Part shown: piece after piece, positions 1 to 64,000 of the stretch | How the letters are laid out: every line of letters starts with the position of its first letter | How positions within the stretch are numbered: the first letter of the stretch is position 1 | Assembly (NCBI RefSeq): GCF_018977255.1 | Contig: NW_024704771.1 | Location: 2,294,001-2,358,000 of the forward strand | Reading direction: 5' to 3' | Source: Callorhinchus milii | Lineage: Eukaryota | Length of the DNA: 64,000 bases | The notes under the pieces: generated by a model | Told to the model about the DNA's origin: nothing | What the model saw: only the letters and a program-made list of their open reading frames with translations | Database searches by the model: none | Position numbers and translations under genes: made by a program

Positions 1-210
1 AATGTGGAACTTGCTACCACAAGGAGTAGTTGAGGCGAACAGCATAGACGCATTTAAGGGGAATCTAAATAAGTGCATGAGAGAGAGAGCAATAGAAGGT
101 TATGCTGATAGGCTTACCTGAGGAAGGGCAGGTCATGTGGACAATAAACATTGCATAGACTAGTTGGGCCGAATGGCCTGTTTCTGTGCTGTATGATCGA
201 TGTAATTCCA
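1..210 (+). mobile_element. CR1-type LINE, 3' end fragment
   Basis: End of the RT coding region (tggaacttgctaccacaagg...) followed by the tail gggccgaatggcctgtttctgtgctgtat, which recurs at other CR1 ends in the window. Paralogous to 36001-36210. Confidence 0.8.
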
Positions 211-1800
211 TGTAATTATCTGTAACAATAAATAACAAACAATAAATATCAAAGTTGATTTCTACACTACACCTGTATTCCTCACAACACCACATGCACG
301 CAGACATTAACTCCAGATGGTTAGGTGTGCTTGAAGACCTAAAGATCTTTACTTTCGATCGTGCTTTCGGTCAACTCTCCCCTCTCCCCTTCTGGCTCGG
401 GATCAGACTCCAGCACTGTCAAGCGCTCCGGGATGCATGACCCCGAGTTACACAGATTATAAAAGATTACACTGAAAATATACATTGTTTATACACAGTG
501 AGACGCGACTGTTCACTGGAGAACAACATGTCACCTTGTTTATAGATATAAAAGTGATTTGGGAGATTTCAGTGAGATTCTGAGCACAGCCCCGACTGTG
601 AGACTGGGCATTGCTGGAGAGAAAGAGATCAGCGATATATATCCCTGTCTCAGAGCGTGTGAGCTCACACACTGGATGGCAAGTCAGATTCGCTCAACAC
701 GAGCACAGAGACGAGCTGGCGATGAGCTTTACAAAGATGGCTCACGTTTTGCTCCCACACATTGGGTGTCAGGTTCCTCTGATGCTCTGAATGATGTTAA
801 TCCAGACGAGCTGTTGCGGTGCTGGTGCTGATTGTGCTGTCTGGCGGCTACAGTGGCTCATTACACTGAACCCCCGGCTCGAGGCCGGACCAATGGGGGA
901 GATCCCGTCTGGAGAGCCGGAATTTCCAGCTGAGTGTCATTACAATGTCGGTCCCGGCATTTACTGCTTTATTGTAAAACGCCAATAAATTGTAATGTTT
1001 GAATCCCAGGAACAGAAGATAGTGTATAAGTGATTCAAACAACAGTGACAGTGGGTATCCCCGGCCCCTGTGAAGGCCAGTGGGGATGGTGAGGCTGCTC
1101 AGTGTGAGAGGAGAGCTGAGCCTGTGTGAGGCTACACAGCGAAGACCATCAAAAATTTAAAAAATATCTATTTTGGTGTCAGATTCAGTCCGGCTGGTTG
1201 TGAAACCCGGATGCTGTTAGCGGGGGTACCGTATTGATACTAGAATGTGCAGATGCCACGTTGTGGCTGTGTTTACACTGAGCATCAGCCACTGAACCAG
1301 TCCCGACAAATAGAGCAAATATTGTATAAAACAAGTAACAGAAACTGCCGTTAATCCTCACACCTCCTCCAGTGAGGAAATGTGCACAAATCTCACCATT
1401 AACAGTGAGACCACCAGTCACTGCCCCCAACACAGGCACCGAGACACGGGGCAGAGCAGAGCCCCGGCAATGCCGACACTGACAGATCCCACAAATACAG
1501 AGAGACAGAATCCTGATATATTCAGACCAAATAAAACATGTAGAAAGAAGAGTGTTCCCACAAAAAGAAATGTGACAAGAAAGAATGGAATGTTTTGTGT
1601 CAGGAAACAGGGAAAGGAAGATCTTGGAGTCAGTGTTATATTGAGTTGACTGTTGTACAAACATACATACATACATACATACATAAATAAAGCCATCTCA
1701 CTGTAACAAACAAGCTGATCTCATTGTACAGAACAAACTAAACTCATTATATTTTTTAAGAACGATCTGAAACAGAAAAACCCTGCAATTTTACTTACTG

Positions 1801-2440
1801 TCTCACACCACAGGCCACCGAAACCCTCATACACTCCTTCATTACATCGAGGCTCGATTTTCCAAACTCTCTGCTTGTTGGTCTCCCCAACTCCTCCCTC
1901 CATAGACTACAGATCATCCAGACCTCTGCAGCCCGTGTCCTCTCCTGCACTCGGCTCCGTGACGCTATCAACCCCATCCTCGCCCGACTCCATTGGCTTC
2001 CCATCACACAGAGGATACAGCTCAAGATCCTGATCCTCACCTTCAAAGCCCTCCATGGCCTTGCTCCCCCCCTACCTCTCTGACCTTCTAACCCCCTCCC
2101 ATCCTGTTCGCTCCCCCTGCTCAGTGGGCTCTGGCCTGCTTCACGTCCCCCGCCTCGCTCACCCCACTATCGGGGGGGGGGGCCTTTCACCACTCTGCCC
2201 CCACCCTCTGGAACTCCATCCCGCAGTCCCTCCTTCTCACCCCCTCCCTCACCCCCTCCAAGACTCACCTCAAGACCCTCTTCGTCAACGTAGGTTTTGA
2301 TCTCCTTGCTTTGCCCCCTGCCCTCCACTCTCCACCCCGCCCCCCTGGATCCCCAGCTCGAGTCCATAACTCTGTCTGTCCAGCGTCTTGGGACGTCCTC
2401 CCCACGTGAAAGGCGCTTTACAAATGTAATTTTGTTGTTG
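1801..2440 (+). mobile_element. L2 LINE, 5'-truncated 3' end
   Basis: Translates to ETLIHSFITSRLDF..LQIIQTSAARVL..LARLHWLPI..KILILTFKALHG (L2 ORF2 C-terminus). Ends in ttgggacgtcctcccacgtgaaaggcgct plus a (gtt)n-like tail. Confidence 0.85.
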
Positions 2441-2519
2441 TGATTGTCACAGTGAATTCAAGTCATTGGCGTATTTCCTACCTGGAGTCTATTGGTGGAT
2501 CAAGTGGGCGCAGGGCCCG

Positions 2520-2670
2520 GGGGAGAGTCAGGCAGAGAGGGGAGAGTTAGGGACAGTGGGGGAGTCAGGGACGAGGGGAGAGTTAGGGACGAGGGGAGGA
2601 GTCAGGGACGAGGGGAGAGTTAGGGACGGGGGGAGAGTTAGGGACGGGGGGGGGGGGAGTCGGGGGCAGA
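2520..2670 (+). repeat. G-rich minisatellite, about 17-18 bp unit (gggagagttagggacga)
   Basis: Degenerate tandem units are directly visible. Confidence 0.8.
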
Positions 2671-3167
2671 GAGGTGTTCAGTAGAGTCTAAAGACACACT
2701 GAGACCTTCTGCAAAGTTATAGCAGCAGATTTTTCGGTTTATTTCCTGCAAGAACCGCGGAAAGAGGGTAAGAGAGGTGGGGGCTGCGGCTGAGCTCTTA
2801 CATGTGCTTTTCTGTCGCTTTCTCACGGTTTCCTGATCCAATAAATGTTCTCTTTCACATCTCACAACCTATGGATTTATCCTAACTATCCATCCGCAGG
2901 AGCGCGGGTTACATTTTACTTTCTCTCTCACACAGTAACATTTTACTTCCTCTTTCACACACAGTTACACTTTACTTTCTCTCTCACACACAGTGGTAAA
3001 TTTTAGACTGTCGTACAAACATATACTTTCAAATAAATATATCTATTCAAAAATAAAGCCATCTCACTGTAATAAACAAACTGATCTCATTGTACACAAC
3101 AAACTAAACAGATTATATATATTTTTAAAAATGATCTGAAACCGAAAAACGCTGCAATTTTACTTAC

Positions 3168-3290
3168 TGCGTATGTGAGCCTCGATGACGGATCAGCAGT
3201 TTCTGCCCCTAATTCCGCCCACAGCCAATGGGTGACTTTTATTTTGTTTAAAGTCCCCTCGTTTCTGCGGTCAGAGCTGTGACTCATCTC
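3168..3290 (-). promoter_or_regulatory. Putative promoter and short first exon of a - strand transcript
   Basis: GC box ccgccc at 3215-3220, CCAAT at 3225-3229, TGACTCA near 3280, and a - strand donor GTAAGT (acttac 3162-3167). Motif-based only. Confidence 0.35.
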
Positions 3291-3350
3291 TGTTGTGACT
3301 GTCAGTGGGAGGTAACAACCAGAGTTTGTTTCAACTGAAGAATTATGAAA

Positions 3351-3440
3351 CCTCACACAGTGACTGAGCTCAGTCACTAACCTCACACAGTCACTGAGCT
3401 CAGTTACTAATCTCACACAGAGACTGAGCTGAGTTACTAT
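3351..3440. repeat. Three 30-bp tandem units with a palindromic core
   Basis: cctcacacagtgactgagctcagtcactaa x3. The first unit contains the perfect 20-bp palindrome AGTGACTGAGCTCAGTCACT (3359-3378). Confidence 0.9.
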
Positions 3441-3714
3441 CCTCAGTCTGGTGATTTGGAAGGACATCGCAAAGGTACGAAAATTGTTGGAATTGGGCCA
3501 AATGTCCCCACTTCTAACACAGCGTTAAACAGCAGTTTATTAGCCCTTCATTCTAAGTTTACCACTCCCAGTTTTACCATGACAATTTCCTGGTCAACAA
3601 TTTAGCTGTTGTTGGGAAATTGTTGTGCGCTAATTGGATTCACAAGGGCACTCTGGATATATCCCTGGTACCCGTGTACCCAGTCCACCCCTGACCAAGG
3701 ACCCATCGGTGCCT

Positions 3715-3955
3715 ATTCAGATGGGTGTTAAAGAACCTATAACACTGTTCGAAAATCAAGGAAGTTGCTCTTGGTGTTCTGGCCAACAATCCCACAGACA
3801 GAGTTATTCACTCCATTGTGGTTTGTCAAACATCACTGTGCACACGTTGGCTCCTGTGTTCACTTACAAAACACACTTCACTGTGAATCCTGTGAAGTGC
3901 TTTGCGATGTTCTCCTGACATGAAAGGCACTTCTCAAATGTAAGGTTATTATTGT
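3715..3955 (+). mobile_element. Old SINE (DeuSINE/SacSINE-like body with L2 tail), partial
   Basis: gatgggtgttaaaga...ggtgttctggccaaca core and gtgaagtgctttg...tgacatgaaaggcac tail. Confidence 0.6.
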
Positions 3956-4239
3956 TGTTTTACTGTGAACATTGGAGTGAAGTTTCCATGTACAACACCA
4001 CTATCTGCCGGCAGTAACACGGTACTGGAGGTTTATATATTTAACACTATATGTGGCGTAACTGTCATTTTAATCCACAGTAACTTTCAACAAATGATTC
4101 TATTCCTCAAATTACACCACAACATCCATCAGGAAAGACGAGGAAATGTTTAATCTATTTCTCTGTCTGTAATAAAGTGTTACCGCAGGAGTTTAAAATA
4201 CTTGATTTTTCATACTTTTACCAGAATATATACAACTAT

Positions 4240-4455
4240 ACCGGGAAGGTCTTCAATTATGTGGAGAGACTATAGAGGCTGGACTTTTCTCCTTAGAGCA
4301 GAGAAGTGGAAATTTAATTGAGATGTTGAAAATTATGAAGGGTTCTGATAGAATAGGGAGAAACTGTTTCCTCTAGTGGGTGGTTTGGTAACCAGAGAAC
4401 ATAGATTAATAATAATTAACAAAAGAACTAGAGGGAAGATGAGTAGAATTTTTCA
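4240..4455 (+). mobile_element. CR1 LINE fragment
   Basis: Similar to the RT 3' region of other CR1 copies (ttttctccttagagcagagaag...gaaactgtttcctctagtg). Confidence 0.65.
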
Positions 4456-4479
4456 AGCTTTCCCACTGCTTTTTCAGCT

Positions 4480-5760
4480 AGGACAACAACAGCAACAACA
4501 AATTACATTTGCACAGTTGCATCCTTCACGTCGGGCGAACGTCCCAAGGTGCAAGACAGTCAGGGAGTTGGACCTGAAGAGGGTGTTGGGATCAGGAGTG
4601 ATGGAGGGCAGAGAGAAGAGGGAGGAAGTGGAGGGAGGAATGAGAGGGCCCGAAGAGGGAGGTGGGGAGGGAGTGGTTTTAGGAAGGACCGAGTTAGCAG
4701 ATTGTAATGAAGAGGTGTATGAGTGTTTTGGCCGCCTGAGATGTGAGGCAGTGGTAGACTCGGGCAAAGTTGCGGAGGTGGGGTAAGTCAGAGCGGGTCA
4801 TGACACAGATGTGGGGGAGAAAGGACAGTTGAGTCGATGAAGGTGCCTCAGTTCCTGACTGGCTTGGTGAGGTGGAGTGTGCTTGGATAATGTTGCTGTC
4901 AGTGCCTGAGGTGTGGAGGCATTGGAGTGAGCCAATCAGTAGAGCCTTGTTCGTGCTGACGATCAACTGCAGAAAGTTGGCGCTCTTCCAGGACTTGGTG
5001 TCCGACAGGCAGTCTGTCAGGACATCATAGACCTGGGATTGAGGGTGGAGGCTGAGAGATAGAATTGGGTGTCATCCACATACATGTGGTATGATGTAAA
5101 GTGAAACTGGGTGTTGTGGCTTCGGAGAGGGGGGACGGTGATCCAATTTTTGGTGACGAAGAGGATGTCAATGTATTTGACGACAATTAGTTCATGGATG
5201 TTAAGTGCTTTACTGGAGAGGGATCGGACATTTTGTAGGGTGTTTGGAGGGGACAGATTGCCGAGGAGTTTGAAGGATTGCGTGGTGGGGGAAAGGAGGA
5301 GAATTAACAGGAAGAGAGGGAATGTGAATTGAGAGATTAAAATCCGTGATCTGGGACCCACAGACCTTGTAGGGAAAGTGGGGGGATGGGGCTGTCAGGG
5401 TGACTGCTGGACAGCCAACGGCTTGTACCATAATGAGCCCGGTGGAGAATTCCCTGGAGCACAGGGAAGCTGTGGGATGGGCCTGGATGGAGAGGAAGCC
5501 GTGTGGGCGATAGGAAAATAGAAGCGAGCGGGAGTAACGCAGGATGTGCGACAGGGATGGGGGCATTTTGGGGATGGCAGCTCAGGTCAGGGAGCGGATC
5601 CGGGGCGTTGGGAACAGCGCTCATTGTTGGAAAGACAATTATGAGAAGGTTTGATAGAGAGAGAGGAGAGAGGACTGGAAAGGGAAGGATCGCTGTGAAG
5701 AGGGTGGAGTCGATTCCCACATTTCGTTGCAAAAGGCACCTCCACCTCTTGGAGCAGCTC
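4480..5760 (-). mobile_element. Degraded, internally deleted L2 LINE
   Basis: L2 tail in reverse at about 4485-4540. The ORF at 5017-5361 contains LQNVRSLSSKALNIHELIV..IDILFVTKNW, the L2 endonuclease N-terminus. Confidence 0.7.
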
Positions 5761-5813
5761 AGCCCAGGTCCCAGACACAAAGTGCAGCCAGTGACAGAGG
5801 CTCAGGTGGGTAA

Positions 5814-6010
5814 CAATGGCGGGGGCTGGGAGCCACAATGCATCGCGCCAGAGAAAGCCCTCTATCTCAAGCGCTGGGCATCTCCACGCATGCGCTGCTC
5901 CGGCTCTGCAGCGCTCGGCAAAGGAACGGGCAGTGCGCGTGCGCGGAGCCATGCAGAGATAGAGCGCTTTCATCCGCGCAGTGCATTGTGGCTCCCGGGC
6001 ACCGCCATTG
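5814..6010. repeat. 55-bp imperfect inverted repeat (arms 5814-5868 and 5956-6010, 87-bp spacer) in the CpG-rich region upstream of the TRIM gene
   Basis: Arms match at about 45 of 55 positions by eye. The spacer contains NRF1-like gcatgcgc and gcgcgtgcgc motifs. Confidence 0.85.
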
Positions 6011-6261
6011 CTGCTGTCCATTCCGGTCAGTGTCAGCAACACAAACCCCCGCACAGGCGGCGCTTCCTCTTGTCCCCGTCTCACACCCTCCCTCTGTGGA
6101 AATGTCATGACTATTATTATTATTACCTTCTGATCCAGGCCCAGGGGGAAGATCACAGCCACAAAACTCCCAAACAAGCATTCTGCTGAATTCTGGGTCT
6201 GGACACAGCCCCAAAGCCTGAGAGTGACAGCGGTTTGTGGGAGTGAGCGGTGGAGGGGGAC

Positions 6262-6678
6262 ATGGCCGGCAGAGAGCAGGACCAGAGCTTAGCAGAGGAT
6301 CTCACTTGCCCCGTTTGCCTTGACCTGTTCAACGATCCGGTTTCTCTGGTTTGCGGCCACTATTTCTGCCGCTCGTGTATCGCAGGCTGTTGGGAGAGGC
6401 AGGAGGCTCATTCTGCCCGGAGTGTCGTCGGGCGTGTCCGGGAAGGGAGCTGAGAGCCAGTCGACCTCTGGCTAATCTGTCCGAAAGAGCTAGAAATCTG
6501 TCTGGATCCGAAACGGGGAGAAAGGGAACATTGTTGTGGTGATCATCGGGAAGAGCTGAAGCTGTTTGGTGAAACAGATAAGAAATTGATCTGTTTGATG
6601 TGTTTCTTTTCTCCCGAGAGACAGAATCACAAATCGCACAGCGTCATGTCGGTAGACAAAGCTGCTGAGATCTACAAG
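6262..6678 (+). pseudogene. TRIM exon 1: C3HC4 RING and B-box2, frameshifted
   Basis: [26 protein letters not shown], then (frame change) [18 protein letters not shown], then (frame change) CGDHREELKLFGETDKKLICLMC..HKSH..AAEIYK. Donor aag|gtaaac. Confidence 0.9.
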
Positions 6679-7026
6679 GTAAACAAGGAACAGAGTCTAT
6701 AACTTGACTGCTGTTCTCTCTTTCTTTCACCAGCCGAGTGTCTGAAACACACTGAAGCCCATTGCTGAGCTTAAGAGAATCCTGAATATTGCCGTGTGTC
6801 CCCAGAGCGATGCACCCTGCTACAAATTCTGTAGAATATTAGGCATTAGTTGGCAAGAGCTAAGGCTTTGGTATCCCAGAGTATATGTCGAGATAGCTAC
6901 TTAAGTTTAACCAGGTAAACGGCGTCACTGGTCATTGGGAGCGCTGTCTGACAGGCTGCCCCCTGCGTGTTCTCTCTGCTCACACTGATACAGTTAGAGA
7001 TGTGTTGATTTCCATTTTGATTGCAG

Positions 7027-7122
7027 GAAAAACTGAAATCATCTTTCAATTTGGTTCTGAAGAGAAAAGACGCTGTTCTTCGAGCTGAATTTGAGCAAAA
7101 AGAGAGGATTTCTGCCGTGAAA
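7027..7122 (+). pseudogene. TRIM exon 2 (96 bp, coiled-coil)
   Basis: ttgcag|EKLKSSFNLVLKRKDAVLRAEFEQKERISAVK|gtaagt. Confidence 0.9.
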
Positions 7123-7197
7123 GTAAGTTGCTGTGTGATAGGAGTCGTCCGCAGTCTCACCTCTGAGTTGGAAAGTTGTGGCATTTATCCCCACTAC

Positions 7198-7400
7198 GGG
7201 CTCTCAGTCGTGTTTCTCTCTTTACCGTGTGATGTCTGGGCTCTCAGTCGTGTTTCTCTCTTTACCGTGTGATGTCTGGGCTCTCAGTCGTGTTTCTGTC
7301 TTTACTGAGTGATGTCTGGGCTCTCAGTTGTCTCTGCCTTTACTGTGTGATGTCTGGGCTCTCAGTCGTGTCTCTCTCTTTACTGTGGCCCGTTGTGATG
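7198..7400 (+). repeat. Intronic minisatellite, 40-bp unit, about 5 copies
   Basis: gggctctcagtcgtgtttctctctttaccgtgtgatgtct repeated with a 40-bp period. Confidence 0.9.
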
Positions 7401-7420
7401 TCTGACGCTTCATTTTACAG

Positions 7421-7654
7421 AAACAGGCGAGCAGTCTGCAGAACAACGTCACGGCTGAGTTTGTTAAAATGCATCAGAGCCTCAAAGACACAGAGCAGCG
7501 TGTAATGCGAGAGTTCAGAGAGCGAGAAGAGGAGATTTTACAGCGAATGGAGGAAGCTTTCTCAGGGTTTGAAGAGCAGTTAAAATCTATTGACCGAGAA
7601 TTAGCAATGTTACAGAACCGAATGGATGAACATGACTCGGGATCCTTTCTGAGG
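7421..7654 (+). pseudogene. TRIM exon 3 (234 bp, coiled-coil)
   Basis: ttttacag|KQASSLQNNVTAEFVKMHQSL..EEEILQRME..DSGSFLR|gtacga. Confidence 0.9.
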
Positions 7655-7679
7655 GTACGAAAAAGAGATTATAATATGA

Positions 7680-7985
7680 TAATAATTCTTGCATTTTATA
7701 CGGCACCTTTGACCTCTGGAGAAGTTCTCAAAGCGATTCACAGAATCCACTGTAAAGTGTAGTGACTGGACTTTGTAGGCAAATGCAACAGCCAATTTCC
7801 GCAGCAAAACAGTCCCCAAAACAGCCTTGAAGTGAACGACCAACTATATTTGGGAGAAAATCCCTTCACATTTCCAATCGTTTCTAGGATCTTTAACATC
7901 CACCTGAACAGGTGCAGACAGCACCTCGGGTTTATGTCTCATCCAAAATACATCTGACAATGCTGTGCACCTCCCAACTCTGTAA
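7680..7985 (-). mobile_element. SINE (L2-tailed), diverged
   Basis: Reverse-oriented tail and cagccaattt...ggatctttaacatccacctgaac core. Confidence 0.6.
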
Positions 7986-8244
7986 AACTAACAACGTAAC
8001 AGAGTGAATTTCAGCTCAGCCCTTACATTCACCTACAAAACACACATTCCCTACACTTTGTGGTAAATCCCATGAAGCGCTTTGAGACGTCCTCCTGACG
8101 TGAAAGGCTCTGTACCAAATGCAAAGCTCCTTCTTCTTATCTTGGGTAAAGCTCCCCGAGCGAGCCACCGTGTGGAGATTATTCCACACGCTGAGGGTTA
8201 CCTGGCTGTGAACTCTGACCTCTCTGTATTTTGTTTCACTTCAG

Positions 8245-8459
8245 GAGGAAGCTTCTCGGAAGATCAGGTCTGACCTAATATTTCACTCATTAATGTCAAA
8301 GCAGTAACCACGAGATATTCATGTTAATCTGTTATCTTTGCAGCATCAGTGAAGTCTGAATTGAGCCGTCAGTGGTACAAGGAGATCTGACTTTGGCAAT
8401 ACCCAAAGGGCTTTTGCAGCTCACAGTGTGGAGAGAAATGATCAACATGACCAGCCTTG
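8245..8459 (+). pseudogene. TRIM exons 4 (8245-8267) and 5 (8344-8459); exon 5 carries a premature TGA
   Basis: EEASRKI(S), then ISEV*IEPSVVQGDLTLAIPKGLLQLTVWREMINMTSL. AG/GT boundaries are present. Confidence 0.85.
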
Positions 8460-8864
8460 GTAAGCAGATCCTACATCATCCCGCACCGTAAAGCCCTCAC
8501 TGGGCGGCAGATGCAGAGTTGATTTGATCAGCAGTCGTGTGTCTATCACATGTTTAAACCCATCACCGCGCTTCAGAGTCTCCAAACCAGACTGAGTTCC
8601 GCAAACGTATGTCACCTTTGCATGGAAGTTTCCCTGTATCTGGAATGGAAACTATTAGTCAGAGGCTTGTAAGAGCCAAGGCTTGGGGACCCCTGATAGG
8701 GTGTATTGGTTGGGATAACTGCTGATGTTTAGCAGCAGTGCAGGCGCAAAGGGCCGAAAGGTCCATTTCCACCCAACACTAGATTTGAAGGTCTGGAGAT
8801 CCGCTGAACTTCAGCATTGCTCACCATGTTCACCAGTGTCCTGACTGCAGGTCTCCAGGAGCTC

Positions 8865-9070
8865 ATACACAGACAGAGAGAGACACAGGGACAGGGAGAG
8901 TCAAACACACGGACAGAGACACACACACACACACACACGGATACAGTGAGACACACATAGGGACACAGAAAGACACACACACACAGGTAGAGAAAATCAC
9001 GCACACCGACAGAGACACAAACACACAGACAAAGAGAGAGAGACACACACTCGGGGACAGAGAGAGACGC
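8865..9070. repeat. (AC/AG)-rich low-complexity tract
   Basis: Directly visible in TRIM intron 5. Confidence 0.9.
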
Positions 9071-9227
9071 ACTTTTTCACAGTGAATGACTTTCTATTGG
9101 CCCGGCCCAGGAGCCAGGGTGGCTGGCCTGCCATCAGCAGCCACTTTTGCAAAAGGAAAATTATTCAGTGTTTATATTAATCTCTCCACAATCAACAATC
9201 GCTCACTGTGTTATTTCTCTCTCTCAG

Positions 9228-9796
9228 CTCCGGCCTCTCTGACGCTGGATCCTGACACAGCTCATCCCTGCCTCGTCCTGTCTGAGGACCTGACCGGCGT
9301 GAGAGTCGGAGATAAACCGCAGCAGCTCCCTGACTCTTCGAAGAGGTTTAGTAAATATCTCTTTGTCCTGGGATCTAAGGGCTTCACATCAGGGAGACAT
9401 TACTGGGAGGTGCAGGTGGTCAACAAGAATGTGTGGACAGTTGGAGTGGCCAGAGAGTCTATCAACAGGAAACAACGAACCACATGGTCACCAGAGGGTG
9501 GGGTCTGGGCTGTGGAGCTCGGGGGCAAGGGTTTTGAGGCTTTGGCCTCACCTCCCACCCACCTGCTTCTGACAGTGATACCTGGGAAGATTGGAGTTTA
9601 CCTGGACTATGAGGGGGGTCAGGTGTCGTTTTACAACGCTGACAACATGTCTCATCTCCACACTTTCACTAACACTTTCACTGAGAAACTTTATCCTCTG
9701 CTCAATCCTGGGTATTATATTTCAGGGAAAAATTCTGAGCCTCTGATAATCTGCCGGTCTCAGGATAAACCTGTCTCAGCCTGGCTCAGTCAGTAG
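9228..9796 (+). CDS. PRY-SPRY (B30.2) terminal exon of the TRIM gene; the frame of this exon is intact
   Basis: [62 protein letters not shown]. Polypyrimidine acceptor ctctcag at 9227. Confidence 0.9.
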
Positions 9797-9880
9797 TGCT
9801 CTGGCCTCTGAGTCTGATGGTTGTAGGTTCAAGCCACATGTTGGGGACTTTACACTCATTGCGCTCCAGTGCATTTGTGA
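9775..9880 (+). mobile_element. tRNA-derived SINE head overlapping the TRIM stop codon
   Basis: Box A-like tggctcagtcag at 9782-9793 and box B-like ggttcaagcc at 9826-9835, separated by gcctctgagtctgatggttgt. Similar heads occur at about 40710, 54700 and 61525. Confidence 0.6.
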
Positions 9881-10519
9881 TGGTATTAGTGGGGCCTGGA
9901 TGGGTCGGTTCAACAACAGCGACTTGCATTTACGTAGCGCGCGCTCACTCTGGGCAGTCGGTATCTTGTCTTGCCTGGCGTTCCACTCTCTGAATTATTC
10001 CCGCATTTTTCATGAGCGGCAGCGCACGCGACCAAAGGTATAAACACTGGGTGATTGAGGCAGGCACAGCTGTATCCTGGTTATAAATTACACAACTAAT
10101 AATATAAAAGCCACCAGCTAACCCTCCCAGCTCAACCTGCTGGGCAGGAAAGCACTGACTGCACTGTATAACTGGCAGCCAAACAAAGTAAATATACTTT
10201 ACTGAATTCTGTGAGTGTTTTAATGTTAACCGGTCAGTGAACATTGCTTCAAGTGAAACAGCATTATCAGGTATTATTATAAGGTGTCGGTGAGCTGCTC
10301 CGCTCGGCAGGAATGGTGTTCGGGTAACCTGGGACACCTCTTATATTGGACAAAATGTCCAACCAGCAGCCACCCTCCCCACCCACCAACTGGTCCATCT
10401 GATAACCAGCTTCCACTGTAATTGTATTCAATTCTGTTGATACCTATTTATACCCATTGACTGTTCAACAACATTTCCTTTTACTACTCAAACCCAAATA
10501 ATCTTCAAATACTATTGAC

Positions 10520-11300
10520 ACTATTGACATCCAATCGTCACCACAGATAACCGACGCCATCTCCTCCTCCTCGTGTGAAGCTCTTCCTGCGGGAGGTAAG
10601 ACAGCAGCTGCCGGGACTCGCTCCTCGAGCACTGTCCGCCCTTCCCGCACTTGTGTGGTGTGTGCGGTAAACCAGTGACCCCCAGGACCCGCTGTGTGTG
10701 GCGGCCACTGTGTCCCTTCACACACTTCCCGCCTGTGGCAGGTGGTCAGACCGCGGCTCTCAGGCCCAGAGCCGTGTCCGGAGCCACTGCCTCCCGTTCC
10801 CGCTGTGTGTGTCAGTCTGTGTGAGGGGCGGTGACGGCTCCGCTGTCCTGTCACAGCCTTTGTGCGGCTTCTCTTCCCCGTTTCCCGCCTTCAGCGGCTC
10901 CCACCGGTGTGTGGAGTGTGTGGTGTCGGTGTGCGGTCACTGTGTGTGTGTGTTGGGGTCCGGGGGGGGAGCGCGGGGTCGGTCCTCCGCTCCTCACTTA
11001 CCGACTCTCGCGCTCTTCTCGGGTCCTGACCCCCAAAGCGCTGTCACGCGGTGTCGGCACATGCGCACTGTTCCCGCCGCTCTCCGTCTCTCGCGGCCCC
11101 GCCTTCCCGCGCGTGCGCGCTGTGTCCCGTCTCCAACCGTCACTCGTTCCCGCGCTCCCGCGCTTTCCCGCCCGGGACCAGACTCGGGAAGGTGCGCATG
11201 CGCGGGGGGAGGGCGGGAACATTCCAGAAGCGCCGAAGGGCAGAAAAGTGCTCGAGCGACGGTCCCTCTGACACCTCCGCCCCAACTGGTGAGAATATGG
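10520..11300 (-). promoter_or_regulatory. CpG-island-like promoter with a putative non-coding first exon on the - strand
   Basis: High CpG density, an NRF1 palindrome tgcgcatgcgc near 11194-11204, GC boxes, and a - strand donor GTAAGT (acttac near 10997-11002). Confidence 0.5.
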
Positions 11301-11514
11301 TATAAAGTCACTATAGTCAACAGCAATGGCACATATACTGTTATATATATTACATATTCAGTGGGAAATCCTTTCATAGAAGATCAAATCACTTATTGTA
11401 TTTAATGACATTAAATACATTATTATTATCTGTGACTATCAACAGCTTCACATCAAAGGGGTTTTCTACACCAACACCGAGATTCCCAACTCGGCGGCCG
11501 TGTGGCCATGAGCC

Positions 11515-11825
11515 CCGGGGGGGGGGGGGGGTCAGGGGGTGAGGGTCAGGGGGTGAGGGTCAGGGGTGTGTGTGTGGGGGTGAGGGTCAGGGGTGAGTGT
11601 GTCAGGGGGTGAGGGTCGGGGTGAGGGTTAGCGGTGTGTGTCGGGGTGAGGGTCAGGGGTGTGTGGGTCGGGGGGTGAGGGTTAGGGGTGTGTGTGTCGG
11701 GGGGTGAGGGTCAGGGGGGTGTGTTTCAGGGGTGAGGGTCAGGGGTGTGTGTCAGGGTGTGAGGGTTAGGGGTGTGTGTGTGTCAGGGGGTGAGGGTTAG
11801 GGTTGTGTGTATTAGGGAGGACTGG
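11515..11825 (+). repeat. G-rich repeat built from TGAGGG/TCAGGG/TTAGGG telomere-variant-like units
   Basis: ggggtgagggtcaggggtgagggtcagggg...gagggttaggg directly visible. Confidence 0.85.
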
Positions 11826-12005
11826 GGGGGGGGTTCTGCTCAGCTTGAACTTGTCCAGGAGGTTTTGGTCCTTGGTCACGGCTCTCTCGCCCTCGTGCAC
11901 TTCCACCAATATGCCGGGCTGGTTGTCAGAGTAGGTGATGAAGACCTGGGTCTGTTTGGTGAGGACGGTGGAGTTCCTCTTCATGAGGGTAGTCATCATG
12001 CCTGG
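11826..12005 (-). pseudogene. hsp70: Isolated HSP70 fragment (substrate-binding domain, about 60 codons)
   Basis: [60 protein letters not shown] matches the conserved HSP70 segment [58 protein letters not shown]. No start codon, splice sites or other HSP70 parts are seen nearby. Confidence 0.9.
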
Positions 12006-12327
12006 CATTTGATATATTGCCTTATGTCTTCGAGTCATCTGAAAGCACTTGACAGGATATACTGTAAAGTGAATTGACTTTGTGTTTCGTGAGAGAAATG
12101 CAGCAGCCAATTGTGCACAGCAGTGTCCACAAACAGTCATGGATTCAGTGACCAAATTACTATCATTTTATTACCACCAGAAAGTGGTCTGCCAATCGAC
12201 TACTTAATGCTTGGTTAGCAATCACTTGGAGAAAGGAAATCTGCCCGCCTTTTGCCCTGCCCAATAATCGATCCAAGGTCCTCTCCCTTGCAAGGCGAGT
12301 GCTCTAACCACTGAACTGCAGGACACC
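12004..12327 (-). mobile_element. tRNA-Ala-like-headed SINE
   Basis: Head cttgcaaggcgagtgctctaaccactgaactgcaggac in reverse, with the SINE body and tail. Confidence 0.75.
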
Positions 12328-13589
12328 NAAAAAACTCTTATTGCCTTATCATGTTGTCAAGATGTCTCAAAGCGCCTCACAGAATATATTGCAAAGTGAA
12401 TTGACTGTATACTTTGAGGGTGAAACACAGCAGCCAACTGTATACAGCATCGTCCCACAAACAGTTGTGGACTGAGCAATCAAATTATTCTTTTATTTAT
12501 TTATTTTTTGAATAATATAATTGTATAATCATGGGAGCAAGTGGAGCCTGGCAAGAACTGGTGCGATGGGGGACTGAGTTTCCTATGGGTGAGTATCCGG
12601 ATGGCAGAAATTTTAATTAATTTTATTTCTGTATGGGGGAGATGGGGAGACCTGCGAGGACTTGACATCCTTAAATAAATATATCTGAACTACACTGGAA
12701 CCTTCTCCATATGTTTGGAGGCTGTTCCTGCCTGAGACAATTTGTCTTTGTCAAGATTATTATTGTCGGTTTACTGTGAACATTGGGGTGAAGTTTCCCA
12801 GTTAAAAACACTATCTGCCGGCAGTAACGCGGTACTGCAGGTTTATACATTTAACGCTATCTGTGGCCCCACTGTCATGGTAATCTACAGTAACTTTCAG
12901 CAAATGATTCTATTCCTCAAATTACACCACAACATCCATCAGGATAAATGAGTGAAAGGTAAATCTATTTTTCTGTCTGTAATAAAGTGTTTTATTTTTC
13001 AGTCAATTCACTTTACATAATATTCTGTGAAGCGCTTTGAGGATAAAATTCAAAATCCTTATCCTTACTTTCAAAGCCCTCCACGCAAAATATATATGCA
13101 AACAACTTTACAATATATTCTGTGTTGTGCTGAGACGGCAGGTGGTGAGGCCTAGAGGATCTCACGCCCCCCTCCAATCTATTACCATCACCTGTTTAAG
13201 AGGAGCTGGAAAGTGCAAGCCCTGATCCCTTAGGAGGACCACAGACAGTCCTCCCAAACGCCCCAACAGACAGGCCCCTCTTGCTCATGAGTCAGTGAGA
13301 GCCGGGCCTCAGGAAACAGTGGAAGATGTAAGCGGGGATGCCCGAAGGTTCGGTCGATGAAAGTTGGGCGAGGTTGGTTACAGACGGGCACTGGCAGGGC
13401 AAGAAATTTCAAACCTCCCGCCAGTACATCAGGTGCGAGAGAGGCCATGGGCGGATGAATAAGTGGCGGTGAGTGACCGGTGAGGCGAACGTTCAGCAGA
13501 TTCAGGCGCGGAGGCGCCATTTCAAATTCCCCACTGAAACGCGGCCGAACTCGCTGACAGACATCACATCCAGGTGCCATTTTCAAATC

Positions 13590-15360
13590 AATCCGTGTAA
13601 CCCGCTGTCATTACACCCCCCCTCAAAAACCGCCCTCCATCCCTCTAATCTCTCACAAACATACCACTCCGCCCTCACCTCCGCCAAATCGTTCTTCTAC
13701 TCCAAGATAATCTTGGAAGAGAATGAAAACCCCAGGCTCCTGTTCATCAACACCAACTGGCTCCTCCACCTGCCCTCCCACACCTCGCCCATTCTCTCCT
13801 CAAGCTCTGACTGAGAAGCGATGCTGGATTTCCTCAAATCAAAAATCCAGGGATCCATTCAGCTGCCTCCACCTTCCCAACTGCCCTCCCTCCCCTTCTC
13901 CCCCACGCGCCCACACACTCTGACCCCTACCTAAAAGCTCCTTCCACATTTTGTGAACCTGTCTCCCCCGCCTCTCTCATCACCAACATATCCAGCTTGA
14001 AACACATTAACTTGACCCCCCATCCGCATACTTCTCTTTATCTTCCAGTTCCACTTCCTCGCTCCTCGACACTCCAACACCATCAATTGCTCCCTATCAT
14101 CTGGCACTGATCCCATCCTCCAAAAAACAGCTACAATCACCGCCATCCTGAACAAACCTTCCCTGGACCCATCCCTGCTTTCTAACTACCGGCCCATCTA
14201 CAACCTTCCTTTTCTTTCCAAGGTACTTGAAAGTGTTGTTGCTTCCCAGCTTCGTCCTCTCCTTGCCTACCAGTCACTTCACGACCCCCTCCAATTGGGT
14301 TTCCATGCTATTAGGAGCACAGAAACTCTTCTGGTCAAGCTGACAAACAGTATTTTGTCTGTCTGTGACCAGGGCTCCCTCTGCCTCTTCATCCTCCTTG
14401 ACTTCTCTACTGTCTTCGATACCATGAACCACTCCATCTTCCTCCACCCCCTCTCCGCTCACCTCAAAATTCAAGGTTCTCCCCTTGAATGGTTCAGTGC
14501 TTATCTCTCACATGATCTTCAATTTGTCTCCGCCAAAGGTTTCACTTCCAGCCCCCGCACAGTCTCATGCTGTGTTCCTCAGGTCCCCACCTGTTCAATT
14601 TCTATGTGCTGGCACATCATCCACATGTATGGGGTCAACTTCCACATGTATATAGATGACATCCAACTGTATCTCTCTGCCTCCACCATCGATTCCAGGA
14701 CAACTGATGTCCTGACAGATTGTCAAACATCAAGTCCTGGATGAGAGCCAGCTTTCTCCAGCTGAATGTCAGTAAGATCAAGACCCTGCTGAATGGATTG
14801 CTCCAGGACCTCCGCACCTCAGGCACTGGCAGCATCAGCATCCAAGGATGCACACTCCACCTCACCAAGTCAGTCAGGATAGCTGTGTGCCTTCTTCAAC
14901 CCTCAACAGTCTTTTGCCCCCCATATACATGCAATGATCCGCTCTGTCTTTCCCCCACCTCTGCAACATTGCTTGACTCCGCAACTACCTCAACCATCAG
15001 GCCACCAAAACCCTCATACATGCATTTGTTACCTCAAGGCTCGACTACAGAATCTTGTCACCCTCCTCCACAAGCTGCAGATCATTCAGACCTCTGTAGC
15101 TCGTGTCCTCTCCCGCGCCAGGCTCCCTGACCCCATCAACCCCACCCTTGGCCAGCTCCATTTGTTCCTCATCCCTCAGAGGATAGAATTCAAAATCCTC
15201 ATTCTCAGTTTCAAGACCCTTCACGGCCTTGGCCTGTCCTATATCTCTGACCTGTTGACTCCCAAGCTGTCTGCTCCCTCTACTGATCCAGTTGTTACCT
15301 CTCTCTCCAGCCTCACAAGCTGCTCCATGTTTAAGGTTTTCTCTGTGGAGTCTCATTGAT
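13590..15360 (+). mobile_element. Degraded L2 LINE (RT region)
   Basis: Fragments read GFHAIRSTETLLVKL..LLDFSTVFDTMNHSI..NFHMYIDDIQLYLS and [16 protein letters not shown]. Confidence 0.85.
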
Positions 15361-15402
15361 TTCCCATCTCCAACCTACCTTCTTTGCCAAAGTCCTGCAA
15401 CA

Positions 15403-17340
15403 CAACAACAACAAGATTCCATCTATAGAGCGCCTTTCAAATCGGGAGGACGTCCCAAGGCACTGGACAGTTGGGTCAGGACCCGAGCAGGGGGGAAATG
15501 GTCAGGGTGAGGGGAGGGAGTGAGGAGGGGGTAGAGAGTCGAGAGGGGAGCTGAAGGCACAGTCAAAGAGAAAGGTCTTAAGACCGGCCTTGAAGGAGGA
15601 AAGGGAGAAAGCGGCGAAGGCACTGGGGGATAGACTTCCAGAGCTTAGGGGCTGAGAGACTGAAGATCTGGCCACCGATGGAAGGGCGGTTGGGGCGGGG
15701 GATGTGGAGCAGACTGGAGCCAGAGCAACGGAGGGTACGGGCAGGTAGGTAGGGGGATAGTAGGTCGGAGAGGTAGGAGGGAGCAAGTCTATGAATGGCC
15801 TTGTAGGTGAGGATGAAGATCTTGAATTCGATCCTCTGGGGGATGGGGAGCCAGTGGAGGCGAGCGAGGGTGGGAGTGATGTGGTCGCGGTGTCTGGTGC
15901 GGGACAGTACACGAGCTGCAGAGTTCTGAATGACCTGCAGTGTGGAGGGAGGGCCGGGAAGGCCGGCGAGGAGAGAGTTCCCATAGTCCAGCCTTGAGGT
16001 GATAAAGGCGTGGACCAGAGTTTCAGCCGCGTGAGGGGTGAGGTAGTGCCATAGTCTGGCGATGTTTTGGAGGTGATGGAAGGCGGTGCCAGTTGTGGTG
16101 CGGATATGAGGAAGAAAGGACAGCTCAGGGTCGAACAGAACCCCGAGGTTCCTGAATGGCTTTGAGAGGTGGAGAGTGCAGCCTTGGATGCTGATGTGGT
16201 CAGCGCCTGAGGTGCGGAGGCTCTGACGTGAGCCAATCAGGAGGGCCTCAGTTTTGCACACGTTGAACTAAAGAAAGTTGTCTCTCGTCCAGACTCGATG
16301 ACAGACAGGCAGCTGTTAGGACATCGGTGGTCGTGGAGTTGAGGGTAGAGGAGGAAAGGTAGAGTTGGGTGTCATCCAAATACATGTGGAAGTTAACCCC
16401 ATGTCTGCGGATGATGTCACCAAGGGGGAGCATATAGAGGGTGAAGAGGAGGGGACCGAGCACAGAGCCCTGAGGGACACCACACGAGACAGTGCGAGAG
16501 GTGGAGGAAAAGCCGTTTGTGGAAACAAAATGAAAACGGTGGGAGAGGTACGACCTAAACCACTCAAGGACAGGGCCTTGAAGGTTGAGGTGGGAGGACA
16601 AGCAGTGGAGGAGGATAGCGTGGTCGACCGTATCGAATGTTGCCGATAGGTCGAGGAGGACGAGGAGGCAGAGGGAGCCCTGGTCGTAGATGGTCAGGAT
16701 GTCATTGGTGACCTTGACCAGGGCAGTTTCTGTGCTACAGGCAGCACGGAAACCCGACTGAAGGGGTTCGAATAATGAATGGGTGGAAGTTGGAGGGGGA
16801 GTGACCGCGTAGCGGATTGCCTTGATTTTGGATTCAAGGAAATCCAGCATCTCCTTGCAGTGAAGGTTGGAGGAGATGACCTGCGTGGGGTGGCGGGGGC
16901 GACGTAGGAGTCAGGATGTGGTAGAAAACAGAAGCCTGGGGTTGTTCTTCGCCTCCAGGATTTTGAGGAGGTCCAGCCAGATTTGTCGGTGGACCGTTAG
17001 GCCAGATTTGAGGCAGGTGCGTTCAGCGGCCTGCACCTGGCTCTTCAGTGAGCGGAGGTGGGTGGTGAACCAGGGGGAAGAGCGAGAGTAGGAGACAGTA
17101 CGGGAGGTGATGGGGGCAAGAGTGTCGAGTGTGGAGGAGAGGGTGTTGTGGAGGAGGGTGAGAGCAGAAGAGGGGTCAGTGAGGGTTGAAGGCCAGAGGA
17201 AGAGGTGTTCAGAGGACTCCAAGGCAGCGGTTAGGGATTGTGGGGGTAACTTCTTCCAGGGGCGGTAGAAGATGGTGGTGGGTCTGGTGGACGTGGGGAG
17301 GGGGGTGGAGGTGGTGAAGGAGATGAAGTGGTGATTCATT
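15403..17340 (-). mobile_element. Relatively young L2 LINE, 3' 2 kb, frameshifted ORF2
   Basis: ORFs 16248-16850 ([36 protein letters not shown]) and 15578-16261, plus a 3' UTR and (gtt)n tail at 15403. Confidence 0.92.
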
Positions 17341-19050
17341 GCTGCAGATCAACTTCAGTCACACCTCTCCCTCCATTTCCTCTTTGAGCCCCTGCAGTCT
17401 GGTTTTTGACCTGCCCAATCTTATCTTAGCAAATGGTTTCTCCTCCCGCCCAGAAACGCGGGTACCCCAGGAGTCCATCCTTGGCCTTTTTCTTTTCCTT
17501 GTCCATATGCTCTCTCTGGGCGATGTCATCCACAGAATGGGGTAAACGTCTACATGTATGCCGATGAGACACAAGTCTACTTGCCTCCTCCAGTACCAAC
17601 TCCAGGTCCCCCGATGTTTTATCAGCTTGTCTGACAGACATCAGTCCTGCGCGTCTGAACTCCTCAACCTCTCTGGGTTCTCCCTCAGACTCTCTGAACA
17701 GTGTGTAATCTGGGCGACTGGTTCAATCCCCAGCTGTCCTTCCTCCCCCACAGCTGGTCACTGATCAGGACGGCCTGATTTCACCTTCGCCACATTGCCT
17801 GCCTTCAACTGTACCCTATCACAAATGCATCCAAACCCCTCGTGCATACGTTTTTCATCTCCCGCTTGGATTACTCAAATGCACTGCTCGCCGGTCTCCT
17901 CAGCTCCACTATTCAAATGATTCAGCTCATTCAGAACTCTTGCCACCCGCATCCTGACCCAGACCAAACTCTGCACCAATGTCTCACCAGTTCTGGCCAG
18001 GCTCCACTGACTCCCCATCACTGAACGGATCAATTTCAAGATCCTCACACTTGAGTTCAAATCACTTCACCCTCTGGCACATACCTGCCTCTCCGACCTC
18101 CTCAACTCATCAAACCACCACTCAGCACTTACGTTCGACTGGCACAGGCTTCCTGCTCGTCCCTCGCATCCTGCGCTCCACCATCGGAGGTCGCGCTTTC
18201 AACCACTATGCCTGGAAACTGTGGGTCGCTCACCCTCAGTCTCTCCGCCTTGCCCCCTCTCTACCCTTTTTCTAGTCCCCACTGAAAACCTTCCTTTTTG
18301 ACTGTGCTTACAGATCTTCCCCCACCTCAACCCGACACCAACACCTAACCCCACCCTCCGACCCCCCTCCCCCCCCTCCCCCGGCTTGGAGTGAGTCAGG
18401 CTCTGACACTCTTCCATACCATGACACCTTTGCCTTTCTCCCCATCATTAGCCAACTCTGCCACTGTCTTTCACCGCAGGCCACTGAAACCCTCATCCAG
18501 GCTCAACTGTGCAAACTCCCTGCTTTTTGGCCTCCCCTACTCCACTCTCCACAGGTTGCAGATCATTCAGAACTCTGCAGCGCACGTTCTCTCCCGCATC
18601 AGGCTCCGCGAGCCGATCACCCCCATCCTCGCCCGGCTCCACTGGCTTCCCATCCTCAGAGGATACAAGTTCAGCATCCTGGTCCTCAACATCAAACCCT
18701 CCCTGGCCTCGCTCCTCTCTACCTCTGTGACCTCCTAACCTCCACAAATCTGTCTGCTCCCTCCGCTCAGCAGGCTCTGGCCTGCTCTATGTCCACCTTG
18801 TCCGTCCCACCATTGACGCATGGGCTTCAGCCTCTCTGCTTGCACACTCTTGAACTCCATCCCTCAGTCCCTCCACCTCACCCCCTCCCTTGCCACCTTC
18901 AAAACACTCCTCTTCCACCTTTCCTTCAATTAACCTTTGATGCCTTCCCTCTCTGCCCTCCACCCCTCCTTATCCCAACCACCAGCTCGGGTGGGCAGCC
19001 CTAACATTACAGCTCCTTGAAACTTGCTGACGTGAAAGGTGCTGCGTAAA
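17340..19050 (+). mobile_element. Two tandem degraded L2 3' fragments (about 17340-18390 and 18390-19050)
   Basis: Repeated [27 protein letters not shown] motifs, with a tail at about 19025-19050. Confidence 0.8.
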
Positions 19051-19639
19051 TGTAGTTCGTTGTTCTTTGGTGTATCAAAGGGTTAGGGTTAGGGTATGTG
19101 TATCAGAGGGTGAGGAGTGTGTGTAGATTGTGTTTCATCATTGGACATAAAATGACACAACATGATTTGTAAATTGATCCAATATTTTGCAAGTGAAAGA
19201 CAATAGTTTGGATATTAATATTCAGTTGAACAGATACAGACGGGACCTCGGTTTAGTGAGGATTAAAGATCTCGCTTCTTGGGTGATTGTTACAGTGAAT
19301 GAGAAATGTTACAGATTATAAAAGCTGTCACTGAAAATACACGGTGTTTATACACAGTGAGACACGGCTGCTCACTGGGGAACAACATGTCACCTTGTTT
19401 ATAGATCCCAAAGTGATTTGGGAGATTTTAATGAGATGCCGTCAGAGCCTCATCGACCCCATACCACACCCCAGACCCCACTCTCTGGTGACAATGTGAC
19501 AATGGGAGATGTGAGGGTGTGTGTGAGAGGGATGTGAGAGTTTGTGTGGGGAAATGTGTGGATTGTGTGTGGGGGGATGTGAGGGTGTGTGTTGGGAGGA
19601 TACGAGTGTGTGGGTGGATGAGAGGCTCTTTCGACCACA

Positions 19640-20159
19640 TTAACCTGTCACTGGGCAGATTGTCAGAGGCTCAGAATTATACCAGGGATTGAACAGAGGA
19701 TAAAGTTTCTCAGTGAAAGTTTGTGTGAAAGTGTGGAGATGAGACATGTTGTCAACGTTATAAAATGATATCTGTCCCTCTTCATAGTCCAGATAAACTC
19801 CGACCTTCCCGAGTCTCACTGTCAGGGGCAGGCGGGTGGGAGGTGAAGACAGAGCATCATAGCTCTTGCCCCTCAGCCTCACCCCCAGACCCCACCCTCT
19901 GCTGACCAAGTGATTCGTTGATTCTTGTTGACAGACTCTGTGGCCAATCCCATAATCCACCATGACTTGTTGCCCACCTGCACCTCCCAGTAATGTTTCC
20001 CTGATGTGAAGCCCTCAGATCCCAGGACAATGGGATACAAACTAAACCTCTTCGGGGAGTCAGGGAGCGACTGCTGTTTGTCTCCGAGTCTCACACTGGT
20101 CCGGTCCTCAGACAGGATGAGCAGGGGATGGGCTGTGTCAGGATCCAGAGTGACTGTAA
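19640..20159 (-). CDS. B30.2 exon of butyrophilin-like gene 1, frameshifted at the G run 19882-19886
   Basis: [33 protein letters not shown], then (frame change) [34 protein letters not shown]. Confidence 0.9.
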
Positions 20160-23100
20160 CTGGAGGGAGAATCAGACCATTAATGTCGGACACATTTACA
20201 ATTATAAATAAGATGATCTTCAGCGTCGTCACCGGGAGAGAAGCCTTTGTGTAAAACATTGACATCTCCCGAGAACAGAATCCAGCAGAAAGGCTGACAG
20301 TCTGTGTGTGTGTGTGTGTGTGAAGGGGGATGTGAGAATGTGTGTGTGGGTGGGGATGTGGGGGTGTGTGGAGGGGTTGAGTGTGTGTGGGGGAGGGGAT
20401 GTGATGTTGTGTGGGTGATGTGAAGTTGTGTGGGTGATGTGAGGGTGTGTGTGGGGGGATGTGAGGTTTTGTTGGCAGAGATGCAAGGATGTGTGTGGGG
20501 GCATGTGATGGTGTATGTGTTGGAGGTGTTGAGGGTGTTGCGGAGGTTTGAGTGTGTGTCTGTTGGGGCGATGTGAGCTTGTGTTTGGGGCATGTGAGGG
20601 TATGTGTGATGGGGGAGGATGTGATGGTGTGTGGGAGCTTGATGGTGTTTTGGGGATTGGTGGGATGTGAGCGGGAGATGTGGGTGTGGTGAGGGTATTT
20701 GTGGGGGTGTGTATGGGTGTGTATGAAGGTGTGTGGAGTGTTTGATGTTGTATGTGTGGGGATGTGAGGTTGTGAATGGGAGGGGGGGATGTGAATGTGT
20801 GAGAGGTTGTGTTTGTGAGGGTGTGTGGGAGGATATAAGGGTGTGTGTGAGGGAACTTGGAGGTATGAGTTTGAGTGCATATGAGAGTGTGTGGGGTGTA
20901 TGTGATGTTATATGTGTGGCGGATGTGAGGCTCTGAGTGGGATTGGGGATGTGAGGATATGTCGGGGAGGTGTGAGGATGTGTGAGGTGAGGATATGAAG
21001 GTGTGTGGGGGGAATGTGAGGGTGTGAGTGAGGCGGGTGATGAGCATGTGTGTATGTGGGTGAATGTGAGCGTGTGTGAGGTTTTGTATGTGGGGTGGAT
21101 GTGAGGTTGTGTGGGTTTGCGAGGGTGTGTGTAATGGTGTGTGGGGTGGGGGGGGTTGTGATTTGAGGGAGACTGTATGGGTGGGATGTGTGTAAGTGTG
21201 ACGCGGAGTGTGAGCGTGTGAGTTTGGGGTGATATGTGGGTGGTTGAGGGTGCGCCCGGGGATGTGAGGGTGTGTGTGAGGTAAATATGAATGTATGTGT
21301 TGGGGGGGGTGTGAGTGGGGGGAATGTGTTAAGGTGTGTGTGGGGGGAATGTGGGTGTGTGTGGGGGATGTGGGTGTGTGGGGGGATATGAGTGCGTGTG
21401 GGGGTGGAAATAGGTGTGTGTTTGGGGGGGATGTGAAGTTGCGTGTGGGGCGATGTGGGGAATGTGAGGCTGTGTGTGTGGAGGTGTGAGGGTGTGTGGA
21501 TGTGACAGTGTGTGCGGGTGATGTGAGGGTATGTGGGGGGTGATGTGAGGGCGTGTGTGTGAGGCTGGACGTGAGGCGGTATGTGTGGGAGGGATGTTGA
21601 GGGTTTTATGGTGGGGTTGAGTATGGGTGGGGGAGGGGATGTGATGTGTGGGGAACGTGAGGGTGTGTGGGGGAATGTGAGGGTGTCTGGTGGCGATGTG
21701 AGGGTGTGTGTGTATCGGGCAATGTGAAGCTGTGGGTGGGGGAGATGTGAGGGTGTGTGTGAGGGTCTGTGTGTGGGGTGGATGTGAGTTTGTGTGGGTG
21801 TGTGTGAGAGTGTTTGTAATGGTGTGGGGGGGGAGGTGATTTGAGGGAGACTGTGTGGGTGGGATGTGTGTGAGTGTGAGGCGGAGTGTGAGCCCGTGTG
21901 TTTGGGGTGATGTGTGGGTGTTTGTGTGGGGGGGTGTGTTTGCTTGTGTGGGGTTTGTGTGAGGATGTGTGTGTTAGTGAGTGTGAGGGTGTATGCTGTG
22001 TATGTTCGGGGATATGAGGATGTTTGTGGGGGATGGGCTGTGATGGTGTGTGTGAGGGGATGTAAGGGTTGTGTGAGGGGATGTGAGGTTATATGCGTGT
22101 GGGGGGATGTGTGCGTGTGGGGGATTTGTGCGTGTGGGGGGATGTGTGCGTGTGGGGGTTGTGTACATGTGGGGGGATGTGTGCGTGTGGGGGGATGTGT
22201 GCGTGTGGGGGGTTGTGCATGTGGAGGTGATGTGTGCATAGAGAGGTGATGTGTGTGAGGAGGGTTGATGTGTACGAGGGGATTTGATGTGTGCGAGGGG
22301 GATTGATGCGTGTGGGGGGGTTGATGTGTACGTGGGGGGGAATGTGTGCGCCGGGGGGAATGTGTGCGCCGGGGGGAATATATGTGTGAGGGACGTGGGT
22401 ATGAAAGTCTATTTTTTTGGGGGGGGGCAGGGTGATGTGACTGTGTATGGGGTGGTGGGGAGTCAGTGTGTTGGATGTTGGTGGTTCGGTCACTCAGACT
22501 CTTACCTGCACACCTGCGAATCCTTTTCAACACTGGAACCAAGAAGAAATAAGTGATCAGATCTTTGGCAGCTCCTAACCAAGTCACACTGCCTCCCTCC
22601 CTCTCCCTCACTCTCTCTAACTCACTCCCTCCGTCTCTCACTCCCTCTCTCACTCCCTCCGTCTCTCCTTTCCTCTGTCCCTCTCTCCTTCTCGCTCCCT
22701 CCATCTCACTCCTCTCACTCCCTCTCTCTCCCCCATCATCTCTCTCTCCCTCCTTGTCTCACTCCCTCCATCCCTCCTCTTCTCACACCCTCCTCCTCTT
22801 ATTCCCTCCTGCTATCATGCCCTCCCTCTCTCACGCCCTCCCTCTCACACCCTTCCTCTCTCAAGCCCTCCCTCTTTCTCTCCCTCTTTTTCTCCCTCCC
22901 TCCCTCCCTCCCTCATTGAAGCTCACTCATTTTTTTTCCCTTTTAATGTGTGTATGTTCACAAGCCAATGTTGTCTTCGGGAAGAGAAGGGAAAGTTCAA
23001 GATGTGAAATAGACCAATGGTTGGAGTTAAACAGCCTGTAATAATTCATGGAATAGAATCATTGAAATTTACAGCCCAGAAGGAGGCCATTCACCATCGA

Positions 23101-26100
23101 GTCTATATGGGCTCTCAGATCAAAGTGTTCATACAACAGCTGCCCTGCCCTACAACTAAACCCCTTCAAGCCTCTATCCCTCATGCACGTACTTATCTAC
23201 TTCTCTGTCTACTTCCCCTCTGTTCCACCATTGGAAATCATGTATACAGCCACTTCGCCCTTAAATTCTGGAATACTGTCACTCAATCCCGTTGCCTTGT
23301 CCCCTCTCTCCCCCTTTTCAAGTCCCAACTGAAAAGCTTCCTTTTCGATCGTGTTTACAGTCACCTCCCACCCAGCCCCCCCCCCGAAAAAAAGGCTCTT
23401 TATAATACACAATATAATAATAATCCTTGCATTTGATATCTGCCACTATTAAGCACTCTGAGACGTTATCCTGAAAGCTGGGTGCTGTATAAGTGCAAGT
23501 TGTTGTCCTATAATAATAGAGTTTTCTGGAGAGTGCAGTGAGTGGGTATTTTGTTAGCAAACAAATACAACAACAACAACAAGATTCCATTTATAAAGCG
23601 CCTTTCACGTCAGGAGGACGTCCCAAGGCGCTGCACAGTTGGGTCATGACCCGAGCAGGGGGGAAATGGTCAGGGGAGGGGAGGGAGCGAGGAGGGGGGA
23701 AATGGTCAGGGTGAGGGGAGGGAAGGGAGGGAGCGAGGAGGGGGCAGAGAGTCGAGAGGGGAGCTGAAGGCTCGGTCAAAGAGAAAGGTTTTGAGACCGG
23801 CCTTGAAGGAGGAAAGGGAGGAAGCGGCGAAGGCACTGGGGGATGGAGTTCCAGAGCCTGGGGGCTGAGAGGCTGAAGGCCCGACCACCGATGGTAGGGC
23901 GGTTGGGGCGGGGACGTGGAGCAGACCGGAGCCAGAGGAACGGAGGGTACGGGCAGGTAGGTAGGGGGATAGTAGGTTGGAGAGGTAGGAGGGAGCAAGG
24001 CCGTGAATGGCCTTGTAGGTGAGGATGAGGATCTTGAATTCGATCCTCTGGGGGATGGGGAGCAGTGGAGGCGAGCGAGGGTGGGAGTGATGTGGTCGCG
24101 GTGTCTGGTGCGGGACAGTACACGAGCTGCAGAGTTCTGAATGACCTGCAGTGTGGAGGGAGGGCCGGGAAGGCCGGCGAGGAGAGAGTTCCCATAGTCC
24201 AGCCTTGAGGTGACAAAGGCGTGAACCAGGGTTTCAGCCGCGTGAGGGGTGAGGTAATGCCGTAGTCTGGCGATGTTCCGGAGGTGATGGAAGGCGGTGC
24301 CAGTTGTGGTGCGGATGTGAGGGAGAAAGGACAGCTCAGGGTCGAACAAAACGCTGAGGTTCCTGACTGGCTTTGAGATGCACTTTTACTGCACCTCAAT
24401 GTCCTTATGTCTGTTTTGTGTGAAGCATGTGAATGAAAGATATCACATTTAAAATTGTTATTTTATTTTGATAACTTACCCACTCTCTTCTCAAGATCTA
24501 GAGGATACAAAACAGAACTGTTAGAAACTGATTTCTGAATCCAGTATAGTTTAATGGTCAGTCTACATGTTTACAACATTAACAGATGTTAAAGTGCAGC
24601 TCAGCACAATTATAGGAGGTTTGAATTACAATAAAATTTACATTTACACAGCACCTTCCACAGCGGGGGACATCCCAAAGCACTGACAATGCTGGGGTCT
24701 GAGCTGCAGGTGGGAGCCGGGGTGGAGGGTCAGCAGAGGGAGATGGGAATATTAACTAAAAAAGCAGAATAAATAGGTCATGAGATGGGCCTTGAACGAG
24801 GTGAGGGAGGGGCCGAGACAGAAGGATTCTTGGATTGAGTTGCAGAGAGTGGCGGCAGAGAGGCTGAAAGCCTGAGCTGCTGATGGTGGGGAGGATCGGG
24901 TGGTGACATGAAACCGGGGTCACTGAGTGAAGGGAGAGACCAATTGTTTTATAGAACTTACACATTCATACAGTAACAGTGTTGTGATGAGAGATGTTAC
25001 TGATGGGAACGTACCTTTGATCTCTCGATGCTGTTTTACACTGTAGCCGACCAGAACACTCAGCATCATTATGGCAAGTCCTAAGAGCAGTGAGGAAACC
25101 ACCAAACCCACTGGCACTTTGGGAAAGAACTCGTCTGTCAAGAAATGTAAATAGACATTTAAGTATATATTATGATGTCAAAACAATAAATATCTTTATT
25201 TACCCTCAAGTGACTGTATTACACACAATAGCTCAGTAGCTGTCACGGGCTTCACTCAAAGTGAAGTCCTGGTAGTGTATTGGATAAAACGCTCGCCTCG
25301 CATGTGAGAAGACACGGGTTAGATTCCCAGGCAGAGAGAAACATTAGACAAGTTTCCTTACTCCACATGCCTCTGTTTACTTAGCAGTTAAGTAGGAACC
25401 CGCTTGTTCATTGTTTGGAAGATCGCTTTCCAGGGCTAATAATCCCATCAAAAAATACAATATAATAATTGGGTCACTCATCCGTGACTGTTTGTGGGAC
25501 ACTGCTGTGTGCAATTGGCTGCCGTGTATCACCCACAAAATATACAGTCAATTCACTTAGAGTATAGTCTGTGAAGCTCTTTATGATGTTTCATTCAAAC
25601 ACGTGATAATGCACTGTATCAAATCCTACAATTATTATTATGTACTTTTCCTGGGCAGAGAATTGGGGTCTTGGAGCTGAAGTGGCACTAAAGGGATGTG
25701 GTTGTTAAGGGAATGTCAGAATAAAATCCATTCTTTGTGGCCGTCCCGTTAGTCCAGTCCCTGAGAGCCAGACTCCAAGGGTGAATGTATGGATAAGGAA
25801 AAGAAAAGGAACAAAGATGGAGCTTTGAGGAACCCCCTCTGTGAATATACTGGGCAGATGTGAAGCCATTGGTAAGATAAAGTGGAGATGCTGGGAGAGA
25901 CAGGCATGAAACCAGCAAAGTACAGAGGATGTGAGGTGAATCAGGGAGGAGAAGTGGACAAGTGTGAAAGGTGATAGAGCGATAGAGAAGGACAAAGAGA
26001 CACAGGGAGCCCTAGTCATCAACAGAGAGAACATCTGGTGTGACTTTGTCCAGGGCTCTCTTGGTGCTGTGGGCAGGGAGGAAGCCAGTTTGGAGAGAAT

Positions 26101-29100
26101 TTTACAGGAAATGATGGGAAAGGAAGGAATGAATCTTCAAGGCTACAACTCATCCCAGCACCTTGGAGAGGAAGGGCAGGTTGGAAATGGGGCAACGGCT
26201 AGAGAGACTGTAAGGAATTCAGTGAAAGTTTAAGTTGAAGAGCGTAAATGGCAGCATTTGTGAAAGAGAATTGCCATGCCAGAGGAAAGGAAACCATTCC
26301 TAATATCTATTTTATTTTAGTTTTCAAATGTGATTTCTGGAGGAACTTCTAACCTTCAATGTCAAGTAAATAGAAATTGGAGACCCCAAAGAGAACATTG
26401 GAACAAATGTAAAACAGAATCCCAACACATTCTTCCATAAAAATAGCAAATAGAGGGTAATCGGGAACAAGATAAATCCATAGGGATACAAAGTGAATTG
26501 AAGAGAAGGCTGAACAGGAGATAGTGATGTATTAAATGACCACATTTGTTGGTAATCAAACAGACAGTCACTAACAATGTGCTGTCCAATATAACAGTGA
26601 TGACAGAGCAATACCTGGCAACTCATGAACCCGAGTGAATGGAAAATTCATGTAAACCATAAATAGAAGCAAATAATTGGAAGATGACCTCAATGTATAT
26701 GTCTGCCTTAAACCTGACCTTCAGAATGCTGAACCTGTGTCCTCTTGTCCTGCTGCCTCCATGTGGATGTCCTATAATTATGTCCTATTCCCCAGCTCAG
26801 GTCCATTTCCCTGACAGCCCAGCACCTTCGCACATCCTCCCAATTTGAAAGATGTTTTACAAATGTCTTTTGTTGTTGTCCTGTAGCTTCTCAGCTCTTA
26901 ACCTGTAGTCTTCCCTTCACTGTGAGGTGGATCAGGCAACTTTTGCCTCTTCTGAAGCAATGGTGGCTGTGAGTTACGAAGTGTTGATTAATTCACAAGA
27001 TAATCAGCAGTTTGAATAGGTTAGCAGGAAGGATGGGTGAGCTGGAGTACTGAAATCAGAATTGATTTCAGTTTGTAATGAGAATATTCATTGGCTTCAA
27101 AACCCTCCATGGCCCTGCTTCTCCTGATCTTTGTGATAAGCTAACTCTGTTTCTGCCCCAGTTCTGTAGAATTCCATCCACAGACCCTCCATTCGCTCAG
27201 TCACTTGTCTCCTTCAAGATCCACCTCTTTCACCGAGCTTTCATTCATTCATTCCTACTGCCACCTACCCTGCCCTCCATCCCTCCTGACCCCAAACTTC
27301 AGATAGGGTCCAACATGGGGTGGACCTTTGTATAGTGTGTCTCACACTGGGACATCCTCCTGGCATGAAAGGCACTTTACAAATGTAATTTGTTGTTCTC
27401 AAACCACATGCTGAGTTTGGTATTTTGAAAGGATGAACTCAAGTGGACCGTATCATCCAGACTGATCGAGTTTTCACTTCATGTGCTATACAAATCTGCA
27501 TCATATTTAACAAACAATCATTAATATTTCCTTCTTGTTCATTTACTGACCTGAGATTTGGAGTTTTGCTTCTTGTTCATTTTCTGAATTGTGAATCAGA
27601 CACCTGATCTTGTTGGTTGAATAGATTATTTCTATTTGGCTTTTAACACTGTAGAGACCTTTAGAATCCTCTCTGACAGTCCAATTACTGAGTGTTGTTA
27701 AGTTGTTTCCCTGATCATCAAACCATAGAACCTCTGGTGCTGGGAACCATCCACTGGATTCACACCGCAGCCTCACACCATCACTGTGCTCATCAACGTG
27801 AATCCAAAGCTGACTGCCAAGCCCTGGAAGAGACAGGAGACGTGAATCAGACAATATTTATACCCGGGACATTAAAGACCAGTAACTTTACTGAAAACAC
27901 GTTTACAACATTCTGAATAAATTGACACTAATGAATTGTTCTTGTCAATATAAATTATTGCTTTTGGACATAACATAAACAAATAATGAAAATTTGTATA
28001 CAGAGATTACATTAAATAAAATGAATTGTAAATGTTACTGACCTATAACATTCAACTTTATCAATACATCTTGATATGATCCGGCGTACTCAACAAAGCA
28101 TGTGTACTCTCCGTTATCTGACACCCGCACATCTCCCAGTCTGAGAGACACGTTGCCATTGATAAACTCCTTTACAAACAGTTGTGTTCTATGTCTGTAG
28201 GCTTCATCCTGTTTCCTCAGTTGATGTCGTCTCTCCTTGTATAAGTGCACAGGGGAATCGTAACTTGTCCTGAACCATCTCACCTCCACACCCTCTCGTG
28301 GCAGGTCTGTGGAACACTTACAGTCCAGGACAACATCTGAACCAGCAATGGCTGGGACAGGGAGGGCCGGGCCACTGACTGTGAATCTCTCTGTTCAATA
28401 ACAAACAATGGATAGTTAGGATTTTCAGTCACACTGACTCGGACAAACTCTGCCAATAGACAGTCACTGTCCTTGCAATAATCCTTGCACTTGATATATC
28501 TTATAGATAATTATTTGGGGAGGACAAGTTTTCTCAGCTATGGGGAGAACGTGGGAGTGGGATTGATTTGGATAGCTGCTTTGAAAAGTGGGCAGGAACA
28601 CAATGGGTCAAAGGTCCTCCTGTGTTGTATAATTCTATGATTCTCTGAGGATTTTTTTCAATTTCAATGGATAGAGTTAGGATTTTCAGTCCCACTGGCT
28701 CAGACAAACTTGTCAACAGACGTCACTTAGATATCAATTTGTTTCTGATATAAAGTAGAAGTCACACTTTTACAGCTGCAATAGAACTGACATTGGCAGT
28801 AAATTCATCTGGATCTTATAAATAATAATAATAATCCTTGCATTTGATATAGTACCTTATCATGTCTTCTCAAAAGCGCTTCGCAGAATATATTGTAGAG
28901 GGAATTAACTATATTTCATGGGTAAAAAGTGGTTGCCAATTGCACAGAGTGGTATCCCACAAGCAATCGTGGATTGAGTGACCAATTTATTATTTATGTT
29001 ATTTTAAGGAATTATTACCCCGGAAACCCGATCCATCAATTGACTAACAACCAGGTTCCTACTTAGGGGAGCACAGCTTTGCCTGGTTCCAATCCTACTT

Positions 29101-31423
29101 TTCCCACCGTTTGCACTTCATTTTCATCAACAGCTTCACCTCTAGTCCCCGCGCTGTCATGTGTGGCATCACTCACAGCCCTGTCCTTGGTCCCCTCCTC
29201 TTCAATCTATACATACTCCCTCTCGGTGATGTCATCCTCAGGCAAAGGATCAATTTTCACGTGTATGTGGATGAAATCCAACTCTATCTCACCACCTCCA
29301 CCATTGACTTACAGGACCGTTGATGTCCTGGCTAATGATCTGTCTGACATCAAGTCCTGGACAAGAGCCAATTTCCTCCAGCTCAATGGAAGACAGAGGC
29401 TCTCTTGCTTGGCTCCTGCAGCAGTTCCTCACTTCATCTAATAATAATAAATAATCCTTGCATTTGATATAGCGCTTTTCACGTCGGGAGGACGTCCCAA
29501 AGCGCTTCACAGAATAGACTGTAAAGTGAATTGACTGTATATTTGTGGGCGAACGCGGCAGCCAATTGCGCACAGCAATGTCCCACAAACAGTCGTAGAT
29601 TGAAAATGACCAATTTATTATTGCTTTGTTTTGGAGGGATTATTATTAGGTGTGTGGAGTAAGGAAACTTGCCCAAGGTTTCGCCCTCTGCCTGGAATTG
29701 AACTCAGGTCTCTCACTTGCAAAGCGAGTGCTCTAACCACTGAGCTACAGGACTCCACATCTGTTGAACATTATCACTATTCATGGCTGATTCACATCTC
29801 GGCTTGACTATGCCAACTGCCTGCTCACCGGACTTCCCAGCTCTTCCCTCCACAAGCTACAGATTATTCAGAACTCTGCAGCTTGTGTCCTCTCCCACAC
29901 CAGCCTCTGGGAATTTATCATCCCAGTTCTTGCCCAGCTTCACTGGCACCCCATCCCTCAGAGAATCAAGTACAAAATCCTCGTTCTCATCTTTAAGTCC
30001 TTCCAGAGTCTTGCTCCCCCCTACCTTTCTGACCACCAAATCCTATATCAGCCTGTCGGCTCCCTCCGCTCAGTGAACACTGGCCTGCTTCAGGTCGCCC
30101 GCACTTCCAGCACCACCATTGCCAATCAGGCATTCAGCATCTCTGCCCCCACACTCTGGAATTTTGTCCAACAATCCCTCCACCTCATACCCTCTCTTGC
30201 CTCCTTCAAGTGTCCCTTCTAAAGATCTTGCTCCTCAATTGTATCTTTGGGCACCTTCCCACCCACATCCCCTGCCGTCCACCTCTCCTGACCCGACTCC
30301 CAGCTCGGGTCTAAAAACCCCTGACTGCCTAGCGCTCTGGGACATTTTTCCGATGTGAGGGGCACTGTACAAGTGTAATTTGTTTTTGTTATTGTTGTTG
30401 CATTGTCAGAAGTGCTGTCCTTCTGATGAGCCATTAATTTGAGGTCCTGTCTGCCTGTTTATGTGTCAGTAAACATCCAGTGGCTCTACTCGAAAAGAGA
30501 AGGGAGTTTGCTACGTTCACCTGCACTTCACAGTGAGAAATGCTTTGAAATGTTTTGATTCTATATTCTCACAAGACTCTGTGAAGAAATGTTTGCTGAT
30601 CTCACTTATAACCAGGTTAGCTACAATTTCAGATTTTATGTTCCTTTGTTTTCCAAGAAGGAAGTGTTGTCCACTATTTAGCTTGACAATTCACTTCACT
30701 ATTTAAGCATCTCAATCAGATTCCCCTTCAACCTAATCAGCTCTGAGGAATATAACCGATGTCTAACCAGCCTCTCAACACAGTTAAAACATTTCATCCC
30801 AGGTATTAATCTCATGAATCATTTTAAGATTAGTGGAACTCCCTTCTCACAGAATCATACAATAACACAGCACAGAAGGACATTCGGCCCAGCGAGTCCA
30901 TGCCGGCTCTTTGAAAGAGCTAATGTCTTAAAATCTCAGAGCTTTTAAAAAAAGCAATTTGGTCACTCAATCCAAAACTGTTTATGGGGCACTACTGTGC
31001 AAAATTGGCTGCCACAAATCTGCCCACAAAATTTTCCACAATTCTGTGAAATGCTTTGAGACGTCTCAGCAATGAGATGAGGCACTATATCAAATGCAAA
31101 TATGATTGTTATATAAATTCCTCACTTTTATATTCCTCTTTATAAAGACCATCATTAGTTTCACTAATTACTTTATCAACCCAAAAACAAGATTTCAGTG
31201 ATTTATGTATTTGGAACCTAAATGCCTTTGCTCATCTCCTGGAACATTAGCAGCTCTCAGTGTGTGAATCACACTCACTCCCAACCGCCGCCTTCAGCAG
31301 CTCTCCCTTTACCTTCAGCAATTTAACACCAACAGAAATCAAACAGATTCAATGTGTTTCCTTACCAGTCAGTGAGAGGGGAAGCACAAGCCATAGGACC
31401 TGAATACCGTGTTTCCAGCTCAT
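19640..31423 (-). CDS. Butyrophilin-like gene 1 (leader, IgV, IgC, TM, B30.2); 1-nt frameshift in B30.2
   Basis: Phase-1 exons with GT-AG boundaries: 31366-31423 (leader [19 protein letters not shown]), 28043-28390, 27551-27823, 25015-25134, 24480-24497 (18 nt), 22506-22532 (27 nt), 19640-20159. The total of 1364 nt is one base short of an open 454-aa frame. Confidence 0.88.
20280..22480 (+). repeat. About 2.2 kb GT/G-rich low-complexity intronic repeat, followed by a CT-rich tract (22590-22930)
   Basis: gatgtgagggtgtgtgtgggggg-type units, with an internal duplication of about 110 bp (21130-21235 vs 21810-21915). Confidence 0.95.
22506..22532 (-). CDS. 27-nt exon of butyrophilin-like gene 1
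   Basis: ttccag|TGTTGAAAAGGATTCGCAGGTGTGCAG|gtaaga, reading VLKRIRRCA. Confidence 0.8.
23568..24375 (-). mobile_element. Young L2 LINE 3' end
   Basis: Closely similar to 15403-16150. ORF reads [24 protein letters not shown]. Confidence 0.92.
24480..24497 (-). CDS. 18-nt micro-exon of butyrophilin-like gene 1
   Basis: cctctag|ATCTTGAGAAGAGAGTGG|gtaagt, reading DLEKRV. Homologous to 44531-44548. Confidence 0.75.
25015..25134 (-). CDS. Transmembrane exon of butyrophilin-like gene 1
   Basis: [40 protein letters not shown], 120 bp, AG/GT boundaries. Confidence 0.88.
25261..25640 (+). mobile_element. tRNA-headed SINE, older long subfamily
   Basis: gtgaagtcctggtag..ggttagattcccaggcag head and caagtttccttactccac core. 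Confidence 0.75.
25680..26290 (-). mobile_element. Degraded L2 fragment
   Basis: GVPQSSIF-like RT remnant in the - frames. Confidence 0.6.
27551..27823 (-). CDS. IgC exon of butyrophilin-like gene 1
   Basis: [50 protein letters not shown], the typical BTN IgC motif C.S.GWFP.PEV.W. Confidence 0.92.
28043..28390 (-). CDS. IgV exon of butyrophilin-like gene 1 (348 bp)
   Basis: [64 protein letters not shown], a BTN/MOG-type V-set domain. Confidence 0.93.
29050..30400 (+). mobile_element. Degraded L2 interrupted by a SINE
   Basis: [24 protein letters not shown], with a tail at about 30340-30390. Confidence 0.75.
29439..29758 (-). mobile_element. Full-length young tRNA-Ala-like SINE with an L2-type tail and (ATT)n
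   Basis: Head GTGGAGTCCTGTAGCTCAGTGGTTAGAGCACTCGCTTTGCAAG..GAGTTCAATTCC. Near-identical to 48392-48713 and 52748-53071. Confidence 0.92.
31366..31423 (-). CDS. Leader (signal peptide) exon of butyrophilin-like gene 1
   Basis: ATG at 31423, 58 nt, donor ctg|gtaagg. Identical to 50223-50280. Confidence 0.85.
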
Positions 31424-34400
31424 CCTCTAGGACCTTCACAATGAGATCAGAACACAGCAAATCAGATCATTACACACAGAGATTTGTGATCAAATATAAT
31501 TGATAAAATATAAAACATAATTAATAATTCTGTGATCTTACAACATGTTCTTTGAATTTACACCCACAGCAGAACAAACTGCCTTCTCTGTTGGAATAGT
31601 GATTGGGATCTTTAACTGTGACAGTGAGGCCCCCTATGGCCCCGCACTGGGGGTCTCCATGAGGTGGTTTGGGGAAGAAACATGTTATGTGTAACTGCTG
31701 TAATGTGCTCCTCCCCCTCCCCCTCCTCAGAGCCGCTCCTTATTCACCCCAACAAGGTGCAGGTCAGAGAGGAGCTCCCATTCCCTCCCTCCTCACTTGC
31801 CTCCAATTCTCAGCGTTTAAACAACAAATTGGGAATAAACTGACTGCAGCAGCTCCCGCATTACTATTGACACAAACCTGACAATACAGAACATTTAACT
31901 CACACTAACTGTACCTGTTGCAGCTTTGCTTGCAACCAAAGGAGCCAATCTGGAATGTAGATTTCAGTAATAGCGCTGACAAACTTTTTAACATGCCATA
32001 AACACCTTAAGCAAAACTGCCATATATGTGTGTTTAGGTCTTAGTTCCTGTGACCTAAACACATCAATGTAGAAGCTCACCGTCGAAAAAAGATATCCTC
32101 ATAACACTTCCCTTGGCAAGACCTTTCTGATCAGGTATAAATCATATCTTTATTTCAATGCGTTATTGGCAGACAGACCCACAGACATTTTGTCTTTATT
32201 AATATAGAAAGATGTATTTCTCTTGAAGGCTGTGTGAATTCCTCTGTCACTACTTTGTTGCAGAATACCATGCATACCTCATATTTTGAGGCTTAAATAA
32301 AGCATTTTTAACATAGTTCATCAATAGAATATTTCCCCAAAATATGCCCATGACACTCCCCCTTGAAAGTCCTTTCCAATGAGGTATAAATCGTGTCTCT
32401 ACGTCAATCGATTATTGCGTTCTTGGAGGACACACAGACAGACTGACGGACATTCTGTCTTTATTAGTGATTTTTTAAACTCCAGATCAGCGCACTTAAT
32501 AGTGAAACCAATGAATTATATACTGGAATAACAGTAATGTTAAGGCATTATTTTAACGGTAAAATAATATATCATTTCAGGACACAATTTCTGACACTTA
32601 CCTGTTTAAATTTGGCATTGAAAGACAAGAATCTGCACTCTTAAAAATAAATGAAATGTGTGTTCGGGATGGCGATGTCCAGAGTCTAATGCTGCTTTCG
32701 GTTTCTGTGGGAATCACATTATAGTCACACAAACAGGGAAAGGGCAGTTCAAATTTTACCTACAATAGAGAGTGAGGAATAATCGTATGGTTTTCATGTT
32801 AGTGTTGATTGTTGCTCATCACTTGCTGTCAGTAACTAACATTCCTGCTCTGAGACCCTGGTTACACCCTCACGTTTCCCTGGAATAATCTTCAGTGCCA
32901 CAGAAAACGTCCCACGTGATTGATTTCCAGGTTAATGTGTAACAGATCTGTATGGTTGAAGGAGATTGCTGAGGTTGGGAGGGGAGAGACTGAGGTGAAA
33001 CCATGATCTGGAACTCAATCAGCTGGGGGTGGGGAGCCAGGGAGCTGAGCTGAGATAGAGTGATAGGTTGGCGGAGTCTGGAGTGGGGAGGGCACGGTTG
33101 CAGTTATAACACCGTGACTATCTCTATATGATCAAGGTTGAATTGAAAACCTAGATCTATTAAAACACCATTTATTTACAGGCACAGTTACACTGTGTCC
33201 CCATTCTGCCAGCCTGTATCTACAGGATGTTTAGCTGATAAAACAGATGTGATTGGGGCATGGAGTTTCATTTGGGTGAGTGTCCGGGCAGCGGGCGGAG
33301 TTAATAATAATAATAATTGTTATTAATTAACTGAATTTTGAGTTTGGTGGAGATGGCGAAACCAGCGACGAGTTCATTTAAATAGTCCAGCTGGGAAGTG
33401 AAGAAGGTGTCGATGAAGATTTCAGCTGTGTCAGTGATGTACGGACAGTGATGGGCAATGTGGCGGAGGTGGAATAAAGGGGTCCTGGTTAGGGAATGGA
33501 TGTGTGGTAGCAATGAAATACAGATACGATGCCCGGCTGGGGTCAGACACCACCTCACCTTTGTACTGGGTGCAGGTGGTAATATAATAATAACCTTTGT
33601 ATTTGATAAAGCAACAAACAGCGGGAAAGCTCTGCAAACTTTGCCTGAAAGGATGGTTTAAGTTGATTCAATAACAATGTTTAAGAGAAAAGTAGATAAT
33701 TATTTGGGGAGAATGAATTTGCAGGGCTCTGGGGAGAGAGCGGGGAATAGGATTGATTTGGAAGCTCTTTTCAAAGAGCCGACACAGACACAATGGGCCA
33801 AATAGCCTCCTTCTGTGCTGTATAATTTATGATTCTATAGCTGTGCTGTTTTATCTGCTGAGACTCCAGCAGTTACCCCAATGCACAATCTGGGGACCCC
33901 CGGCCTTGGTTCTTGCCAACCTGAGCCTAGTGAGAGATCTTCCAGGATTCCTGCACTGATAATCTCCAGTGCCCAAAGCTGGGAAGGTGCGTGTGTGGAT
34001 GTTGTGCTGTTTGTCACAGCCTTTTTGCTTCTTCTCTGCCCAGTTTCCCGCCTTCAGCTGCTCCGAACAGTATGTGAAGTGTGTGGTGTTGGTGTCCAGT
34101 CAGATTGTGTGTGTGTGTGTTTGGCTTTGCTGAAGACCAGAAAAGCGCTCAAGTGAGGGGCACAGTGACACACCTACAACTGTCCCCTCCTCCCCGCCTC
34201 CCTAATTGGTAAGAGAATCTGTACTAAGTCTGTGTGAGTGTCTGTCTGTCAGTGTATCCGACAATCACACAATAACCAAATGACATAGAGTCATGATTTA
34301 TACCTCATTGGATAAGTCTTGCAGCTGGCAGTGTCATAGGCATATTTTTTTGCCCATCGTTAATTAGCTATATTAAAAAATGCTTTAATTAAGCCTTATA

Positions 34401-34544
34401 TATGAAGTATCCATCGTATTCTGCAACTACATAGCGACAGACGAAAGCACAAACTGTTCAGAGAGATACATCTATACTCTGCAACAAATGTATGGCTTTC
34501 TTCTGGTAGTCGTGGGAGCCGTGTCCTCCCATGTGGGACAGACA

Positions 34545-34970
34545 ACAACAACAAGAACAAGATTGCATTTATAGAGGGCCTTTCACGTCGGGAGGACGTC
34601 CCAAGGTGCTGGACAGTTGGGTCGGGACCCGAGCAGTGGGGGAAATGGTCAGGGTGAGGGGAGGGAAGGGAGGGAGCGAGGAGGGGGTAGAGAGTCGAGA
34701 GGGGAGCTGAAGGCTCGGTCAAAGAGAAAGGTCTTGAGACAGAGAGACTGAGGGAGAGACAGAGAGAGAATCTGAGAGCAACAGCGAAATAGACAGAGAC
34801 TGAAATAGTGAAAGGGATAGAAAGAGAAACAGAGAGAGAGAGACACTGAGATAGACTGAGATAGTGAGAGACAGAGAGAGAGAGTGAAACTGGGAGTGAG
34901 AGATTTGGAGAGAGACTGAGCGACAGACAGGGAGACTGAGAGAGGGAGACAGAGAGAGACCGTGAGACAA
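34545..34970 (-). mobile_element. L2 3' tail (34545-34740) fused to an (AG)-rich microsatellite (34740-34970)
   Basis: Tail matches 15403-15580; the AG tract is directly visible. Confidence 0.8.
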
Positions 34971-35269
34971 AATATATTAAAGGAGTCCTCCAACAGGAGT
35001 CCTCCCAGATGAGTATAAATAAAGATTAAATATCTGTCTGTGTGACTGTCTGTATGTCAATCTGCATTCCATATGGGATCATTTGGTTTCAAATAAAGCA
35101 GCAACAGGTACAGCTAGTATAATATAAAGACAAAAAATCAAATATACACTATATGATATATATTACATATAAAGCAGGGAATCCTTTAATTAAAGAATAA
35201 ATCACTTATTGTATAATAAATGACAATGAAACACATTATTATTATACTCCGGGTTCAAATATTATTGGA

Positions 35270-36210
35270 CTCTGGGATCAAAAGTACAATTTCTTAATTT
35301 CTTGGATGACACCACATTGGGGGCTGCATTTAATACTAAGGAGGACCGCAACAAATTACAAGACATTAATAAACTTGCTGAATGGGCATTTAATTGGCAA
35401 ATTCATTTCAATATAGATAAGTGTGCGGTGTTACATTTTGTTAGGAGGAATAAGGAGGTCATATACTGCCTGAAAAATAAGAAACTGAATGGGGTTGAGG
35501 AGCAAAGGGATCTCGGGGTACAGACACACAAATTGCTAAAAGTAGCGACGCAGGTTAACAAGATCATAAAAAAAGCAAACCAGACATTGGGGTTCATATC
35601 TAGAGGTATAGAAATGGAAGCAGGGAAGTCATGTTAAACTTATATCAAACCTTACTTAGACCACACTTGGAATACTGTATACAGTTCTGGTCCCCGTATT
35701 ATAGAAAGGATGTAGAGGCACCGGAGAGGGTGCAAAGGAGATATACAAGGATGATTCCAGAACTGTAAGGTTATAGCTATCAGGAAAGGTTGGACAAGCT
35801 GGACTCTTCTCTGGTAAAGAGAAGGGTGAGGGGTGACCTAAAAGAGGTCTTTAAAATAATGGAAGATTTTGATAGGATAGACCTAGAGAAGATGTTTCCA
35901 CTTGAGGGGAGACCAAAACCAGGGGCCATTGATATAAAATAGTCACCAATAAATTAAATAGGCAAGTCAGAAGAAACTTCTTTACCCAGAGAGCGGTGGG
36001 AATGTGGAACTTGCTACCACAAGGAGCAGTTGAGGCTGATTGCAAAGATGGATTTAAGGGGAAGCTGGATAAATACTTGAGGGGGAAAGCAGTAGAAAGT
36101 TACACTGATAGGCTTAGTTGAGGAAGGGCAGGAGGAGGGTCATGTGGAGCATAAGCACTGACATAGGCCAATTGGGCCGAATGGCCTACTTCTGTGCTGT
36201 ACGTTCAATG
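35270..36210 (+). mobile_element. CR1 LINE 3' portion
   Basis: DDTTLG..LAEWAFNWQIHFNIDKC.VLHF..VEEQRDLGV, with the CR1 tail near 36170-36200. Confidence 0.88.
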
Positions 36211-37184
36211 TAATTCTATGTCATTATCTGTAACAATAAATAGGTTTATATCAAAGTTGTATTCTACACTACACCTGTATTCGTCACAACACCACATACA
36301 TGTAGACGTTTTCCTTAAGACTAAAGATCTATAGTTTTGATTCGGGTTTCGGTCACCTCTCCCCTCCCTCTCCCCCTGTATCAGGATCAGACTCCAACAT
36401 TGTCAAGTGCTGCGGGACACTGCGCCATGTGAAGGGCTATATAAATGCAAGTTGTTGTTGTTTGTGTGTATTGGGGAGCGTAGATTGGTATAATGATTGG
36501 ACATAAACTAATGATATCACATGACTTATTGCAAATTGAGGCAGTATTTTGCACGTGAATGTCAATATTTTGGATACTAATATCCAGTTGAACAGACACA
36601 GAGTGGCCCTCGGTTTAACGTCTCCAATACATGGCACTTCTTGTGTGATTGTTACAGTGAATGAGAAATGCTACAGATTATAAAAGATGACACTGAAAAT
36701 ACACATTGTTCATACACAGTGAGACGCGGCTGTTCACTGGAGAACAACATGTCTCCTTGTTTATAGATATAAAAGTGATTTGGGAGATTTCAGTGAAATT
36801 CTGAGCACAGCCCCGACTGTGAGACTGGGCATTGCTGGAGAGAAAGATATCAGCGATATCCCTGTTTCAGAGCGTGTGAGCTCACACACCGGATGGAAAT
36901 TCAAAGAGTCTCTCAACATAAGCACAGAGACGAGCTGACAATGAATTTTAATAATAATAATAATCCTTGCATTTGATATCCCCCTTATCATGTCTTTGAG
37001 ACATCTCAAAGCGCTTCACAGAATATACTATAAAGTGGATTGACTATATTTTGTAGGCGAAATGCAGCATCCAATTGACGCAGCAGGATCCCACAAACAG
37101 TCATGGAATGAGCGACCAAATTATTGGTGGTACTTTTTTGAAGGAATTATTATCCCTGGAAAAGCGATCCCCCAATCGATGAGA

Positions 37185-38060
37185 TGGTAAAGGGATTTAT
37201 AGGGTAGTTACAGAGACGTTATTACCCCTGGTGTTGTCACGTCTCGCCAATCAGAGAACGTTTCCTTTATCCCTACCCGTTGTTTCCTGCCTCTCAACCA
37301 ATTACCAAGCCATGTCACAAGTTTATCTCTGACACCGTGTGCTTCCATTTTGACTAATATCAAATGCCTTCTGCAATCCACATAAACAACATCCATAGAC
37401 ACTCTTATCCACCATTTTAGTGACTTCCTAAAAATGTTAACTGAATTAATCAGACACAACCCACCCTTCCTTCACAAACCCATGCTGAATCTCTATTACT
37501 AGCTCATATCTGTTCAAGTGTTCAGTCACTCTATCCCTGATGATGGATTCCAGTATTTTTCCTATAACTGATGTTAAGCTGACAGGTCTGTAGTTTCCTG
37601 GTTTTTCTCTCCCTCCCTTCTTAAATAAAGGAGTGACATTCACAATTTTTCAATCTAAGGGCACAATTCCTGAATCTAGTGAGCTTTGGAAAATTATGAC
37701 GAATGCATTTCCAATTTTCTCTCCTTTTTCCTTTAACATCCTGGGGCGGAAACTACCAGTTCCCAGAGATTTGTCTATCTTGAGTCTCTTTAGTTTCTCC
37801 AATACCATTGTTTTATTGATATTAATTTTATTAAGTATTTTTGTTTCACTTATTTTTAGGTTCCCCTCTATGGCTGGTATTTTATCCTCATTCTCTTCTG
37901 TAAAAATGGTAGCAAAGTATTAATTTAACAAGTAAGCCATTTCCTTATTTCTATTATAGTCTATTATAGTCTTTAACGGACCCGTATTCCACTTGACCAT
38001 TCTCTTTCTTTTAATATATTTATAAAATCTTTTACTATTGCTTTTAATAATCATTTTTTC
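37185..38060 (-). mobile_element. CR1 LINE internal RT fragment
   Basis: [34 protein letters not shown]. Confidence 0.88.
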
Positions 38061-38354
38061 ATACTTCCTTTTTGCTCCTCTTATTGCTTTCTTCCATAGA
38101 ATTATACTGCACAGAAGGAGGCCATTCAGCCCATTGTTTCTGTGTTGGTTCTTTGAAAAGAGCTATCCAATTCAATCCCAATTCAACTTGACTCACATAG
38201 AGTAGCATCTCAGAGTGCTTGAATTCCAGGCTTCTGGTCTTGGATCAGTATTGTTCACAGTCAGAGGGTCAGTTGGGAATTTGAGAAAATGCCAAACAAA
38301 AAGCAAATCTCCACAATTCAAAAAATAATAAAAAATGGAATGGGTGACATAAAT

Positions 38355-38905
38355 TTATCTTTCCAATCGATGTGTAAAGGAACTAATTGTCAATGGTTCA
38401 GAGTTTTTTCCATCCAGATTAAACCAGGGACTGAAGAAAGGATAAAGTTTCTCAGTGGAAGTGTGGGTGAAAGTGTGGAGATGAGACATGTTATCAGCGT
38501 TGTAAAATGTCACCTGTCCCCCCTCATAGTCCAGGAAAACTCCGATCTTCCTGACTTTCACTTTTAGAGGCAGGCGGGTCCAAGGTGAGGTACCAGCCCA
38601 GTATTCATTTCCATTTCTCAATATCACAGTCCAGTATCCAGTCTGTGGTGTGGCTGTGATGTCTCCTTTCCTGTTGACAGACTCTCTGGCCACTCCAACA
38701 TTCCACGCAGTCTTGTTGCCCACCTGCACTTCCCAGTAATGTCTCCCTGATGTTAATCCCTCAGATCCCAGGACACAGACCCAGCGATCAAACCTCTCTG
38801 GAGTGTCTGGGAGTGGCTGCATTTGGCCTCCAAGTCTCACACTGGTCAGGTCCTCAGACAGGATGAGATTAGGATGGGCTGTGTCAGGATCCAGAGTGAC
38901 TCGAA
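38355..38905 (-). CDS. B30.2 exon of butyrophilin-like gene 2
   Basis: [68 protein letters not shown]. Confidence 0.93.
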
Positions 38906-41900
38906 CTTTAAAAAAATAGAAAATGTGAATCAAGCTTACATAAAAAATTACATTAAGAATTTATATTGGGAATTATAAGTTCAGCCAAAAGTTTTAGAGT
39001 TGAACAAATTGAATAAAATTGAATATCTCAATTAAAAAAATCCCCAAATACAATTAAGCTTTAATAAACTGAAAAAAAACCAAAAAACAAGCTGATAATT
39101 CACAACAAAACATTGGCATTTTCTGTCCATTGTGTCCATGTCACTGCTGCCTCTTTTCCTAAAGCATCCTTTCTTTTATTAATTCCACTTTCAAACTCTC
39201 CCCATAATTTTAAATATTTTTAATATTCAGGTAATTATTCATTTCCCTTTTAATATTGATTCAGGATCAACAGTAGCTTTAGTAATGAATTCCAAACCCC
39301 TATAACTTGTTGAGAGAAAAATCCATCACAAACTCTCCCATACATTTTTTGTTGACAATCCTGAAACTGTGGCCTTTGAGCCTGATACTCCAACTAAAGG
39401 AAATAGCTTTCCCCTATCAACTCTGTTATGTCCCTTCACTCTATTACATTCCTTTTGAATTGCATGTCCTCTACTCCAGAAGAAAACAAACACATTTGAC
39501 TATTTTCTCTTCACAGAGACCAGTCACTGGCGGTAGAGATTCCTCCCACTCAAGTTCCTGTTAACCCTGTAAGCCAAAGCCCTAGTAGGGTGGTCCTAGC
39601 TGGGCAAGCAGACAGCAATATCAATGGCAAGCTACGCGGTTTTAGCTGATTAGACTCCAGCAGTTACCCCAACACACACTATTGGGTCCCCAAGCCTTAG
39701 CTCTTGCCAACCTATGCCTGATACTTTCCAGAATTAGGTAAGAGGGATGCATCCCTCCAAGGAGAGAGAGGTCAATCCATACAAACAAATATCTCTGTGG
39801 AATGGATGGAATTCTCAGGTTGGTTTGGACACTCTTATACACAATGATGGGGTTCCACATGCATCAGACACGCAGCTGACCAAAAAAAATCATTATTTAA
39901 ATGTGTGTGTTCTGAGGCTTCTCTCATTGAATTGATTCACAAATTATTTTTGAAATGAACAGATTACTTGGGAGAAAGAAAAGGATCTGAGTTTGTAATT
40001 GCAGATCAGTGACTCTCATTTGCAGCTGGGTTGAATTTGGTGTAAAGTGTGAATCACCAAAGAGAGATGGAGATTTGAATTGCTTGTGACTGAAGTCGGA
40101 GCAGCAAACCCTCAGTGGATTGAAGCAAGTCTGGCATCTGGCACCTCCCCATAGAGGAACCTTCTGCCTTGTGTTATCGACAGCTGTAAACGGGGTCTCT
40201 GTGGGGCTGAACTGGCTCCATGGTGACATGTTTGTCAACAGAATGTCGGGAATCGAGGCTGTGACGTCTCTAGTTCAGTTCCTGAGCCAGGTGCAGCCGC
40301 AGTATTCCAGGTCACTGCTGATAACAGCACATTGGCAGGACTTGGAAGGGCAGACCAGTCACTGGGGGCAGGGAGTCATCCCACTGAGCTCCTGTTAACC
40401 CTGCAGCCAAAGCCCTAATGGTCAGGGTGGTCCTAGCTGGACTAGCAGCAGGAGGCAAGCCAGACGGTGCTCTCAAAGGCAAACTATGTGACTTAGCTGG
40501 TTGTGAGGTGAGGGGGAAAAGGAGGAGTGGGGGAAACACATGGTGTATAAACATAGACTGGCTGAGCGGAATGATGTGTGTCTGTGCCTCTCACTCTATA
40601 TAATTACCTGCACAACGGGAAAGCCTTTTCATCTCTGAAAAGAAAAAGGAAAGGTTTTTGAAAACGCTCAGCATCACTGTGAATGTTTAGATGAACATCA
40701 TTCAGCAAAACTGGCTCAGTCTGTAACTCTCGTCTCTCAGTCATAACAATGACTCAGAGCTCCACATCAGTTACTCTGAGCTCGAAGACTGGGCTGACCA
40801 TCCATTGCAGCGCTGTAGGAGTGTTTCATTGTCGGAAGTGCTGTCCTTCAGGTGAGACGTTAAACCGAGTTTCAGTCTTCCTGTTCAAGTGGGTGTTAAA
40901 GATCCTTTGGCACTATTTGAAAGTGAAGGGAGTTGCTCTCTCCTGGTGTTCTGGCTGACAAACCTCCAGAAAAAATTGGTCATTCATTAGTCACTAAAAA
41001 TTAGTCACTTCTTGGTTATTTATGGGTCATTGCTGTGTGAAATTGGGCTAATTTGTTTACCTGCAGCCACAGTCATTCCAATTAACTGTATTCTGTGAAG
41101 CACTTTCACATCACTTCCTCCTGATGTGAAAGGTGCTGTACCAAATGTAAGAATTTTATTATTAATAATAGCCATAATCACATAATAATATGCACAGATA
41201 ATTGGATAATAACTAACAACTCAGGGAGACAATTCAAAGGGGATTGAATTGATACTGTAAGCTTCAACATAATAACTACACATGAAATATAACCTTGTCA
41301 GATATAGAACTGAGAATTTGCTGAGTTGTCAGCAAATGATATCATGTAAATTGAGTTTCAGTTGATTATTAGACCTATATTCACTTTCCCAACTTTATTT
41401 AGTTCATAACAACAGCCTCTAAGCGCTTTGGGATGTCCTCCCGACGTGAAAAGCGCTATATCAAATGCAAGGATTATTATTATTATTATGCAGCGCCTTT
41501 CATGTAGGAAGAGCATCTTGAAGCACTTTTAATAAGTTGGGATGGAATGGCAAAACCACAATGTGACAATTATCACTGGTAACATAAGATAACATACAAC
41601 AATAACAACAAGATTCCATTTATAGAGCGCCTTTCACGTCGGGAGGACGTCCCAAGGCGCTGGACAGTTGGGTTGGGACCTGAGCAGTGGGGAAATGGTG
41701 AGGGGAGGGAAGGGAGGGAGCGAGGAGGGGGTAGAGAGTCGAGAGGGGAGCTGAAGGCACGGTTGAAGAGAAGTGGATGTTCAGCCACATAACATAACAT
41801 GTTCAGCCACATAACATAACATGTAGGAGCAGGAGTAGGCCATTCAGCCCTTCGAGCCTGCCCCGCCATTCAATCAGGGGTGATCTTCCAATCTAACTCC

Positions 41901-44900
41901 AGATAATAACATAACCCTGCATTATTCCCATATCTCTTAATCCATTTTGCAATAATAAATCTATCTATCTATCTCAGTCTTGAATATATTCAAGGACTGA
42001 GCAAAAACAGCCCTTTGGGGTAGTGAGTTCCATACATTCACCACCTTTTGAGTGAAGAAGTTCTTCCTCAACTCAGTGTGAAAGGGCTGCCTCTGGTTTT
42101 AAGGTTGTGACCCCTGGTTTTAGTTTCTCCAACCGGGGGACACAATCTCCCACTCTCTACTCTATCATGCCTTTTGATGATCTTATAGGTTTCTATAAGG
42201 TTCCCCTCTAATTCTTCTATATTCTAGAGAATATAGACCCAAATTGTTCAGCCTATCCTCGTAACTTATCCCCTTCATCCCTGGTACTAACCTAGTAAAT
42301 CTGCGCTGCACCCCCTCCAAGGCAAGTACATCCTTCCTTAAATGAGGAGACCAAAACTGCACACAGTATTCCAGGTGTGGTCTCACCAGAGCCCTATACA
42401 GTTGCAGCAAGACTTCCCTACTCTTATACTCTAATCCTTTCATAATGAATACTAACATACCGTTCGCCTTCCTAATTGCTGCTGCACCTGCAGACTAACT
42501 TTCTGTGATTGGTGTACAAGGACACCCAAGTCCCTCTGGACGCTAACACATTCCAATCTCTCCCCTTCTAAAAAAATAACCGGCTCTACTGTTTTTGCTA
42601 CCGAGGTGGATGACTTCGCACTTCCCTACATTATACTTCATCTGCCACTTACCTGCCCAGTCACCTAACCTATCTATGTCTCGCTGTATTTTTGTAATGT
42701 CATCCTCTGTGTTTACACTTCCTTCTAGTTTTGTGTCATCTGTGAATTTAGATATACTAGCTTTGATATCTTCATCTAGTCGTTGATGTAGATGGTAAAT
42801 AGCTGAGGCCCAAGGACTGATCCTTGTGGCACTCCACTAGTCACATCCCGACAATCCGAAAAGGATCTGTTTATCCCTACTCTTTCTTTCCTGCCCATTA
42901 ACCATTCCCCAATCTACGTTAATATGCTCCCCCCAATTCCATGGGCCCTTAACTTTTGGACTAACCTTTTATGCAGCACCTTATCGAATGTTTTCTGGAA
43001 GTCCAAATAGACCACATCCACTGATTCACCCTCATCTAGTTTACTCGAAATATCTTCAAAAAACTCTTATGAGATTTGTCAATCATGACTTCCCTTTTGT
43101 AAAGCCATGTTGACTTGGCCTAATTATATTGTGCCCTAAATACCGCACTACCACATCCTTAATCAATGATTCTAAAAATTTTTCTATAACTGATGTGAGA
43201 CTAATTGGCCTATCATTCCCCATCTTTTCCTTTCCACCTTTGTGTGACATTTGCGATCTTCCAATCCATGGGGACTGTTCCAGAATCCAAGGAATTTTGG
43301 AAGATCGGACATAAGGCCTCCACTATTTCATAAGCTCCTCTTTTAAAACCCTGGGATGTAAGCCATCCGGACCAGGGGATTTGTCGCTTTTTAGTGCTAA
43401 CAGTTTCCCAGCACCAATTCTCTACTAATGAAAATTTCCCTAAGTTGCTCCCTGTCCTTATCCCTTTGGTGCATCTCTATTGTTGGTAGACTTGTTGTGT
43501 CTTCTCGGGTGAAGACAGATGCAAAGTACCCATTCAGGGACTCTGCCATATCCTTATCCCCGTTACAACTTCTCCCGTCTCTGACTGTAGTGGACCTACA
43601 TTTACCCTCACGAGCTTATTCCTCTTAATATATTTCTAAAAGCTTTTACAATCAGACTGAATGTTCCTCGCTCGCTTACCCTCATACTCTTTTTTCTCGC
43701 TCTTAATGAGTTTTTTAGTTTTTTTTTTGCTGGTTTCTAAAACTCTCCCAATCTTCAGATTTGCTGTTTTTCTTAGCAGTTTTATAAGCTTATTCTTTTA
43801 ATTTGATGCTTTCCCTAACTCCTCTAGTTAGCCACGGATGAATTGCTTTCCCTCTTATTCCGCAAGGGATTATGTAACCGTTGAGAATTTTGCACTACAT
43901 CCTTAAATATTTACCACTGTTGGTGGTACATTTTTACCTCTTAATCTTATTCTCCAGTCTATTTTACCTAAATCTTTCCTGATACCTACAAAATTAGCCC
44001 TATTTAAGTTTAGAATACTTGCCTCGGATTTAACTATATCCCTCTCTAACTTAATGCCGAATTCAATCATATTGTGGTCACTCTGCCCGAGAGGATTCGT
44101 AATACCTACACTGCCAACTTGCCCTGTTTCGTTACACAGAACAAAGTCTTGGATGGCTTGTCCCCTAGTTGGTTCCTTGGCGCGCTGCTCTAGAAAGTTA
44201 TCGCTCAACATGCAATGAACTCTTCTTCTGACCTACTTTTGCCGATTTGGGTTTCCCAATCTATGTGGAGATTCGAATCACCCACTATTATCGTTTTACC
44301 TTTCCTACATGCTCTACTGATTTCTTGATTAATATCCTGTGCTATATTGTGATCACTGTTTGGGGGTCTATAAACCAAATGAATGAACCACAATGAATAT
44401 CGCACTTTACCATCATGTTAACATATTTGACAGTACAAGCAAATATTTATAAAGTTGGTGGTCGGAGATGAAATGTGTTGGTTATCATTTAATCACAACA
44501 TTCAAATGTTATTTAATTTTGCTGACTTACCCAGTCTTTTCTGGAGATCTATTGGATACAAATAAAATTATTAGGATAATCTCAAACGTATTCTTAATAC
44601 TATATTATTTTGAAAGAAGTTCTGCATATTTACAATTTTAACCAAACCTGTGAGAAATACAGATCAATAAAATCATAGAATTGTACAGCACAGAAGGAGG
44701 CAATTTGGCCCATCATCTCTGTGACAGCTCTTTGAAAAGAGCTATCCAATCAGTCTCACTCTCCCGCTCTCTCCCCATAGCCCTGCAACCTTATTCTCCC
44801 CAAATAATGATCTACTTCTCTCTTAAAAGTTGTTATCGAATCGGCTTCCACCACACTTTCAGACAATGGATTCCATATCCGAACAACTCGCAGTTGAAAA

Positions 44901-47900
44901 TTTTTTTCCTCACCTCCCCTGTGTTGCTTTTAACAACTATTTTAAATCTTTGTTCTCGGGTTACCGACCCACCCTCTAGTGGAAATAATTTCTCCCTGTT
45001 CACCTTATCGAATCCCCTCATAATATTGAAAACCTCTATTATGTCACCTCTAAACCTTCTCGCTCCAAGGAGAATAATCCTAGCTTCTCTAGCCTTTGCT
45101 GATAACTGATGTCCTTCAATCCTTGTACCATCCCAGTAAATCTCCTTTGCACCCTCTCCATTGCCTTGACATCCTTCCTAAAGTGTGGTACCCAGAACTG
45201 AACACAGTACTCCAGGCCTAACCAGTGTTTTATAAAGGTTCATCATAACTTCCTGACTTCTGTATTCTATGCCCCTATGTATAAAGCTTAATATTCCGTA
45301 TACTTTTTGAACAGCTTTATCTTCCTATCCTGTTACCTTCAAAGAGTTACTTATATGAACCCCCTGATCTCTCTGTTCCTTCACTCCATTTAAGATTGTA
45401 CCATCAGCTTATATTGCCTCTCCTCATTCTTCCTCCCAAAATGCATCACTACATATTTATCCACATTAAACTTCATCTGGCATGTGTCTGCTCACCAGTC
45501 TGTTTATCTCCTCTTGCAGTCACTGTTTATTGCTTTTCCTGGCTTAGTGTCATCTGCAAACTTGGAAATTGTACTCTCTATACTGAATTCCAGGTTATTT
45601 ATATAGATCAAAAACAGCAGTGGTCCCAATACTGTCCCCTGGAGGACACCACTGCACACTTCCTTCTAGTCAGAAAAACAACCGTTCACCATCATTCTCT
45701 GCTTTCTGTCCACCAGTTAGATCTGCATCCATGCTGCCACTGTCCCTTTAATATCGTGGGCTTCTATTTTGCTTACAAGTCTCTTAAATTGCCTTTTTAT
45801 CAAACACCTTTTGAAAATCCATATAAACTACATCAACTGCCCTATCTTCAACCACCTTCTCTGTTACTTCATCAAAAAACCGTATCAGGTTTGTTAGACA
45901 CAATGTGCCTTTAACAAATTGACTGATGGCTATCCTTTATTAACCCATATTTTTCTAAGTGAAAATTTATTTCTCCCAAATTATAGTCTCTAGAAGTTTC
46001 GCCACTACTGACGTTAGGCTGACTGACCTGTAGTTCCCGGGTTTACCCTTCTGCCCCTTCTTTTACAGGGGACTAATATTTGGCAACACCTCGGTGTCCA
46101 AGAAGAATTGAAAGATTGTGGCCAGAGCCTCCGCTATTCCAATACTTACTTCCCTCAGTAATCTAGGATGCATCCCATCTGGATCATCTAACTTGGTCCC
46201 AAATTGTCCCCACCCTAACTTTGACTAATCTTTAACTCTTTATTTGTTTACAAAATACCTTAGGGTTACCTTTGATGTTACCCACTAACCTTTGTTCATA
46301 TAATCTCTTTGCTCCTCTTATTTCCTTTTGCAATTCTCCTCTGTACTTTCTATATTCTATTCGATTATCTTCTGTATTTTGTTCATGATATTTATCATCA
46401 GGCTCCTTTTTCTGTTTTACGTTAATCCCAATCTCCTTAGTCATCCAGGGAGGTTTGGATGCCCTAACTTTCCCATTTTTGGGAATGTATTTGTTCTACC
46501 TCTGAACCAGCTCTTCATGAAGATTTCCCATTGTCCTTTAGCTGATTTATCTGCCGATCTTTCTTTCCAGTCCACCTTGGCTAAGTCCCTCTTTAACTCA
46601 CTGAAATTAGCCTCTTCCAGTTGAGTATCTTCACCTTTGATTGTTCCTTGTTCCTTTCCATAAGTGCTCTAAACCTAATGATGCTGTGATCACTGTTGTC
46701 CAGATGCTTTCCTACCGAATCCTGGTCCACTTGCTCCACTTCATTCCCCAGAACTAGAGCCAGTATTAATATCTTCCTTGTTGGGCTGGAAACATACTGA
46801 TCCAGAATGTTATGCTGCACACATTTCAGGAATCCTTCCACCTCCTTGCCCTTTACCCTCTTATTGTGCCAGTCTACGTTAGTATAATTGAAGTCCCCCA
46901 TTATTACTACTCTACTGCTTTTTCATCTTTCTGAAATCTGCTTGCAGATTTACTCATCTATCCCCTTCCCACTATTTGGTGGTCTATAGTATACACAATA
47001 CAATTACACAAATTTTGCACTGTAAGTTTGTAATCACATTTCTTTGAAAAATACTTTGTTATTGGTTTTCAACAAATTAGCTGTGATATCTGAAGTAAGA
47101 ATTTCTCTGAAAAATGCTGCTTACTTCAGAATGATTTCTATCATGTCTTACAATCTCTGGCACCAAACTAATACTATGAGAATTGCCTTCACATAGTTAT
47201 CCTAAAATAAATATCAGTATAACAGCTGTGTATTATAGATCACCGAATGGTTCCCACATTCATCTAAAACTACTGCACATTTTATTCATAAATCTTGCAT
47301 GAAGTATATTGCATTTCACATGAAACCACATGAGTTTTATCATTTGTGATCTTTTTGTTATCAGTACATACCTTTAATCTCTCTGTGCTGCTTTATATTG
47401 TAAGGCAAAACAAAACTCAGAGCCACTGTGACAAGTCCTAAAAGCACTGAGGAAACCACCAAATTCACTGGCACTTTGGGAAAGAACTCATCTGTCAAGA
47501 AATGTAAATAGATGTTCATTGATAATGATAATAATAATCTACACATTTGATATTACTTTGGTGTTACATCTCTAAGTGCTTTACAGAGTAAAGTGCAGGA
47601 CTCTATTTTGTGGGCAAAACATGGCAGCCAGTTGCGCACAGCAGTGTCACACAAACAGTCATGGATTGAGTAACCAAATTTTCGGGGGGACAGATTATTA
47701 CTCCCAGAAAACGATCCTCCAATTGACCAACAATCGTATTCCTACTTAATGATAGGTAAGCAGAGGCATTTGTGTGGAGTAAGGAAACTTGCCTAAGGTT
47801 TCTTCATGCCTGGGAATTGAACCCAGGTCCTCCTGCTTGTGAGGCCACTACACTAAGGAAATCCTTTCATTCTGATATCAAACAACAAATCGCCTTCAAT

Positions 47901-50280
47901 TCATTACTCAACACTCTTTGCTGAGATCTTGTAAGTTACAGAAATCTGTATCATATTTATCAGACTATCATTAGTAATTCAGTGTAAATACTGACCTGAT
48001 ATATGCAGTTTCCCTTCTTGTTCATTTTCTTCATTGTGAATTAGACACCTGATCTTGTTCGTTGAATGGATTATTTCTATTTGGCTTTTAACACTGTAGA
48101 GACCTTTAGAATCCTCTCTGACCGTCCAGTTACTGAACGTTGTTAAGTTGTTTCCCTGATCATCCAACCATAGAACCTCTGGTGCTGGGAACCATCCACT
48201 GGATTCACACAGCAGCCTCACACCATCACTGTGCTGCCCATCAACGTGAATCCAAGGCTGACTGCCAAGGCCTGGAAGAGACAGGAGTCGTGAATCAGAC
48301 AATATTTATCCCCAGGATATTACAGTGCAGTAACTTTAATGAAAACACATTGACAACATTCTGAATAGATGATATTAAATTACATTCATTTATAATAATA
48401 ATAAACCTTGCATTTCATATAGCGCTTTTCACGTCGGGAGGACGTCCCAAAGCGCTTCACAGAACACACTGTAAAGTGCATTGACTGTATATTTGTGGGC
48501 GAACGCGGCAGCCAATTGCACACAGCAATGTCCCACAAACAGTCATAGATTGAAAATGACCAATTTATTATTGCTTTTGGTTTTGGAGGGATTATTATTA
48601 GGCTCTGTGTGGAGTAAGGAAACTTGCCCAAGGTTTCGCCCTCTGCCTGGAATTGAACTCAGGTCTCTCACTTGCAAAACGAGTGCTCTAACCACTGAGC
48701 TACAGGACTCCACGGCACTTTATGTTATTAAAACACATGTAGTTTCACCCACAAAATACACAGACAACTACACAGTGAATTCACTTCACAGTACATTCTG
48801 TGAAGCACTTTAAGATGTCTCAAAGATGCGATAAGGCGTCATATCAATTGGAAAGATTATTATCATTATCATTACTTTGGAATGTAATTATCATTAAAGT
48901 GGAGTCCTGTAGCTCAGTGGTTAGAGCACTCGCCTTGGAAGCGAGACACCTGGGTTCAATTCCAGGCAGAGGGCGAAACCTTGGGCAAGTTTCCTTACTC
49001 CACACAGAGCCTAATAATAATCCCTAAAACAAAACAATAATAAATTGATAATTTTCATTCAATGACAGTTTGTGGGACACTGCAATGCTCAATTGACTGC
49101 CGCGTTTCGTCCACAAATATACGGTCAATTCACTTTACATCATGTTCTGTGAAGCGCTTTGAGCTGTCGAGAAGACATGAAAAGCACTATATTAAATGCA
49201 AGATTGTTTACAGACTTTTCTTTGTTTATAATGTATTTCAAACACAGAATAACATAACGATTGTATTTACACACCATTACCCCCCAAAAAAATGAGTTGT
49301 AAACATTTCAAACCTATAACTTTCAACTCCATCACTGCCTCTTCATACCATCCAGCGTAGTCAATGAAACATCTGTAGGTGCCATTATCTGAGCCCCATA
49401 CATCTTTGAGTTTGAGAGATACATTGCCATGAATGAATTCCTTTTTAAAAAGTTCTGTTCTGTGTTTGTAGGCTTCTTCCTGCTCGCCTGTCTGATCGCG
49501 CCCCTCACTGTATAAGTGCACAAGGGAGTCAAATCTTGTCCTGAACCATCTCACCTCCACACCCTCCAGGGGAAGGTCTGTGGAACACTTACAGTCCAGC
49601 ACAACATCCGAACCAGCAATGGCTGGGACTGGGAGGGCCGGGCCACTGACTGTGAATCTCTCTGTTTAATTACAAAAGAAAGGGGAAAAAAGTTAGGATT
49701 TGCAGAATGGCACTGGTACAACTTCCTGTAACTCAGTGGTTAGAGCGCTCGCCTCGCAAGAGAGAGGACCTGGGTTTGATTCCCATGCAGAGCGGTATGT
49801 TCGGCAAGTTTCCTTACTCGACACGCCTCTGGTTACCTTGCAGTGAATAGGAACTTGGTTGTTAGTCAATTGGCTGACCGCATTTCCGAGGGTAATAATC
49901 CCTCCAATAAATAAATAAATGAAATTGTAATAATTTAATCACTCACACCATGACTGTTTTGGGAATTGGCTGCCTCATTCCAACCACAAAATATACAGTC
50001 AACTTACTTTGTAGTATATTCTGTGAAATGCTTTGAGACATCTTAAAGATGTTATAAGGCGTTATATCAAATGCAGGATTTATTATAAATATTAAGGTAG
50101 AACATCAGCAGCTGTCAGTGCGTGAATTTCGCTCACTCCCAGCCACGGTCTTCAGCAGCTCCCCCTTTACCTTCAGCAATTTAACACCAACAGAAATCAA
50201 AGACATAAATGTGTTTCCTTACCAGTCAGTGAGAGGGGAAGCACAAGCCATAGGACCTGAATACCGTGTTTCCAGCTCAT
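38355..50280 (-). CDS. Butyrophilin-like gene 2, intact, 465 aa (leader, IgV, IgC, TM, B30.2)
   Basis: Phase-1 exons 50223-50280, 49314-49661 (348), 47996-48271 (276), 47372-47491 (120), 44531-44548 (18), 40608-40634 (27), 38355-38905 (551). The total of 1398 nt is open to the stop codon, and all introns are GT-AG. Confidence 0.92.
40608..40634 (-). CDS. 27-nt exon of butyrophilin-like gene 2
   Basis: cttttcag|AGATGAAAAGGCTTTCCCGTTGTGCAG|gtaatt, reading EMKRLSRCA. Confidence 0.8.
40705..41170 (+). mobile_element. Old SINE (DeuSINE/SacSINE-like)
   Basis: tggctcagt head, gggtgttaaagatcctttggcactatttgaa core, and L2-like tail. Confidence 0.65.
41825..44385 (-). mobile_element. CR1 LINE, 5'-truncated (part of endonuclease plus RT), degraded
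   Basis: [38 protein letters not shown] and VYRPPNS motifs. Tail aggagtaggccattcagccc with (cataa)n. Confidence 0.9.
44531..44548 (-). CDS. 18-nt micro-exon of butyrophilin-like gene 2
   Basis: ccaatag|ATCTCCAGAAAAGACTGG|gtaagt, reading DLQKRL. Confidence 0.78.
44675..47010 (-). mobile_element. CR1 LINE, 5'-truncated and internally deleted
   Basis: [31 protein letters not shown], with a tail at 44675-44720. Confidence 0.88.
47372..47491 (-). CDS. Transmembrane exon of butyrophilin-like gene 2
   Basis: [40 protein letters not shown]. Confidence 0.88.
47530..47860 (-). mobile_element. tRNA-headed SINE, older long subfamily
   Basis: gtggagtaaggaaacttgcc core and reverse head. Confidence 0.7.
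47996..48271 (-). CDS. IgC exon of butyrophilin-like gene 2
   Basis: [42 protein letters not shown]. Confidence 0.92.
48392..48713 (-). mobile_element. Full-length young tRNA-Ala-like SINE
   Basis: Near-identical to 29439-29758. Confidence 0.92.
48899..49205 (+). mobile_element. Full-length tRNA-Ala-like SINE, head-to-head with the previous copy
   Basis: gtggagtcctgtagctcagtggttagagcactcgcc... Confidence 0.88.
49314..49661 (-). CDS. IgV exon of butyrophilin-like gene 2 (348 bp)
   Basis: [58 protein letters not shown]. Confidence 0.93.
49721..50090 (+). mobile_element. tRNA-headed SINE, older long subfamily
   Basis: cctgtaactcagtggttagagcgctcgcc head with the long core. Confidence 0.75.
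50223..50280 (-). CDS. Leader exon of butyrophilin-like gene 2
   Basis: [22 protein letters not shown] at 50280, donor gtaagg. Confidence 0.85.
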
Positions 50281-50489
50281 CTTCTCGGATCTGCACAATG
50301 AGATCACAACTGGTTACAACACAGAAAATCAGATCGTTACACACAGAGATTTGTGATTATGGATACTAATAAAGTAGCAGATACTTTGAAGTTACAGAGA
50401 CACAAAGAAGCCTCAGCGTAGGCCAGATGGCAGGCCTGAGGTTTGGTAGTGCAGTGGTGGGGTTTGGTGGGGAGATTCTGAGGTCGCAT

Positions 50490-51070
50490 CCATGTATGAG
50501 GCACGCAGGACACTGAGCGCCATCCAAGGTGCCTACAGCCTCCACGATTGCATTATTTTAGGTCGCAGTGATCAACCTATGGCCTGTGGGCTAGAAATGT
50601 CTCATGGGGCCTTCAAGAAGCAGCCCTCTGAACTCCACACTCCCATCACCCCAGTCCTTGCCAGGATCCACTGGCTCCGTCACAGAACAGATCAATTTCA
50701 AGATCCTCTCACTCTACAGATCCCTTCAAACCCTGGCACTTCCTTGCCTCTCCAACCTGCTTTTCTCGCAATGCCACAACCCATCACCTCCACCGGGCTG
50801 GGTCCAGCCTCCTGCTTGTCCCTTGTGCCCTCCATTCCACCATAGGCAGCTGTGTATTCAGCCACTGCACCCCCCAACTCTGGAACTCTCTCCCTCAGTC
50901 CCTCCACCTTGCCTCCTCTTTCCCCATTTACAGACCAGCTCTGAAGACCTTCCTCTTCTGCTGTTCCAACGGTCCCCTCCCCCCGGCTTGGTGTCAGGCT
51001 CCACCACTGTTAAGCTTTCCGATAGCTACCCTACTTGAACTCCGAGCTATAAATGCAAGTTGTTGTTGTC
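50490..51070 (+). mobile_element. Degraded L2 3' fragment
   Basis: PITPVLARIHWL, plus a tail. Confidence 0.65.
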
Positions 51071-52189
51071 GACATCGGTCCATGTTTGATGGTAATGTGT
51101 TTTCATTTCTTTCTTATTTTGTTCACCAACCATAAAGGATTGTGGATTGTTGTTGTTCAGTTGTTCTCTTGAGAGAATAAATTTGTGTATCCTCAACTGT
51201 GTCTGTGTGCCCACATCAGCCTGGCTTGCGGGCTTCCTGGTTGCAGTATCTTGTGATCTTGTGACTCATCTTTCACTTCCCTTCCCAACCGCCCACCCAC
51301 AGTTTGGAAGATGTTGTAATCACCCAAGAATGGGTCCATGTCATGCAAGCGTTTACAGTCACAGCTTCTTCCTCAACTGGAAAGCACAAAAACACAATTC
51401 CAAAGCTGAATAACAAGAAAAAATGTTCAACAGAAAACAAGAAATCACAGAGTGATTGCAGAATAACAGCAATTTACAAGTAAAAGTACATTTCACACTG
51501 GGCCATTGACCCCCATTAAGCACGTGCTCTGAATAATCATTGCAAGTGGAACCTATCCACTCACTGGCAAACTAGAACAGAAATAAAATATGACTGGGGA
51601 TTTGTCAGCTAAATGAACATTTCCAGATTGAAAGTAAAAAGCACAAACTCTGATGATGCACTGGCTTGGAATGAAGAGGCCGATCGTGAGGTGAGTGAAG
51701 CCAAGAGAGAACACCCCCTTCTCCCAGCAAGGTACAGCCCTCCCACACACAGTGTGATCTGAAAGTCTCTCTTACCTTCCTTTCCAGTCAGGATCAAGTT
51801 GAAAGATGTTTCTATGGCAATTGGCTGCCGCGTTCGCCCACAAATATACAGTCAATTCACTTTACAGTGTGTTCTGTGAAGCGCTTTGGGACGTCCTCCT
51901 GACGTGAAAAGCGCTATATCAAATGCAAGGATTATTATTATTATTATTATTATTATTGAGACAAAGTGGTGGAAGCAGCCACAAGAGGAAATATATACAC
52001 AGGATTTCACTTTTCAGTATGTCAGTGCCAGTGTAGTGACAGATGATAATAATAATCCTTGCATTGATATAGCACCCTATCACATCTTTGAGACATCTCA
52101 AAGTGTTTCACAGAATATACTGTAAAGTCAAGTGTCTATATATTCTGTGGGTGAACTGCAGCAGCCAATTGCACACAGCAGTGCCCACA

Positions 52190-53071
52190 AATAATAATAA
52201 TAATAATAATAATCCTTGCATTTGATATAGCACTTTTCACGTCGGGAGGACGTCCCAAAGCACAGTCTGGATTGAAGTGACCAATTTTTTTAAAGGAATA
52301 AATTATGTGCAAATTGATTAACAACAGGGTTCCTACTTACGGCTACGTAAACAGAGGCATGTGGAGTAAGGAATTTGTCCAACATTTCTCCCTGCCAGAA
52401 TCAAACCCAGGTCTCTCGCTTGCGAGGCGAGTGCTCAAACCACTGAGCTACAGGATTCCATTAATTCCAGTCTTTGTGCATTACCTGATGGAGACCCAAC
52501 ATCCAGTCAGCAAGAGACTGCACGGAGAGTGTGAGAGAGAGAGAGAGAGACTGCATATAATAAATGACGCCATTTCACTTTGGAAAATCATAATAGAGTT
52601 CATGCAAAATAAAATAGTTTCAAAGGATTGTGATAACCTTATAGTTCCCTCGTACATAAAACTGAATTGAAATAACTAACTCTACAGACAACAAATTGCA
52701 TTTATATAATAAATAATAATATAATACAATAATCCTTGCATTTGATGTAATAATAATAATAATCCTTGCATTTGATATAGCACTTTTCACGTCGGGAGGA
52801 CGTCCCAAAGCGCTTCACAGAACACACTGTAAAATGAATTGACTGTATGTTTGTGGGCGAACGCGGCAGCCAATTGCGCACAGCAATGTCCCACAAACAG
52901 TCGTAGATTGAAAATGACCAATTTATTATTGTTTTTGGTTTTGGAGGGATTATTATTAGGCTCTGTGTGGAGTAAGGAAACTTGCCCAAGGTTTGGCCCT
53001 CTGCCTGGAATTGAACTCAGGTCTCTCGCTTGCAAAGCGAGTGCTCTAACCACTGAGCTACAGGACTCCAC
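52190..53071 (-). mobile_element. Two tRNA-Ala-like SINEs (about 52190-52460 and 52748-53071)
   Basis: (ATT)n tails and reverse heads. The second copy is near-identical to 29439-29758. Confidence 0.85.
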
Positions 53072-53074
53072 GAT

Positions 53075-53670
53075 CGCTGGGTTGGGGGTGGAGGAGGGAA
53101 GATAACTGAAAGCACAGTCAAAAAGGAAGGTCTTGAGATGGGCCTTGAAGGAGACAAGGGAGAGGGTGAGATGGAAAGGCTCCAGGATAGAGTTCCAGTG
53201 GATGGGAGCAGAGAGAATGAAGGCCACTGAAGGTAAAGCAGACGGTCCTGGGGATGTGGAATAGGCCAGTATTGGCTGAGCGGAGGGAGCGGACAGGCTG
53301 ATTACATTTTAATAGATCACAGAGGTGGGAAGGAGCAAGACCGCGGAGGGCTTTAAATGTGAGGATCAGGATTTTGAACTCTATCCTCTGGGGGATAGAG
53401 TTCGAAATGGAGGCAGTGGAGCTGCACAAGGGCGGGGACGATGGGGTCATGGAGCCTGGTGCAGGAGAGGGCATGAGCTGCAGAGTTCTGAATAGTTGAG
53501 GGTCAAACAAGATGCCCAGGTTCTGGACTGGCTTACGGAGCTGCAGTGTGTATCCGTGAACAGCGATTCTGTCAGCGCCTGAGGTGTGGAGGTGCTGATG
53601 GGGACCGAACAGGAGAGCCTCGATCTTGTCGACAGTCAAGTTAGCTCTCATCCAAGAATTGATGTCTGAC
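53075..53670 (-). mobile_element. Degraded L2 3' fragment
   Basis: [36 protein letters not shown]. Confidence 0.8.
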
Positions 53671-54689
53671 ATTCTGCCAGGAAAGCTGTGGTCCTGTGGT
53701 TGAGCGCAGAAAGTGACAGGAAGAGAGGGGGAGTGGGTGGTAGTCGCCCCTTTACCTCCGCCGCTGCTGTATAGTTTTTGAAGGGAAGGGCTCTTACCGT
53801 GAATTGGGTGCGGAAGCATTTTACATTCCAGTGGGGTTTAATATGCTGTTTGGGTGAATTGGGCAAAAGGGTCTTTACATTCTCCTCTAGAAAGACACGT
53901 TCAGGTGTGAGGCAATAAAATCATTTATTGGTAACAAAATCACTGGTTGCAATATTTATTAAATATTTACAGGGAATATTACATAGAATTGCACAGACTG
54001 TGCAAAAGAAAACAGGCCATTACGATTAACTCCTGCAGTGGGTGATTGTTTTTATAGTCCTCAGGAATTCTCTCTCTCCCATATCCCTCTATTCCCTTCT
54101 CCCTCATGTATGTAAATATGAGAAAGGTCAAACTGAATTAAAACAATGCAGTAAACCAAAAATATGATACTAAAAATATATATATTCTAATCCTTGCATT
54201 TGGTTTAGCATTGTATCACATCATCAAGATGTCTTAAAGTACTTCACAAGGTGTAGGCGAAACAAAATACACCGTGTTTACATAAAGTAATACAAAGATG
54301 CACAGCAGCTGTACTGTACTGGATTATTAATTCAACTAGTATTACTCTTTGCATTGATACAGTGCTAATTATCTCAAAATATCTCAAAGTGTTTCCAAGA
54401 TGTTTTACTATCAAGTTGCTGGAACACACTCTCTCTATCCCTCAGCCCCTTGCCCCAACATCCTTTTTGAGTGTCACCTCCCCCCACCTCGGCACCACCA
54501 GCTCGGAGTCAGACTCCGCCACTGGGAAGTGCTCTGAGATGCTACCCTGTGTGGAGGATGCTATATAATGGCAAGTTGTTATTGTGTCTTACATTTAAAA
54601 TGTTCTGATTCAAATTGATATCCTTGAAATCGTTTTACTTGACAGGAATATGCTTGAAGTCATCCATACTTTATGAATGGTTTCAGGTC

Positions 54690-55130
54690 CCGGGTGTCAG
54701 CCTGAGAGCTGGGAGCACTCTCACTTCTTGGTAGGTTCAAGGTCCAAGTCAGGAAATTTTAGCTCATAATCCAGGCTAACTGACACTCCAACGTAGTGTT
54801 GGGGGGAAATGCTATATTGTCGGATATGCCTTCATTTGATGCCCTCCCTACTCCTGTTCCTATGTTCCTATATTCCTATGAGACATTAAACTAAAGTCCC
54901 ATCTCCCTATTAAGGTGAAGGTTAAAGATCCCATGGCTCTAGTCAAAAAGAGAAGAGCTTTTTCCAATGTCCGAGCCAACGCTCCCCTAGATAAAATTGG
55001 TCACTCACCCCATGGTTGTCCATAACTTGGCTGCCAACTTGCCCCCAATTAAATAGTCACTACATTTTGTAGTAAATCCTATGAAGCACTTTGAGACATT
55101 GATAACGTGATAAATGCAAGGGATTATGTT
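54690..55130 (+). mobile_element. Old SINE (DeuSINE/SacSINE-like)
   Basis: ggtgaaggttaaagatcccatggc core and tail. Confidence 0.6.
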
Positions 55131-55680
55131 TCTAGAATCATAGAATCTTACAGCACAGAAGAAGGCCATTCGGCCCATCGTGTCACCTCCTTGAAAGAAC
55201 CACCAACTAGTCCCACTCCCCCATTCTAACCCCATAGCCCTGCAAATGTTTCATTTATCAAATACTGATATAATTCCTTTTTGAAAACCTGCTGTCGAAT
55301 CTGCTTCCACAGACTTTCAGACAGTGCATTCCAGATCATAACAACATCTCCTTAGCTTTACATTGCAACAAACACAGCTTGTTTAGCTTCCTATACTAAT
55401 GATTGTAGTGACGTGTTCCCCAAAGTTACTGGTATAATAACTCAATTTGATTCAGACAATTGCACACAATTTCTTCTGTCAACTCCGACCACTTTACATT
55501 TCTCTGTATTAAGCTGTGTCTGTGTCTCTCTGGTTATTGCTGATTAAGCTGTCTGCACAGTGACAGAATGATTAATGCTACAATGCAGGTCCAATGATGA
55601 AAATAACACCAAACAATCTGAGTGTTGACCAATATTATGAATGGGACATTCAGTTTGAGTCGATGGAATTTTCTTCCTTA

Positions 55681-58600
55681 TTATACTGTCATCGCACAGA
55701 TTGTCAGTGGCTTGGAGTTTTTCCCATCAACATTAAACCAGGGACTGAAGTAAGGATAAAGTTTCTCAGTGAAAGTGTGGGTGAAAGTGTGGAGATGAGA
55801 CATGTTATCAGCATTGTAAAATGTCACCTGTCCCCCCTCATAGTCGAGGAAAATTCCGATCTTCCTGGGTCTCTCGCTCAGAGGGCAGGGAGTAGGAGGT
55901 GACGTACCAGCCTCATATTCATTCCCATTTCTCATAGTCATTCTCCAGTATCCAGCCTCTGGTGCCAGTATGATTACCCCCTTTCTATTGATGGACTCCC
56001 TGGCCACTCCCACATCCCAGTCAGTCTTGTTGCCCACCTGTACCTCCCAATAATGTCTCCCTGATGTGAAGCCCTCAGATCCCAGGACACTGACACAGGA
56101 ATCAAACCTCTCTGGGGTGTCAGGGAGCAACTTCTGTTGGGCCCCCAGTCTTACACTTTTCAGGTCCTCAGACAGGATGAGCCGGGGATGGGCTGTGTCA
56201 GGATCCAGAGTGACTGTAACTGGAATCAAAAACACACATAATCCTAATCCAACACTGATTTACATTTTTAAACATAGATTTATTCATAGATTCATAGAAT
56301 GTTATGACACAGAAGGAGGCCAGTTGGCCCACCGAGTCTGTGCCGGTTCTTTGACAGAGCATCACTTTCACTAACCCCAATTACCAGCTTTCTCCCCATA
56401 ACTCTGCAAACCCGTCTTCTCCAGATACCTATCCAGTTCTCTCTTAAAAGCTGTTATCGAATCGGACTCCACTGCCCTTTCGGGCAGATCATTCCAAATT
56501 CGAACAACTCGCTGAGTGAAAAAATTTCTTCTAACCTCCCCTCTGCTTCTTTTGGTAGATATCTTAAGACTGTAACCATGAGTCACAGTTACACCTAACA
56601 ACGGAAACAGCTTTTCTCTATCTCGCCTGTCGAAACCTTTCATGATCTTGAAGACCTCAATCAGGTCCCCGTGTAACCTTCTCTGCTCTAAAGGGAAAAG
56701 TCCTAACTTCTCCACTGTCCACATAGCTAAGGTTCCCCATTCCTGGTATCATTCTTGTGATCTCCTCTGCACCCTTTCCAGTGCCTTAATGTCCTTCCTG
56801 AGGTAAGGTGCCCAGAACTGGACGCAGTACTCCAGCTGAGGCCTAACCAGTGTTTTGTATAGATTAACCATAACCCCTACTCTTATACTCTAAGCCCCTA
56901 CTAATGAAGCTCAGTACACCAAATGCCATTTTTACTGCCTTATCTACCTGCCCCGCTACCTTTAATGATTCGCTTACTACAACACCCAGATCTCTCTGTA
57001 CGCTCACCCCCCTTAAGATTGAGCTACCAAGTCTATATTGCCTCCTATCATTTTTCCTACCTAAGTGTATCACCTCACACTTACCCATATTGAAATCCAT
57101 CTGCCAATGTCAGCCCATTCCACCATTCTGTGTATGTCTGCTTGCAGTTAGTACAGTCCTCCTCACTATTTACTACCCGACCTAACTTTGTATCATTTGC
57201 AAACTTGGAAATAGTGCTCTCTGTGCCCAAGTCCAGATCATTAATATATATTAGAAAGAGCAGTGGTCCCAATACCGATCCCTGGGGGACACCGCTGCAC
57301 ACCTCCTTCCATTTCGAGAAGCACCCATTAACCACCAACCTCTTTCTGTCACTGTCACTGAGACAGTTCTTAATCCAAACTGCCACTTAATACCGTGGGC
57401 CTCTAATTTTTGTATTAATCTCTTATGCGGTACTGTGTCAAAAGCCTTTTTGAAATCCATGTAAATAACGTCCACCGCATTTCCCTCATCAACCCTCGCA
57501 GTTGTTAGAATTTACACTTTTTATATAATGTTAGAATCATAATAGATGTTGTGAATGGGTTAATTTTAAGTTAAGTGTGGGCAGTCATGGGATAGGACAC
57601 ATCTGGTTTTCTCTGTTTTTGAAAGAATAACATACAGGGGCAGGGGGTCGCCTCTTATCAGTAAATGACAACAAGCCCACAGAGCTAACGGTCCAAGGTA
57701 CCAGTCGACACAGGATCTCGACTGAGCAATAAGTCGCTAGATTCTGACAGGGCCAACCGACAGAAGGCAACCCCCAAGAATAGCAATTAATGAGCAAGTT
57801 GCTTAAACTAGAGGGCCTTGGTACCATCCCGGGATACTGATAAGAAATAACCAGTCACTTAAAAGGAATGTACTAATGATCCCACACCACAAAATAATGA
57901 GCACCAGATACAGTGCTAAACTGATCAATCCTCTATCTTAGACAATTAGATCAGATAACGGGGGTCTTAAGGACAATGTATATGTGTGCTGAGGCACGTA
58001 CACCCCATGAGATGTTCACGTGAACCCAGCATGATCTTGGCCAGGTGACCTAATGTCCGCACCATGATTGGATGGACACAAGCTTAAGACACTGTGCCAG
58101 ACCAAGATCAGTGCGCGCCCAGGACAGTACCCACCGTGGATGGAAGACTGAGAGCTAGAAGACAGAAGTAGACGACCACGAGGAGGAATTATGCGGTAGT
58201 ATTGTTCTGTTAGTAAATTGATTGATTGTGCTTACTTGCCCACGCCCATCGGGAACTTGGACGGATCCTGGAGTTTAATAAACACTACTCTGGTTGCAAA
58301 CAGTGATTGTGTTTGATTGGAACTCGAAAAGAAGATTTTATTTTCTAACACAGTCACCTCTTCAAAAAATTCTATTAGATTTGTTAGGCAAGATTTGTCT
58401 TTAACAATCCATGGTGGCGGTCTCTAATTACCTCATGTTCCTCTAAGTAGAGATTTATTTTGTCCTGGATTACAGTCTCCAGTAGCTTTCCTATTACCGA
58501 AGTTAGGCTGACTGGCCTGTAATGTCCGGGCTTGTCTTTCTGCCCCTTTTTGTAGAGTGGGGTAACATTAGCCACTCTCCAGTCTCTTGGCACCACTCCT

Positions 58601-61600
58601 GTGTCCAATGAAGATTGAAGTATAATAGCCAAAGCCTCCGCTATTTGAACCCGTATCTCCCACAGCAACCTTGGGTCAAACCCATCTGGTCCTGGTGACT
58701 TATCAATTTTGAGCCCAGTCAATCTTTTCGGAACTTCCTCTCTGTCTATAGTAATCTGATCTATGTCCTCTACCCTCTCATCCAATACTGTGGCATTTGG
58801 GGCATCCATTTCTGTTGTGAAGACAGATGTAAAGTACCCGTTCAGTACATCAGCCCTGTCCTCTGCCTCCACAACAAGATGGCCGTCATTGTCTTTGATT
58901 GGCCCCACCCTACCTTTAACTAACGTTTTTTCCTTTATGTGCTCGTAAAATATTTTAGGATTCCCCTTTATGTTACCCGCTAACCTCTTCTCATGTGATC
59001 TTTTTGCCTGTCTTATCACTCTTTTATGATCACTCCTGCAGTCTCTATAGTATCTTGCGTCTTCCAATTGTCATACGCCGTCTTCTTCTTTTTCATCCTA
59101 GACAGAATATCCCTGGTCATCCAGGATGGCTTGGTTGTCGCACATTTCCCTTTTGTGTGAATATATCTATTTAGACCTTGAGCTTTCATATCTTTGAAGA
59201 TCTCCCATTGCTCATGAGTCATTTTACCTGCTCATCTTACTTGCCAGTCCACCAACTCTTAGTCCCTTTTTAGCCCATCAAAATTAGTTCATCCTTAACT
59301 GTACTTTGTCCCTGTTCATGAGTAATCTAAATCTAATAATATTATGGTCACTGTTACCTAGATGCTCCCTTACCGAAATCTGTTCAACCCCTATTTCATT
59401 CCCCAGGACTAGATCCAGCAATGCTTCCTTCCTTGTAGGACTGGAGACATACTGCTCATGAAAATTTTCCTGTACCCAGTCTATGAATCTTTCTCCTGCC
59501 TTGCCCTTAGCGCTGGTATTTTGCCAATCTATATTGGGATAATTGAAATCCCCCATTATCACAACTCTGTTCGCCTTACATCTGTCCGTGATCTGGTTGC
59601 AGATCTGCTCCTCTATCTCCTTCCTACTATCTGGTGGTCTATAGTAAACCCCTATCAGTGTAACCACTCCTTTCTCATTTCTTATCTCTAACCAGATGGA
59701 TTCTGTTGTTGGACCCTACAGAGCCGCATTCCTTTCTACAGCTATAATTGTATCCTTAACTAATATTGTCACCCCTCCTCCTTTTCTTCCTTCTCTATCC
59801 TTCCTGAACACATTATTTCCTGGAATATTTAACTCCCATTCCTGTCCTGGCTTGAGTCATGTCTCGGTTACTGCCACCACATCGTAAGCCCCTACGCCAG
59901 TTGAACCTGGTGCTCATCAACCTTATTCCCTCAGCTACGTGCATTTAGGTACATGCATTTGAGGAAATTGTCCGCTTGTACCTGCTCTACACTTCCCACT
60001 TGTCTTTTTCCTCTAATCTCTAATCCATTGTTTATCTTTGGATATCCATCCCCCCTCAACACTAGTTTATTTCCATCCCTACAGCATTTGATAATCTCTT
60101 GGCAAGGAAGCTCACCCCTGCCTTGCTTAAGTGCCGCCCATCCTCAAGGTAAAGATCCCACCTCCCCCAGTCATGGTCCCAATTGTCCAGAAAACGGAAA
60201 CCTTCTTTTGCGGAACATTTCTCCAGCCAATCGTTCATGCGCCTGATCCTTTCACTGTGGTGTCCCGTTGCCCGAGGTACCAGGAGCAACCCAGAGATCA
60301 CCACCTTGGATGTTCTGGACTTGAGTTTGCTCCCCAGCTTTTGATACTCGTCCTGAAGCATCTCAGCCCTCTTCTTACCAATGTCGTGGGTCCCCACATG
60401 GACCACGACTTCTGGACATTCTCCTCCCCCCCCCCGAAAAATCTTGTCCATGTGCTCTGTGAAGTCCTCTACCCTTTCACCAGGAAGGCAGCAAACTATC
60501 CTTGCCTCACGATTCTGATTGCAGAAGATCCTGTCAGTGCCTCTTACTATATAATCCCCTATCACAACTGTATTGCCCTTGTGAACCATGCCCTTGTCCT
60601 GTTGGACAGAATGTCCACTGCTGTGCTCACGAGAGGCTTCCACGCTCTCGATAGCTAATGTTGAGTACCGATTAGAGACTGGTACTCTGTTGGGGGTGCT
60701 CTGCCTTGAACAAGCCCTCTTCTTGCCCCATCACACTGTCACCCAATCACTCTTAGCATGAATGAAGGGTGGCTGTGTGTTGGGCTCCCCTGGGAGTGGT
60801 CCTTTTCTTGAAGTCTGACCTCCCGATAGCTCCAGTACCCTTCTCTCATTGCCCCTATACAGCGATGGGCTGCTATAACTGAGTCCTAGGGGAATGAGAG
60901 TCTCCACCATGCTGTCCAGGAAACTCTCACTGTCCCTGATGGAGCACAGTGTCTGCACCTGAGACTCCAGCTCAGCTATTCTAAGTTGGAGCTTGCTCAG
61001 TTGCAGACATTTGCTGCAGATGAAGTCACCCGGGCTCAGGTTGCCCTCCATCAACTCCCACATACCACATTCCTCGCACATCACCTGCCAGGCCATTATC
61101 TATCTCCTCTTACTTCCCCTTAGGAACCAGCACCTAATTCCCACTCTCACCAAATTCCTGCACGCTCTGGCCTCACCTCACTCCAGACATAGCTCACTCT
61201 CGGTTCTCTGCTCGAGTGAGGCTCTTGCAGCTATCTCCTATTTATATTCTCTGGGTGCAACCAGTTTCTGATTGCTCAACAGTAATTTGGAATTAACACC
61301 TAATCAAGTGATTAATCAATAAGTTACTTGTTATTGGCTCGGCCTAGTTAGCCCCAGCTGCTCATATGTTTACTTGATTTGAAACAAATAAAACACAATA
61401 ATTCGGCCCCTTTCATTTCAATTTTTTTTACAAACAGATTTGTTTTAAACTTAATGGAACTGAAAGCAACAATTGTGAGTCATTGGAAAAATCTGAAAGT
61501 TCCCCATTTGTTAGTTTGTTCCTATATCTGAGTCTGAAGGTTGTGGGTTAAAGCCCGGCGAGTAAGGAATTTGAGCTCATAATCTACTCCAGTCCAGTGC

Positions 61601-63378
61601 TGGGCATATTCTCCATTGTTGGAGGCTCATCTGTAATCATTAGAATATACAGAAACAGACCATTTGGCCCAACTGGCTATGCCGGTGTTTATGCTCCACA
61701 TGAGCCTCCTCATCCCCTTCCTCAACTAAGCCTTCAAGCATAACCTTCTTTTCCTTTCTCCCTCATGTACATATCTAGCTTTTCCTTAAATACATATATG
61801 CTATTTGCCTCAACTCCTTGCGGTAGCATGTTCCACATTCCCACTTCTCTCTGCGTGAAGAAATTTCTTCTAACTTCCTTTTTTGATCCATTTGAAACCA
61901 TTTTATATTGATTGCTTATATTGTCAGCTTTGACTATGTAATTCCACGTTCCCAAATAAGGCTGGAACCCACATTTCTGACTCAAGAGCTGAGAGTTCTC
62001 CCTCTGCACCAGGCTGACACACGCTAACTCAAAGCTCAATCTGTGTCTGTTCAGATGAAGTTGAAAGATTCTAACTTTCTATTTGAAAAGAGAAGGGACT
62101 AAACCGATACACGTACAGCCTCTGGAACAAGAGAATGGGCTACTCTTCACACACAGCACTGGCCCCCGAATTCTTCCATCTCTAAAAAACCTCACCGTCT
62201 GGAACACCATGCCACAATCCCTTTGCCTCGTTCCCTCCTTTGCCACCTTAAGACCCTCCTCTTCAAACATGCCTTCAGCCAGCATCGTACCTCTACCCAC
62301 TCTGCCCTCCACCCTCCCTAATCCCAACCGCCCCCTTCCCCATCCTCCCACCAATGCTCGTATCCTAATCCCTGACTGTTCAGCACCTTGGGACGTCTTC
62401 CCGATGTGAAAGACGCGCTATAAATGTAATTTTTTTGTTGTTGTTCAGTGCCTTGGGACATCTTCCCGACATGAAAGGCACTTTATAAATGTAATTTTGT
62501 ATTTTGTTGTATAATTATATGAAACTTAATCTGCATTTTGTTTCCAGTCATTTTTATTGATTTCCAATATAGGAACCTTATATCTCGCTTCTTTCATTTT
62601 TCAAACTAAGCATTTGGAAATCTGCTTCCAATTCTGAAATCTGGGATGATCAACAAGAATGACCCATGTAAAGCTCATATTTTTAAATTCATTTTCACTT
62701 AGTTATACAATGTTGAATAGAATCATAGAATTATACAGCACAGAAGGAGGCCATGAAATTATTCCCACTCCACCACTCTCTCCCCATAACCCTGAAAACT
62801 TGTCCTCCCCAAATAATTATCAACTTCTCTCTTAAAAGTTGTTATGGAATTGGACTGTCGATCAGGGAGGGGGCGGAGGAACGGGGAAGAAAGGGAGGAG
62901 TCAAATCATGATTGATTGACAACCTGGAGCCGCTTGTGGTTGGGTGGAGCCTATCCATTCACAAGCAGCTCTAGGCTGTCAATCACCTCGGAGCTGCTGC
63001 TGATTGGTTCACTTCCTGTCCAATGGACATGGCAATGGGAGGGAGGAGGGGCCAATGGTGTTCCTCTGCTGGGTGGGAAGAAGTAAGGTAACTTCGGTTA
63101 ACCTCAGGCACCTCATAAGATGGACAAAATGGCCAGCCCCAGTTTAAGCCGCTTCCACTGTATTTAATTGTCTACACCTTTACCAACTAAGCTACCTGGG
63201 GCCTTTGGATAATTTTTATCATGTCACTTTATTCCGATTTATGGATCGTATTTATGAATTTTAAAATTGATGAGATAATTTTGTAAGTTTAGGGAGTAAG
63301 AAGCTTTTTGCAGTTATTTCCACTGTGAGCCATTAATACAGGGACTCTTACCTGCACAAATAAGCATCCATTCCCACT
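55681..63378 (-). CDS. Third B30.2 gene, partial: last two exons (63352-63378 and 55681-56219), probably butyrophilin-like gene 3; upstream exons lie beyond the window
   Basis: 27-nt exon ttcttcag|EWEWMLICA|gtaaga, then an intact 539-nt exon [44 protein letters not shown]. The B30.2 is closest to gene 2. A TRIM identity cannot be excluded without the upstream exons. Confidence 0.8.
57503..58350 (+). mobile_element. Solo LTR (848 bp) inserted into the CR1
   Basis: Termini TGTTAGAA...TTCTAACA form an 8-bp inverted repeat (TG..CA). CAGT is duplicated on both sides (57499-57502 and 58351-58354). AATAAA at 58277-58282. The CR1 sequence resumes seamlessly. Confidence 0.88.
60062..61096 (-). pseudogene. 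CR1 ORF1 (zinc-finger/leucine-zipper N-terminus plus SGNH/GDSL esterase-like domain) with one in-frame TGA
   Basis: [21 protein letters not shown], then [15 protein letters not shown], then [26 protein letters not shown]. ORFs 60731-61096 and 60062-60643 are in one frame, with a single stop at 60731-60733. Confidence 0.88.
62150..62450 (+). mobile_element. L2 3' UTR and tail
   Basis: cagcaccttgggacgtcttcccgatgtgaaagacgcgctataaatg. Confidence 0.7.
62914..62984 (+). other. 71-nt long hairpin inside a cluster of promoter-like motifs
   Basis: The arms gattgacaacctggagccgcttgtg and cacaagcagctctaggctgtcaatc are complementary at 22 of 25 positions. The inner stem continues with G-U pairs to a 3-nt loop. 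Confidence 0.7.
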
Positions 63379-64000
63379 CTGAAGAAAAAGGAGAAAGGGA
63401 CAGATGATTAAATCTTCAGGAGGAATCAAGAACAAAGTTTCAGGACAAGTCATTCAGCCCATTGTACTCATTCCCGCATTTTACAAAACCATTTAATTTA
63501 TTTTTCTCTTTGCTTTTCTCGATTTCCCTTAAATACACTTCTGCCGAAGGATCCTTATATTTCCCTTTTAAGCATAATATAACAATTCTGTATCTAAGAC
63601 CTTCTAGTACTCTGTGTTTTGCTTTCTTACAAGTCTCTATGTAAAGAAATGTTTTCTGATTTCACTTCTAATTGGAACAGAACTAATTTTTGGACTATGT
63701 CCCCAGAGTAACTAGAAATCCCCCTATCTATCTGGCCTATTATTTTGAATAACTCAATCAGATCACCACTTAATATACACTTAATCTATTAATCACCGCA
63801 GATACTACGTGCCAGTTACCTTAATATCAGTAGTAATAATAATGATATTCCTTATTTGATAGAGGGTCTTATTCTGTATTCAGGAGATCTCAAAGCGCTT
63901 CACTGAATATACTGTAAAGTGAATTGACTGTATAATTTTTTGGATGGGACGAAGCCGCCAAATGCGCACAGCAGTGTCCCACAAACAGTCATAGATTGAG

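What the first reader, a model, noticed from the sequence alone, without database searches (positions are those of the whole stretch)
19640..20159. Gene 1 carries a TRIM-type B30.2 on a gene-2-like ectodomain (apparent domain swap)
Seen: gene 1 IgC is about 90% identical to gene 2, but its B30.2 differs from gene 2 at about 55 of roughly 158 aligned residues and from the TRIM B30.2 (9228-9796) at about 43. It shares TRIM-specific motifs: GDK, LPDS.KRFS.Y, QR.TWS.EGGVW, GK..-AL.SPPT (with the same 1-aa gap), GK.GVYLDY, SFYN, LYPL.NP. Genes 2 and 3 instead share [31 protein letters not shown] and FSPWFN.DG. Inference: a B30.2 exon was exchanged between cytosolic TRIM sensors and membrane BTN receptors, so intracellular ligand-sensing modules may be shuffled between the two families.
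Basis: partly seen in the sequence, partly recalled or inferred. Interest (0 to 1): 0.82.

Follow-up and report, generated by a model that had tools for sequence, protein, structure and literature searches.

The report
Shark butyrophilin shares TRIM sensor domain
In this elephant-shark immune gene cluster, the intracellular B30.2 sensor domain of a membrane butyrophilin gene is more closely related to those of cytosolic TRIM genes than to its butyrophilin neighbours, because the body of that exon is repeatedly copied between the two gene families; the gene flagged is an ordinary member of this system, not a one-off chimera.

Summary
The window is Callorhinchus milii DNA.

- The exon has a 1-nt frameshift.
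- The 'gene-2-like ectodomain' applies only to IgC. G1-G2 dS is 0.17 for IgC, against 0.54 for IgV and 0.40 for B30.2.
- The 'TRIM-type' motifs occur in at least 9 C. milii butyrophilins, so G1 has its subfamily's usual domain.
- The neighbouring TRIM is not the donor.

What holds up: B30.2 does move between the families.
- One clade for all C. milii BTN B30.2 is rejected for proteins (AU p 6e-5) and for DNA of 8 inspected loci (p 0.0015).
- G1's exon body is as close to TRIM P0242 (89.4%) as to its BTN sibling P0125. It shares 9 derived bases with that TRIM, against 1 with the sibling.
- Every TRIM-BTN match begins 8-14 nt inside the exon. The exon ends and introns follow the host gene.

Best explanation: recurrent gene conversion limited to the exon body. 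This is a new variant of known B30.2 shuffling (finTRIM-NLR). Interest is moderate.

The parts
19640..20159 (-). G1 exon 7: the B30.2 (PRY+SPRY) exon, which is the finding itself. It follows a phase-1 acceptor and ends in a TAA stop at 19640-19642.
   Evidence: ORFs and translation; splice context; Pfam PRY 2e-25 and SPRY 3e-12; 98-100% identical to residues 282-455 of P0121.
19879..19886 (-). Frameshift site: a run of five G (19882-19886) followed by an in-frame TGA (19879-19881). As assembled, the SPRY half is cut off.
   Evidence: The exon is 520 nt, which after the 2 nt that complete the split codon is not a multiple of 3. The database proteins P0121 and P0211 read across this point.
19754..19783 (-). 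Short tract encoding [12 protein letters not shown]. It carries six derived bases shared only by G1 and TRIM P0242, and it lies inside a stretch of about 100 nt (about 19690-19791) with a single G1-P0242 difference.
   Evidence: The signature occurs in 3 of 289 proteins: P0121 and P0211 (both G1 lineage) and TRIM P0242.
20140..20200 (-). BTN-type 5' junction of the B30.2 exon: intron ...TGATTCTCCCTCCAG, then TTACAGTCACT ('VTVT'). Similarity to TRIM exons begins only at 20151.
22506..22532 (-). G1 exon 6: 27-nt juxtamembrane mini-exon (V)LKRIRRCA, with AG/GT sites, phase 1-1.
   Evidence: identical to the linker of P0121.
24480..24497 (-). G1 exon 5: 18-nt mini-exon (D)LEKRV, with AG/GT sites, phase 1-1.
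25015..25134 (-). G1 exon 4: transmembrane exon ([40 protein letters not shown]).
   Evidence: dS vs G2 is 0.37.
27551..27823 (-). G1 exon 3: IgC (BTN C2-set_3). Its homology with G2 extends into both intron flanks (27492-27922).
   Evidence: dS vs G2 is 0.17.
28043..28390 (-). G1 exon 2: IgV.
   Evidence: dS vs G2 is 0.54.
31366..31423 (-). G1 exon 1: ATG and signal peptide ([19 protein letters not shown]).
   Evidence: 100% identical to P0128.
9228..9796 (+). B30.2 exon of the window's TRIM-like gene, with the TRIM-type start CTCCGGCCTCTCTGACG ('APASLT').
   Evidence: 97% identical to P0257.
6262..6699 (+). TRIM exon 1: a RING lacking its last Cys pair, then an in-frame stop, then the B-box. 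The annotated homologue P0257 skips the RING.
38355..38905 (-). G2 B30.2 exon (G2/G3 type).
55681..56219 (-). G3 B30.2 exon (G2/G3 type). The upstream exons of G3 lie beyond the window.
   Evidence: P0027.
47942..48370 (-). G2 IgC exon with flanks, 88.9% identical to G1's. This is the homogenised piece.
20299..22400 (.). G/T-rich minisatellite (unit about GGGGATGTGAGGGTGTGTGTG on the + strand) filling the intron upstream of the B30.2 exon. The same repeat resumes downstream at 19504-19617.
   Evidence: also flanks the B30.2 exon of paralogue P0125 in L003.

Best explanation
G1 is a normal seven-exon butyrophilin of the main C. milii BTN subfamily: signal peptide, IgV, IgC, TM, two juxtamembrane mini-exons and B30.2. 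All its introns are phase 1. Its B30.2 exon belongs to a pool of B30.2 sequences ('type A') that BTN and TRIM genes of the same cluster share.

The pool is kept mixed by non-allelic gene conversion. The tracts lie inside the exon body, from about codon 5 (LDPD...) to just before the stop. The first 11-17 nt, the 3' end and the introns stay specific to the host gene.

The G1 lineage itself shows one such exchange with the lineage of TRIM P0242. The direction is unknown.

G2 and G3 carry a different, older B30.2 type. Separately, the IgC exon has been homogenised between G2 and the G1 family.

Shown here:
- the gene model;
- the discordant trees;
- the synonymous-site distances;
- the fixed boundaries of TRIM-BTN homology;
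- the derived bases shared by G1 and P0242.

Inferred:
- gene conversion, rather than repeated whole-exon shuffling, as the mechanism;
- the functional consequence, namely that the membrane BTN would sense in the cytosol the same class of ligand as the related TRIMs;
- whether the frameshift is real (pseudogene or null allele) or a homopolymer error of the assembly.
For: Gene model.
- Canonical AG/GT sites and phase-1 introns throughout; the linker is identical to the intact 455-aa model P0121.
- No RING, B-box or coiled-coil remnants between 20160 and 27500, tested with 78 TRIM queries and by tblastx.

Subfamily.
- At least 9 BTN models carry the same B30.2 type together with G1-like Ig domains.

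Trees.
- A 100/99 clade of 16 TRIM, 9 BTN, G1 and the window's TRIM. G2+G3 fall outside it. A second mixed clade has 97/81 support, and the elasmobranch TRIM/BTN clade is also mixed (100/99).
- AU tests: all C. milii BTN B30.2 as one clade, p 6.5e-5. The four BTN exons with inspected DNA as one clade, p 0.0015. G1 as sister of its sibling P0125, p 0.02.

DNA.
- Exon-body identity is 89.4% for G1-P0242 (TRIM), 89.4% for G1-P0125 (BTN) and 89.5% for P0125-P0242.
- Shared derived bases: 9 (G1+P0242) against 1 and 3. Six of the nine lie within 27 nt. Longest-run p is 0.017.

Boundaries.
- All TRIM x BTN matches start at the same base, 8 nt into the BTN exon and 14 nt into the TRIM exon, and end before the stop.
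- BTN x BTN matches include the BTN exon start and, for G1-P0125, about 320 nt of intron.
- TRIM x TRIM matches include TRIM intron and 3' flank.

Per-exon divergence.
- dS by exon and Ig trees.

Precedents.
- B30.2 exchange between finTRIM and NLR genes (PMC2657112).
- Partial-gene conversion in NLR-B30.2 genes (10.1101/022061).
- Hybrid BG genes in chicken (PMC4046983).
- Ig homogenisation in BTN3 (PMC6790196).
Against: - No transcript evidence was available, so the exon 6 to exon 7 splice of G1 rests on the near-identical model P0121 and on sequence signals.
- Two older annotations split the locus: P0128 (Ig+TM only) and P0211 (B30.2 only).
- The AU test for 'G1-type + G2 + G3 form one clade' is only borderline (p 0.046) and the group was named after the tree was seen.
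- Support inside the type-A clade is modest (80-94), so the number and direction of transfers are uncertain.
- The excess-run statistic for the G1-P0242 tract was not significant (p 0.18). Only the longest-run version was (p 0.017).
- Several BTN models used in the protein tree (P0132, P0134, P0136, P0140) were not checked at the DNA level and could be mis-joined predictions.
- Only 8 exons were compared as DNA.
Confidence: 0.7

Rival explanations
1. One reading: one recent swap of the whole exon. A BTN gene with a gene-2-like ectodomain received the complete B30.2 exon of a TRIM gene such as its neighbour at 9228-9796.
For: G1 is closer to the window's TRIM than to G2 or G3 at amino-acid, nucleotide and synonymous levels. 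Both exons follow phase-1 introns, so an exon swap would keep the reading frame.
Against: - The neighbouring TRIM is only 84.6% identical. TRIM P0242 and BTN P0125 are both 89.4%.
- The G1 type is shared by at least 9 BTN paralogues, so any founding event predates G1.
- The exon start, 3' end and introns are BTN-type, and about 320 nt of upstream intron is shared with BTN P0125.
- The ectodomain is G2-like only in IgC.
Confidence: 0.06
2. The exon is not part of G1. It is a stranded B30.2 exon, either a relic of a TRIM gene or a separate B30.2-only gene, as the split annotations P0128 and P0211 imply. The frameshift would then mark it as dead.
For: - P0128 ends after the first mini-exon with no B30.2, and P0211 is a B30.2-only model.
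- There is a frameshift with an immediate stop.
- A 2.3-kb minisatellite separates exon 6 from the B30.2 exon.
- A small B30.2 fragment lies just downstream.
Against: - It is on the same strand and in the right order, with a phase-1 acceptor matching the phase-1 donor of exon 6.
- The exon start and 3' end are BTN-specific and shared with G3 and P0125.
- There are no RBCC exons upstream.
- P0121-P0126 are full-length models with the same linker and exon order.
- P0211's N-terminus is an intron read-through.
Confidence: 0.1
3. No exchange took place. BTN B30.2 domains have a single origin, and the pattern comes from faster evolution of G2/G3, or from convergent selection on the ligand-binding loops of G1-type BTNs and TRIMs.
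For: - With four sequences, the unrooted grouping (TRIM,G1|G2,G3) fits a monophyletic BTN group.
- The differences between the types are concentrated in variable-loop regions.
- The AU test for G1-type + G2 + G3 is borderline.
Against: - Synonymous distances show the same ranking.
- A single BTN clade is rejected for proteins (p 6.5e-5) and for DNA (p 0.0015).
- TRIM P0242 nests among G1-type BTNs and shares 9 derived bases with G1, several of them synonymous.
- TRIM and BTN B30.2 domains cluster by lineage (holocephalan vs elasmobranch), not by architecture.
Confidence: 0.05

Closest known systems
B30.2 exon shuffling between finTRIM (group A) and NLR genes in zebrafish (van der Aa et al. 2009, PMC2657112)
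   Same: A single-exon B30.2 ligand-binding module is shared between two otherwise unrelated innate-immune architectures. It was detected because B30.2 domains cluster across architectures in trees.
   Different: The partners here are TRIM and membrane butyrophilins in a chimaera. Only the exon body is shared, while the exon ends and introns stay host-specific. The exchange is recurrent and possibly runs in both directions.
Partial-gene conversion in the zebrafish NLR-B30.2 family (10.1101/022061)
   Same: Different domains of one gene family have different histories. B30.2 is homogenised across subfamilies while other domains are not, and this was inferred from synonymous divergence.
   Different: There the conversion is among genes of one architecture. 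Here it crosses between two architectures that share no other homologous exon.
Origin of butyrophilins by joining B7-like Ig exons to a B30.2 exon. The Ig-SPRY pair is listed among gnathostome domain-shuffling products (PMC11788884). The classical proposal by Henry, Vernet and Pontarotti is cited from my own knowledge.
   Same: The same two building blocks and the same phase-1 intron logic.
   Different: That was a single ancient founding event. Here the exchange continued after the holocephalan-elasmobranch split and within the C. milii cluster.
Hybrid genes in the chicken BG cluster (PMC4046983) and concerted evolution of the primate BTN3 Ig domain (PMC6790196, citing Afrache 2017)
   Same: Exon-by-exon mosaic histories occur within a BTN-like tandem cluster. 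Homogenisation of one Ig exon among paralogues matches the G1-family/G2 IgC result.
   Different: Those cases involve only BTN-family members and have no TRIM partner.

Membership tests
Butyrophilin (BTN/BTNL: IgV-IgC-TM-B30.2 type I membrane protein), for G1 | N-terminal signal peptide and IgV domain | tested here: met
   ATG at 31423 with a hydrophobic leader. Pfam V-set 2e-11. 100% identical to P0128.
Butyrophilin, for G1 | Membrane-proximal BTN-type IgC domain | tested here: met
   Pfam C2-set_3 ('Butyrophilin subfamily 3 member A2-like, Ig-C') 1.5e-20.
Butyrophilin, for G1 | Single transmembrane segment followed by short juxtamembrane exons | tested here: met
   Hydrophobic stretch [23 protein letters not shown] in exon 4, followed by mini-exons of 18 and 27 nt, all phase 1. 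No TM predictor was run.
Butyrophilin, for G1 | Intact C-terminal cytoplasmic B30.2 (PRY+SPRY) on the same transcript | tested here: inconclusive
   PRY and SPRY are present, and the splice signals and phase fit. However, a 1-nt frameshift truncates SPRY as assembled, and no transcript data were available. The intact near-identical model P0121 exists.
Class IV TRIM (RING-B-box-coiled coil-B30.2), as host of the 19640-20159 exon | RING, B-box and coiled-coil exons upstream on the same strand | tested here: not met
   No hits between 20160 and 27500 from 78 TRIM proteins that do find the window's own TRIM exons at 6262-6699 and 7415-7711. The tblastx search was also negative.
Class IV TRIM, as host of the exon | TRIM-type exon start (pyrimidine tract, then CTCCGGCC.CTCTGAC, 'APA[AS]LT') and TRIM-type 3' end | tested here: not met
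   G1 has the BTN start TTACAGTCACT and the BTN 3' end.
Inter-family B30.2 exchange (the finTRIM-NLR kind) | B30.2 domains cluster across architectures with support, and monophyly by architecture is rejected | tested here: met
Inter-family B30.2 exchange | Similarity holds at synonymous sites and is confined to the B30.2 exon | tested here: met
   dS values. Homology boundaries and absence of flank homology.
Inter-family B30.2 exchange | Formal recombination or gene-conversion fragments (GENECONV, RDP) on a full exon set | not tested
   Those programs and the full genome were not available. Only a run test on one trio was done (p 0.017).

The most novel reading that the evidence does not exclude
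In cartilaginous fishes, linked TRIM and butyrophilin genes draw on one common, continually exchanged pool of B30.2 ligand-binding modules. Gene conversion is limited to the exon body and may run in both directions. A cell-surface BTN and a cytosolic TRIM E3 ligase would then recognise the same intracellular ligand. This would give paired 'degrade it' and 'report it to lymphocytes' arms, an ancestral form of the inside-out sensing known from BTN3A1.
Probability: 0.3. Interest if true: 0.7.

Novelty: new variant of a known kind. Interest (0 to 1): 0.5.

Why it matters
B30.2 is the part of TRIM proteins that recognises viral and cellular targets. It is also the part of BTN3A1 that senses phosphoantigen inside the cell.

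If TRIM and BTN genes in an early-branching jawed vertebrate keep swapping the body of this exon, recognition specificities evolved in one family become available to the other at once. The families' separate phylogenies would then be misleading for this domain.

There are two practical consequences:
- Orthology calls and 'TRIM-like' or 'BTN-like' names based on B30.2 alone are unreliable in these genomes. P0211, for example, is named TRIM39-like although it is the last exon of a butyrophilin.
- The result offers a testable pair for shared ligand binding: G1/P0121 and TRIM P0242.

For the scan itself, the flagged gene is ordinary for its subfamily. The interesting object is the cluster-wide process.

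Tried and rejected
- **Mosaic from the four window sequences.** The apparent BTN-like first 85 nt of G1 turned out to be mostly private changes of the window's divergent TRIM ([14 protein letters not shown]). Only the first 11 nt and the 3' end are truly architecture-specific.
- **Four-taxon site counts.** They are uninformative about a swap because the unrooted tree fits both hypotheses.
- **Flank homology by Smith-Waterman.** None was found between any TRIM and BTN pair. The TRIM-G1 z of 4.4 is due to CA/GT-rich simple repeats in both introns.
- **Looking up P0121's locus.** It is not on record, because P0121 is isoform X2.
- **L001.** This locus, fetched through P0257, matches window 1-11810 and then diverges. 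It therefore could not show whether the frameshift exists in the other assembly.
- **Excess-run statistic for the G1-P0242 tract.** Not significant (p 0.18).
- **Not run.** Structure prediction, fold search and the 50%-identity representative search would not discriminate among sequences that are 65-90% identical.
- **A technical trick.** Two of the three homology searches used composite queries of window exons so that the length filter would admit full-length proteins. The first attempt failed on a region-bounds error.

Full report
**What is at the coordinates**

The window is vertebrate DNA with a single N. Database matches identify it as Callorhinchus milii, the elephant shark.

It contains four B30.2 exons:
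- a TRIM-like gene on the + strand (RING/B-box exon 6262-6699, coiled-coil exon from 7415, B30.2 exon 9228-9796);
- three butyrophilin genes on the - strand: G1 (19640-20159), G2 (38355-38905) and G3 (55681-56219).

The finding's interval is exactly G1's last exon.

I rebuilt G1 from the sequence:

| Exon | Coordinates (- strand) |
|---|---|
| Signal peptide | 31423-31366 |
| IgV | 28390-28043 |
| IgC | 27823-27551 |
| Transmembrane | 25134-25015 |
| Mini-exon | 24497-24480 |
| Mini-exon | 22532-22506 |
| B30.2 | 20159-19640 |

Every junction is AG/GT and every intron is phase 1. Pfam confirms V-set, BTN-type C2-set_3, PRY and SPRY.

**Check of the observation**

- IgC of G1 vs G2: 88.9% nt and about 90% aa.
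- B30.2: G1 differs from G2 at 57 of 170 aligned residues, and from the window's TRIM at 46 of 170.
- All listed motifs and the shared one-residue gap are present.
- The ranking also holds at synonymous sites: dS is 0.27 for G1-TRIM, 0.40 for G1-G2 and 0.43 for G1-G3. Convergence at the protein level therefore does not explain it.

Three things were missed.
1. The exon is out of frame. A run of five G (19882-19886) leads into TGA, and the last 80 residues are read in another frame. Intact, 98-100% identical database versions exist (P0121; P0211 also reads across). I cannot tell a true null allele from a homopolymer error.
2. G1 lacks five codons near the C-terminus.
3. G1 and G2 are only 73% identical in IgV.

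**The G1-G2 contrast is mostly an IgC effect**

By exon, G1-G2 synonymous divergence is 0.54 (IgV), 0.17 (IgC), 0.37 (TM) and 0.40 (B30.2). The outlier is the similarity of IgC, whose homology also runs into both intron flanks. The divergence of B30.2 is not the outlier.

In the IgC tree G2 nests inside the G1 family. G3, whose B30.2 is sister to G2's, has an IgC of a different, old type that groups with P0155 and shark BTNs across a 100/100 split. Exons in this cluster therefore have separate histories. Part of what looked like a B30.2 swap in G1 is homogenisation of IgC between G2 and the G1 family. Hominoid BTN3 genes show a similar homogenisation of an Ig exon, there the IgV domain (PMC6790196).

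**G1's B30.2 is its subfamily's normal type**

A search with G1's exons returned a family of C. milii butyrophilins (P0121-P0126, P0129-P0131, P0135, P0138, P0148). Their Ig domains are 80-94% identical to G1's, and their B30.2 domains carry the same 'TRIM-type' motifs, joined through the same DLEKRV / xLKRIRxCA linker.

Conversely, the 'BTN-type' motifs of G2 and G3 occur in TRIMs P0031, P0035, P0041 and P0079, and in a Heptranchias TRIM, P0029. Neither motif set is specific to one architecture.

No RING, B-box or coiled-coil remnant lies between the B30.2 exon and G1's TM exon. The exon is therefore not a stranded TRIM exon, although two older annotations split the locus (P0128 without B30.2; P0211 with B30.2 only).

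**B30.2 nevertheless crosses between the families**

In a careful ML tree of 86 B30.2 domains:
- G1 and the window's TRIM fall in a 100/99 clade of 16 TRIM, 9 BTN and 2 B30.2-only proteins from C. milii.
- G2+G3 lie outside that clade.
- A second clade (97/81) mixes 19 TRIMs with BTNs P0136 and P0140.
- An elasmobranch clade (100/99) again mixes TRIMs and BTNs of the same species groups.
- Bony-vertebrate BTNs and an 'old' shark BTN clade sit outside all of these (99/96).

AU tests give the following.

| Hypothesis held together | Delta lnL | p-AU |
|---|---|---|
| All C. milii BTN B30.2 as one clade (group defined a priori) | 161 | 6.5e-5 |
| G1-type + G2 + G3 as one clade (post hoc) | 61 | 0.046 |

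The second result is only borderline.

**DNA evidence from inspected loci**

I fetched reference-assembly loci for TRIM P0257 (L001, which also holds a second TRIM), TRIM P0242 (L002) and BTN P0125 (L003). All come from scaffold MU249860.1.

Exon-body identities:

| Pair | Identity |
|---|---|
| G1 vs P0125 (BTN) | 89.4% |
| G1 vs P0242 (TRIM) | 89.4% |
| P0125 vs P0242 | 89.5% |
| G1 vs window TRIM | 84.6% |
| G1 vs G2 / G3 | 76-77% |

The DNA tree gives (G1,P0242) 77/79, joined by P0125 at 96/92. Holding the four BTN exons as one clade is rejected (p 0.0015). Holding G1 with its sibling P0125 is also rejected (p 0.02).

G1 and TRIM P0242 share nine derived bases, against one for G1+P0125 and three for P0125+P0242. 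Six of the nine lie within about 19754-19783 and encode [12 protein letters not shown]. That signature occurs only in the G1 lineage and in P0242 among 289 proteins. The longest-run p is 0.017. A looser excess-run statistic gave p 0.18.

**Where homology starts and stops**

In every TRIM x BTN comparison the match begins at the same base, 8 nt into the BTN exon and 14 nt into the TRIM exon. It ends shortly before the stop.

- BTN exons share their own start (TTACAGTCACT, 'VTVT') and their own 3' end. G1 and P0125 also share about 320 nt of upstream intron.
- TRIM exons share a pyrimidine tract, the start CTCCGGCC.CTCTGAC ('APA[AS]LT') and a 3' flank.
- There is no TRIM-BTN flank homology.

A body that ignores architecture, with ends that obey it, points to gene conversion inside the exon rather than transfer of a whole exon with intron pieces. 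Some other BTNs (P0134, P0140 and the shark P0098 group) do have TRIM-like exon starts at the protein level, so whole-exon events may also occur. Those models were not checked as DNA.

**Mechanism and function**

The most likely process is non-allelic gene conversion among interspersed TRIM and BTN genes of one cluster. L001 shows a BTN, a TRIM and a second TRIM within 24 kb.

The direction is unresolved:
- G1-type BTNs nest among TRIMs, which suggests TRIM to BTN.
- TRIMs P0242 and P0253 nest among G1-type BTNs, which suggests BTN to TRIM.

Functionally, G1-type BTNs would present on a membrane receptor the same cytosolic recognition module as related TRIMs. This is inference from what B30.2 does in TRIMs and in BTN3A1. 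As assembled, G1 itself would make a protein truncated within SPRY.

**Comparison with what is known**

- B30.2 exon shuffling between finTRIMs and NLRs is established (PMC2657112).
- Partial-gene conversion that homogenises B30.2 is established for zebrafish NLRs (10.1101/022061).
- The Ig-SPRY combination of butyrophilins is itself listed as a gnathostome domain-shuffling product (PMC11788884).
- Hybrid genes are known in the chicken BG cluster (PMC4046983).
- A recent phylogenomic survey of butyrophilins that includes C. milii does not mention TRIM at all (PMC12841164).
- My literature searches found no description of continuing TRIM-BTN exchange.

I therefore rate this as a new variant of a known kind.

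**Verdict**

Modules are shuffled between the families, but G1 is not a fresh chimera, the neighbouring TRIM is not the donor, and the exchange involves the exon body only.
- Interest is moderate (0.5).

Noticed in passing
window 19879-19886 (- strand): One-base frameshift in a run of five G inside G1's B30.2 exon, followed at once by TGA. Intact near-identical proteins exist (P0121), so this is either a null allele or pseudogene, or a homopolymer error of the assembly.
   Followed up: partly
window 6262-6699 (+ strand): The window's TRIM gene has a decayed RING: the last Cys pair is replaced and an in-frame stop lies between the RING and the B-box. The reference model P0257 starts in an upstream ORF (5890-6024) and skips the RING. 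It may be a RING-less TRIM or a pseudogene.
   Followed up: partly
window 19504-19617 and 20299-22400: The same G/T-rich minisatellite of about 21-23 nt (GGGGATGTGAGGGTGTGTGTG) flanks G1's B30.2 exon on both sides and fills most of the last intron. The paralogue P0125 (L003) has it on both sides too. It could be recombinogenic; this was not tested.
   Followed up: partly
window about 19437-19499 (- strand): A fragment of about 60 nt resembling the middle of a B30.2 exon (the ...EGGVWGV... region) lies about 140 nt downstream of G1's stop. It may be a relic of a partial duplication or of an aborted conversion.
   Followed up: no
window 46462-46665 (- strand): The UniProt/Ensembl model of G2 (P0012) uses an 'exon' lying inside a LINE-like ORF region (46593-46901) in place of the real TM exon at 47364-47528. 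This looks like an annotation artefact.
   Followed up: partly
window 55681-64000; protein P0027: G3's B30.2 is sister to G2's, but its IgC (known only from P0027, because the exons lie beyond the window) is 43-45% identical to G1/G2 and groups with P0155-type and shark BTN IgC. This is another exon-level mosaic.
   Followed up: partly
window 11810 onward vs L001 17309 onward: The reference scaffold MU249860.1 matches window 1-11810 at 95-99% and then carries a different TRIM gene (421 aa) where the window has LINE-rich DNA followed by G1. This is either structural variation between assemblies or a recent segmental duplicate.
   Followed up: partly
protein P0228 (not in the window): A 307-aa C. 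milii protein carries a G1-type B30.2 with the BTN-type 'VTVT' start behind a TM-like segment and a coiled-coil-like region, with no Ig domains. This may be a third architecture using the same module, or a partial model.
   Followed up: no
L002 7309-7485 (- strand): A partial B30.2 fragment (the last 59 residues or so, 73% identity to a type-A consensus) lies upstream of TRIM P0242.
   Followed up: no
window 14282-17339, 23565-24400, 42183-46901, 56371-61096: Several LINE/reverse-transcriptase-like ORF clusters and SINE-like repeats occupy the intergenic and intronic space of the cluster, including G1's intron between the mini-exons.
   Followed up: no
window 22592-22914: A C/T-rich (CCTC)n-like low-complexity array lies directly upstream (in gene orientation) of G1's 27-nt mini-exon.
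   Followed up: no

Follow-up and report, generated by a model that had tools for sequence, protein, structure and literature searches.

Butyrophilin genes interleaved with TRIM genes in Callorhinchus milii: exon-wise mosaicism and intermingled B30.2 exons

In human BTN2A1, BTN3A1, BTN3A2 and BTN3A3, butyrophilins of the extended MHC, a signal peptide, an IgV and an IgC domain, a transmembrane segment, a juxtamembrane helix and a B30.2 domain follow one another with one exon per domain. Relatives include MOG, which is IgV only, and ERMAP, which has IgV and B30.2 without an IgC. Butyrophilins are found in all jawed vertebrates, including the chimaera C. milii, with class-specific and lineage-specific duplications, and in C. 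milii they and MHC class I lie on different chromosomes (PMC12841164, Marenco et al. 2026). Chicken BG proteins have a lone IgV and a long heptad-repeat tail, without IgC or B30.2 (PMC8813856). Lineage-specific expansions, with many paralogs in species- or class-specific clades, occur in rockfish (10.1101/2025.02.19.638963), turtles, Scleropages and sharks, and in zebrafish B30.2 exons have been shuffled between finTRIM and NLR genes (PMC2657112).

We analysed a stretch of 64,000 nucleotides (the window) that comes from C. milii scaffold MU249860.1, at about 2,294,001-2,358,000 (locus 100% identical over 18,320 nt), which bears out the original prediction of a probable cartilaginous fish. The minus strand holds two genes with the exon order leader, IgV, IgC, transmembrane, mini-exon, mini-exon, B30.2, together with the final two exons of a third. 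The terminal exons of successive genes are separated by 18.7 kb and 17.3 kb, as anticipated (about 17-19 kb). Two complete genes and the tail of a third had been described on this strand; the architecture and strand hold, but gene 1 is frameshifted in its B30.2 exon. The end coordinate then given for the array, 63378, is the start of the 27-nt exon of gene 3, which continues upstream outside the window (its CDS in RefSeq extends to about window coordinate 71715). The exons are as follows.

31366-31423, minus strand: gene 1 leader exon (ATG at 31423, 19 residues, phase 1 donor GT)
28043-28390, minus strand: gene 1 IgV exon (348 nt; 100% identical to P0051)
27551-27823, minus strand: gene 1 IgC exon (273 nt, butyrophilin-type C2-set_3)
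25015-25134, minus strand: gene 1 transmembrane exon (40 residues)
24480-24497, minus strand: gene 1 18-nt juxtamembrane mini-exon (DLEKRV)
22506-22532, minus strand: gene 1 27-nt juxtamembrane mini-exon (VLKRIRRCA)
19640-20159, minus strand: gene 1 B30.2 (PRY/SPRY) terminal exon (1-nt deletion, stop)
50223-50280, minus strand: gene 2 leader exon (ATG at 50280)
49314-49661, minus strand: gene 2 IgV exon (V-set)
47996-48271, minus strand: gene 2 IgC exon (C2-set_3, E 7e-23)
47372-47491, minus strand: gene 2 transmembrane exon
44531-44548, minus strand: gene 2 18-nt mini-exon (DLQKRL; located by 82% DNA identity with the region around the gene 1 exon)
40608-40634, minus strand: gene 2 27-nt mini-exon (EMKRLSRCA; aligned to the gene 1 and gene 3 exons)
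38355-38905, minus strand: gene 2 B30.2 terminal exon (intact)
63352-63378, minus strand: gene 3 27-nt mini-exon (EWEWMLICA)
55681-56219, minus strand: gene 3 B30.2 terminal exon (intact; 100% identical to RefSeq P0013)

Each full gene model has seven exons, one for each module (signal peptide, IgV, butyrophilin-type IgC, transmembrane helix, the 18-nt and 27-nt mini-exons and B30.2), and every splice junction is AG/GT and phase 1. Pfam searches of the window gave a V-set match at 49267-49602 (minus), the butyrophilin-type IgC PF22705, a family built on BTN3A2, at 27543-27854 and 47979-48302 (both minus; E 1e-20 to 1e-23), and PRY+SPRY exons at 38355-38933 (minus), 55681-56235 (minus) and 9086-9796 (plus; E 1e-22 to 1e-29 for the three). 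The features of BTN/BTNL proteins are thus present: a signal peptide with IgV and IgC, seen as V-set and C2-set_3 matches, a conserved Cys/Trp core and AlphaFold strands; one transmembrane helix, after which the two phase-1 mini-exons encode a short juxtamembrane stretch; and a cytoplasmic B30.2 on a single terminal exon, frameshifted in the gene 1 copy. The hydrophobic transmembrane stretch is 21-23 residues long in genes 1 and 2 and shorter in gene 3.

Genes 2 and 3 are intact. The seven exons of gene 2 join cleanly into a protein of 465 aa, the same length as predicted, and this exact product was absent from every database searched. Its Ensembl/UniProt models (P0001, P0002, P0038) include, in the case of Ensembl, LINE-derived exons and omit the transmembrane exon, and RefSeq places a different 909-aa CDS at the locus, starting at window position 50835; the large introns of the gene are packed with sense-strand LINE fragments, which gene predictors splice in. 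Gene 3 is the RefSeq protein "butyrophilin subfamily 1 member A1-like" (P0013). In gene 1, a G5 run at 19886-19882, compared to G6 in paralogs L001 and L002, marks a 1-nt deletion that leads to a TGA at 19881-19879, after ...EGGVWG; the gene is disabled in this assembly, though a lesion in a homopolymer could be an assembly error. Its ectodomain corresponds to XP_007883214.1 (P0051), a 277-aa model without B30.2 that ends at an alternative exon near 22972.

Modelled with AlphaFold (mean pLDDT 88.5), the gene 3 protein has a signal helix, two Ig domains (strands 31-136 and 142-228), a helix at 239-271 and a B30.2 domain. Its only full-length structural matches are the full-length cryo-EM chains of BTN2A1, BTN3A1, BTN3A2 and BTN3A3 (E 1e-45 to 1e-39), with about 480 aligned columns at 32-36% identity; taken separately, the ectodomain reaches TM 0.86-0.93 to known structures (0.93 for bovine BTN1A1, 4hh8) and the B30.2 TM 0.92-0.96 (BTN3A1 and TRIM21 B30.2 included). 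By bit score the ectodomains are butyrophilin-type rather than members of another B7 family, the best matches being BTN1A1 (139.9), BTNL3 (138.4), BTN2A1 (137.9) and BTN3A (118-125), compared to 92 for MOG, whose IgV, like those of chicken BG and ERMAP, is related, 78.9 for the 2-Ig form of B7-H3, 66 for VTCN1, 54 for PD-L1 and 47 for ICOS ligand; a grouping with non-BTN B7 proteins, named beforehand as telling against the original prediction, was not seen in these scores. For the B30.2, the best PDB hits, to which the alignments were limited, were pyrin, and scores against pyrin and TRIM21 were as high as those against BTN.

In trees from "quick" searches, with support by SH-aLRT alone, the 35 C. 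milii ectodomains all fall into a single clade (SH-aLRT 99), distinct from those of elasmobranchs, tetrapods and ray-finned fishes, which makes the expansion lineage-specific, as had been proposed. Orthology to a mammalian BTN1A1, BTN2, BTN3 or BTNL subfamily was not found in these trees, where the C. milii genes stand apart from tetrapods; they differ from BTN2A1 and BTN3A also in a juxtamembrane region of only 15 residues from two mini-exons. The sole mammalian BTN1A1 included in the tree groups with the other tetrapod sequences; the name "BTN1A1-like" is a best-hit label only, and the milk-fat role cannot apply to the C. milii genes that bear it.

The array had been reported to adjoin a TRIM-B30.2 gene. 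Such a neighbour is there, with RING, B-box, coiled-coil and B30.2 exons as in A33/NF7-like TRIM genes, but it is a pseudogene with three lesions in this assembly:

6263-6678, plus strand: TRIM pseudogene exon 1 (RING from ATG 6263; B-box 6454-6678)
7024-7654, plus strand: TRIM pseudogene coiled-coil exons (7024-7122 and 7415-7654)
8342-8458, plus strand: TRIM pseudogene stop-bearing exon (in-frame stop 8357-8359; Trp in paralog P0123)
9227-9796, plus strand: TRIM pseudogene B30.2 exon (PRY+SPRY)

The B-box, coiled-coil and B30.2 exons are present, and one further exon has the in-frame stop. The RING frame ends at a stop (6451-6453), and the eight zinc ligands do not share one frame, the last Cys pair (CPEC) being read in a different one. 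The B-box (E 1.5e-5) reads LFGETD where relatives have LFCETD, a Gly replacing a zinc-binding Cys. Since the TRIM_CC match is weak (E 0.004, 17.4 bits, under the Pfam 30-bit cutoff), the coiled-coil exons were called by alignment to P0123, the C. milii "zinc-binding protein A33-like", to which the joined coiled-coil and B30.2 exons are 83% identical; the window copy differs from it in being a pseudogene, and the RefSeq model of this nearest paralog likewise omits the RING. Elsewhere in the window there is a lone N at 12328, and a fragment of HSP70 at 11769-12167 is too short to count for or against MHC linkage, for which the analysis covered this one scaffold.

The 4.1-Mb scaffold also bears many other A33-like and NF7-like TRIM genes, and gene 1 with its adjacent A33-like TRIM forms a recently duplicated TRIM+BTN unit, the second copy of which lies about 150 kb off (92-99% identical, mostly 95-97%). 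We consider it very probable that the region is a 45-kb piece of a large mixed butyrophilin/TRIM cluster, that its butyrophilin genes have one exon for each module, that the family expanded in the chimaera lineage through tandem and segmental duplications, and that histories differ exon by exon within single genes. Between genes 1 and 2, identity is 73% in IgV, 89% in IgC and 61% in B30.2; between genes 2 and 3 it is 75%, 44% and 75%. For genes 1 and 2, dS is 0.18 in the IgC compared to 0.41-0.53 elsewhere (Fisher p = 0.004), and the IgC exon looks homogenised between them. The B30.2 exons group with the B30.2 of neighbouring TRIM genes rather than with each other. The B30.2 exon of the TRIM pseudogene is 72% identical to that of gene 1 and 61% to that of gene 2. 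Confining the BTN B30.2 exons to one clade of their own is rejected under the AU test (delta lnL 142, p = 1e-5, for a grouping named once the tree had been seen). As with finTRIM and NLR, one B30.2 exon is common to two immune gene families in one lineage; here, however, the partners are BTN and TRIM, they are physically interleaved, and the exchange appears to be recurrent in chimaera and sharks.

Novelty of the array itself is not supported. Its family is already annotated (gene 3 as P0013, the gene 1 ectodomain as XP_007883214.1, gene 2 in the Ensembl/UniProt models), with dozens of C. milii paralogs carrying a butyrophilin annotation, and it is already covered by PMC12841164; prior annotation as a known family had itself been named as grounds for refutation, and largely applies. 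What is new here is the exon-wise mosaicism and the intermingling of B30.2 exons between butyrophilin and neighbouring TRIM genes. Compared to the other lineage-specific expansions, C. milii is a holocephalan case, interleaved with A33-like/NF7-like TRIM genes on one scaffold.

By homology to BTN2A1, BTN3A1 and BTNL3/8, the intact products would be type I membrane proteins that show their IgV face to a lymphocyte receptor, the chief candidate being a germline-encoded portion of a gamma-delta TCR V domain, and the cytosolic B30.2 would bind a partner within the cell and could gate the ectodomain from that side. It is possible, though less likely than not, that the array serves, as originally proposed, as a set of germline-encoded ligands through whose IgV gamma-delta T cells are selected or activated, in parallel to BTNL3/8, Btnl1/6, Skint1 and BTN2A1/BTN3A1. 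The BTN2A1 and BTN3A chains matched by the whole-chain fold of the gene 3 model were solved in complex with a gamma-delta TCR, and, purely as an analogy, the divergent paralogs standing side by side recall the paired genes for mammalian heteromers. Across 27 unique C. milii ectodomains, IgV varies most after strand C' (ectodomain 52-60) and on strands F-G (95-116), on the CFG side, which is the face that BTN2A1 and BTNL3 use. However, IgV (0.82 bits) does not exceed IgC (0.85) or B30.2 (0.87) in variability among the C. milii paralogs, and pairwise dN/dS ranges over 0.3-0.9, clearly exceeding 1 in none of the domains, so these measures give no specific signature of a diversifying ligand face; nor does the tree show orthology to a subfamily that regulates gamma-delta T cells in mammals. 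Butyrophilins and gamma-delta TCRs alike go back to jawed vertebrates (PMC12841164, PMC13262535, PMC11788884), but squamates keep butyrophilins without gamma-delta TCRs (PMC12841164), which argues for other partners and weakens the gamma-delta link as a necessary one.

The B30.2 could instead be the business end, the proteins being membrane-anchored relatives of the nearby TRIM sensors that detect an intracellular pathogen or metabolite, with an Ig part that anchors or dimerises only. The B30.2 exons held in common with linked A33-like/NF7-like TRIM genes, the finTRIM-NLR precedent (PMC2657112) and the equal scores against pyrin, TRIM21 and BTN all fit this, as does the comparison of genes 1 and 2, in which the B30.2 evolves faster than any other domain (dN 0.25, dN/dS 0.6), and the clustering of its variable positions in patches; we nevertheless find it doubtful, since the Ig ectodomain is well conserved, with canonical Cys/Trp and a BTN-specific IgC, and so is under a constraint of its own. 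That the window copies are decaying by-products of birth and death that do nothing, only other members of the cluster being functional, would account for the frameshift in gene 1, the three lesions in the TRIM, the LINE fragments that gene predictors splice into gene 2 and a canonical gene 2 product found in no database searched. Such wholesale decay is unlikely, however: all seven exons of gene 2 and the two of gene 3 are clean, their reading frames are unbroken, their splice sites are canonical and the structural residues are conserved; RefSeq accepts gene 3 as a protein, and dN/dS below 1 points to constraint.

Returning to the mixed cluster with its exon-wise histories, a more far-reaching version, which we regard as distinctly improbable, is that B30.2 sensor exons have been swapped repeatedly between interleaved TRIM and BTN genes in cartilaginous fish, so that one co-evolving intracellular recognition module would serve a cytosolic E3 ligase as well as a membrane Ig protein reporting to gamma-delta T cells. 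The exon exchange in this proposal has direct phylogenetic support; the gamma-delta half is proposed only. If true, inside-out butyrophilin signalling would predate mammals.

The sequence has vertebrate composition (CpG observed/expected 0.40, with a single N at 12328), and the locus of the gene 3 RefSeq protein, P0013, is identical to window 45681-64000 at 100% over 18,320 nt. The window is therefore part of scaffold MU249860.1 (4,116,489 bp) of GCA_018977255.1, at about 2,294,001-2,358,000, and the cartilaginous fish anticipated in the original prediction is Callorhinchus milii. RefSeq entries on this scaffold include at least eight butyrophilins and at least nine TRIM proteins, isoforms among them.

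Exons were defined using annotated paralogs as guides, together with DNA comparison between the copies and a search for boundaries, and Pfam recovered all of the domains named originally. Two complete genes and the tail of a third had been proposed. Gene 2 stands exactly, with seven exons, AG/GT borders, phase 1 throughout and a translation of 465 aa, the length given originally, as do the gene 3 exons inside the window (a 27-nt exon at 63378-63352, whose first base is the end coordinate given originally, and the B30.2 exon, the remainder lying past the window end). The spacing of 17-19 kb between terminal exons was measured at 18.7 and 17.3 kb. Gene 1 has seven exons matching the gene 2 set, but its B30.2 exon is frameshifted, with G5 at 19886-19882 against G6 in two paralogs, and reaches a stop after ...EGGVWG. 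This deletion falls in a homopolymer and could stem from the assembly. The older RefSeq model for gene 1 (P0051, XP_007883214.1) terminates in an alternative exon at about 22972 on the minus strand, which encodes ...DNIGL followed by a stop, and would yield a 277-aa product with an ectodomain and transmembrane segment and no B30.2, resembling BTN3A2; such a model is compatible with a homopolymer error as well as with a real lesion.

The exact 465-aa gene 2 product is absent from the databases searched. The Ensembl models of this gene take in LINE-derived exons, and one of them, P0002, splices in 46665-46462 and omits the transmembrane exon. LINE fragments lie in sense orientation at 42000-47000 and 56371-61100 (minus strand), in the long introns between the transmembrane and B30.2 exons of genes 2 and 3, and contain an endonuclease, a reverse transcriptase and a first ORF of GDSL-esterase type. 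A RefSeq CDS with a 909-aa product has its ATG at window position 50835 (minus strand), which precedes the gene 2 start codon by 555 nt, and continues through gene 2; it is seen at 30881-36035 of the C. milii locus L003 and has no Pfam hit on record.

Other repeats are found in and around the genes. In gene 1, the two final introns (20325-22380 and 22592-22914) contain roughly 2 kb of G/T-rich minisatellite, built from 12-160-nt units, together with a CT-rich array. These sequences account for a GC skew of 0.78 and for long His/Thr/Pro-rich minus-strand ORFs that are spurious. At 19500-19414 (minus strand), a weak B30.2-like match (E 0.04) falls within a G/T minisatellite and was discarded as due to chance. 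The following repeats form a young tRNA-derived SINE family, with three tRNA-Ala-like heads, one tRNA-Pro-like head, and further copies in the C. milii loci L001-L003:

29439-29758, 48385-48713, 48899-49208 and 52748-53071: four copies, mutually 87-98% identical, of a roughly 320-bp element that begins with tRNA-like sequence

The interval that separates the TRIM pseudogene from gene 1 contains an isolated HSP70 gene fragment (11769-12167, minus strand; E 5e-11 to positions 396-459 of the Pfam HSP70 profile), probably a pseudogene scrap. It adjoins SINE-like sequence and is close to the N at 12328.

When the joined gene 2 exons were used as query, the best matches were C. milii proteins named 'butyrophilin subfamily 1 member A1-like', with dozens of paralogs at 50-73% identity; shark proteins reached 36-50%, and those of turtles, ray-finned fishes and a caecilian about 40-46%. 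Against BTN1A1, BTNL3 and BTN2A1 the ectodomain reaches 138-140 bits, and against BTN3A 118-125, compared to 79 for the two-Ig form of B7-H3, 66 for VTCN1, 54 for PD-L1 and 47 for ICOS ligand; by score, the ectodomain thus sides with the butyrophilins rather than with other B7 proteins. The B30.2 domain is equally close to pyrin, TRIM21 and BTN, as expected for this domain. In the AlphaFold model of P0013 (mean pLDDT 88.5), a signal helix is followed by the IgV and IgC domains, a long helix that spans 239-271, and B30.2, and its only whole-chain matches in Foldseek are the full-length cryo-EM chains of BTN2A1, BTN3A1, 3A2 and 3A3 (E 1e-45 to 1e-39), with TM scores by domain of 0.86-0.96.

In a tree of 96 ectodomains all 35 from C. 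milii fall into one clade (SH-aLRT 99), separate from those of elasmobranchs, tetrapods and ray-finned fishes. The tree thus bears out the lineage-specific expansion suggested originally, and 'BTN1A1-like' is a mere best-hit name. Duplication has also been recent: window 1-34352, which covers the region upstream of the TRIM gene through gene 1, has a collinear copy at MU249860.1:2,128,552-2,158,926 (L002) that is 92-99% identical, mostly 95-97%, making the pair a recent segmental duplication. That copy carries an intact butyrophilin gene (P0010/P0121) and a TRIM paralog with a RefSeq model, P0123, while both genes of the window copy carry a lesion. P0010 was considered as gene 1 itself and excluded, its locus being this duplicate, which lies some 150 kb from the window copy; the paralog at L001 is more distant.

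The TRIM-B30.2 gene predicted beside the array is present on the plus strand, but it is decayed. Its RING frame, opened by the ATG at 6263, meets a stop at 6451-6453, and the terminal CPEC lies in another frame; in the B-box, a Gly replaces a zinc-binding Cys of its relatives; and in the exon at 8342-8458 a stop codon takes the place of a Trp of the closest TRIM paralog, P0123 ('zinc-binding protein A33-like'). The RING is also skipped in the RefSeq model of P0123, which dates the RING lesion to before the duplication; the nonsense codon is confined to the window copy.

Different exons of the array give different pictures of relatedness. Genes 1 and 2 share 89% identity in IgC and 61% in B30.2, while genes 2 and 3 share 75% in B30.2 and 44% in IgC. 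At synonymous sites, genes 1 and 2 have diverged by 0.18 in IgC versus 0.41-0.53 in the other parts (Fisher p = 0.004), and the IgC exon with about 80 nt of flanking intron (27492-27922 versus 47942-48370) is 89% identical, compared to 77-80% in the exons that encode IgV and B30.2, which looks like a gene-conversion tract. The B30.2 exons compared within the window were:

9227-9796, plus strand: TRIM pseudogene
19640-20159, minus strand: gene 1
38355-38905, minus strand: gene 2
55681-56219, minus strand: gene 3

In this comparison the gene 1 exon is 72% identical to that of the TRIM pseudogene, 65% to gene 2 and 64% to gene 3. The B30.2 domains of C. milii butyrophilins intermingle in trees with those of linked A33-like and NF7-like TRIM genes, as they do in sharks, and a tree constrained to a single clade of C. 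milii butyrophilin domains is worse by 142 log-likelihood units (AU p = 1e-5), in quick trees and for a group chosen after the tree had been inspected. This suggests repeated exchange of B30.2 exons between the two linked families, for which zebrafish finTRIM and NLR genes provide a precedent among immune gene families (PMC2657112).

The architecture and history of the genes could be established, and how their products act is inferred from homology to BTN2A1, BTN3A1 and BTNL3/8. On that basis the products of genes 2 and 3 would be type I membrane proteins that turn an IgV face towards a lymphocyte receptor while keeping a cytosolic B30.2 for an intracellular partner. From mammals, the obvious and plausible candidate for the receptor is the gamma-delta TCR, as proposed originally, though this window does not advance the idea. 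The partner might instead be a different receptor; squamates, which are without gamma-delta TCRs, still keep butyrophilins (PMC12841164). Entropy calculated over 27 distinct C. milii ectodomains peaks, within IgV, after strand C' and on strands F-G, giving hot spots at C'-C'' and F-G, but IgV is not more variable overall (mean 0.82 bits versus 0.85 for IgC and 0.87 for B30.2), a pattern compatible with a ligand face that singles none out.

Alternatively, the role might centre on B30.2 as a sensor, or these particular copies might be decaying. Pairwise Nei-Gojobori dN/dS, calculated by domain for gene 1, gene 2 and the paralogs at L001 and L002, lies at 0.3-0.9 across domains, and no positive selection was found among them; the sole value above 1 (IgC, gene 1 versus L002) comes from 7 versus 1 changes and is no evidence of selection.

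The feature is thus real and was for the most part correctly described, but it is not new: its genes have RefSeq and Ensembl annotation (P0013, P0051 and the gene 2 models P0001, P0002 and P0038), and they belong to a known and recently published family. Butyrophilins occur in all jawed vertebrates, C. milii included, with class-specific and lineage-specific duplications, and those of C. milii lie off the MHC class I chromosome (PMC12841164, 2026). The family has been dated to Gnathostomata (PMC13262535), and the Ig and SPRY combination has been listed among the novelties that domain shuffling brought to jawed vertebrates, with a link to gamma-delta T cells (PMC11788884). That a chimaera has the full butyrophilin architecture, its placement among TRIM-B30.2 genes and expansion lineage by lineage is confirmed by this window and already stated by RefSeq, Ensembl and the 2026 paper, and the sharing of B30.2 between TRIM and butyrophilin genes adds a modest evolutionary observation. 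The functional stake is whether non-mammalian butyrophilins engage gamma-delta TCRs, a question for which the intact genes 2 and 3 are ready-made constructs.

Follow-up and report, generated by a model that had tools for sequence, protein, structure and literature searches.

Uneven gene conversion along the members of immune multigene families is an ordinary process that is already well known, and two parallels are known from the butyrophilin family. Chicken BG genes are butyrophilin homologues, and some of them are hybrids ascribed to recombination (Salomonsen et al. 2014, PMC4046983); concerted evolution has been reported for the hominoid BTN3A1, BTN3A2 and BTN3A3 genes (Afrache et al. 2017, as summarised in PMC6790196). 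In hominoids, as far as that summary describes them, homogenisation covered the whole IgV exon and left three nearly identical IgV domains, and one gene is a chimera whose 5' part stems from one paralog and whose 3' part stems from a second. In MHC peptide-binding-region exons and CEACAM paralogs, the ligand-contacting segment is divergent while its neighbours are homogenised by conversion (PMC7042247). For human BTN2A1, BTN3A1 and BTNL3, the IgV domain binds the gamma-delta TCR through its CFG face (PMC7083227; bioRxiv 10.1101/2023.08.30.555639).

A butyrophilin-like gene cluster of Callorhinchus milii resembles each of these systems in part. Like chicken BG, it is a tandem cluster in one orientation that includes hybrid genes and whose segments have different histories. 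Within the V-like region, the Phi test is significant in both (p about 0.01 in C. milii and 0.0017 in chicken; PMC4046983). Chicken BG genes, however, lack the IgC and B30.2 exons present in C. milii, and their ends define lineages around a scrambled middle, whereas in C. milii a short island inside IgV is homogenised and the breakpoint falls within the exon. As described for BTN3, IgV-coding sequence is homogenised among paralogs and chimeric genes occur, but only the first third of the C. milii exon is affected (PMC6790196). The domain order and fold are those of human BTN2A1, BTN3A1 and BTNL3; BTN2A1 aligns to the C. milii IgV domain without gaps (E = 2e-33) at a sequence identity of about 30%, and the BTN2A1, BTN3A and BTN1A1 ectodomain structures among the Foldseek matches have TM-scores (target-length normalised) of 0.78-0.86. 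Compared with the human proteins, the case for a TCR contact in C. milii consists of positional equivalence to residues mutagenised in BTN2A1. The arrangement of a divergent segment between homogenised neighbours recalls MHC and CEACAM, but selection is backed there by dN/dS >1 or by trans-species lineages, whereas dN/dS is about 0.5 in the single species considered here (PMC7042247).

A tandem cluster of butyrophilin-like genes

The window analysed is a 64,000-nucleotide stretch of the C. milii genome (scaffold MU249860.1:2294001-2358000), and it is part of a tandem butyrophilin-like gene cluster. It holds two minus-strand genes, A and B, each with leader, IgV, IgC, transmembrane (TM) and B30.2 exons; coordinates are given as window positions, and every feature lies on the minus strand. 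In gene A, the coding part of the leader exon is at 31366..31423, the IgV exon at 28043..28390 (348 nt, phase 1; supported by translation, splice sites and a Pfam V-set match, and identical to P0007), the IgC exon at 27551..27823, the TM exon at 25015..25134 (a hydrophobic stretch; AF2 helix 235-275) and the B30.2 (PRY/SPRY) exon at 19640..20161, with a frame broken into two overlapping ORFs. The corresponding features of gene B are at 50223..50280, 49314..49661 (348 nt, phase 1; identical to the IgV of P0003), 47996..48271, 47372..47491 (again a hydrophobic stretch) and 38355..38933 (by ORF limits, with Pfam PRY and SPRY). A third gene, P0024 (P24), contributes a B30.2 exon at 55681..56235, identified by Pfam and by L002, which overlaps the window at 100% identity; its Ig exons lie past window position 64000. 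The break in the gene A B30.2 exon is a one-base frame shift within a G run.

Both IgV exons have an AG acceptor, a GT donor and intact frames. Pfam assigns them to V-set (E = 3.5e-11 for A and 1.6e-11 for B) and both IgC exons to C2-set_3, the butyrophilin-type IgC ('Butyrophilin subfamily 3 member A2-like Ig-C'; E = 1.8e-20 and 8.9e-22), and the B30.2 exons match PRY and SPRY with E = 1e-22 to 1e-29. Joining the leader, IgV, IgC and TM exons, one domain per exon, at phase-1 junctions yields an uninterrupted reading frame that matches P0007 without a difference through the end of the TM exon. All of the top protein matches are C. milii entries named 'butyrophilin subfamily 1 member A1-like'. 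Further relatives are shark and gar butyrophilin-like proteins; other holocephalan sequences were absent from the protein matches, where those from outside C. milii, at 35-45% identity, came from one teleost (Centropristis) and otherwise from sharks and gars. Among solved structures, the closest were BTN1A1 (3.5e-34), BTN2A1 (2.1e-33) and BTN3A (1e-31 to 1e-33), and the best Foldseek matches of the AF2 model (pLDDT 88.9) were the BTN2A1, BTN3A1 and BTN1A1 ectodomains. The genes thus show the traits of the family, namely an ectodomain of IgV and butyrophilin-type IgC, a single TM segment, a cytoplasmic B30.2 domain and the exon-per-domain layout.

P08, A, B and P24 share one strand over a span of about 95 kb, more members lie on the same 4.1 Mb scaffold, and at least 17 different IgV sequences were seen. 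An early-branching jawed vertebrate therefore carries a large butyrophilin cluster that appears to be actively recombining.

Uneven divergence along the IgV exon

An earlier note on this DNA had described the two IgV exons as mosaics of a conserved N-terminal third and a divergent remainder. This description holds: it had placed both exons exactly at their boundaries, and the switch between the parts is abrupt. The N part, exon nt 1-125, spans strands A, A' and B, the BC loop and strand C, as assigned on the AF2 model, and ends with WFRT (28266..28390 in gene A; 49537..49661 in gene B, where it is of A-type sequence). Here A and B differ at 7 nt and at 1 of 41 residues (R to L; 98% amino-acid identity), as the note had counted. 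The C part, exon nt 126-348, comprises the CC' loop and strands C', C'', D, E, F and G (28043..28265 in gene A; 49314..49536 in gene B, where it is a patchwork of motifs). It carries 60 nt differences and 30 replaced residues out of 74; the note had the same 30 replacements but a total of 76 residues. The difference between the parts is significant by Fisher's test (p = 4e-7), and the maximum chi-square breakpoint falls at exon nt 127, directly after WFRT, with a value reached in only 6 of 20000 shuffles.

The contrast is carried by silent sites as well. At third codon positions alone, 6 of 42 differ in the N part and 32 of 74 in the C part (p = 0.0018), and silent-site divergence is fourfold apart between the two parts of one exon. 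By segment, dS between A and B is 0 in the leader, 0.21 in IgV N, 0.90 in IgV C, 0.18 in IgC and 0.41 in TM, where dN is 0.20. The leader coding parts match at 58 of 58 nt, as had been noted earlier, and the leaders of L005 and L007 are the same. Likewise, the IgC exons differ at 19 of 273 nt plus one codon indel (93% nucleotide and 90% amino-acid identity, in line with the roughly 90% first reported), and the B30.2 exons are 77% identical at the nucleotide level.

The pattern did not even out when more paralogs were compared. Nine paralogs with DNA gave 36 pairs, and in 35 of these pairs, which are not independent and have only about 30 silent sites in the N part, N-part dS was below C-part dS (ranges 0-0.26 and 0.14-1.4). 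The DNA set did not include P0011, P0023 and the P0040-type subfamily; the relation of P0040 to the gene B C part is one of protein motifs only. Mean identity at third positions was 0.93 in the N part and 0.71 in the C part. In the introns it was 0.65 at -100..-41, 0.80 at -40..-1 and 0.72 at +1..+60, compared with 0.54 for unrelated 60-mers, and C-part third positions are about as diverged as the flanking introns. The gene B N part is 7-9 nt from those of seven paralogs with an ALPVPAIAG-type N part and 14 nt from that of P19.

Near-identity between A and B occurs in islands. In gene A, one island covers 28264..28428, comprising the last ~40 nt of intron 1 and exon nt 1-127, and its counterpart in gene B is at 49535..49705, upstream of which the intron beyond about -45 aligns with P24 and not with A. 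These limits follow from the BLAST block 28015-28428 / 49286-49705, the breakpoint at nt 127 and the identity profile of the family. Downstream lies a valley without homogenisation, which in gene A consists of the IgV C part and the first ~110 nt of the IgV-IgC intron (27932..28263) and in gene B extends over 48380..49534, where it holds two SINE copies. In local alignments of the IgV-IgC intron, the 5' end is barely alignable between A and B, whereas the last 108 nt are about 86% identical. Elsewhere, the introns of A and B cannot be aligned except for short flanks beside the exons.

Comparison with a paralog outside the cluster, P26 (L008, scaffold MU249943.1), indicates which part of the exon is unusual. 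Against P26, dS was 0.77-0.83 in the N part and 0.45-1.0 in the C part, and all nine cluster members had the same 14.5-15 silent differences in the N part. Since the N part is diverged in this comparison, it is under no intrinsic silent-site constraint, and a universal constraint or a low mutation rate of the N part was ruled out. At the protein level, a Heptranchias butyrophilin was 43-45% identical in the N part and 39-53% in the C part. The silent divergence of the C part, close to that of the flanking introns, is roughly neutral, and the N part is the anomaly, kept alike by homogenisation. Less probably, a nucleotide-level function of the first 125 nt that is specific to the cluster, for example as a splicing or regulatory element, could contribute.

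Incongruent segment histories

Gene B groups with different paralogs in different segments. In the B30.2 tree, B and P24 form a clade with 100/100 support. Upstream of the IgV exon, these two genes can be aligned across all of the 200 nt compared (82%), whereas only the last ~40-50 nt align between A and either B or P24. In its N part and IgC, by contrast, gene B goes with the A type: its IgC is 84-92% identical to those of five full-length A-type paralogs (A, P08-P12) and 45% identical to that of P24. AU tests did not reject the {B,P24} grouping for the IgV C part (p = 0.30) or IgC (p = 0.62); with such short segments and unrooted trees, they do not distinguish between topologies. The gene B C part is 49-66% identical to every paralog at the amino-acid level, and in 12-residue windows its nearest paralog shifts among P24, P40, P13, P23, P12 and P14, whereas the gene A C part is consistently nearest to P08/P11.

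The PHI test also detected recombination: out of 2000 permutations, 17-28 reached or undercut the observed value when the whole exon was tested, and 9-26 did so for the C part. The PHI p values were moderate, about 0.005-0.014. GC3 did not give a consistent signature of GC-biased conversion, with 0.56 in the N part, 0.48 in the C part and 0.42 in the homogenised IgC. The segmental recombination proposed in the earlier note is therefore supported by the fourfold silent contrast, the incongruent segments, the significant PHI test and the lack of silent constraint on the N part against the outside paralog; its emphasis has to be reversed, as the anomaly is a homogenised N part and not the C part.

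The mosaic exons are thus probably the product of concerted evolution, with interlocus gene conversion acting unevenly along the genes. Identity within the tract exceeds that of flanking neutral sequence, the tract is normally diverged from the paralog outside the cluster, segments are incongruent, and the paralogs are clustered in the same orientation. Repeated conversion of short tracts between loci, perhaps with some unequal crossing-over, would hold three islands nearly identical within the cluster: the leader; a stretch that starts ~40 nt before the end of intron 1 and runs ~125 nt into the IgV exon (strands A to C); and IgC with its flanks. The islands would be alike even where the other exons of the members stem from different old lineages. 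Gene B would be such a case, a member of an old lineage shared with P24 whose leader, IgV N part and IgC have become A-type sequence; the direction of transfer is suggested by the flanks and the other exons. Strands C' to G would escape homogenisation, as would the beginning of the intron that follows, and both would keep a roughly neutral, old divergence. Within strands C' to G, short motifs would also be swapped among paralogs, giving each gene its own residue combination on the surface formed by C'', F, FG and G. Conversion as the molecular mechanism is an inference. As for why the tracts stop after the C strand, divergence may block heteroduplex extension, or selection may keep binding surfaces distinct.

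A simpler history, in which A and B are young duplicates (silent divergence about 0.2) and one C part was replaced once from an unsampled, very divergent donor, seems improbable to us. It would account for the abrupt breakpoint, for the similar flanks and low dS of the N part (0.21) and IgC (0.18), and for a gene B C part about equidistant from all sampled paralogs. Young duplicates, however, would not be expected to have introns that fail to align beyond short exon flanks, TM and B30.2 exons that are old as well (dS 0.41 in the former; 77% nucleotide identity and the 100/100 P24 clade in the latter) or a P24-like intron upstream of the gene B IgV exon. Moreover, the contrast in 35 of 36 pairs extends to pairs without B, and the gene B C part shares different motifs with different paralogs and has no likeness to a single donor.

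Selection and the presumed binding face

The earlier note had also proposed diversifying selection, and this was not shown. By pairwise counting, dN/dS was 0.27 between A and B in the C part. Across the family it was about 0.45-0.55, whether taken over the N part, the C part or the codons presumed to form the binding face. Outward F/G positions together with the FG loop gave 0.45-0.53, and codons from the end of C' to the C''D loop (q52-60) gave 0.51-0.58 in two family-wide pair sets, the value for A vs B being undefined there. A value above 1, as a direct sign of positive selection, was never obtained by this pairwise measure in N-part, C-part or face codons. Since dN/dS is about 0.5 in both parts, what separates them is how deep the divergence goes, and not how constrained they are.

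These values also bear on a history without recombination, in which strong purifying selection on strands A-B-C and diversifying selection on strands C'-G would by themselves produce the mosaic. The switch does fall where a structural element, the C strand, ends, and the most variable residues seem to be at outward F/G positions and in loops. Yet the same contrast is carried by silent sites, dN/dS is alike in the two parts, comparisons with distant relatives show no greater conservation of the N part than of the C part, and the adjoining ~40 nt of intron are homogenised too. We regard this history as very unlikely, and the comparison with P26 already largely refutes it.

A local hot spot of germline mutation that raises silent and replacement changes together across the last two-thirds of the exon is likewise very unlikely. 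It would fit the joint rise of dN and dS in the most variable codons, but C-part third positions are not more diverged than the flanking introns, the anomaly is a low N-part divergence that disappears against the out-of-cluster paralog, and recurrent mutation would not produce the spatially structured incompatibility of informative sites detected by PHI. As third positions match intron divergence, a C-part hot spot was ruled out. Finally, assembly is difficult where tandem paralogs share near-identical stretches, and the gene A B30.2 exon has a homopolymer frame shift, but an artefact from joined or collapsed reads of different paralogs is hardly credible and was rejected, because the same IgV sequences occur in records from other sources (an older RefSeq prediction in EukProt, P0007, XP_007883214.1, and the UniProt entries P0002, P0003 and P0006, although not necessarily from an independent assembly), both IgV exons have intact splice sites and frames, and the pattern is found in nine loci over about 3 Mb.

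Trees and dN/dS values from whole IgV exons will mislead in this butyrophilin family unless the exon is split at the breakpoint. Furthermore, gene A, gene B and P24 are defined natural chimeras with which to ask which half of the domain sets binding specificity. We know of no ligand for any cartilaginous-fish butyrophilin. Speculatively, and with low expectation, the cluster could be a germline library of modular IgV domains, in which a constant module kept by conversion (leader plus strands A to C) is joined to a shuffled variable module (C' to G), yielding many variants of the CFG face matched to, and co-evolving with, the V segments of a lymphocyte receptor, be it the gamma-delta TCR of the elephant shark or another one. 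In that case, butyrophilins and receptors would have been co-diversifying since the base of the jawed vertebrates.

A targeting of the receptor-binding face by selection, as the earlier note had it, was only partly upheld. The most variable residues appear to fall mainly in the FG loop, in the C''/C''D loop and at putatively outward positions of F and G; on the other hand, the C strand of the CFG face sits in the homogenised part, and strands D and E of the opposite face sit in the divergent part. The 13 positions with entropy >=1.1 include q56, 59 and 60 (C''/C''D), q95 and 101 (outward F), positions within q104-116 (FG loop and even-numbered G positions) and one, q86, in the EF loop; side-chain orientation was taken from strand parity anchored on Cys, Trp, Y-x-C and the BTN2A1 mutants, not from coordinates. 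The diverse part of IgV includes positions equivalent to gamma-delta TCR contacts of BTN2A1. BTN2A1 R65, K79, R124, Y126, Y133 and E135 map to R38, K/S52, T/R97, F99, Y106 and D/E108, several of these positions vary among paralogs, and those equivalent to K79, R124 and E135 differ between A and B (PMC7083227).

Gene models and the A–B mosaic

Collinear BLAST blocks and translation yielded two full gene models, A and B, both on the minus strand. Gene A comprises leader (31366-31423), IgV (28043-28390), IgC (27551-27823), TM (25015-25134) and B30.2 (about 19640-20161) exons, and gene B has the corresponding exons at 50223-50280, 49314-49661, 47996-48271, 47372-47491 and 38355-38933. Only the B30.2 exon of a third gene, with product P0024 (P24; P numbers denote C. 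milii butyrophilin-like products), lies inside the window (55681-56235), and a fourth gene (P0008, or P08) is located just left of it on the same strand as A and B. Each IgV exon is 348 nt long, is preceded by AG and followed by GT, has phase 1 and encodes an immunoglobulin V domain starting with ERFTVSGP. Pfam domains were V-set, butyrophilin-type IgC (C2-set_3), PRY and SPRY, the top protein matches were all Callorhinchus milii 'butyrophilin subfamily 1 member A1-like', and the nearest solved structures by sequence and fold were BTN1A1, BTN2A1, BTN3A1-3 and BTNL3/8. The window corresponds to MU249860.1:2294001-2358000 of GCA_018977255.1, where fetched loci overlapping it at 100% identity place it.

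The earlier note had described identical leaders, similar IgC exons, and IgV exons that are conserved N-terminally and diverge abruptly after WFRT. This was borne out. The 58-nt leader coding part is the same in A and B, and IgC is 93% identical in nucleotides and 90% in amino acids. Exon nt 1-125 of IgV (N part) contain 7 differences and change 1 of 41 residues, whereas nt 126-348 (C part) contain 60 and change 30 of 74 residues (76 in the earlier count). Maximum chi-square analysis placed the breakpoint at exon nt 127, immediately following WFRT, with a statistic matched in just 6 of 20000 shuffles. At third codon positions alone, 6/42 differ in the N part vs 32/74 in the C part (p = 0.0018). 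Nei-Gojobori dS between A and B was 0 in the leader, 0.21 in the N part (dN 0.011), 0.90 in the C part (dN 0.24, ratio 0.27), 0.18 in IgC and 0.41 in TM; the B30.2 exons are 77% identical in nucleotides. A and B are mosaics over their entire length, and since the contrast within IgV is present at silent sites, differential selection on the protein is insufficient as its only cause. Low conservation extends past the exon to cover the initial ~110 nt of the IgV-IgC intron, while the last 108 nt of this intron, beside IgC, are about 86% identical; beyond such short flanks, the introns are unalignable. This intron measures 1042 nt in gene B vs 219 nt in gene A because it holds, in opposite orientations, two copies of a short interspersed repeat that is found at 29433-29758, 48385-48713, 48899-49210 (inverted) and 52739-53071 (87-96% identity).

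A probably homogenised island across the cluster

DNA was obtained for seven further cluster members (loci L001-L007), giving nine DNA sequences with A and B; at least 17 C. milii IgV sequences differ at the protein level. With these paralogs included, divergence was again uneven along the exon, N-part dS being lower than C-part dS in 35 of 36 pairs (0-0.26 vs 0.14-1.4). Mean pairwise identity was 0.65 in the upstream intron at -100 to -41, 0.80 at -40 to -1, 0.93 at N-part third positions, 0.71 at C-part third positions and 0.72 in the downstream intron (+1 to +60), against 0.54 for unrelated 60-mers in the same aligner. Divergence in the C part is thus close to that of the non-coding flanks, and the anomaly is an overly similar island from roughly -40 to +125. 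The best breakpoint fell at nt 124-174 for pairs including B or P24 and near nt 274-326 for pairs within the A-type genes, because most of the differences remaining among the latter lie in the F-G region.

Three results argue for homogenisation over constraint of the N part. First, dN/dS is about 0.5 family-wide in both parts, showing that they differ in depth of divergence and not in strength of constraint. Second, in protein comparison with a Heptranchias butyrophilin, the N part (43-45%) is not better conserved than the C part (39-53%). Third, and decisively, N-part dS relative to P0026 (locus L008), a distant-subfamily paralog on another scaffold, was 0.77-0.83, at least as high as in the C part (0.45-1.0), and all 9 of 9 cluster members had the same number of silent N-part differences from it (14.5-15). 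The first 125 nt are therefore under no intrinsic silent-site constraint and do not have a low mutation rate. Within the cluster, the N part acts as a single sequence.

The segments of B and P24 have incongruent histories. Both genes are joined in the B30.2 tree with support 100/100, and the 200 nt upstream of their IgV exons are alignable over the full length (82%), whereas only the last 40-50 nt can be aligned for A vs B or A vs P24. Their N parts are 95-98% identical to the A type in amino acids. Identity of IgC between B and the five full-length A-type paralogs (A, P08-P12) is 84-92%, and the IgC of P24 is just 43-45% identical to those of A and B. These comparisons assign B and P24 to an old lineage, in which the leader and N-part island of both genes, and the IgC of B as well, now carry A-type sequence. 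Segmental recombination, proposed in the earlier note, was supported by the PHI test, in which 17-28 of 2000 permutations gave a value as low as or lower than that observed for the whole IgV exon, and 9-26 of 2000 did so for its C part. In 12-residue windows, the paralog nearest to the C part of B changes from P24 to P40, P13/P17, P23, P12 and P14 in succession, and the C part of A remains closest to P08 and P11, its close relatives.

By eye, the P0024 IgC (L002 14789-15073) resembles that of the P0040 subfamily. The P0024 gene, whose B30.2 exon lies in the window, appears to be a three-way chimera of an A-type N part, a B-type B30.2 and, by eye, a P0040-like IgC. Furthermore, a 3.8 kb block containing the gene A promoter region and leader (30590-34351) is 97% identical to L004 7064-10829, upstream of P0008, and the bodies of these genes are only 82-87% identical. 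This difference suggests that the 5' region was recently subject to a large conversion or duplication.

Probable interlocus conversion and the binding face

The pattern is probably best explained by uneven interlocus gene conversion across the cluster. Repeated short-tract conversion among tandem paralogs of the same orientation would homogenise the leader, the IgV segment from -40 to +125, and IgC with its flanks, and the C'-to-G segment would escape, exchanging short motifs only. Tracts may stop after strand C because accumulated divergence halts heteroduplex extension, a self-reinforcing barrier, or because selection for distinct binding surfaces purges converted C parts; both causes could act together. 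A single replacement of the C part of B, with A and B otherwise young duplicates, seems unlikely to us. Selection without recombination is improbable, given that the A–B contrast extends to silent sites, and a mutation hot spot is very improbable. An assembly artefact is barely credible, because IgV sequences identical to those of A and B are carried by products from other sources, namely P0007, an earlier RefSeq prediction, and the UniProt entries P0002, P0003 and P0006.

Two precedents exist within the butyrophilin family. The chicken BG cluster contains hybrid genes attributed to recombination (Salomonsen et al. 2014, PMC4046983). In hominoids, BTN3A1, BTN3A2 and BTN3A3 underwent homogenisation of their IgV exons, BTN3A3 being chimeric (Afrache et al. 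2017, as summarised in PMC6790196). A recent survey that includes C. milii butyrophilins does not mention conversion (PMC12841164). What sets the C. milii cluster apart is a breakpoint within the IgV exon, one that coincides with a boundary between strands and is seen repeatedly, in the two old lineages B and P24.

AlphaFold2 modelling of the gene A product (pLDDT 88.9) located the switch precisely where strand C ends; strands A, A' and B, the BC loop and strand C make up the N part, and C', C'', D, E, F and G make up the C part. Among 11 distinct IgV sequences with an ALPVPAIAG-type N part, entropy reached >= 1.1 at IgV residues q56, q59 and q60 (C'' and C''D loop), q86 (EF loop), q95 and q101 (outward F positions), and q104-106, q110, q112, q114 and q116 (FG loop and outward G positions). 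The BTN2A1 IgV domain aligned without gaps, and its numbering offset was verified through residue identity at 7/7 positions. Of seven BTN2A1 residues tested, R65, R124, Y126 and E135 lose binding as alanine mutants (Karunakaran et al., PMC7083227). These correspond to q38, q97, q99 and q108, and K79, S72 and Y133 correspond to q52, q45 and q106. The R65 equivalent is conserved; differences between A and B occur at q52 (K/S), q97 (T/R) and q108 (D/E), and q99 and q106 vary among other paralogs. The suggestion that the receptor-binding face is targeted thus holds only in part: the variable positions appear to fit the CFG face, with side-chain orientation inferred from strand parity, but the homogenised part includes its C strand and the divergent part includes strands D and E of the other face. 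Diversifying selection, proposed alongside it, was not demonstrated, dN/dS at face codons being 0.45-0.53.

Other features of the locus

The gene A B30.2 exon contains two overlapping ORFs (19846-19905, minus) owing to a one-base frame shift in a G run, at which the close paralog P0011 reads without interruption; the shift reflects either genuine pseudogenisation or a sequencing error in the homopolymer. Just upstream, the last intron of gene A holds a degenerate G/T-rich minisatellite of ~2 kb (20305-22380) with 18-22 nt units like GGGGATGTGAGGGTGTGT, followed by a CT-rich array (22592-22914). These arrays yield long spurious ORFs with many H, T and P residues, and could favour recombination. 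The plus strand carries a charged-residue-rich ORF (7469-7762) that looks like a coiled coil and a PRY/SPRY exon (9086-9796), suggesting a TRIM-like gene or a butyrophilin fragment. RING and B-box exons were not identified for this gene in the window, and its B30.2 exon, inverted relative to that of gene A, shares 82% nucleotide identity with it and nests among butyrophilin B30.2 exons in the tree. A single N is present at 12328.

Replacement exceeds silent divergence in the B30.2 exon of close paralogs (L001, L003, L004), with dN 0.12 vs dS 0.08 for P08-P09 and 0.09 vs 0.05 for P09-P10, which suggests that the intracellular domain is under relaxed or positive selection. At the P0019 IgV acceptor (L007 about 12200-12225), the first 12 exon nt are tandemly duplicated (agagattcacag followed by AGAGATTCACAG), which accounts for the TERFTERF repeat in P0019, P0001 and P0033. 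The P0036 locus contains two B30.2 exons that translate identically and lie about 17.5 kb from each other (L006 17548-18051 and 35082-35585), and only a degenerate remnant of an IgC exon (L006 11284-11358), indicating local duplication and exon loss.
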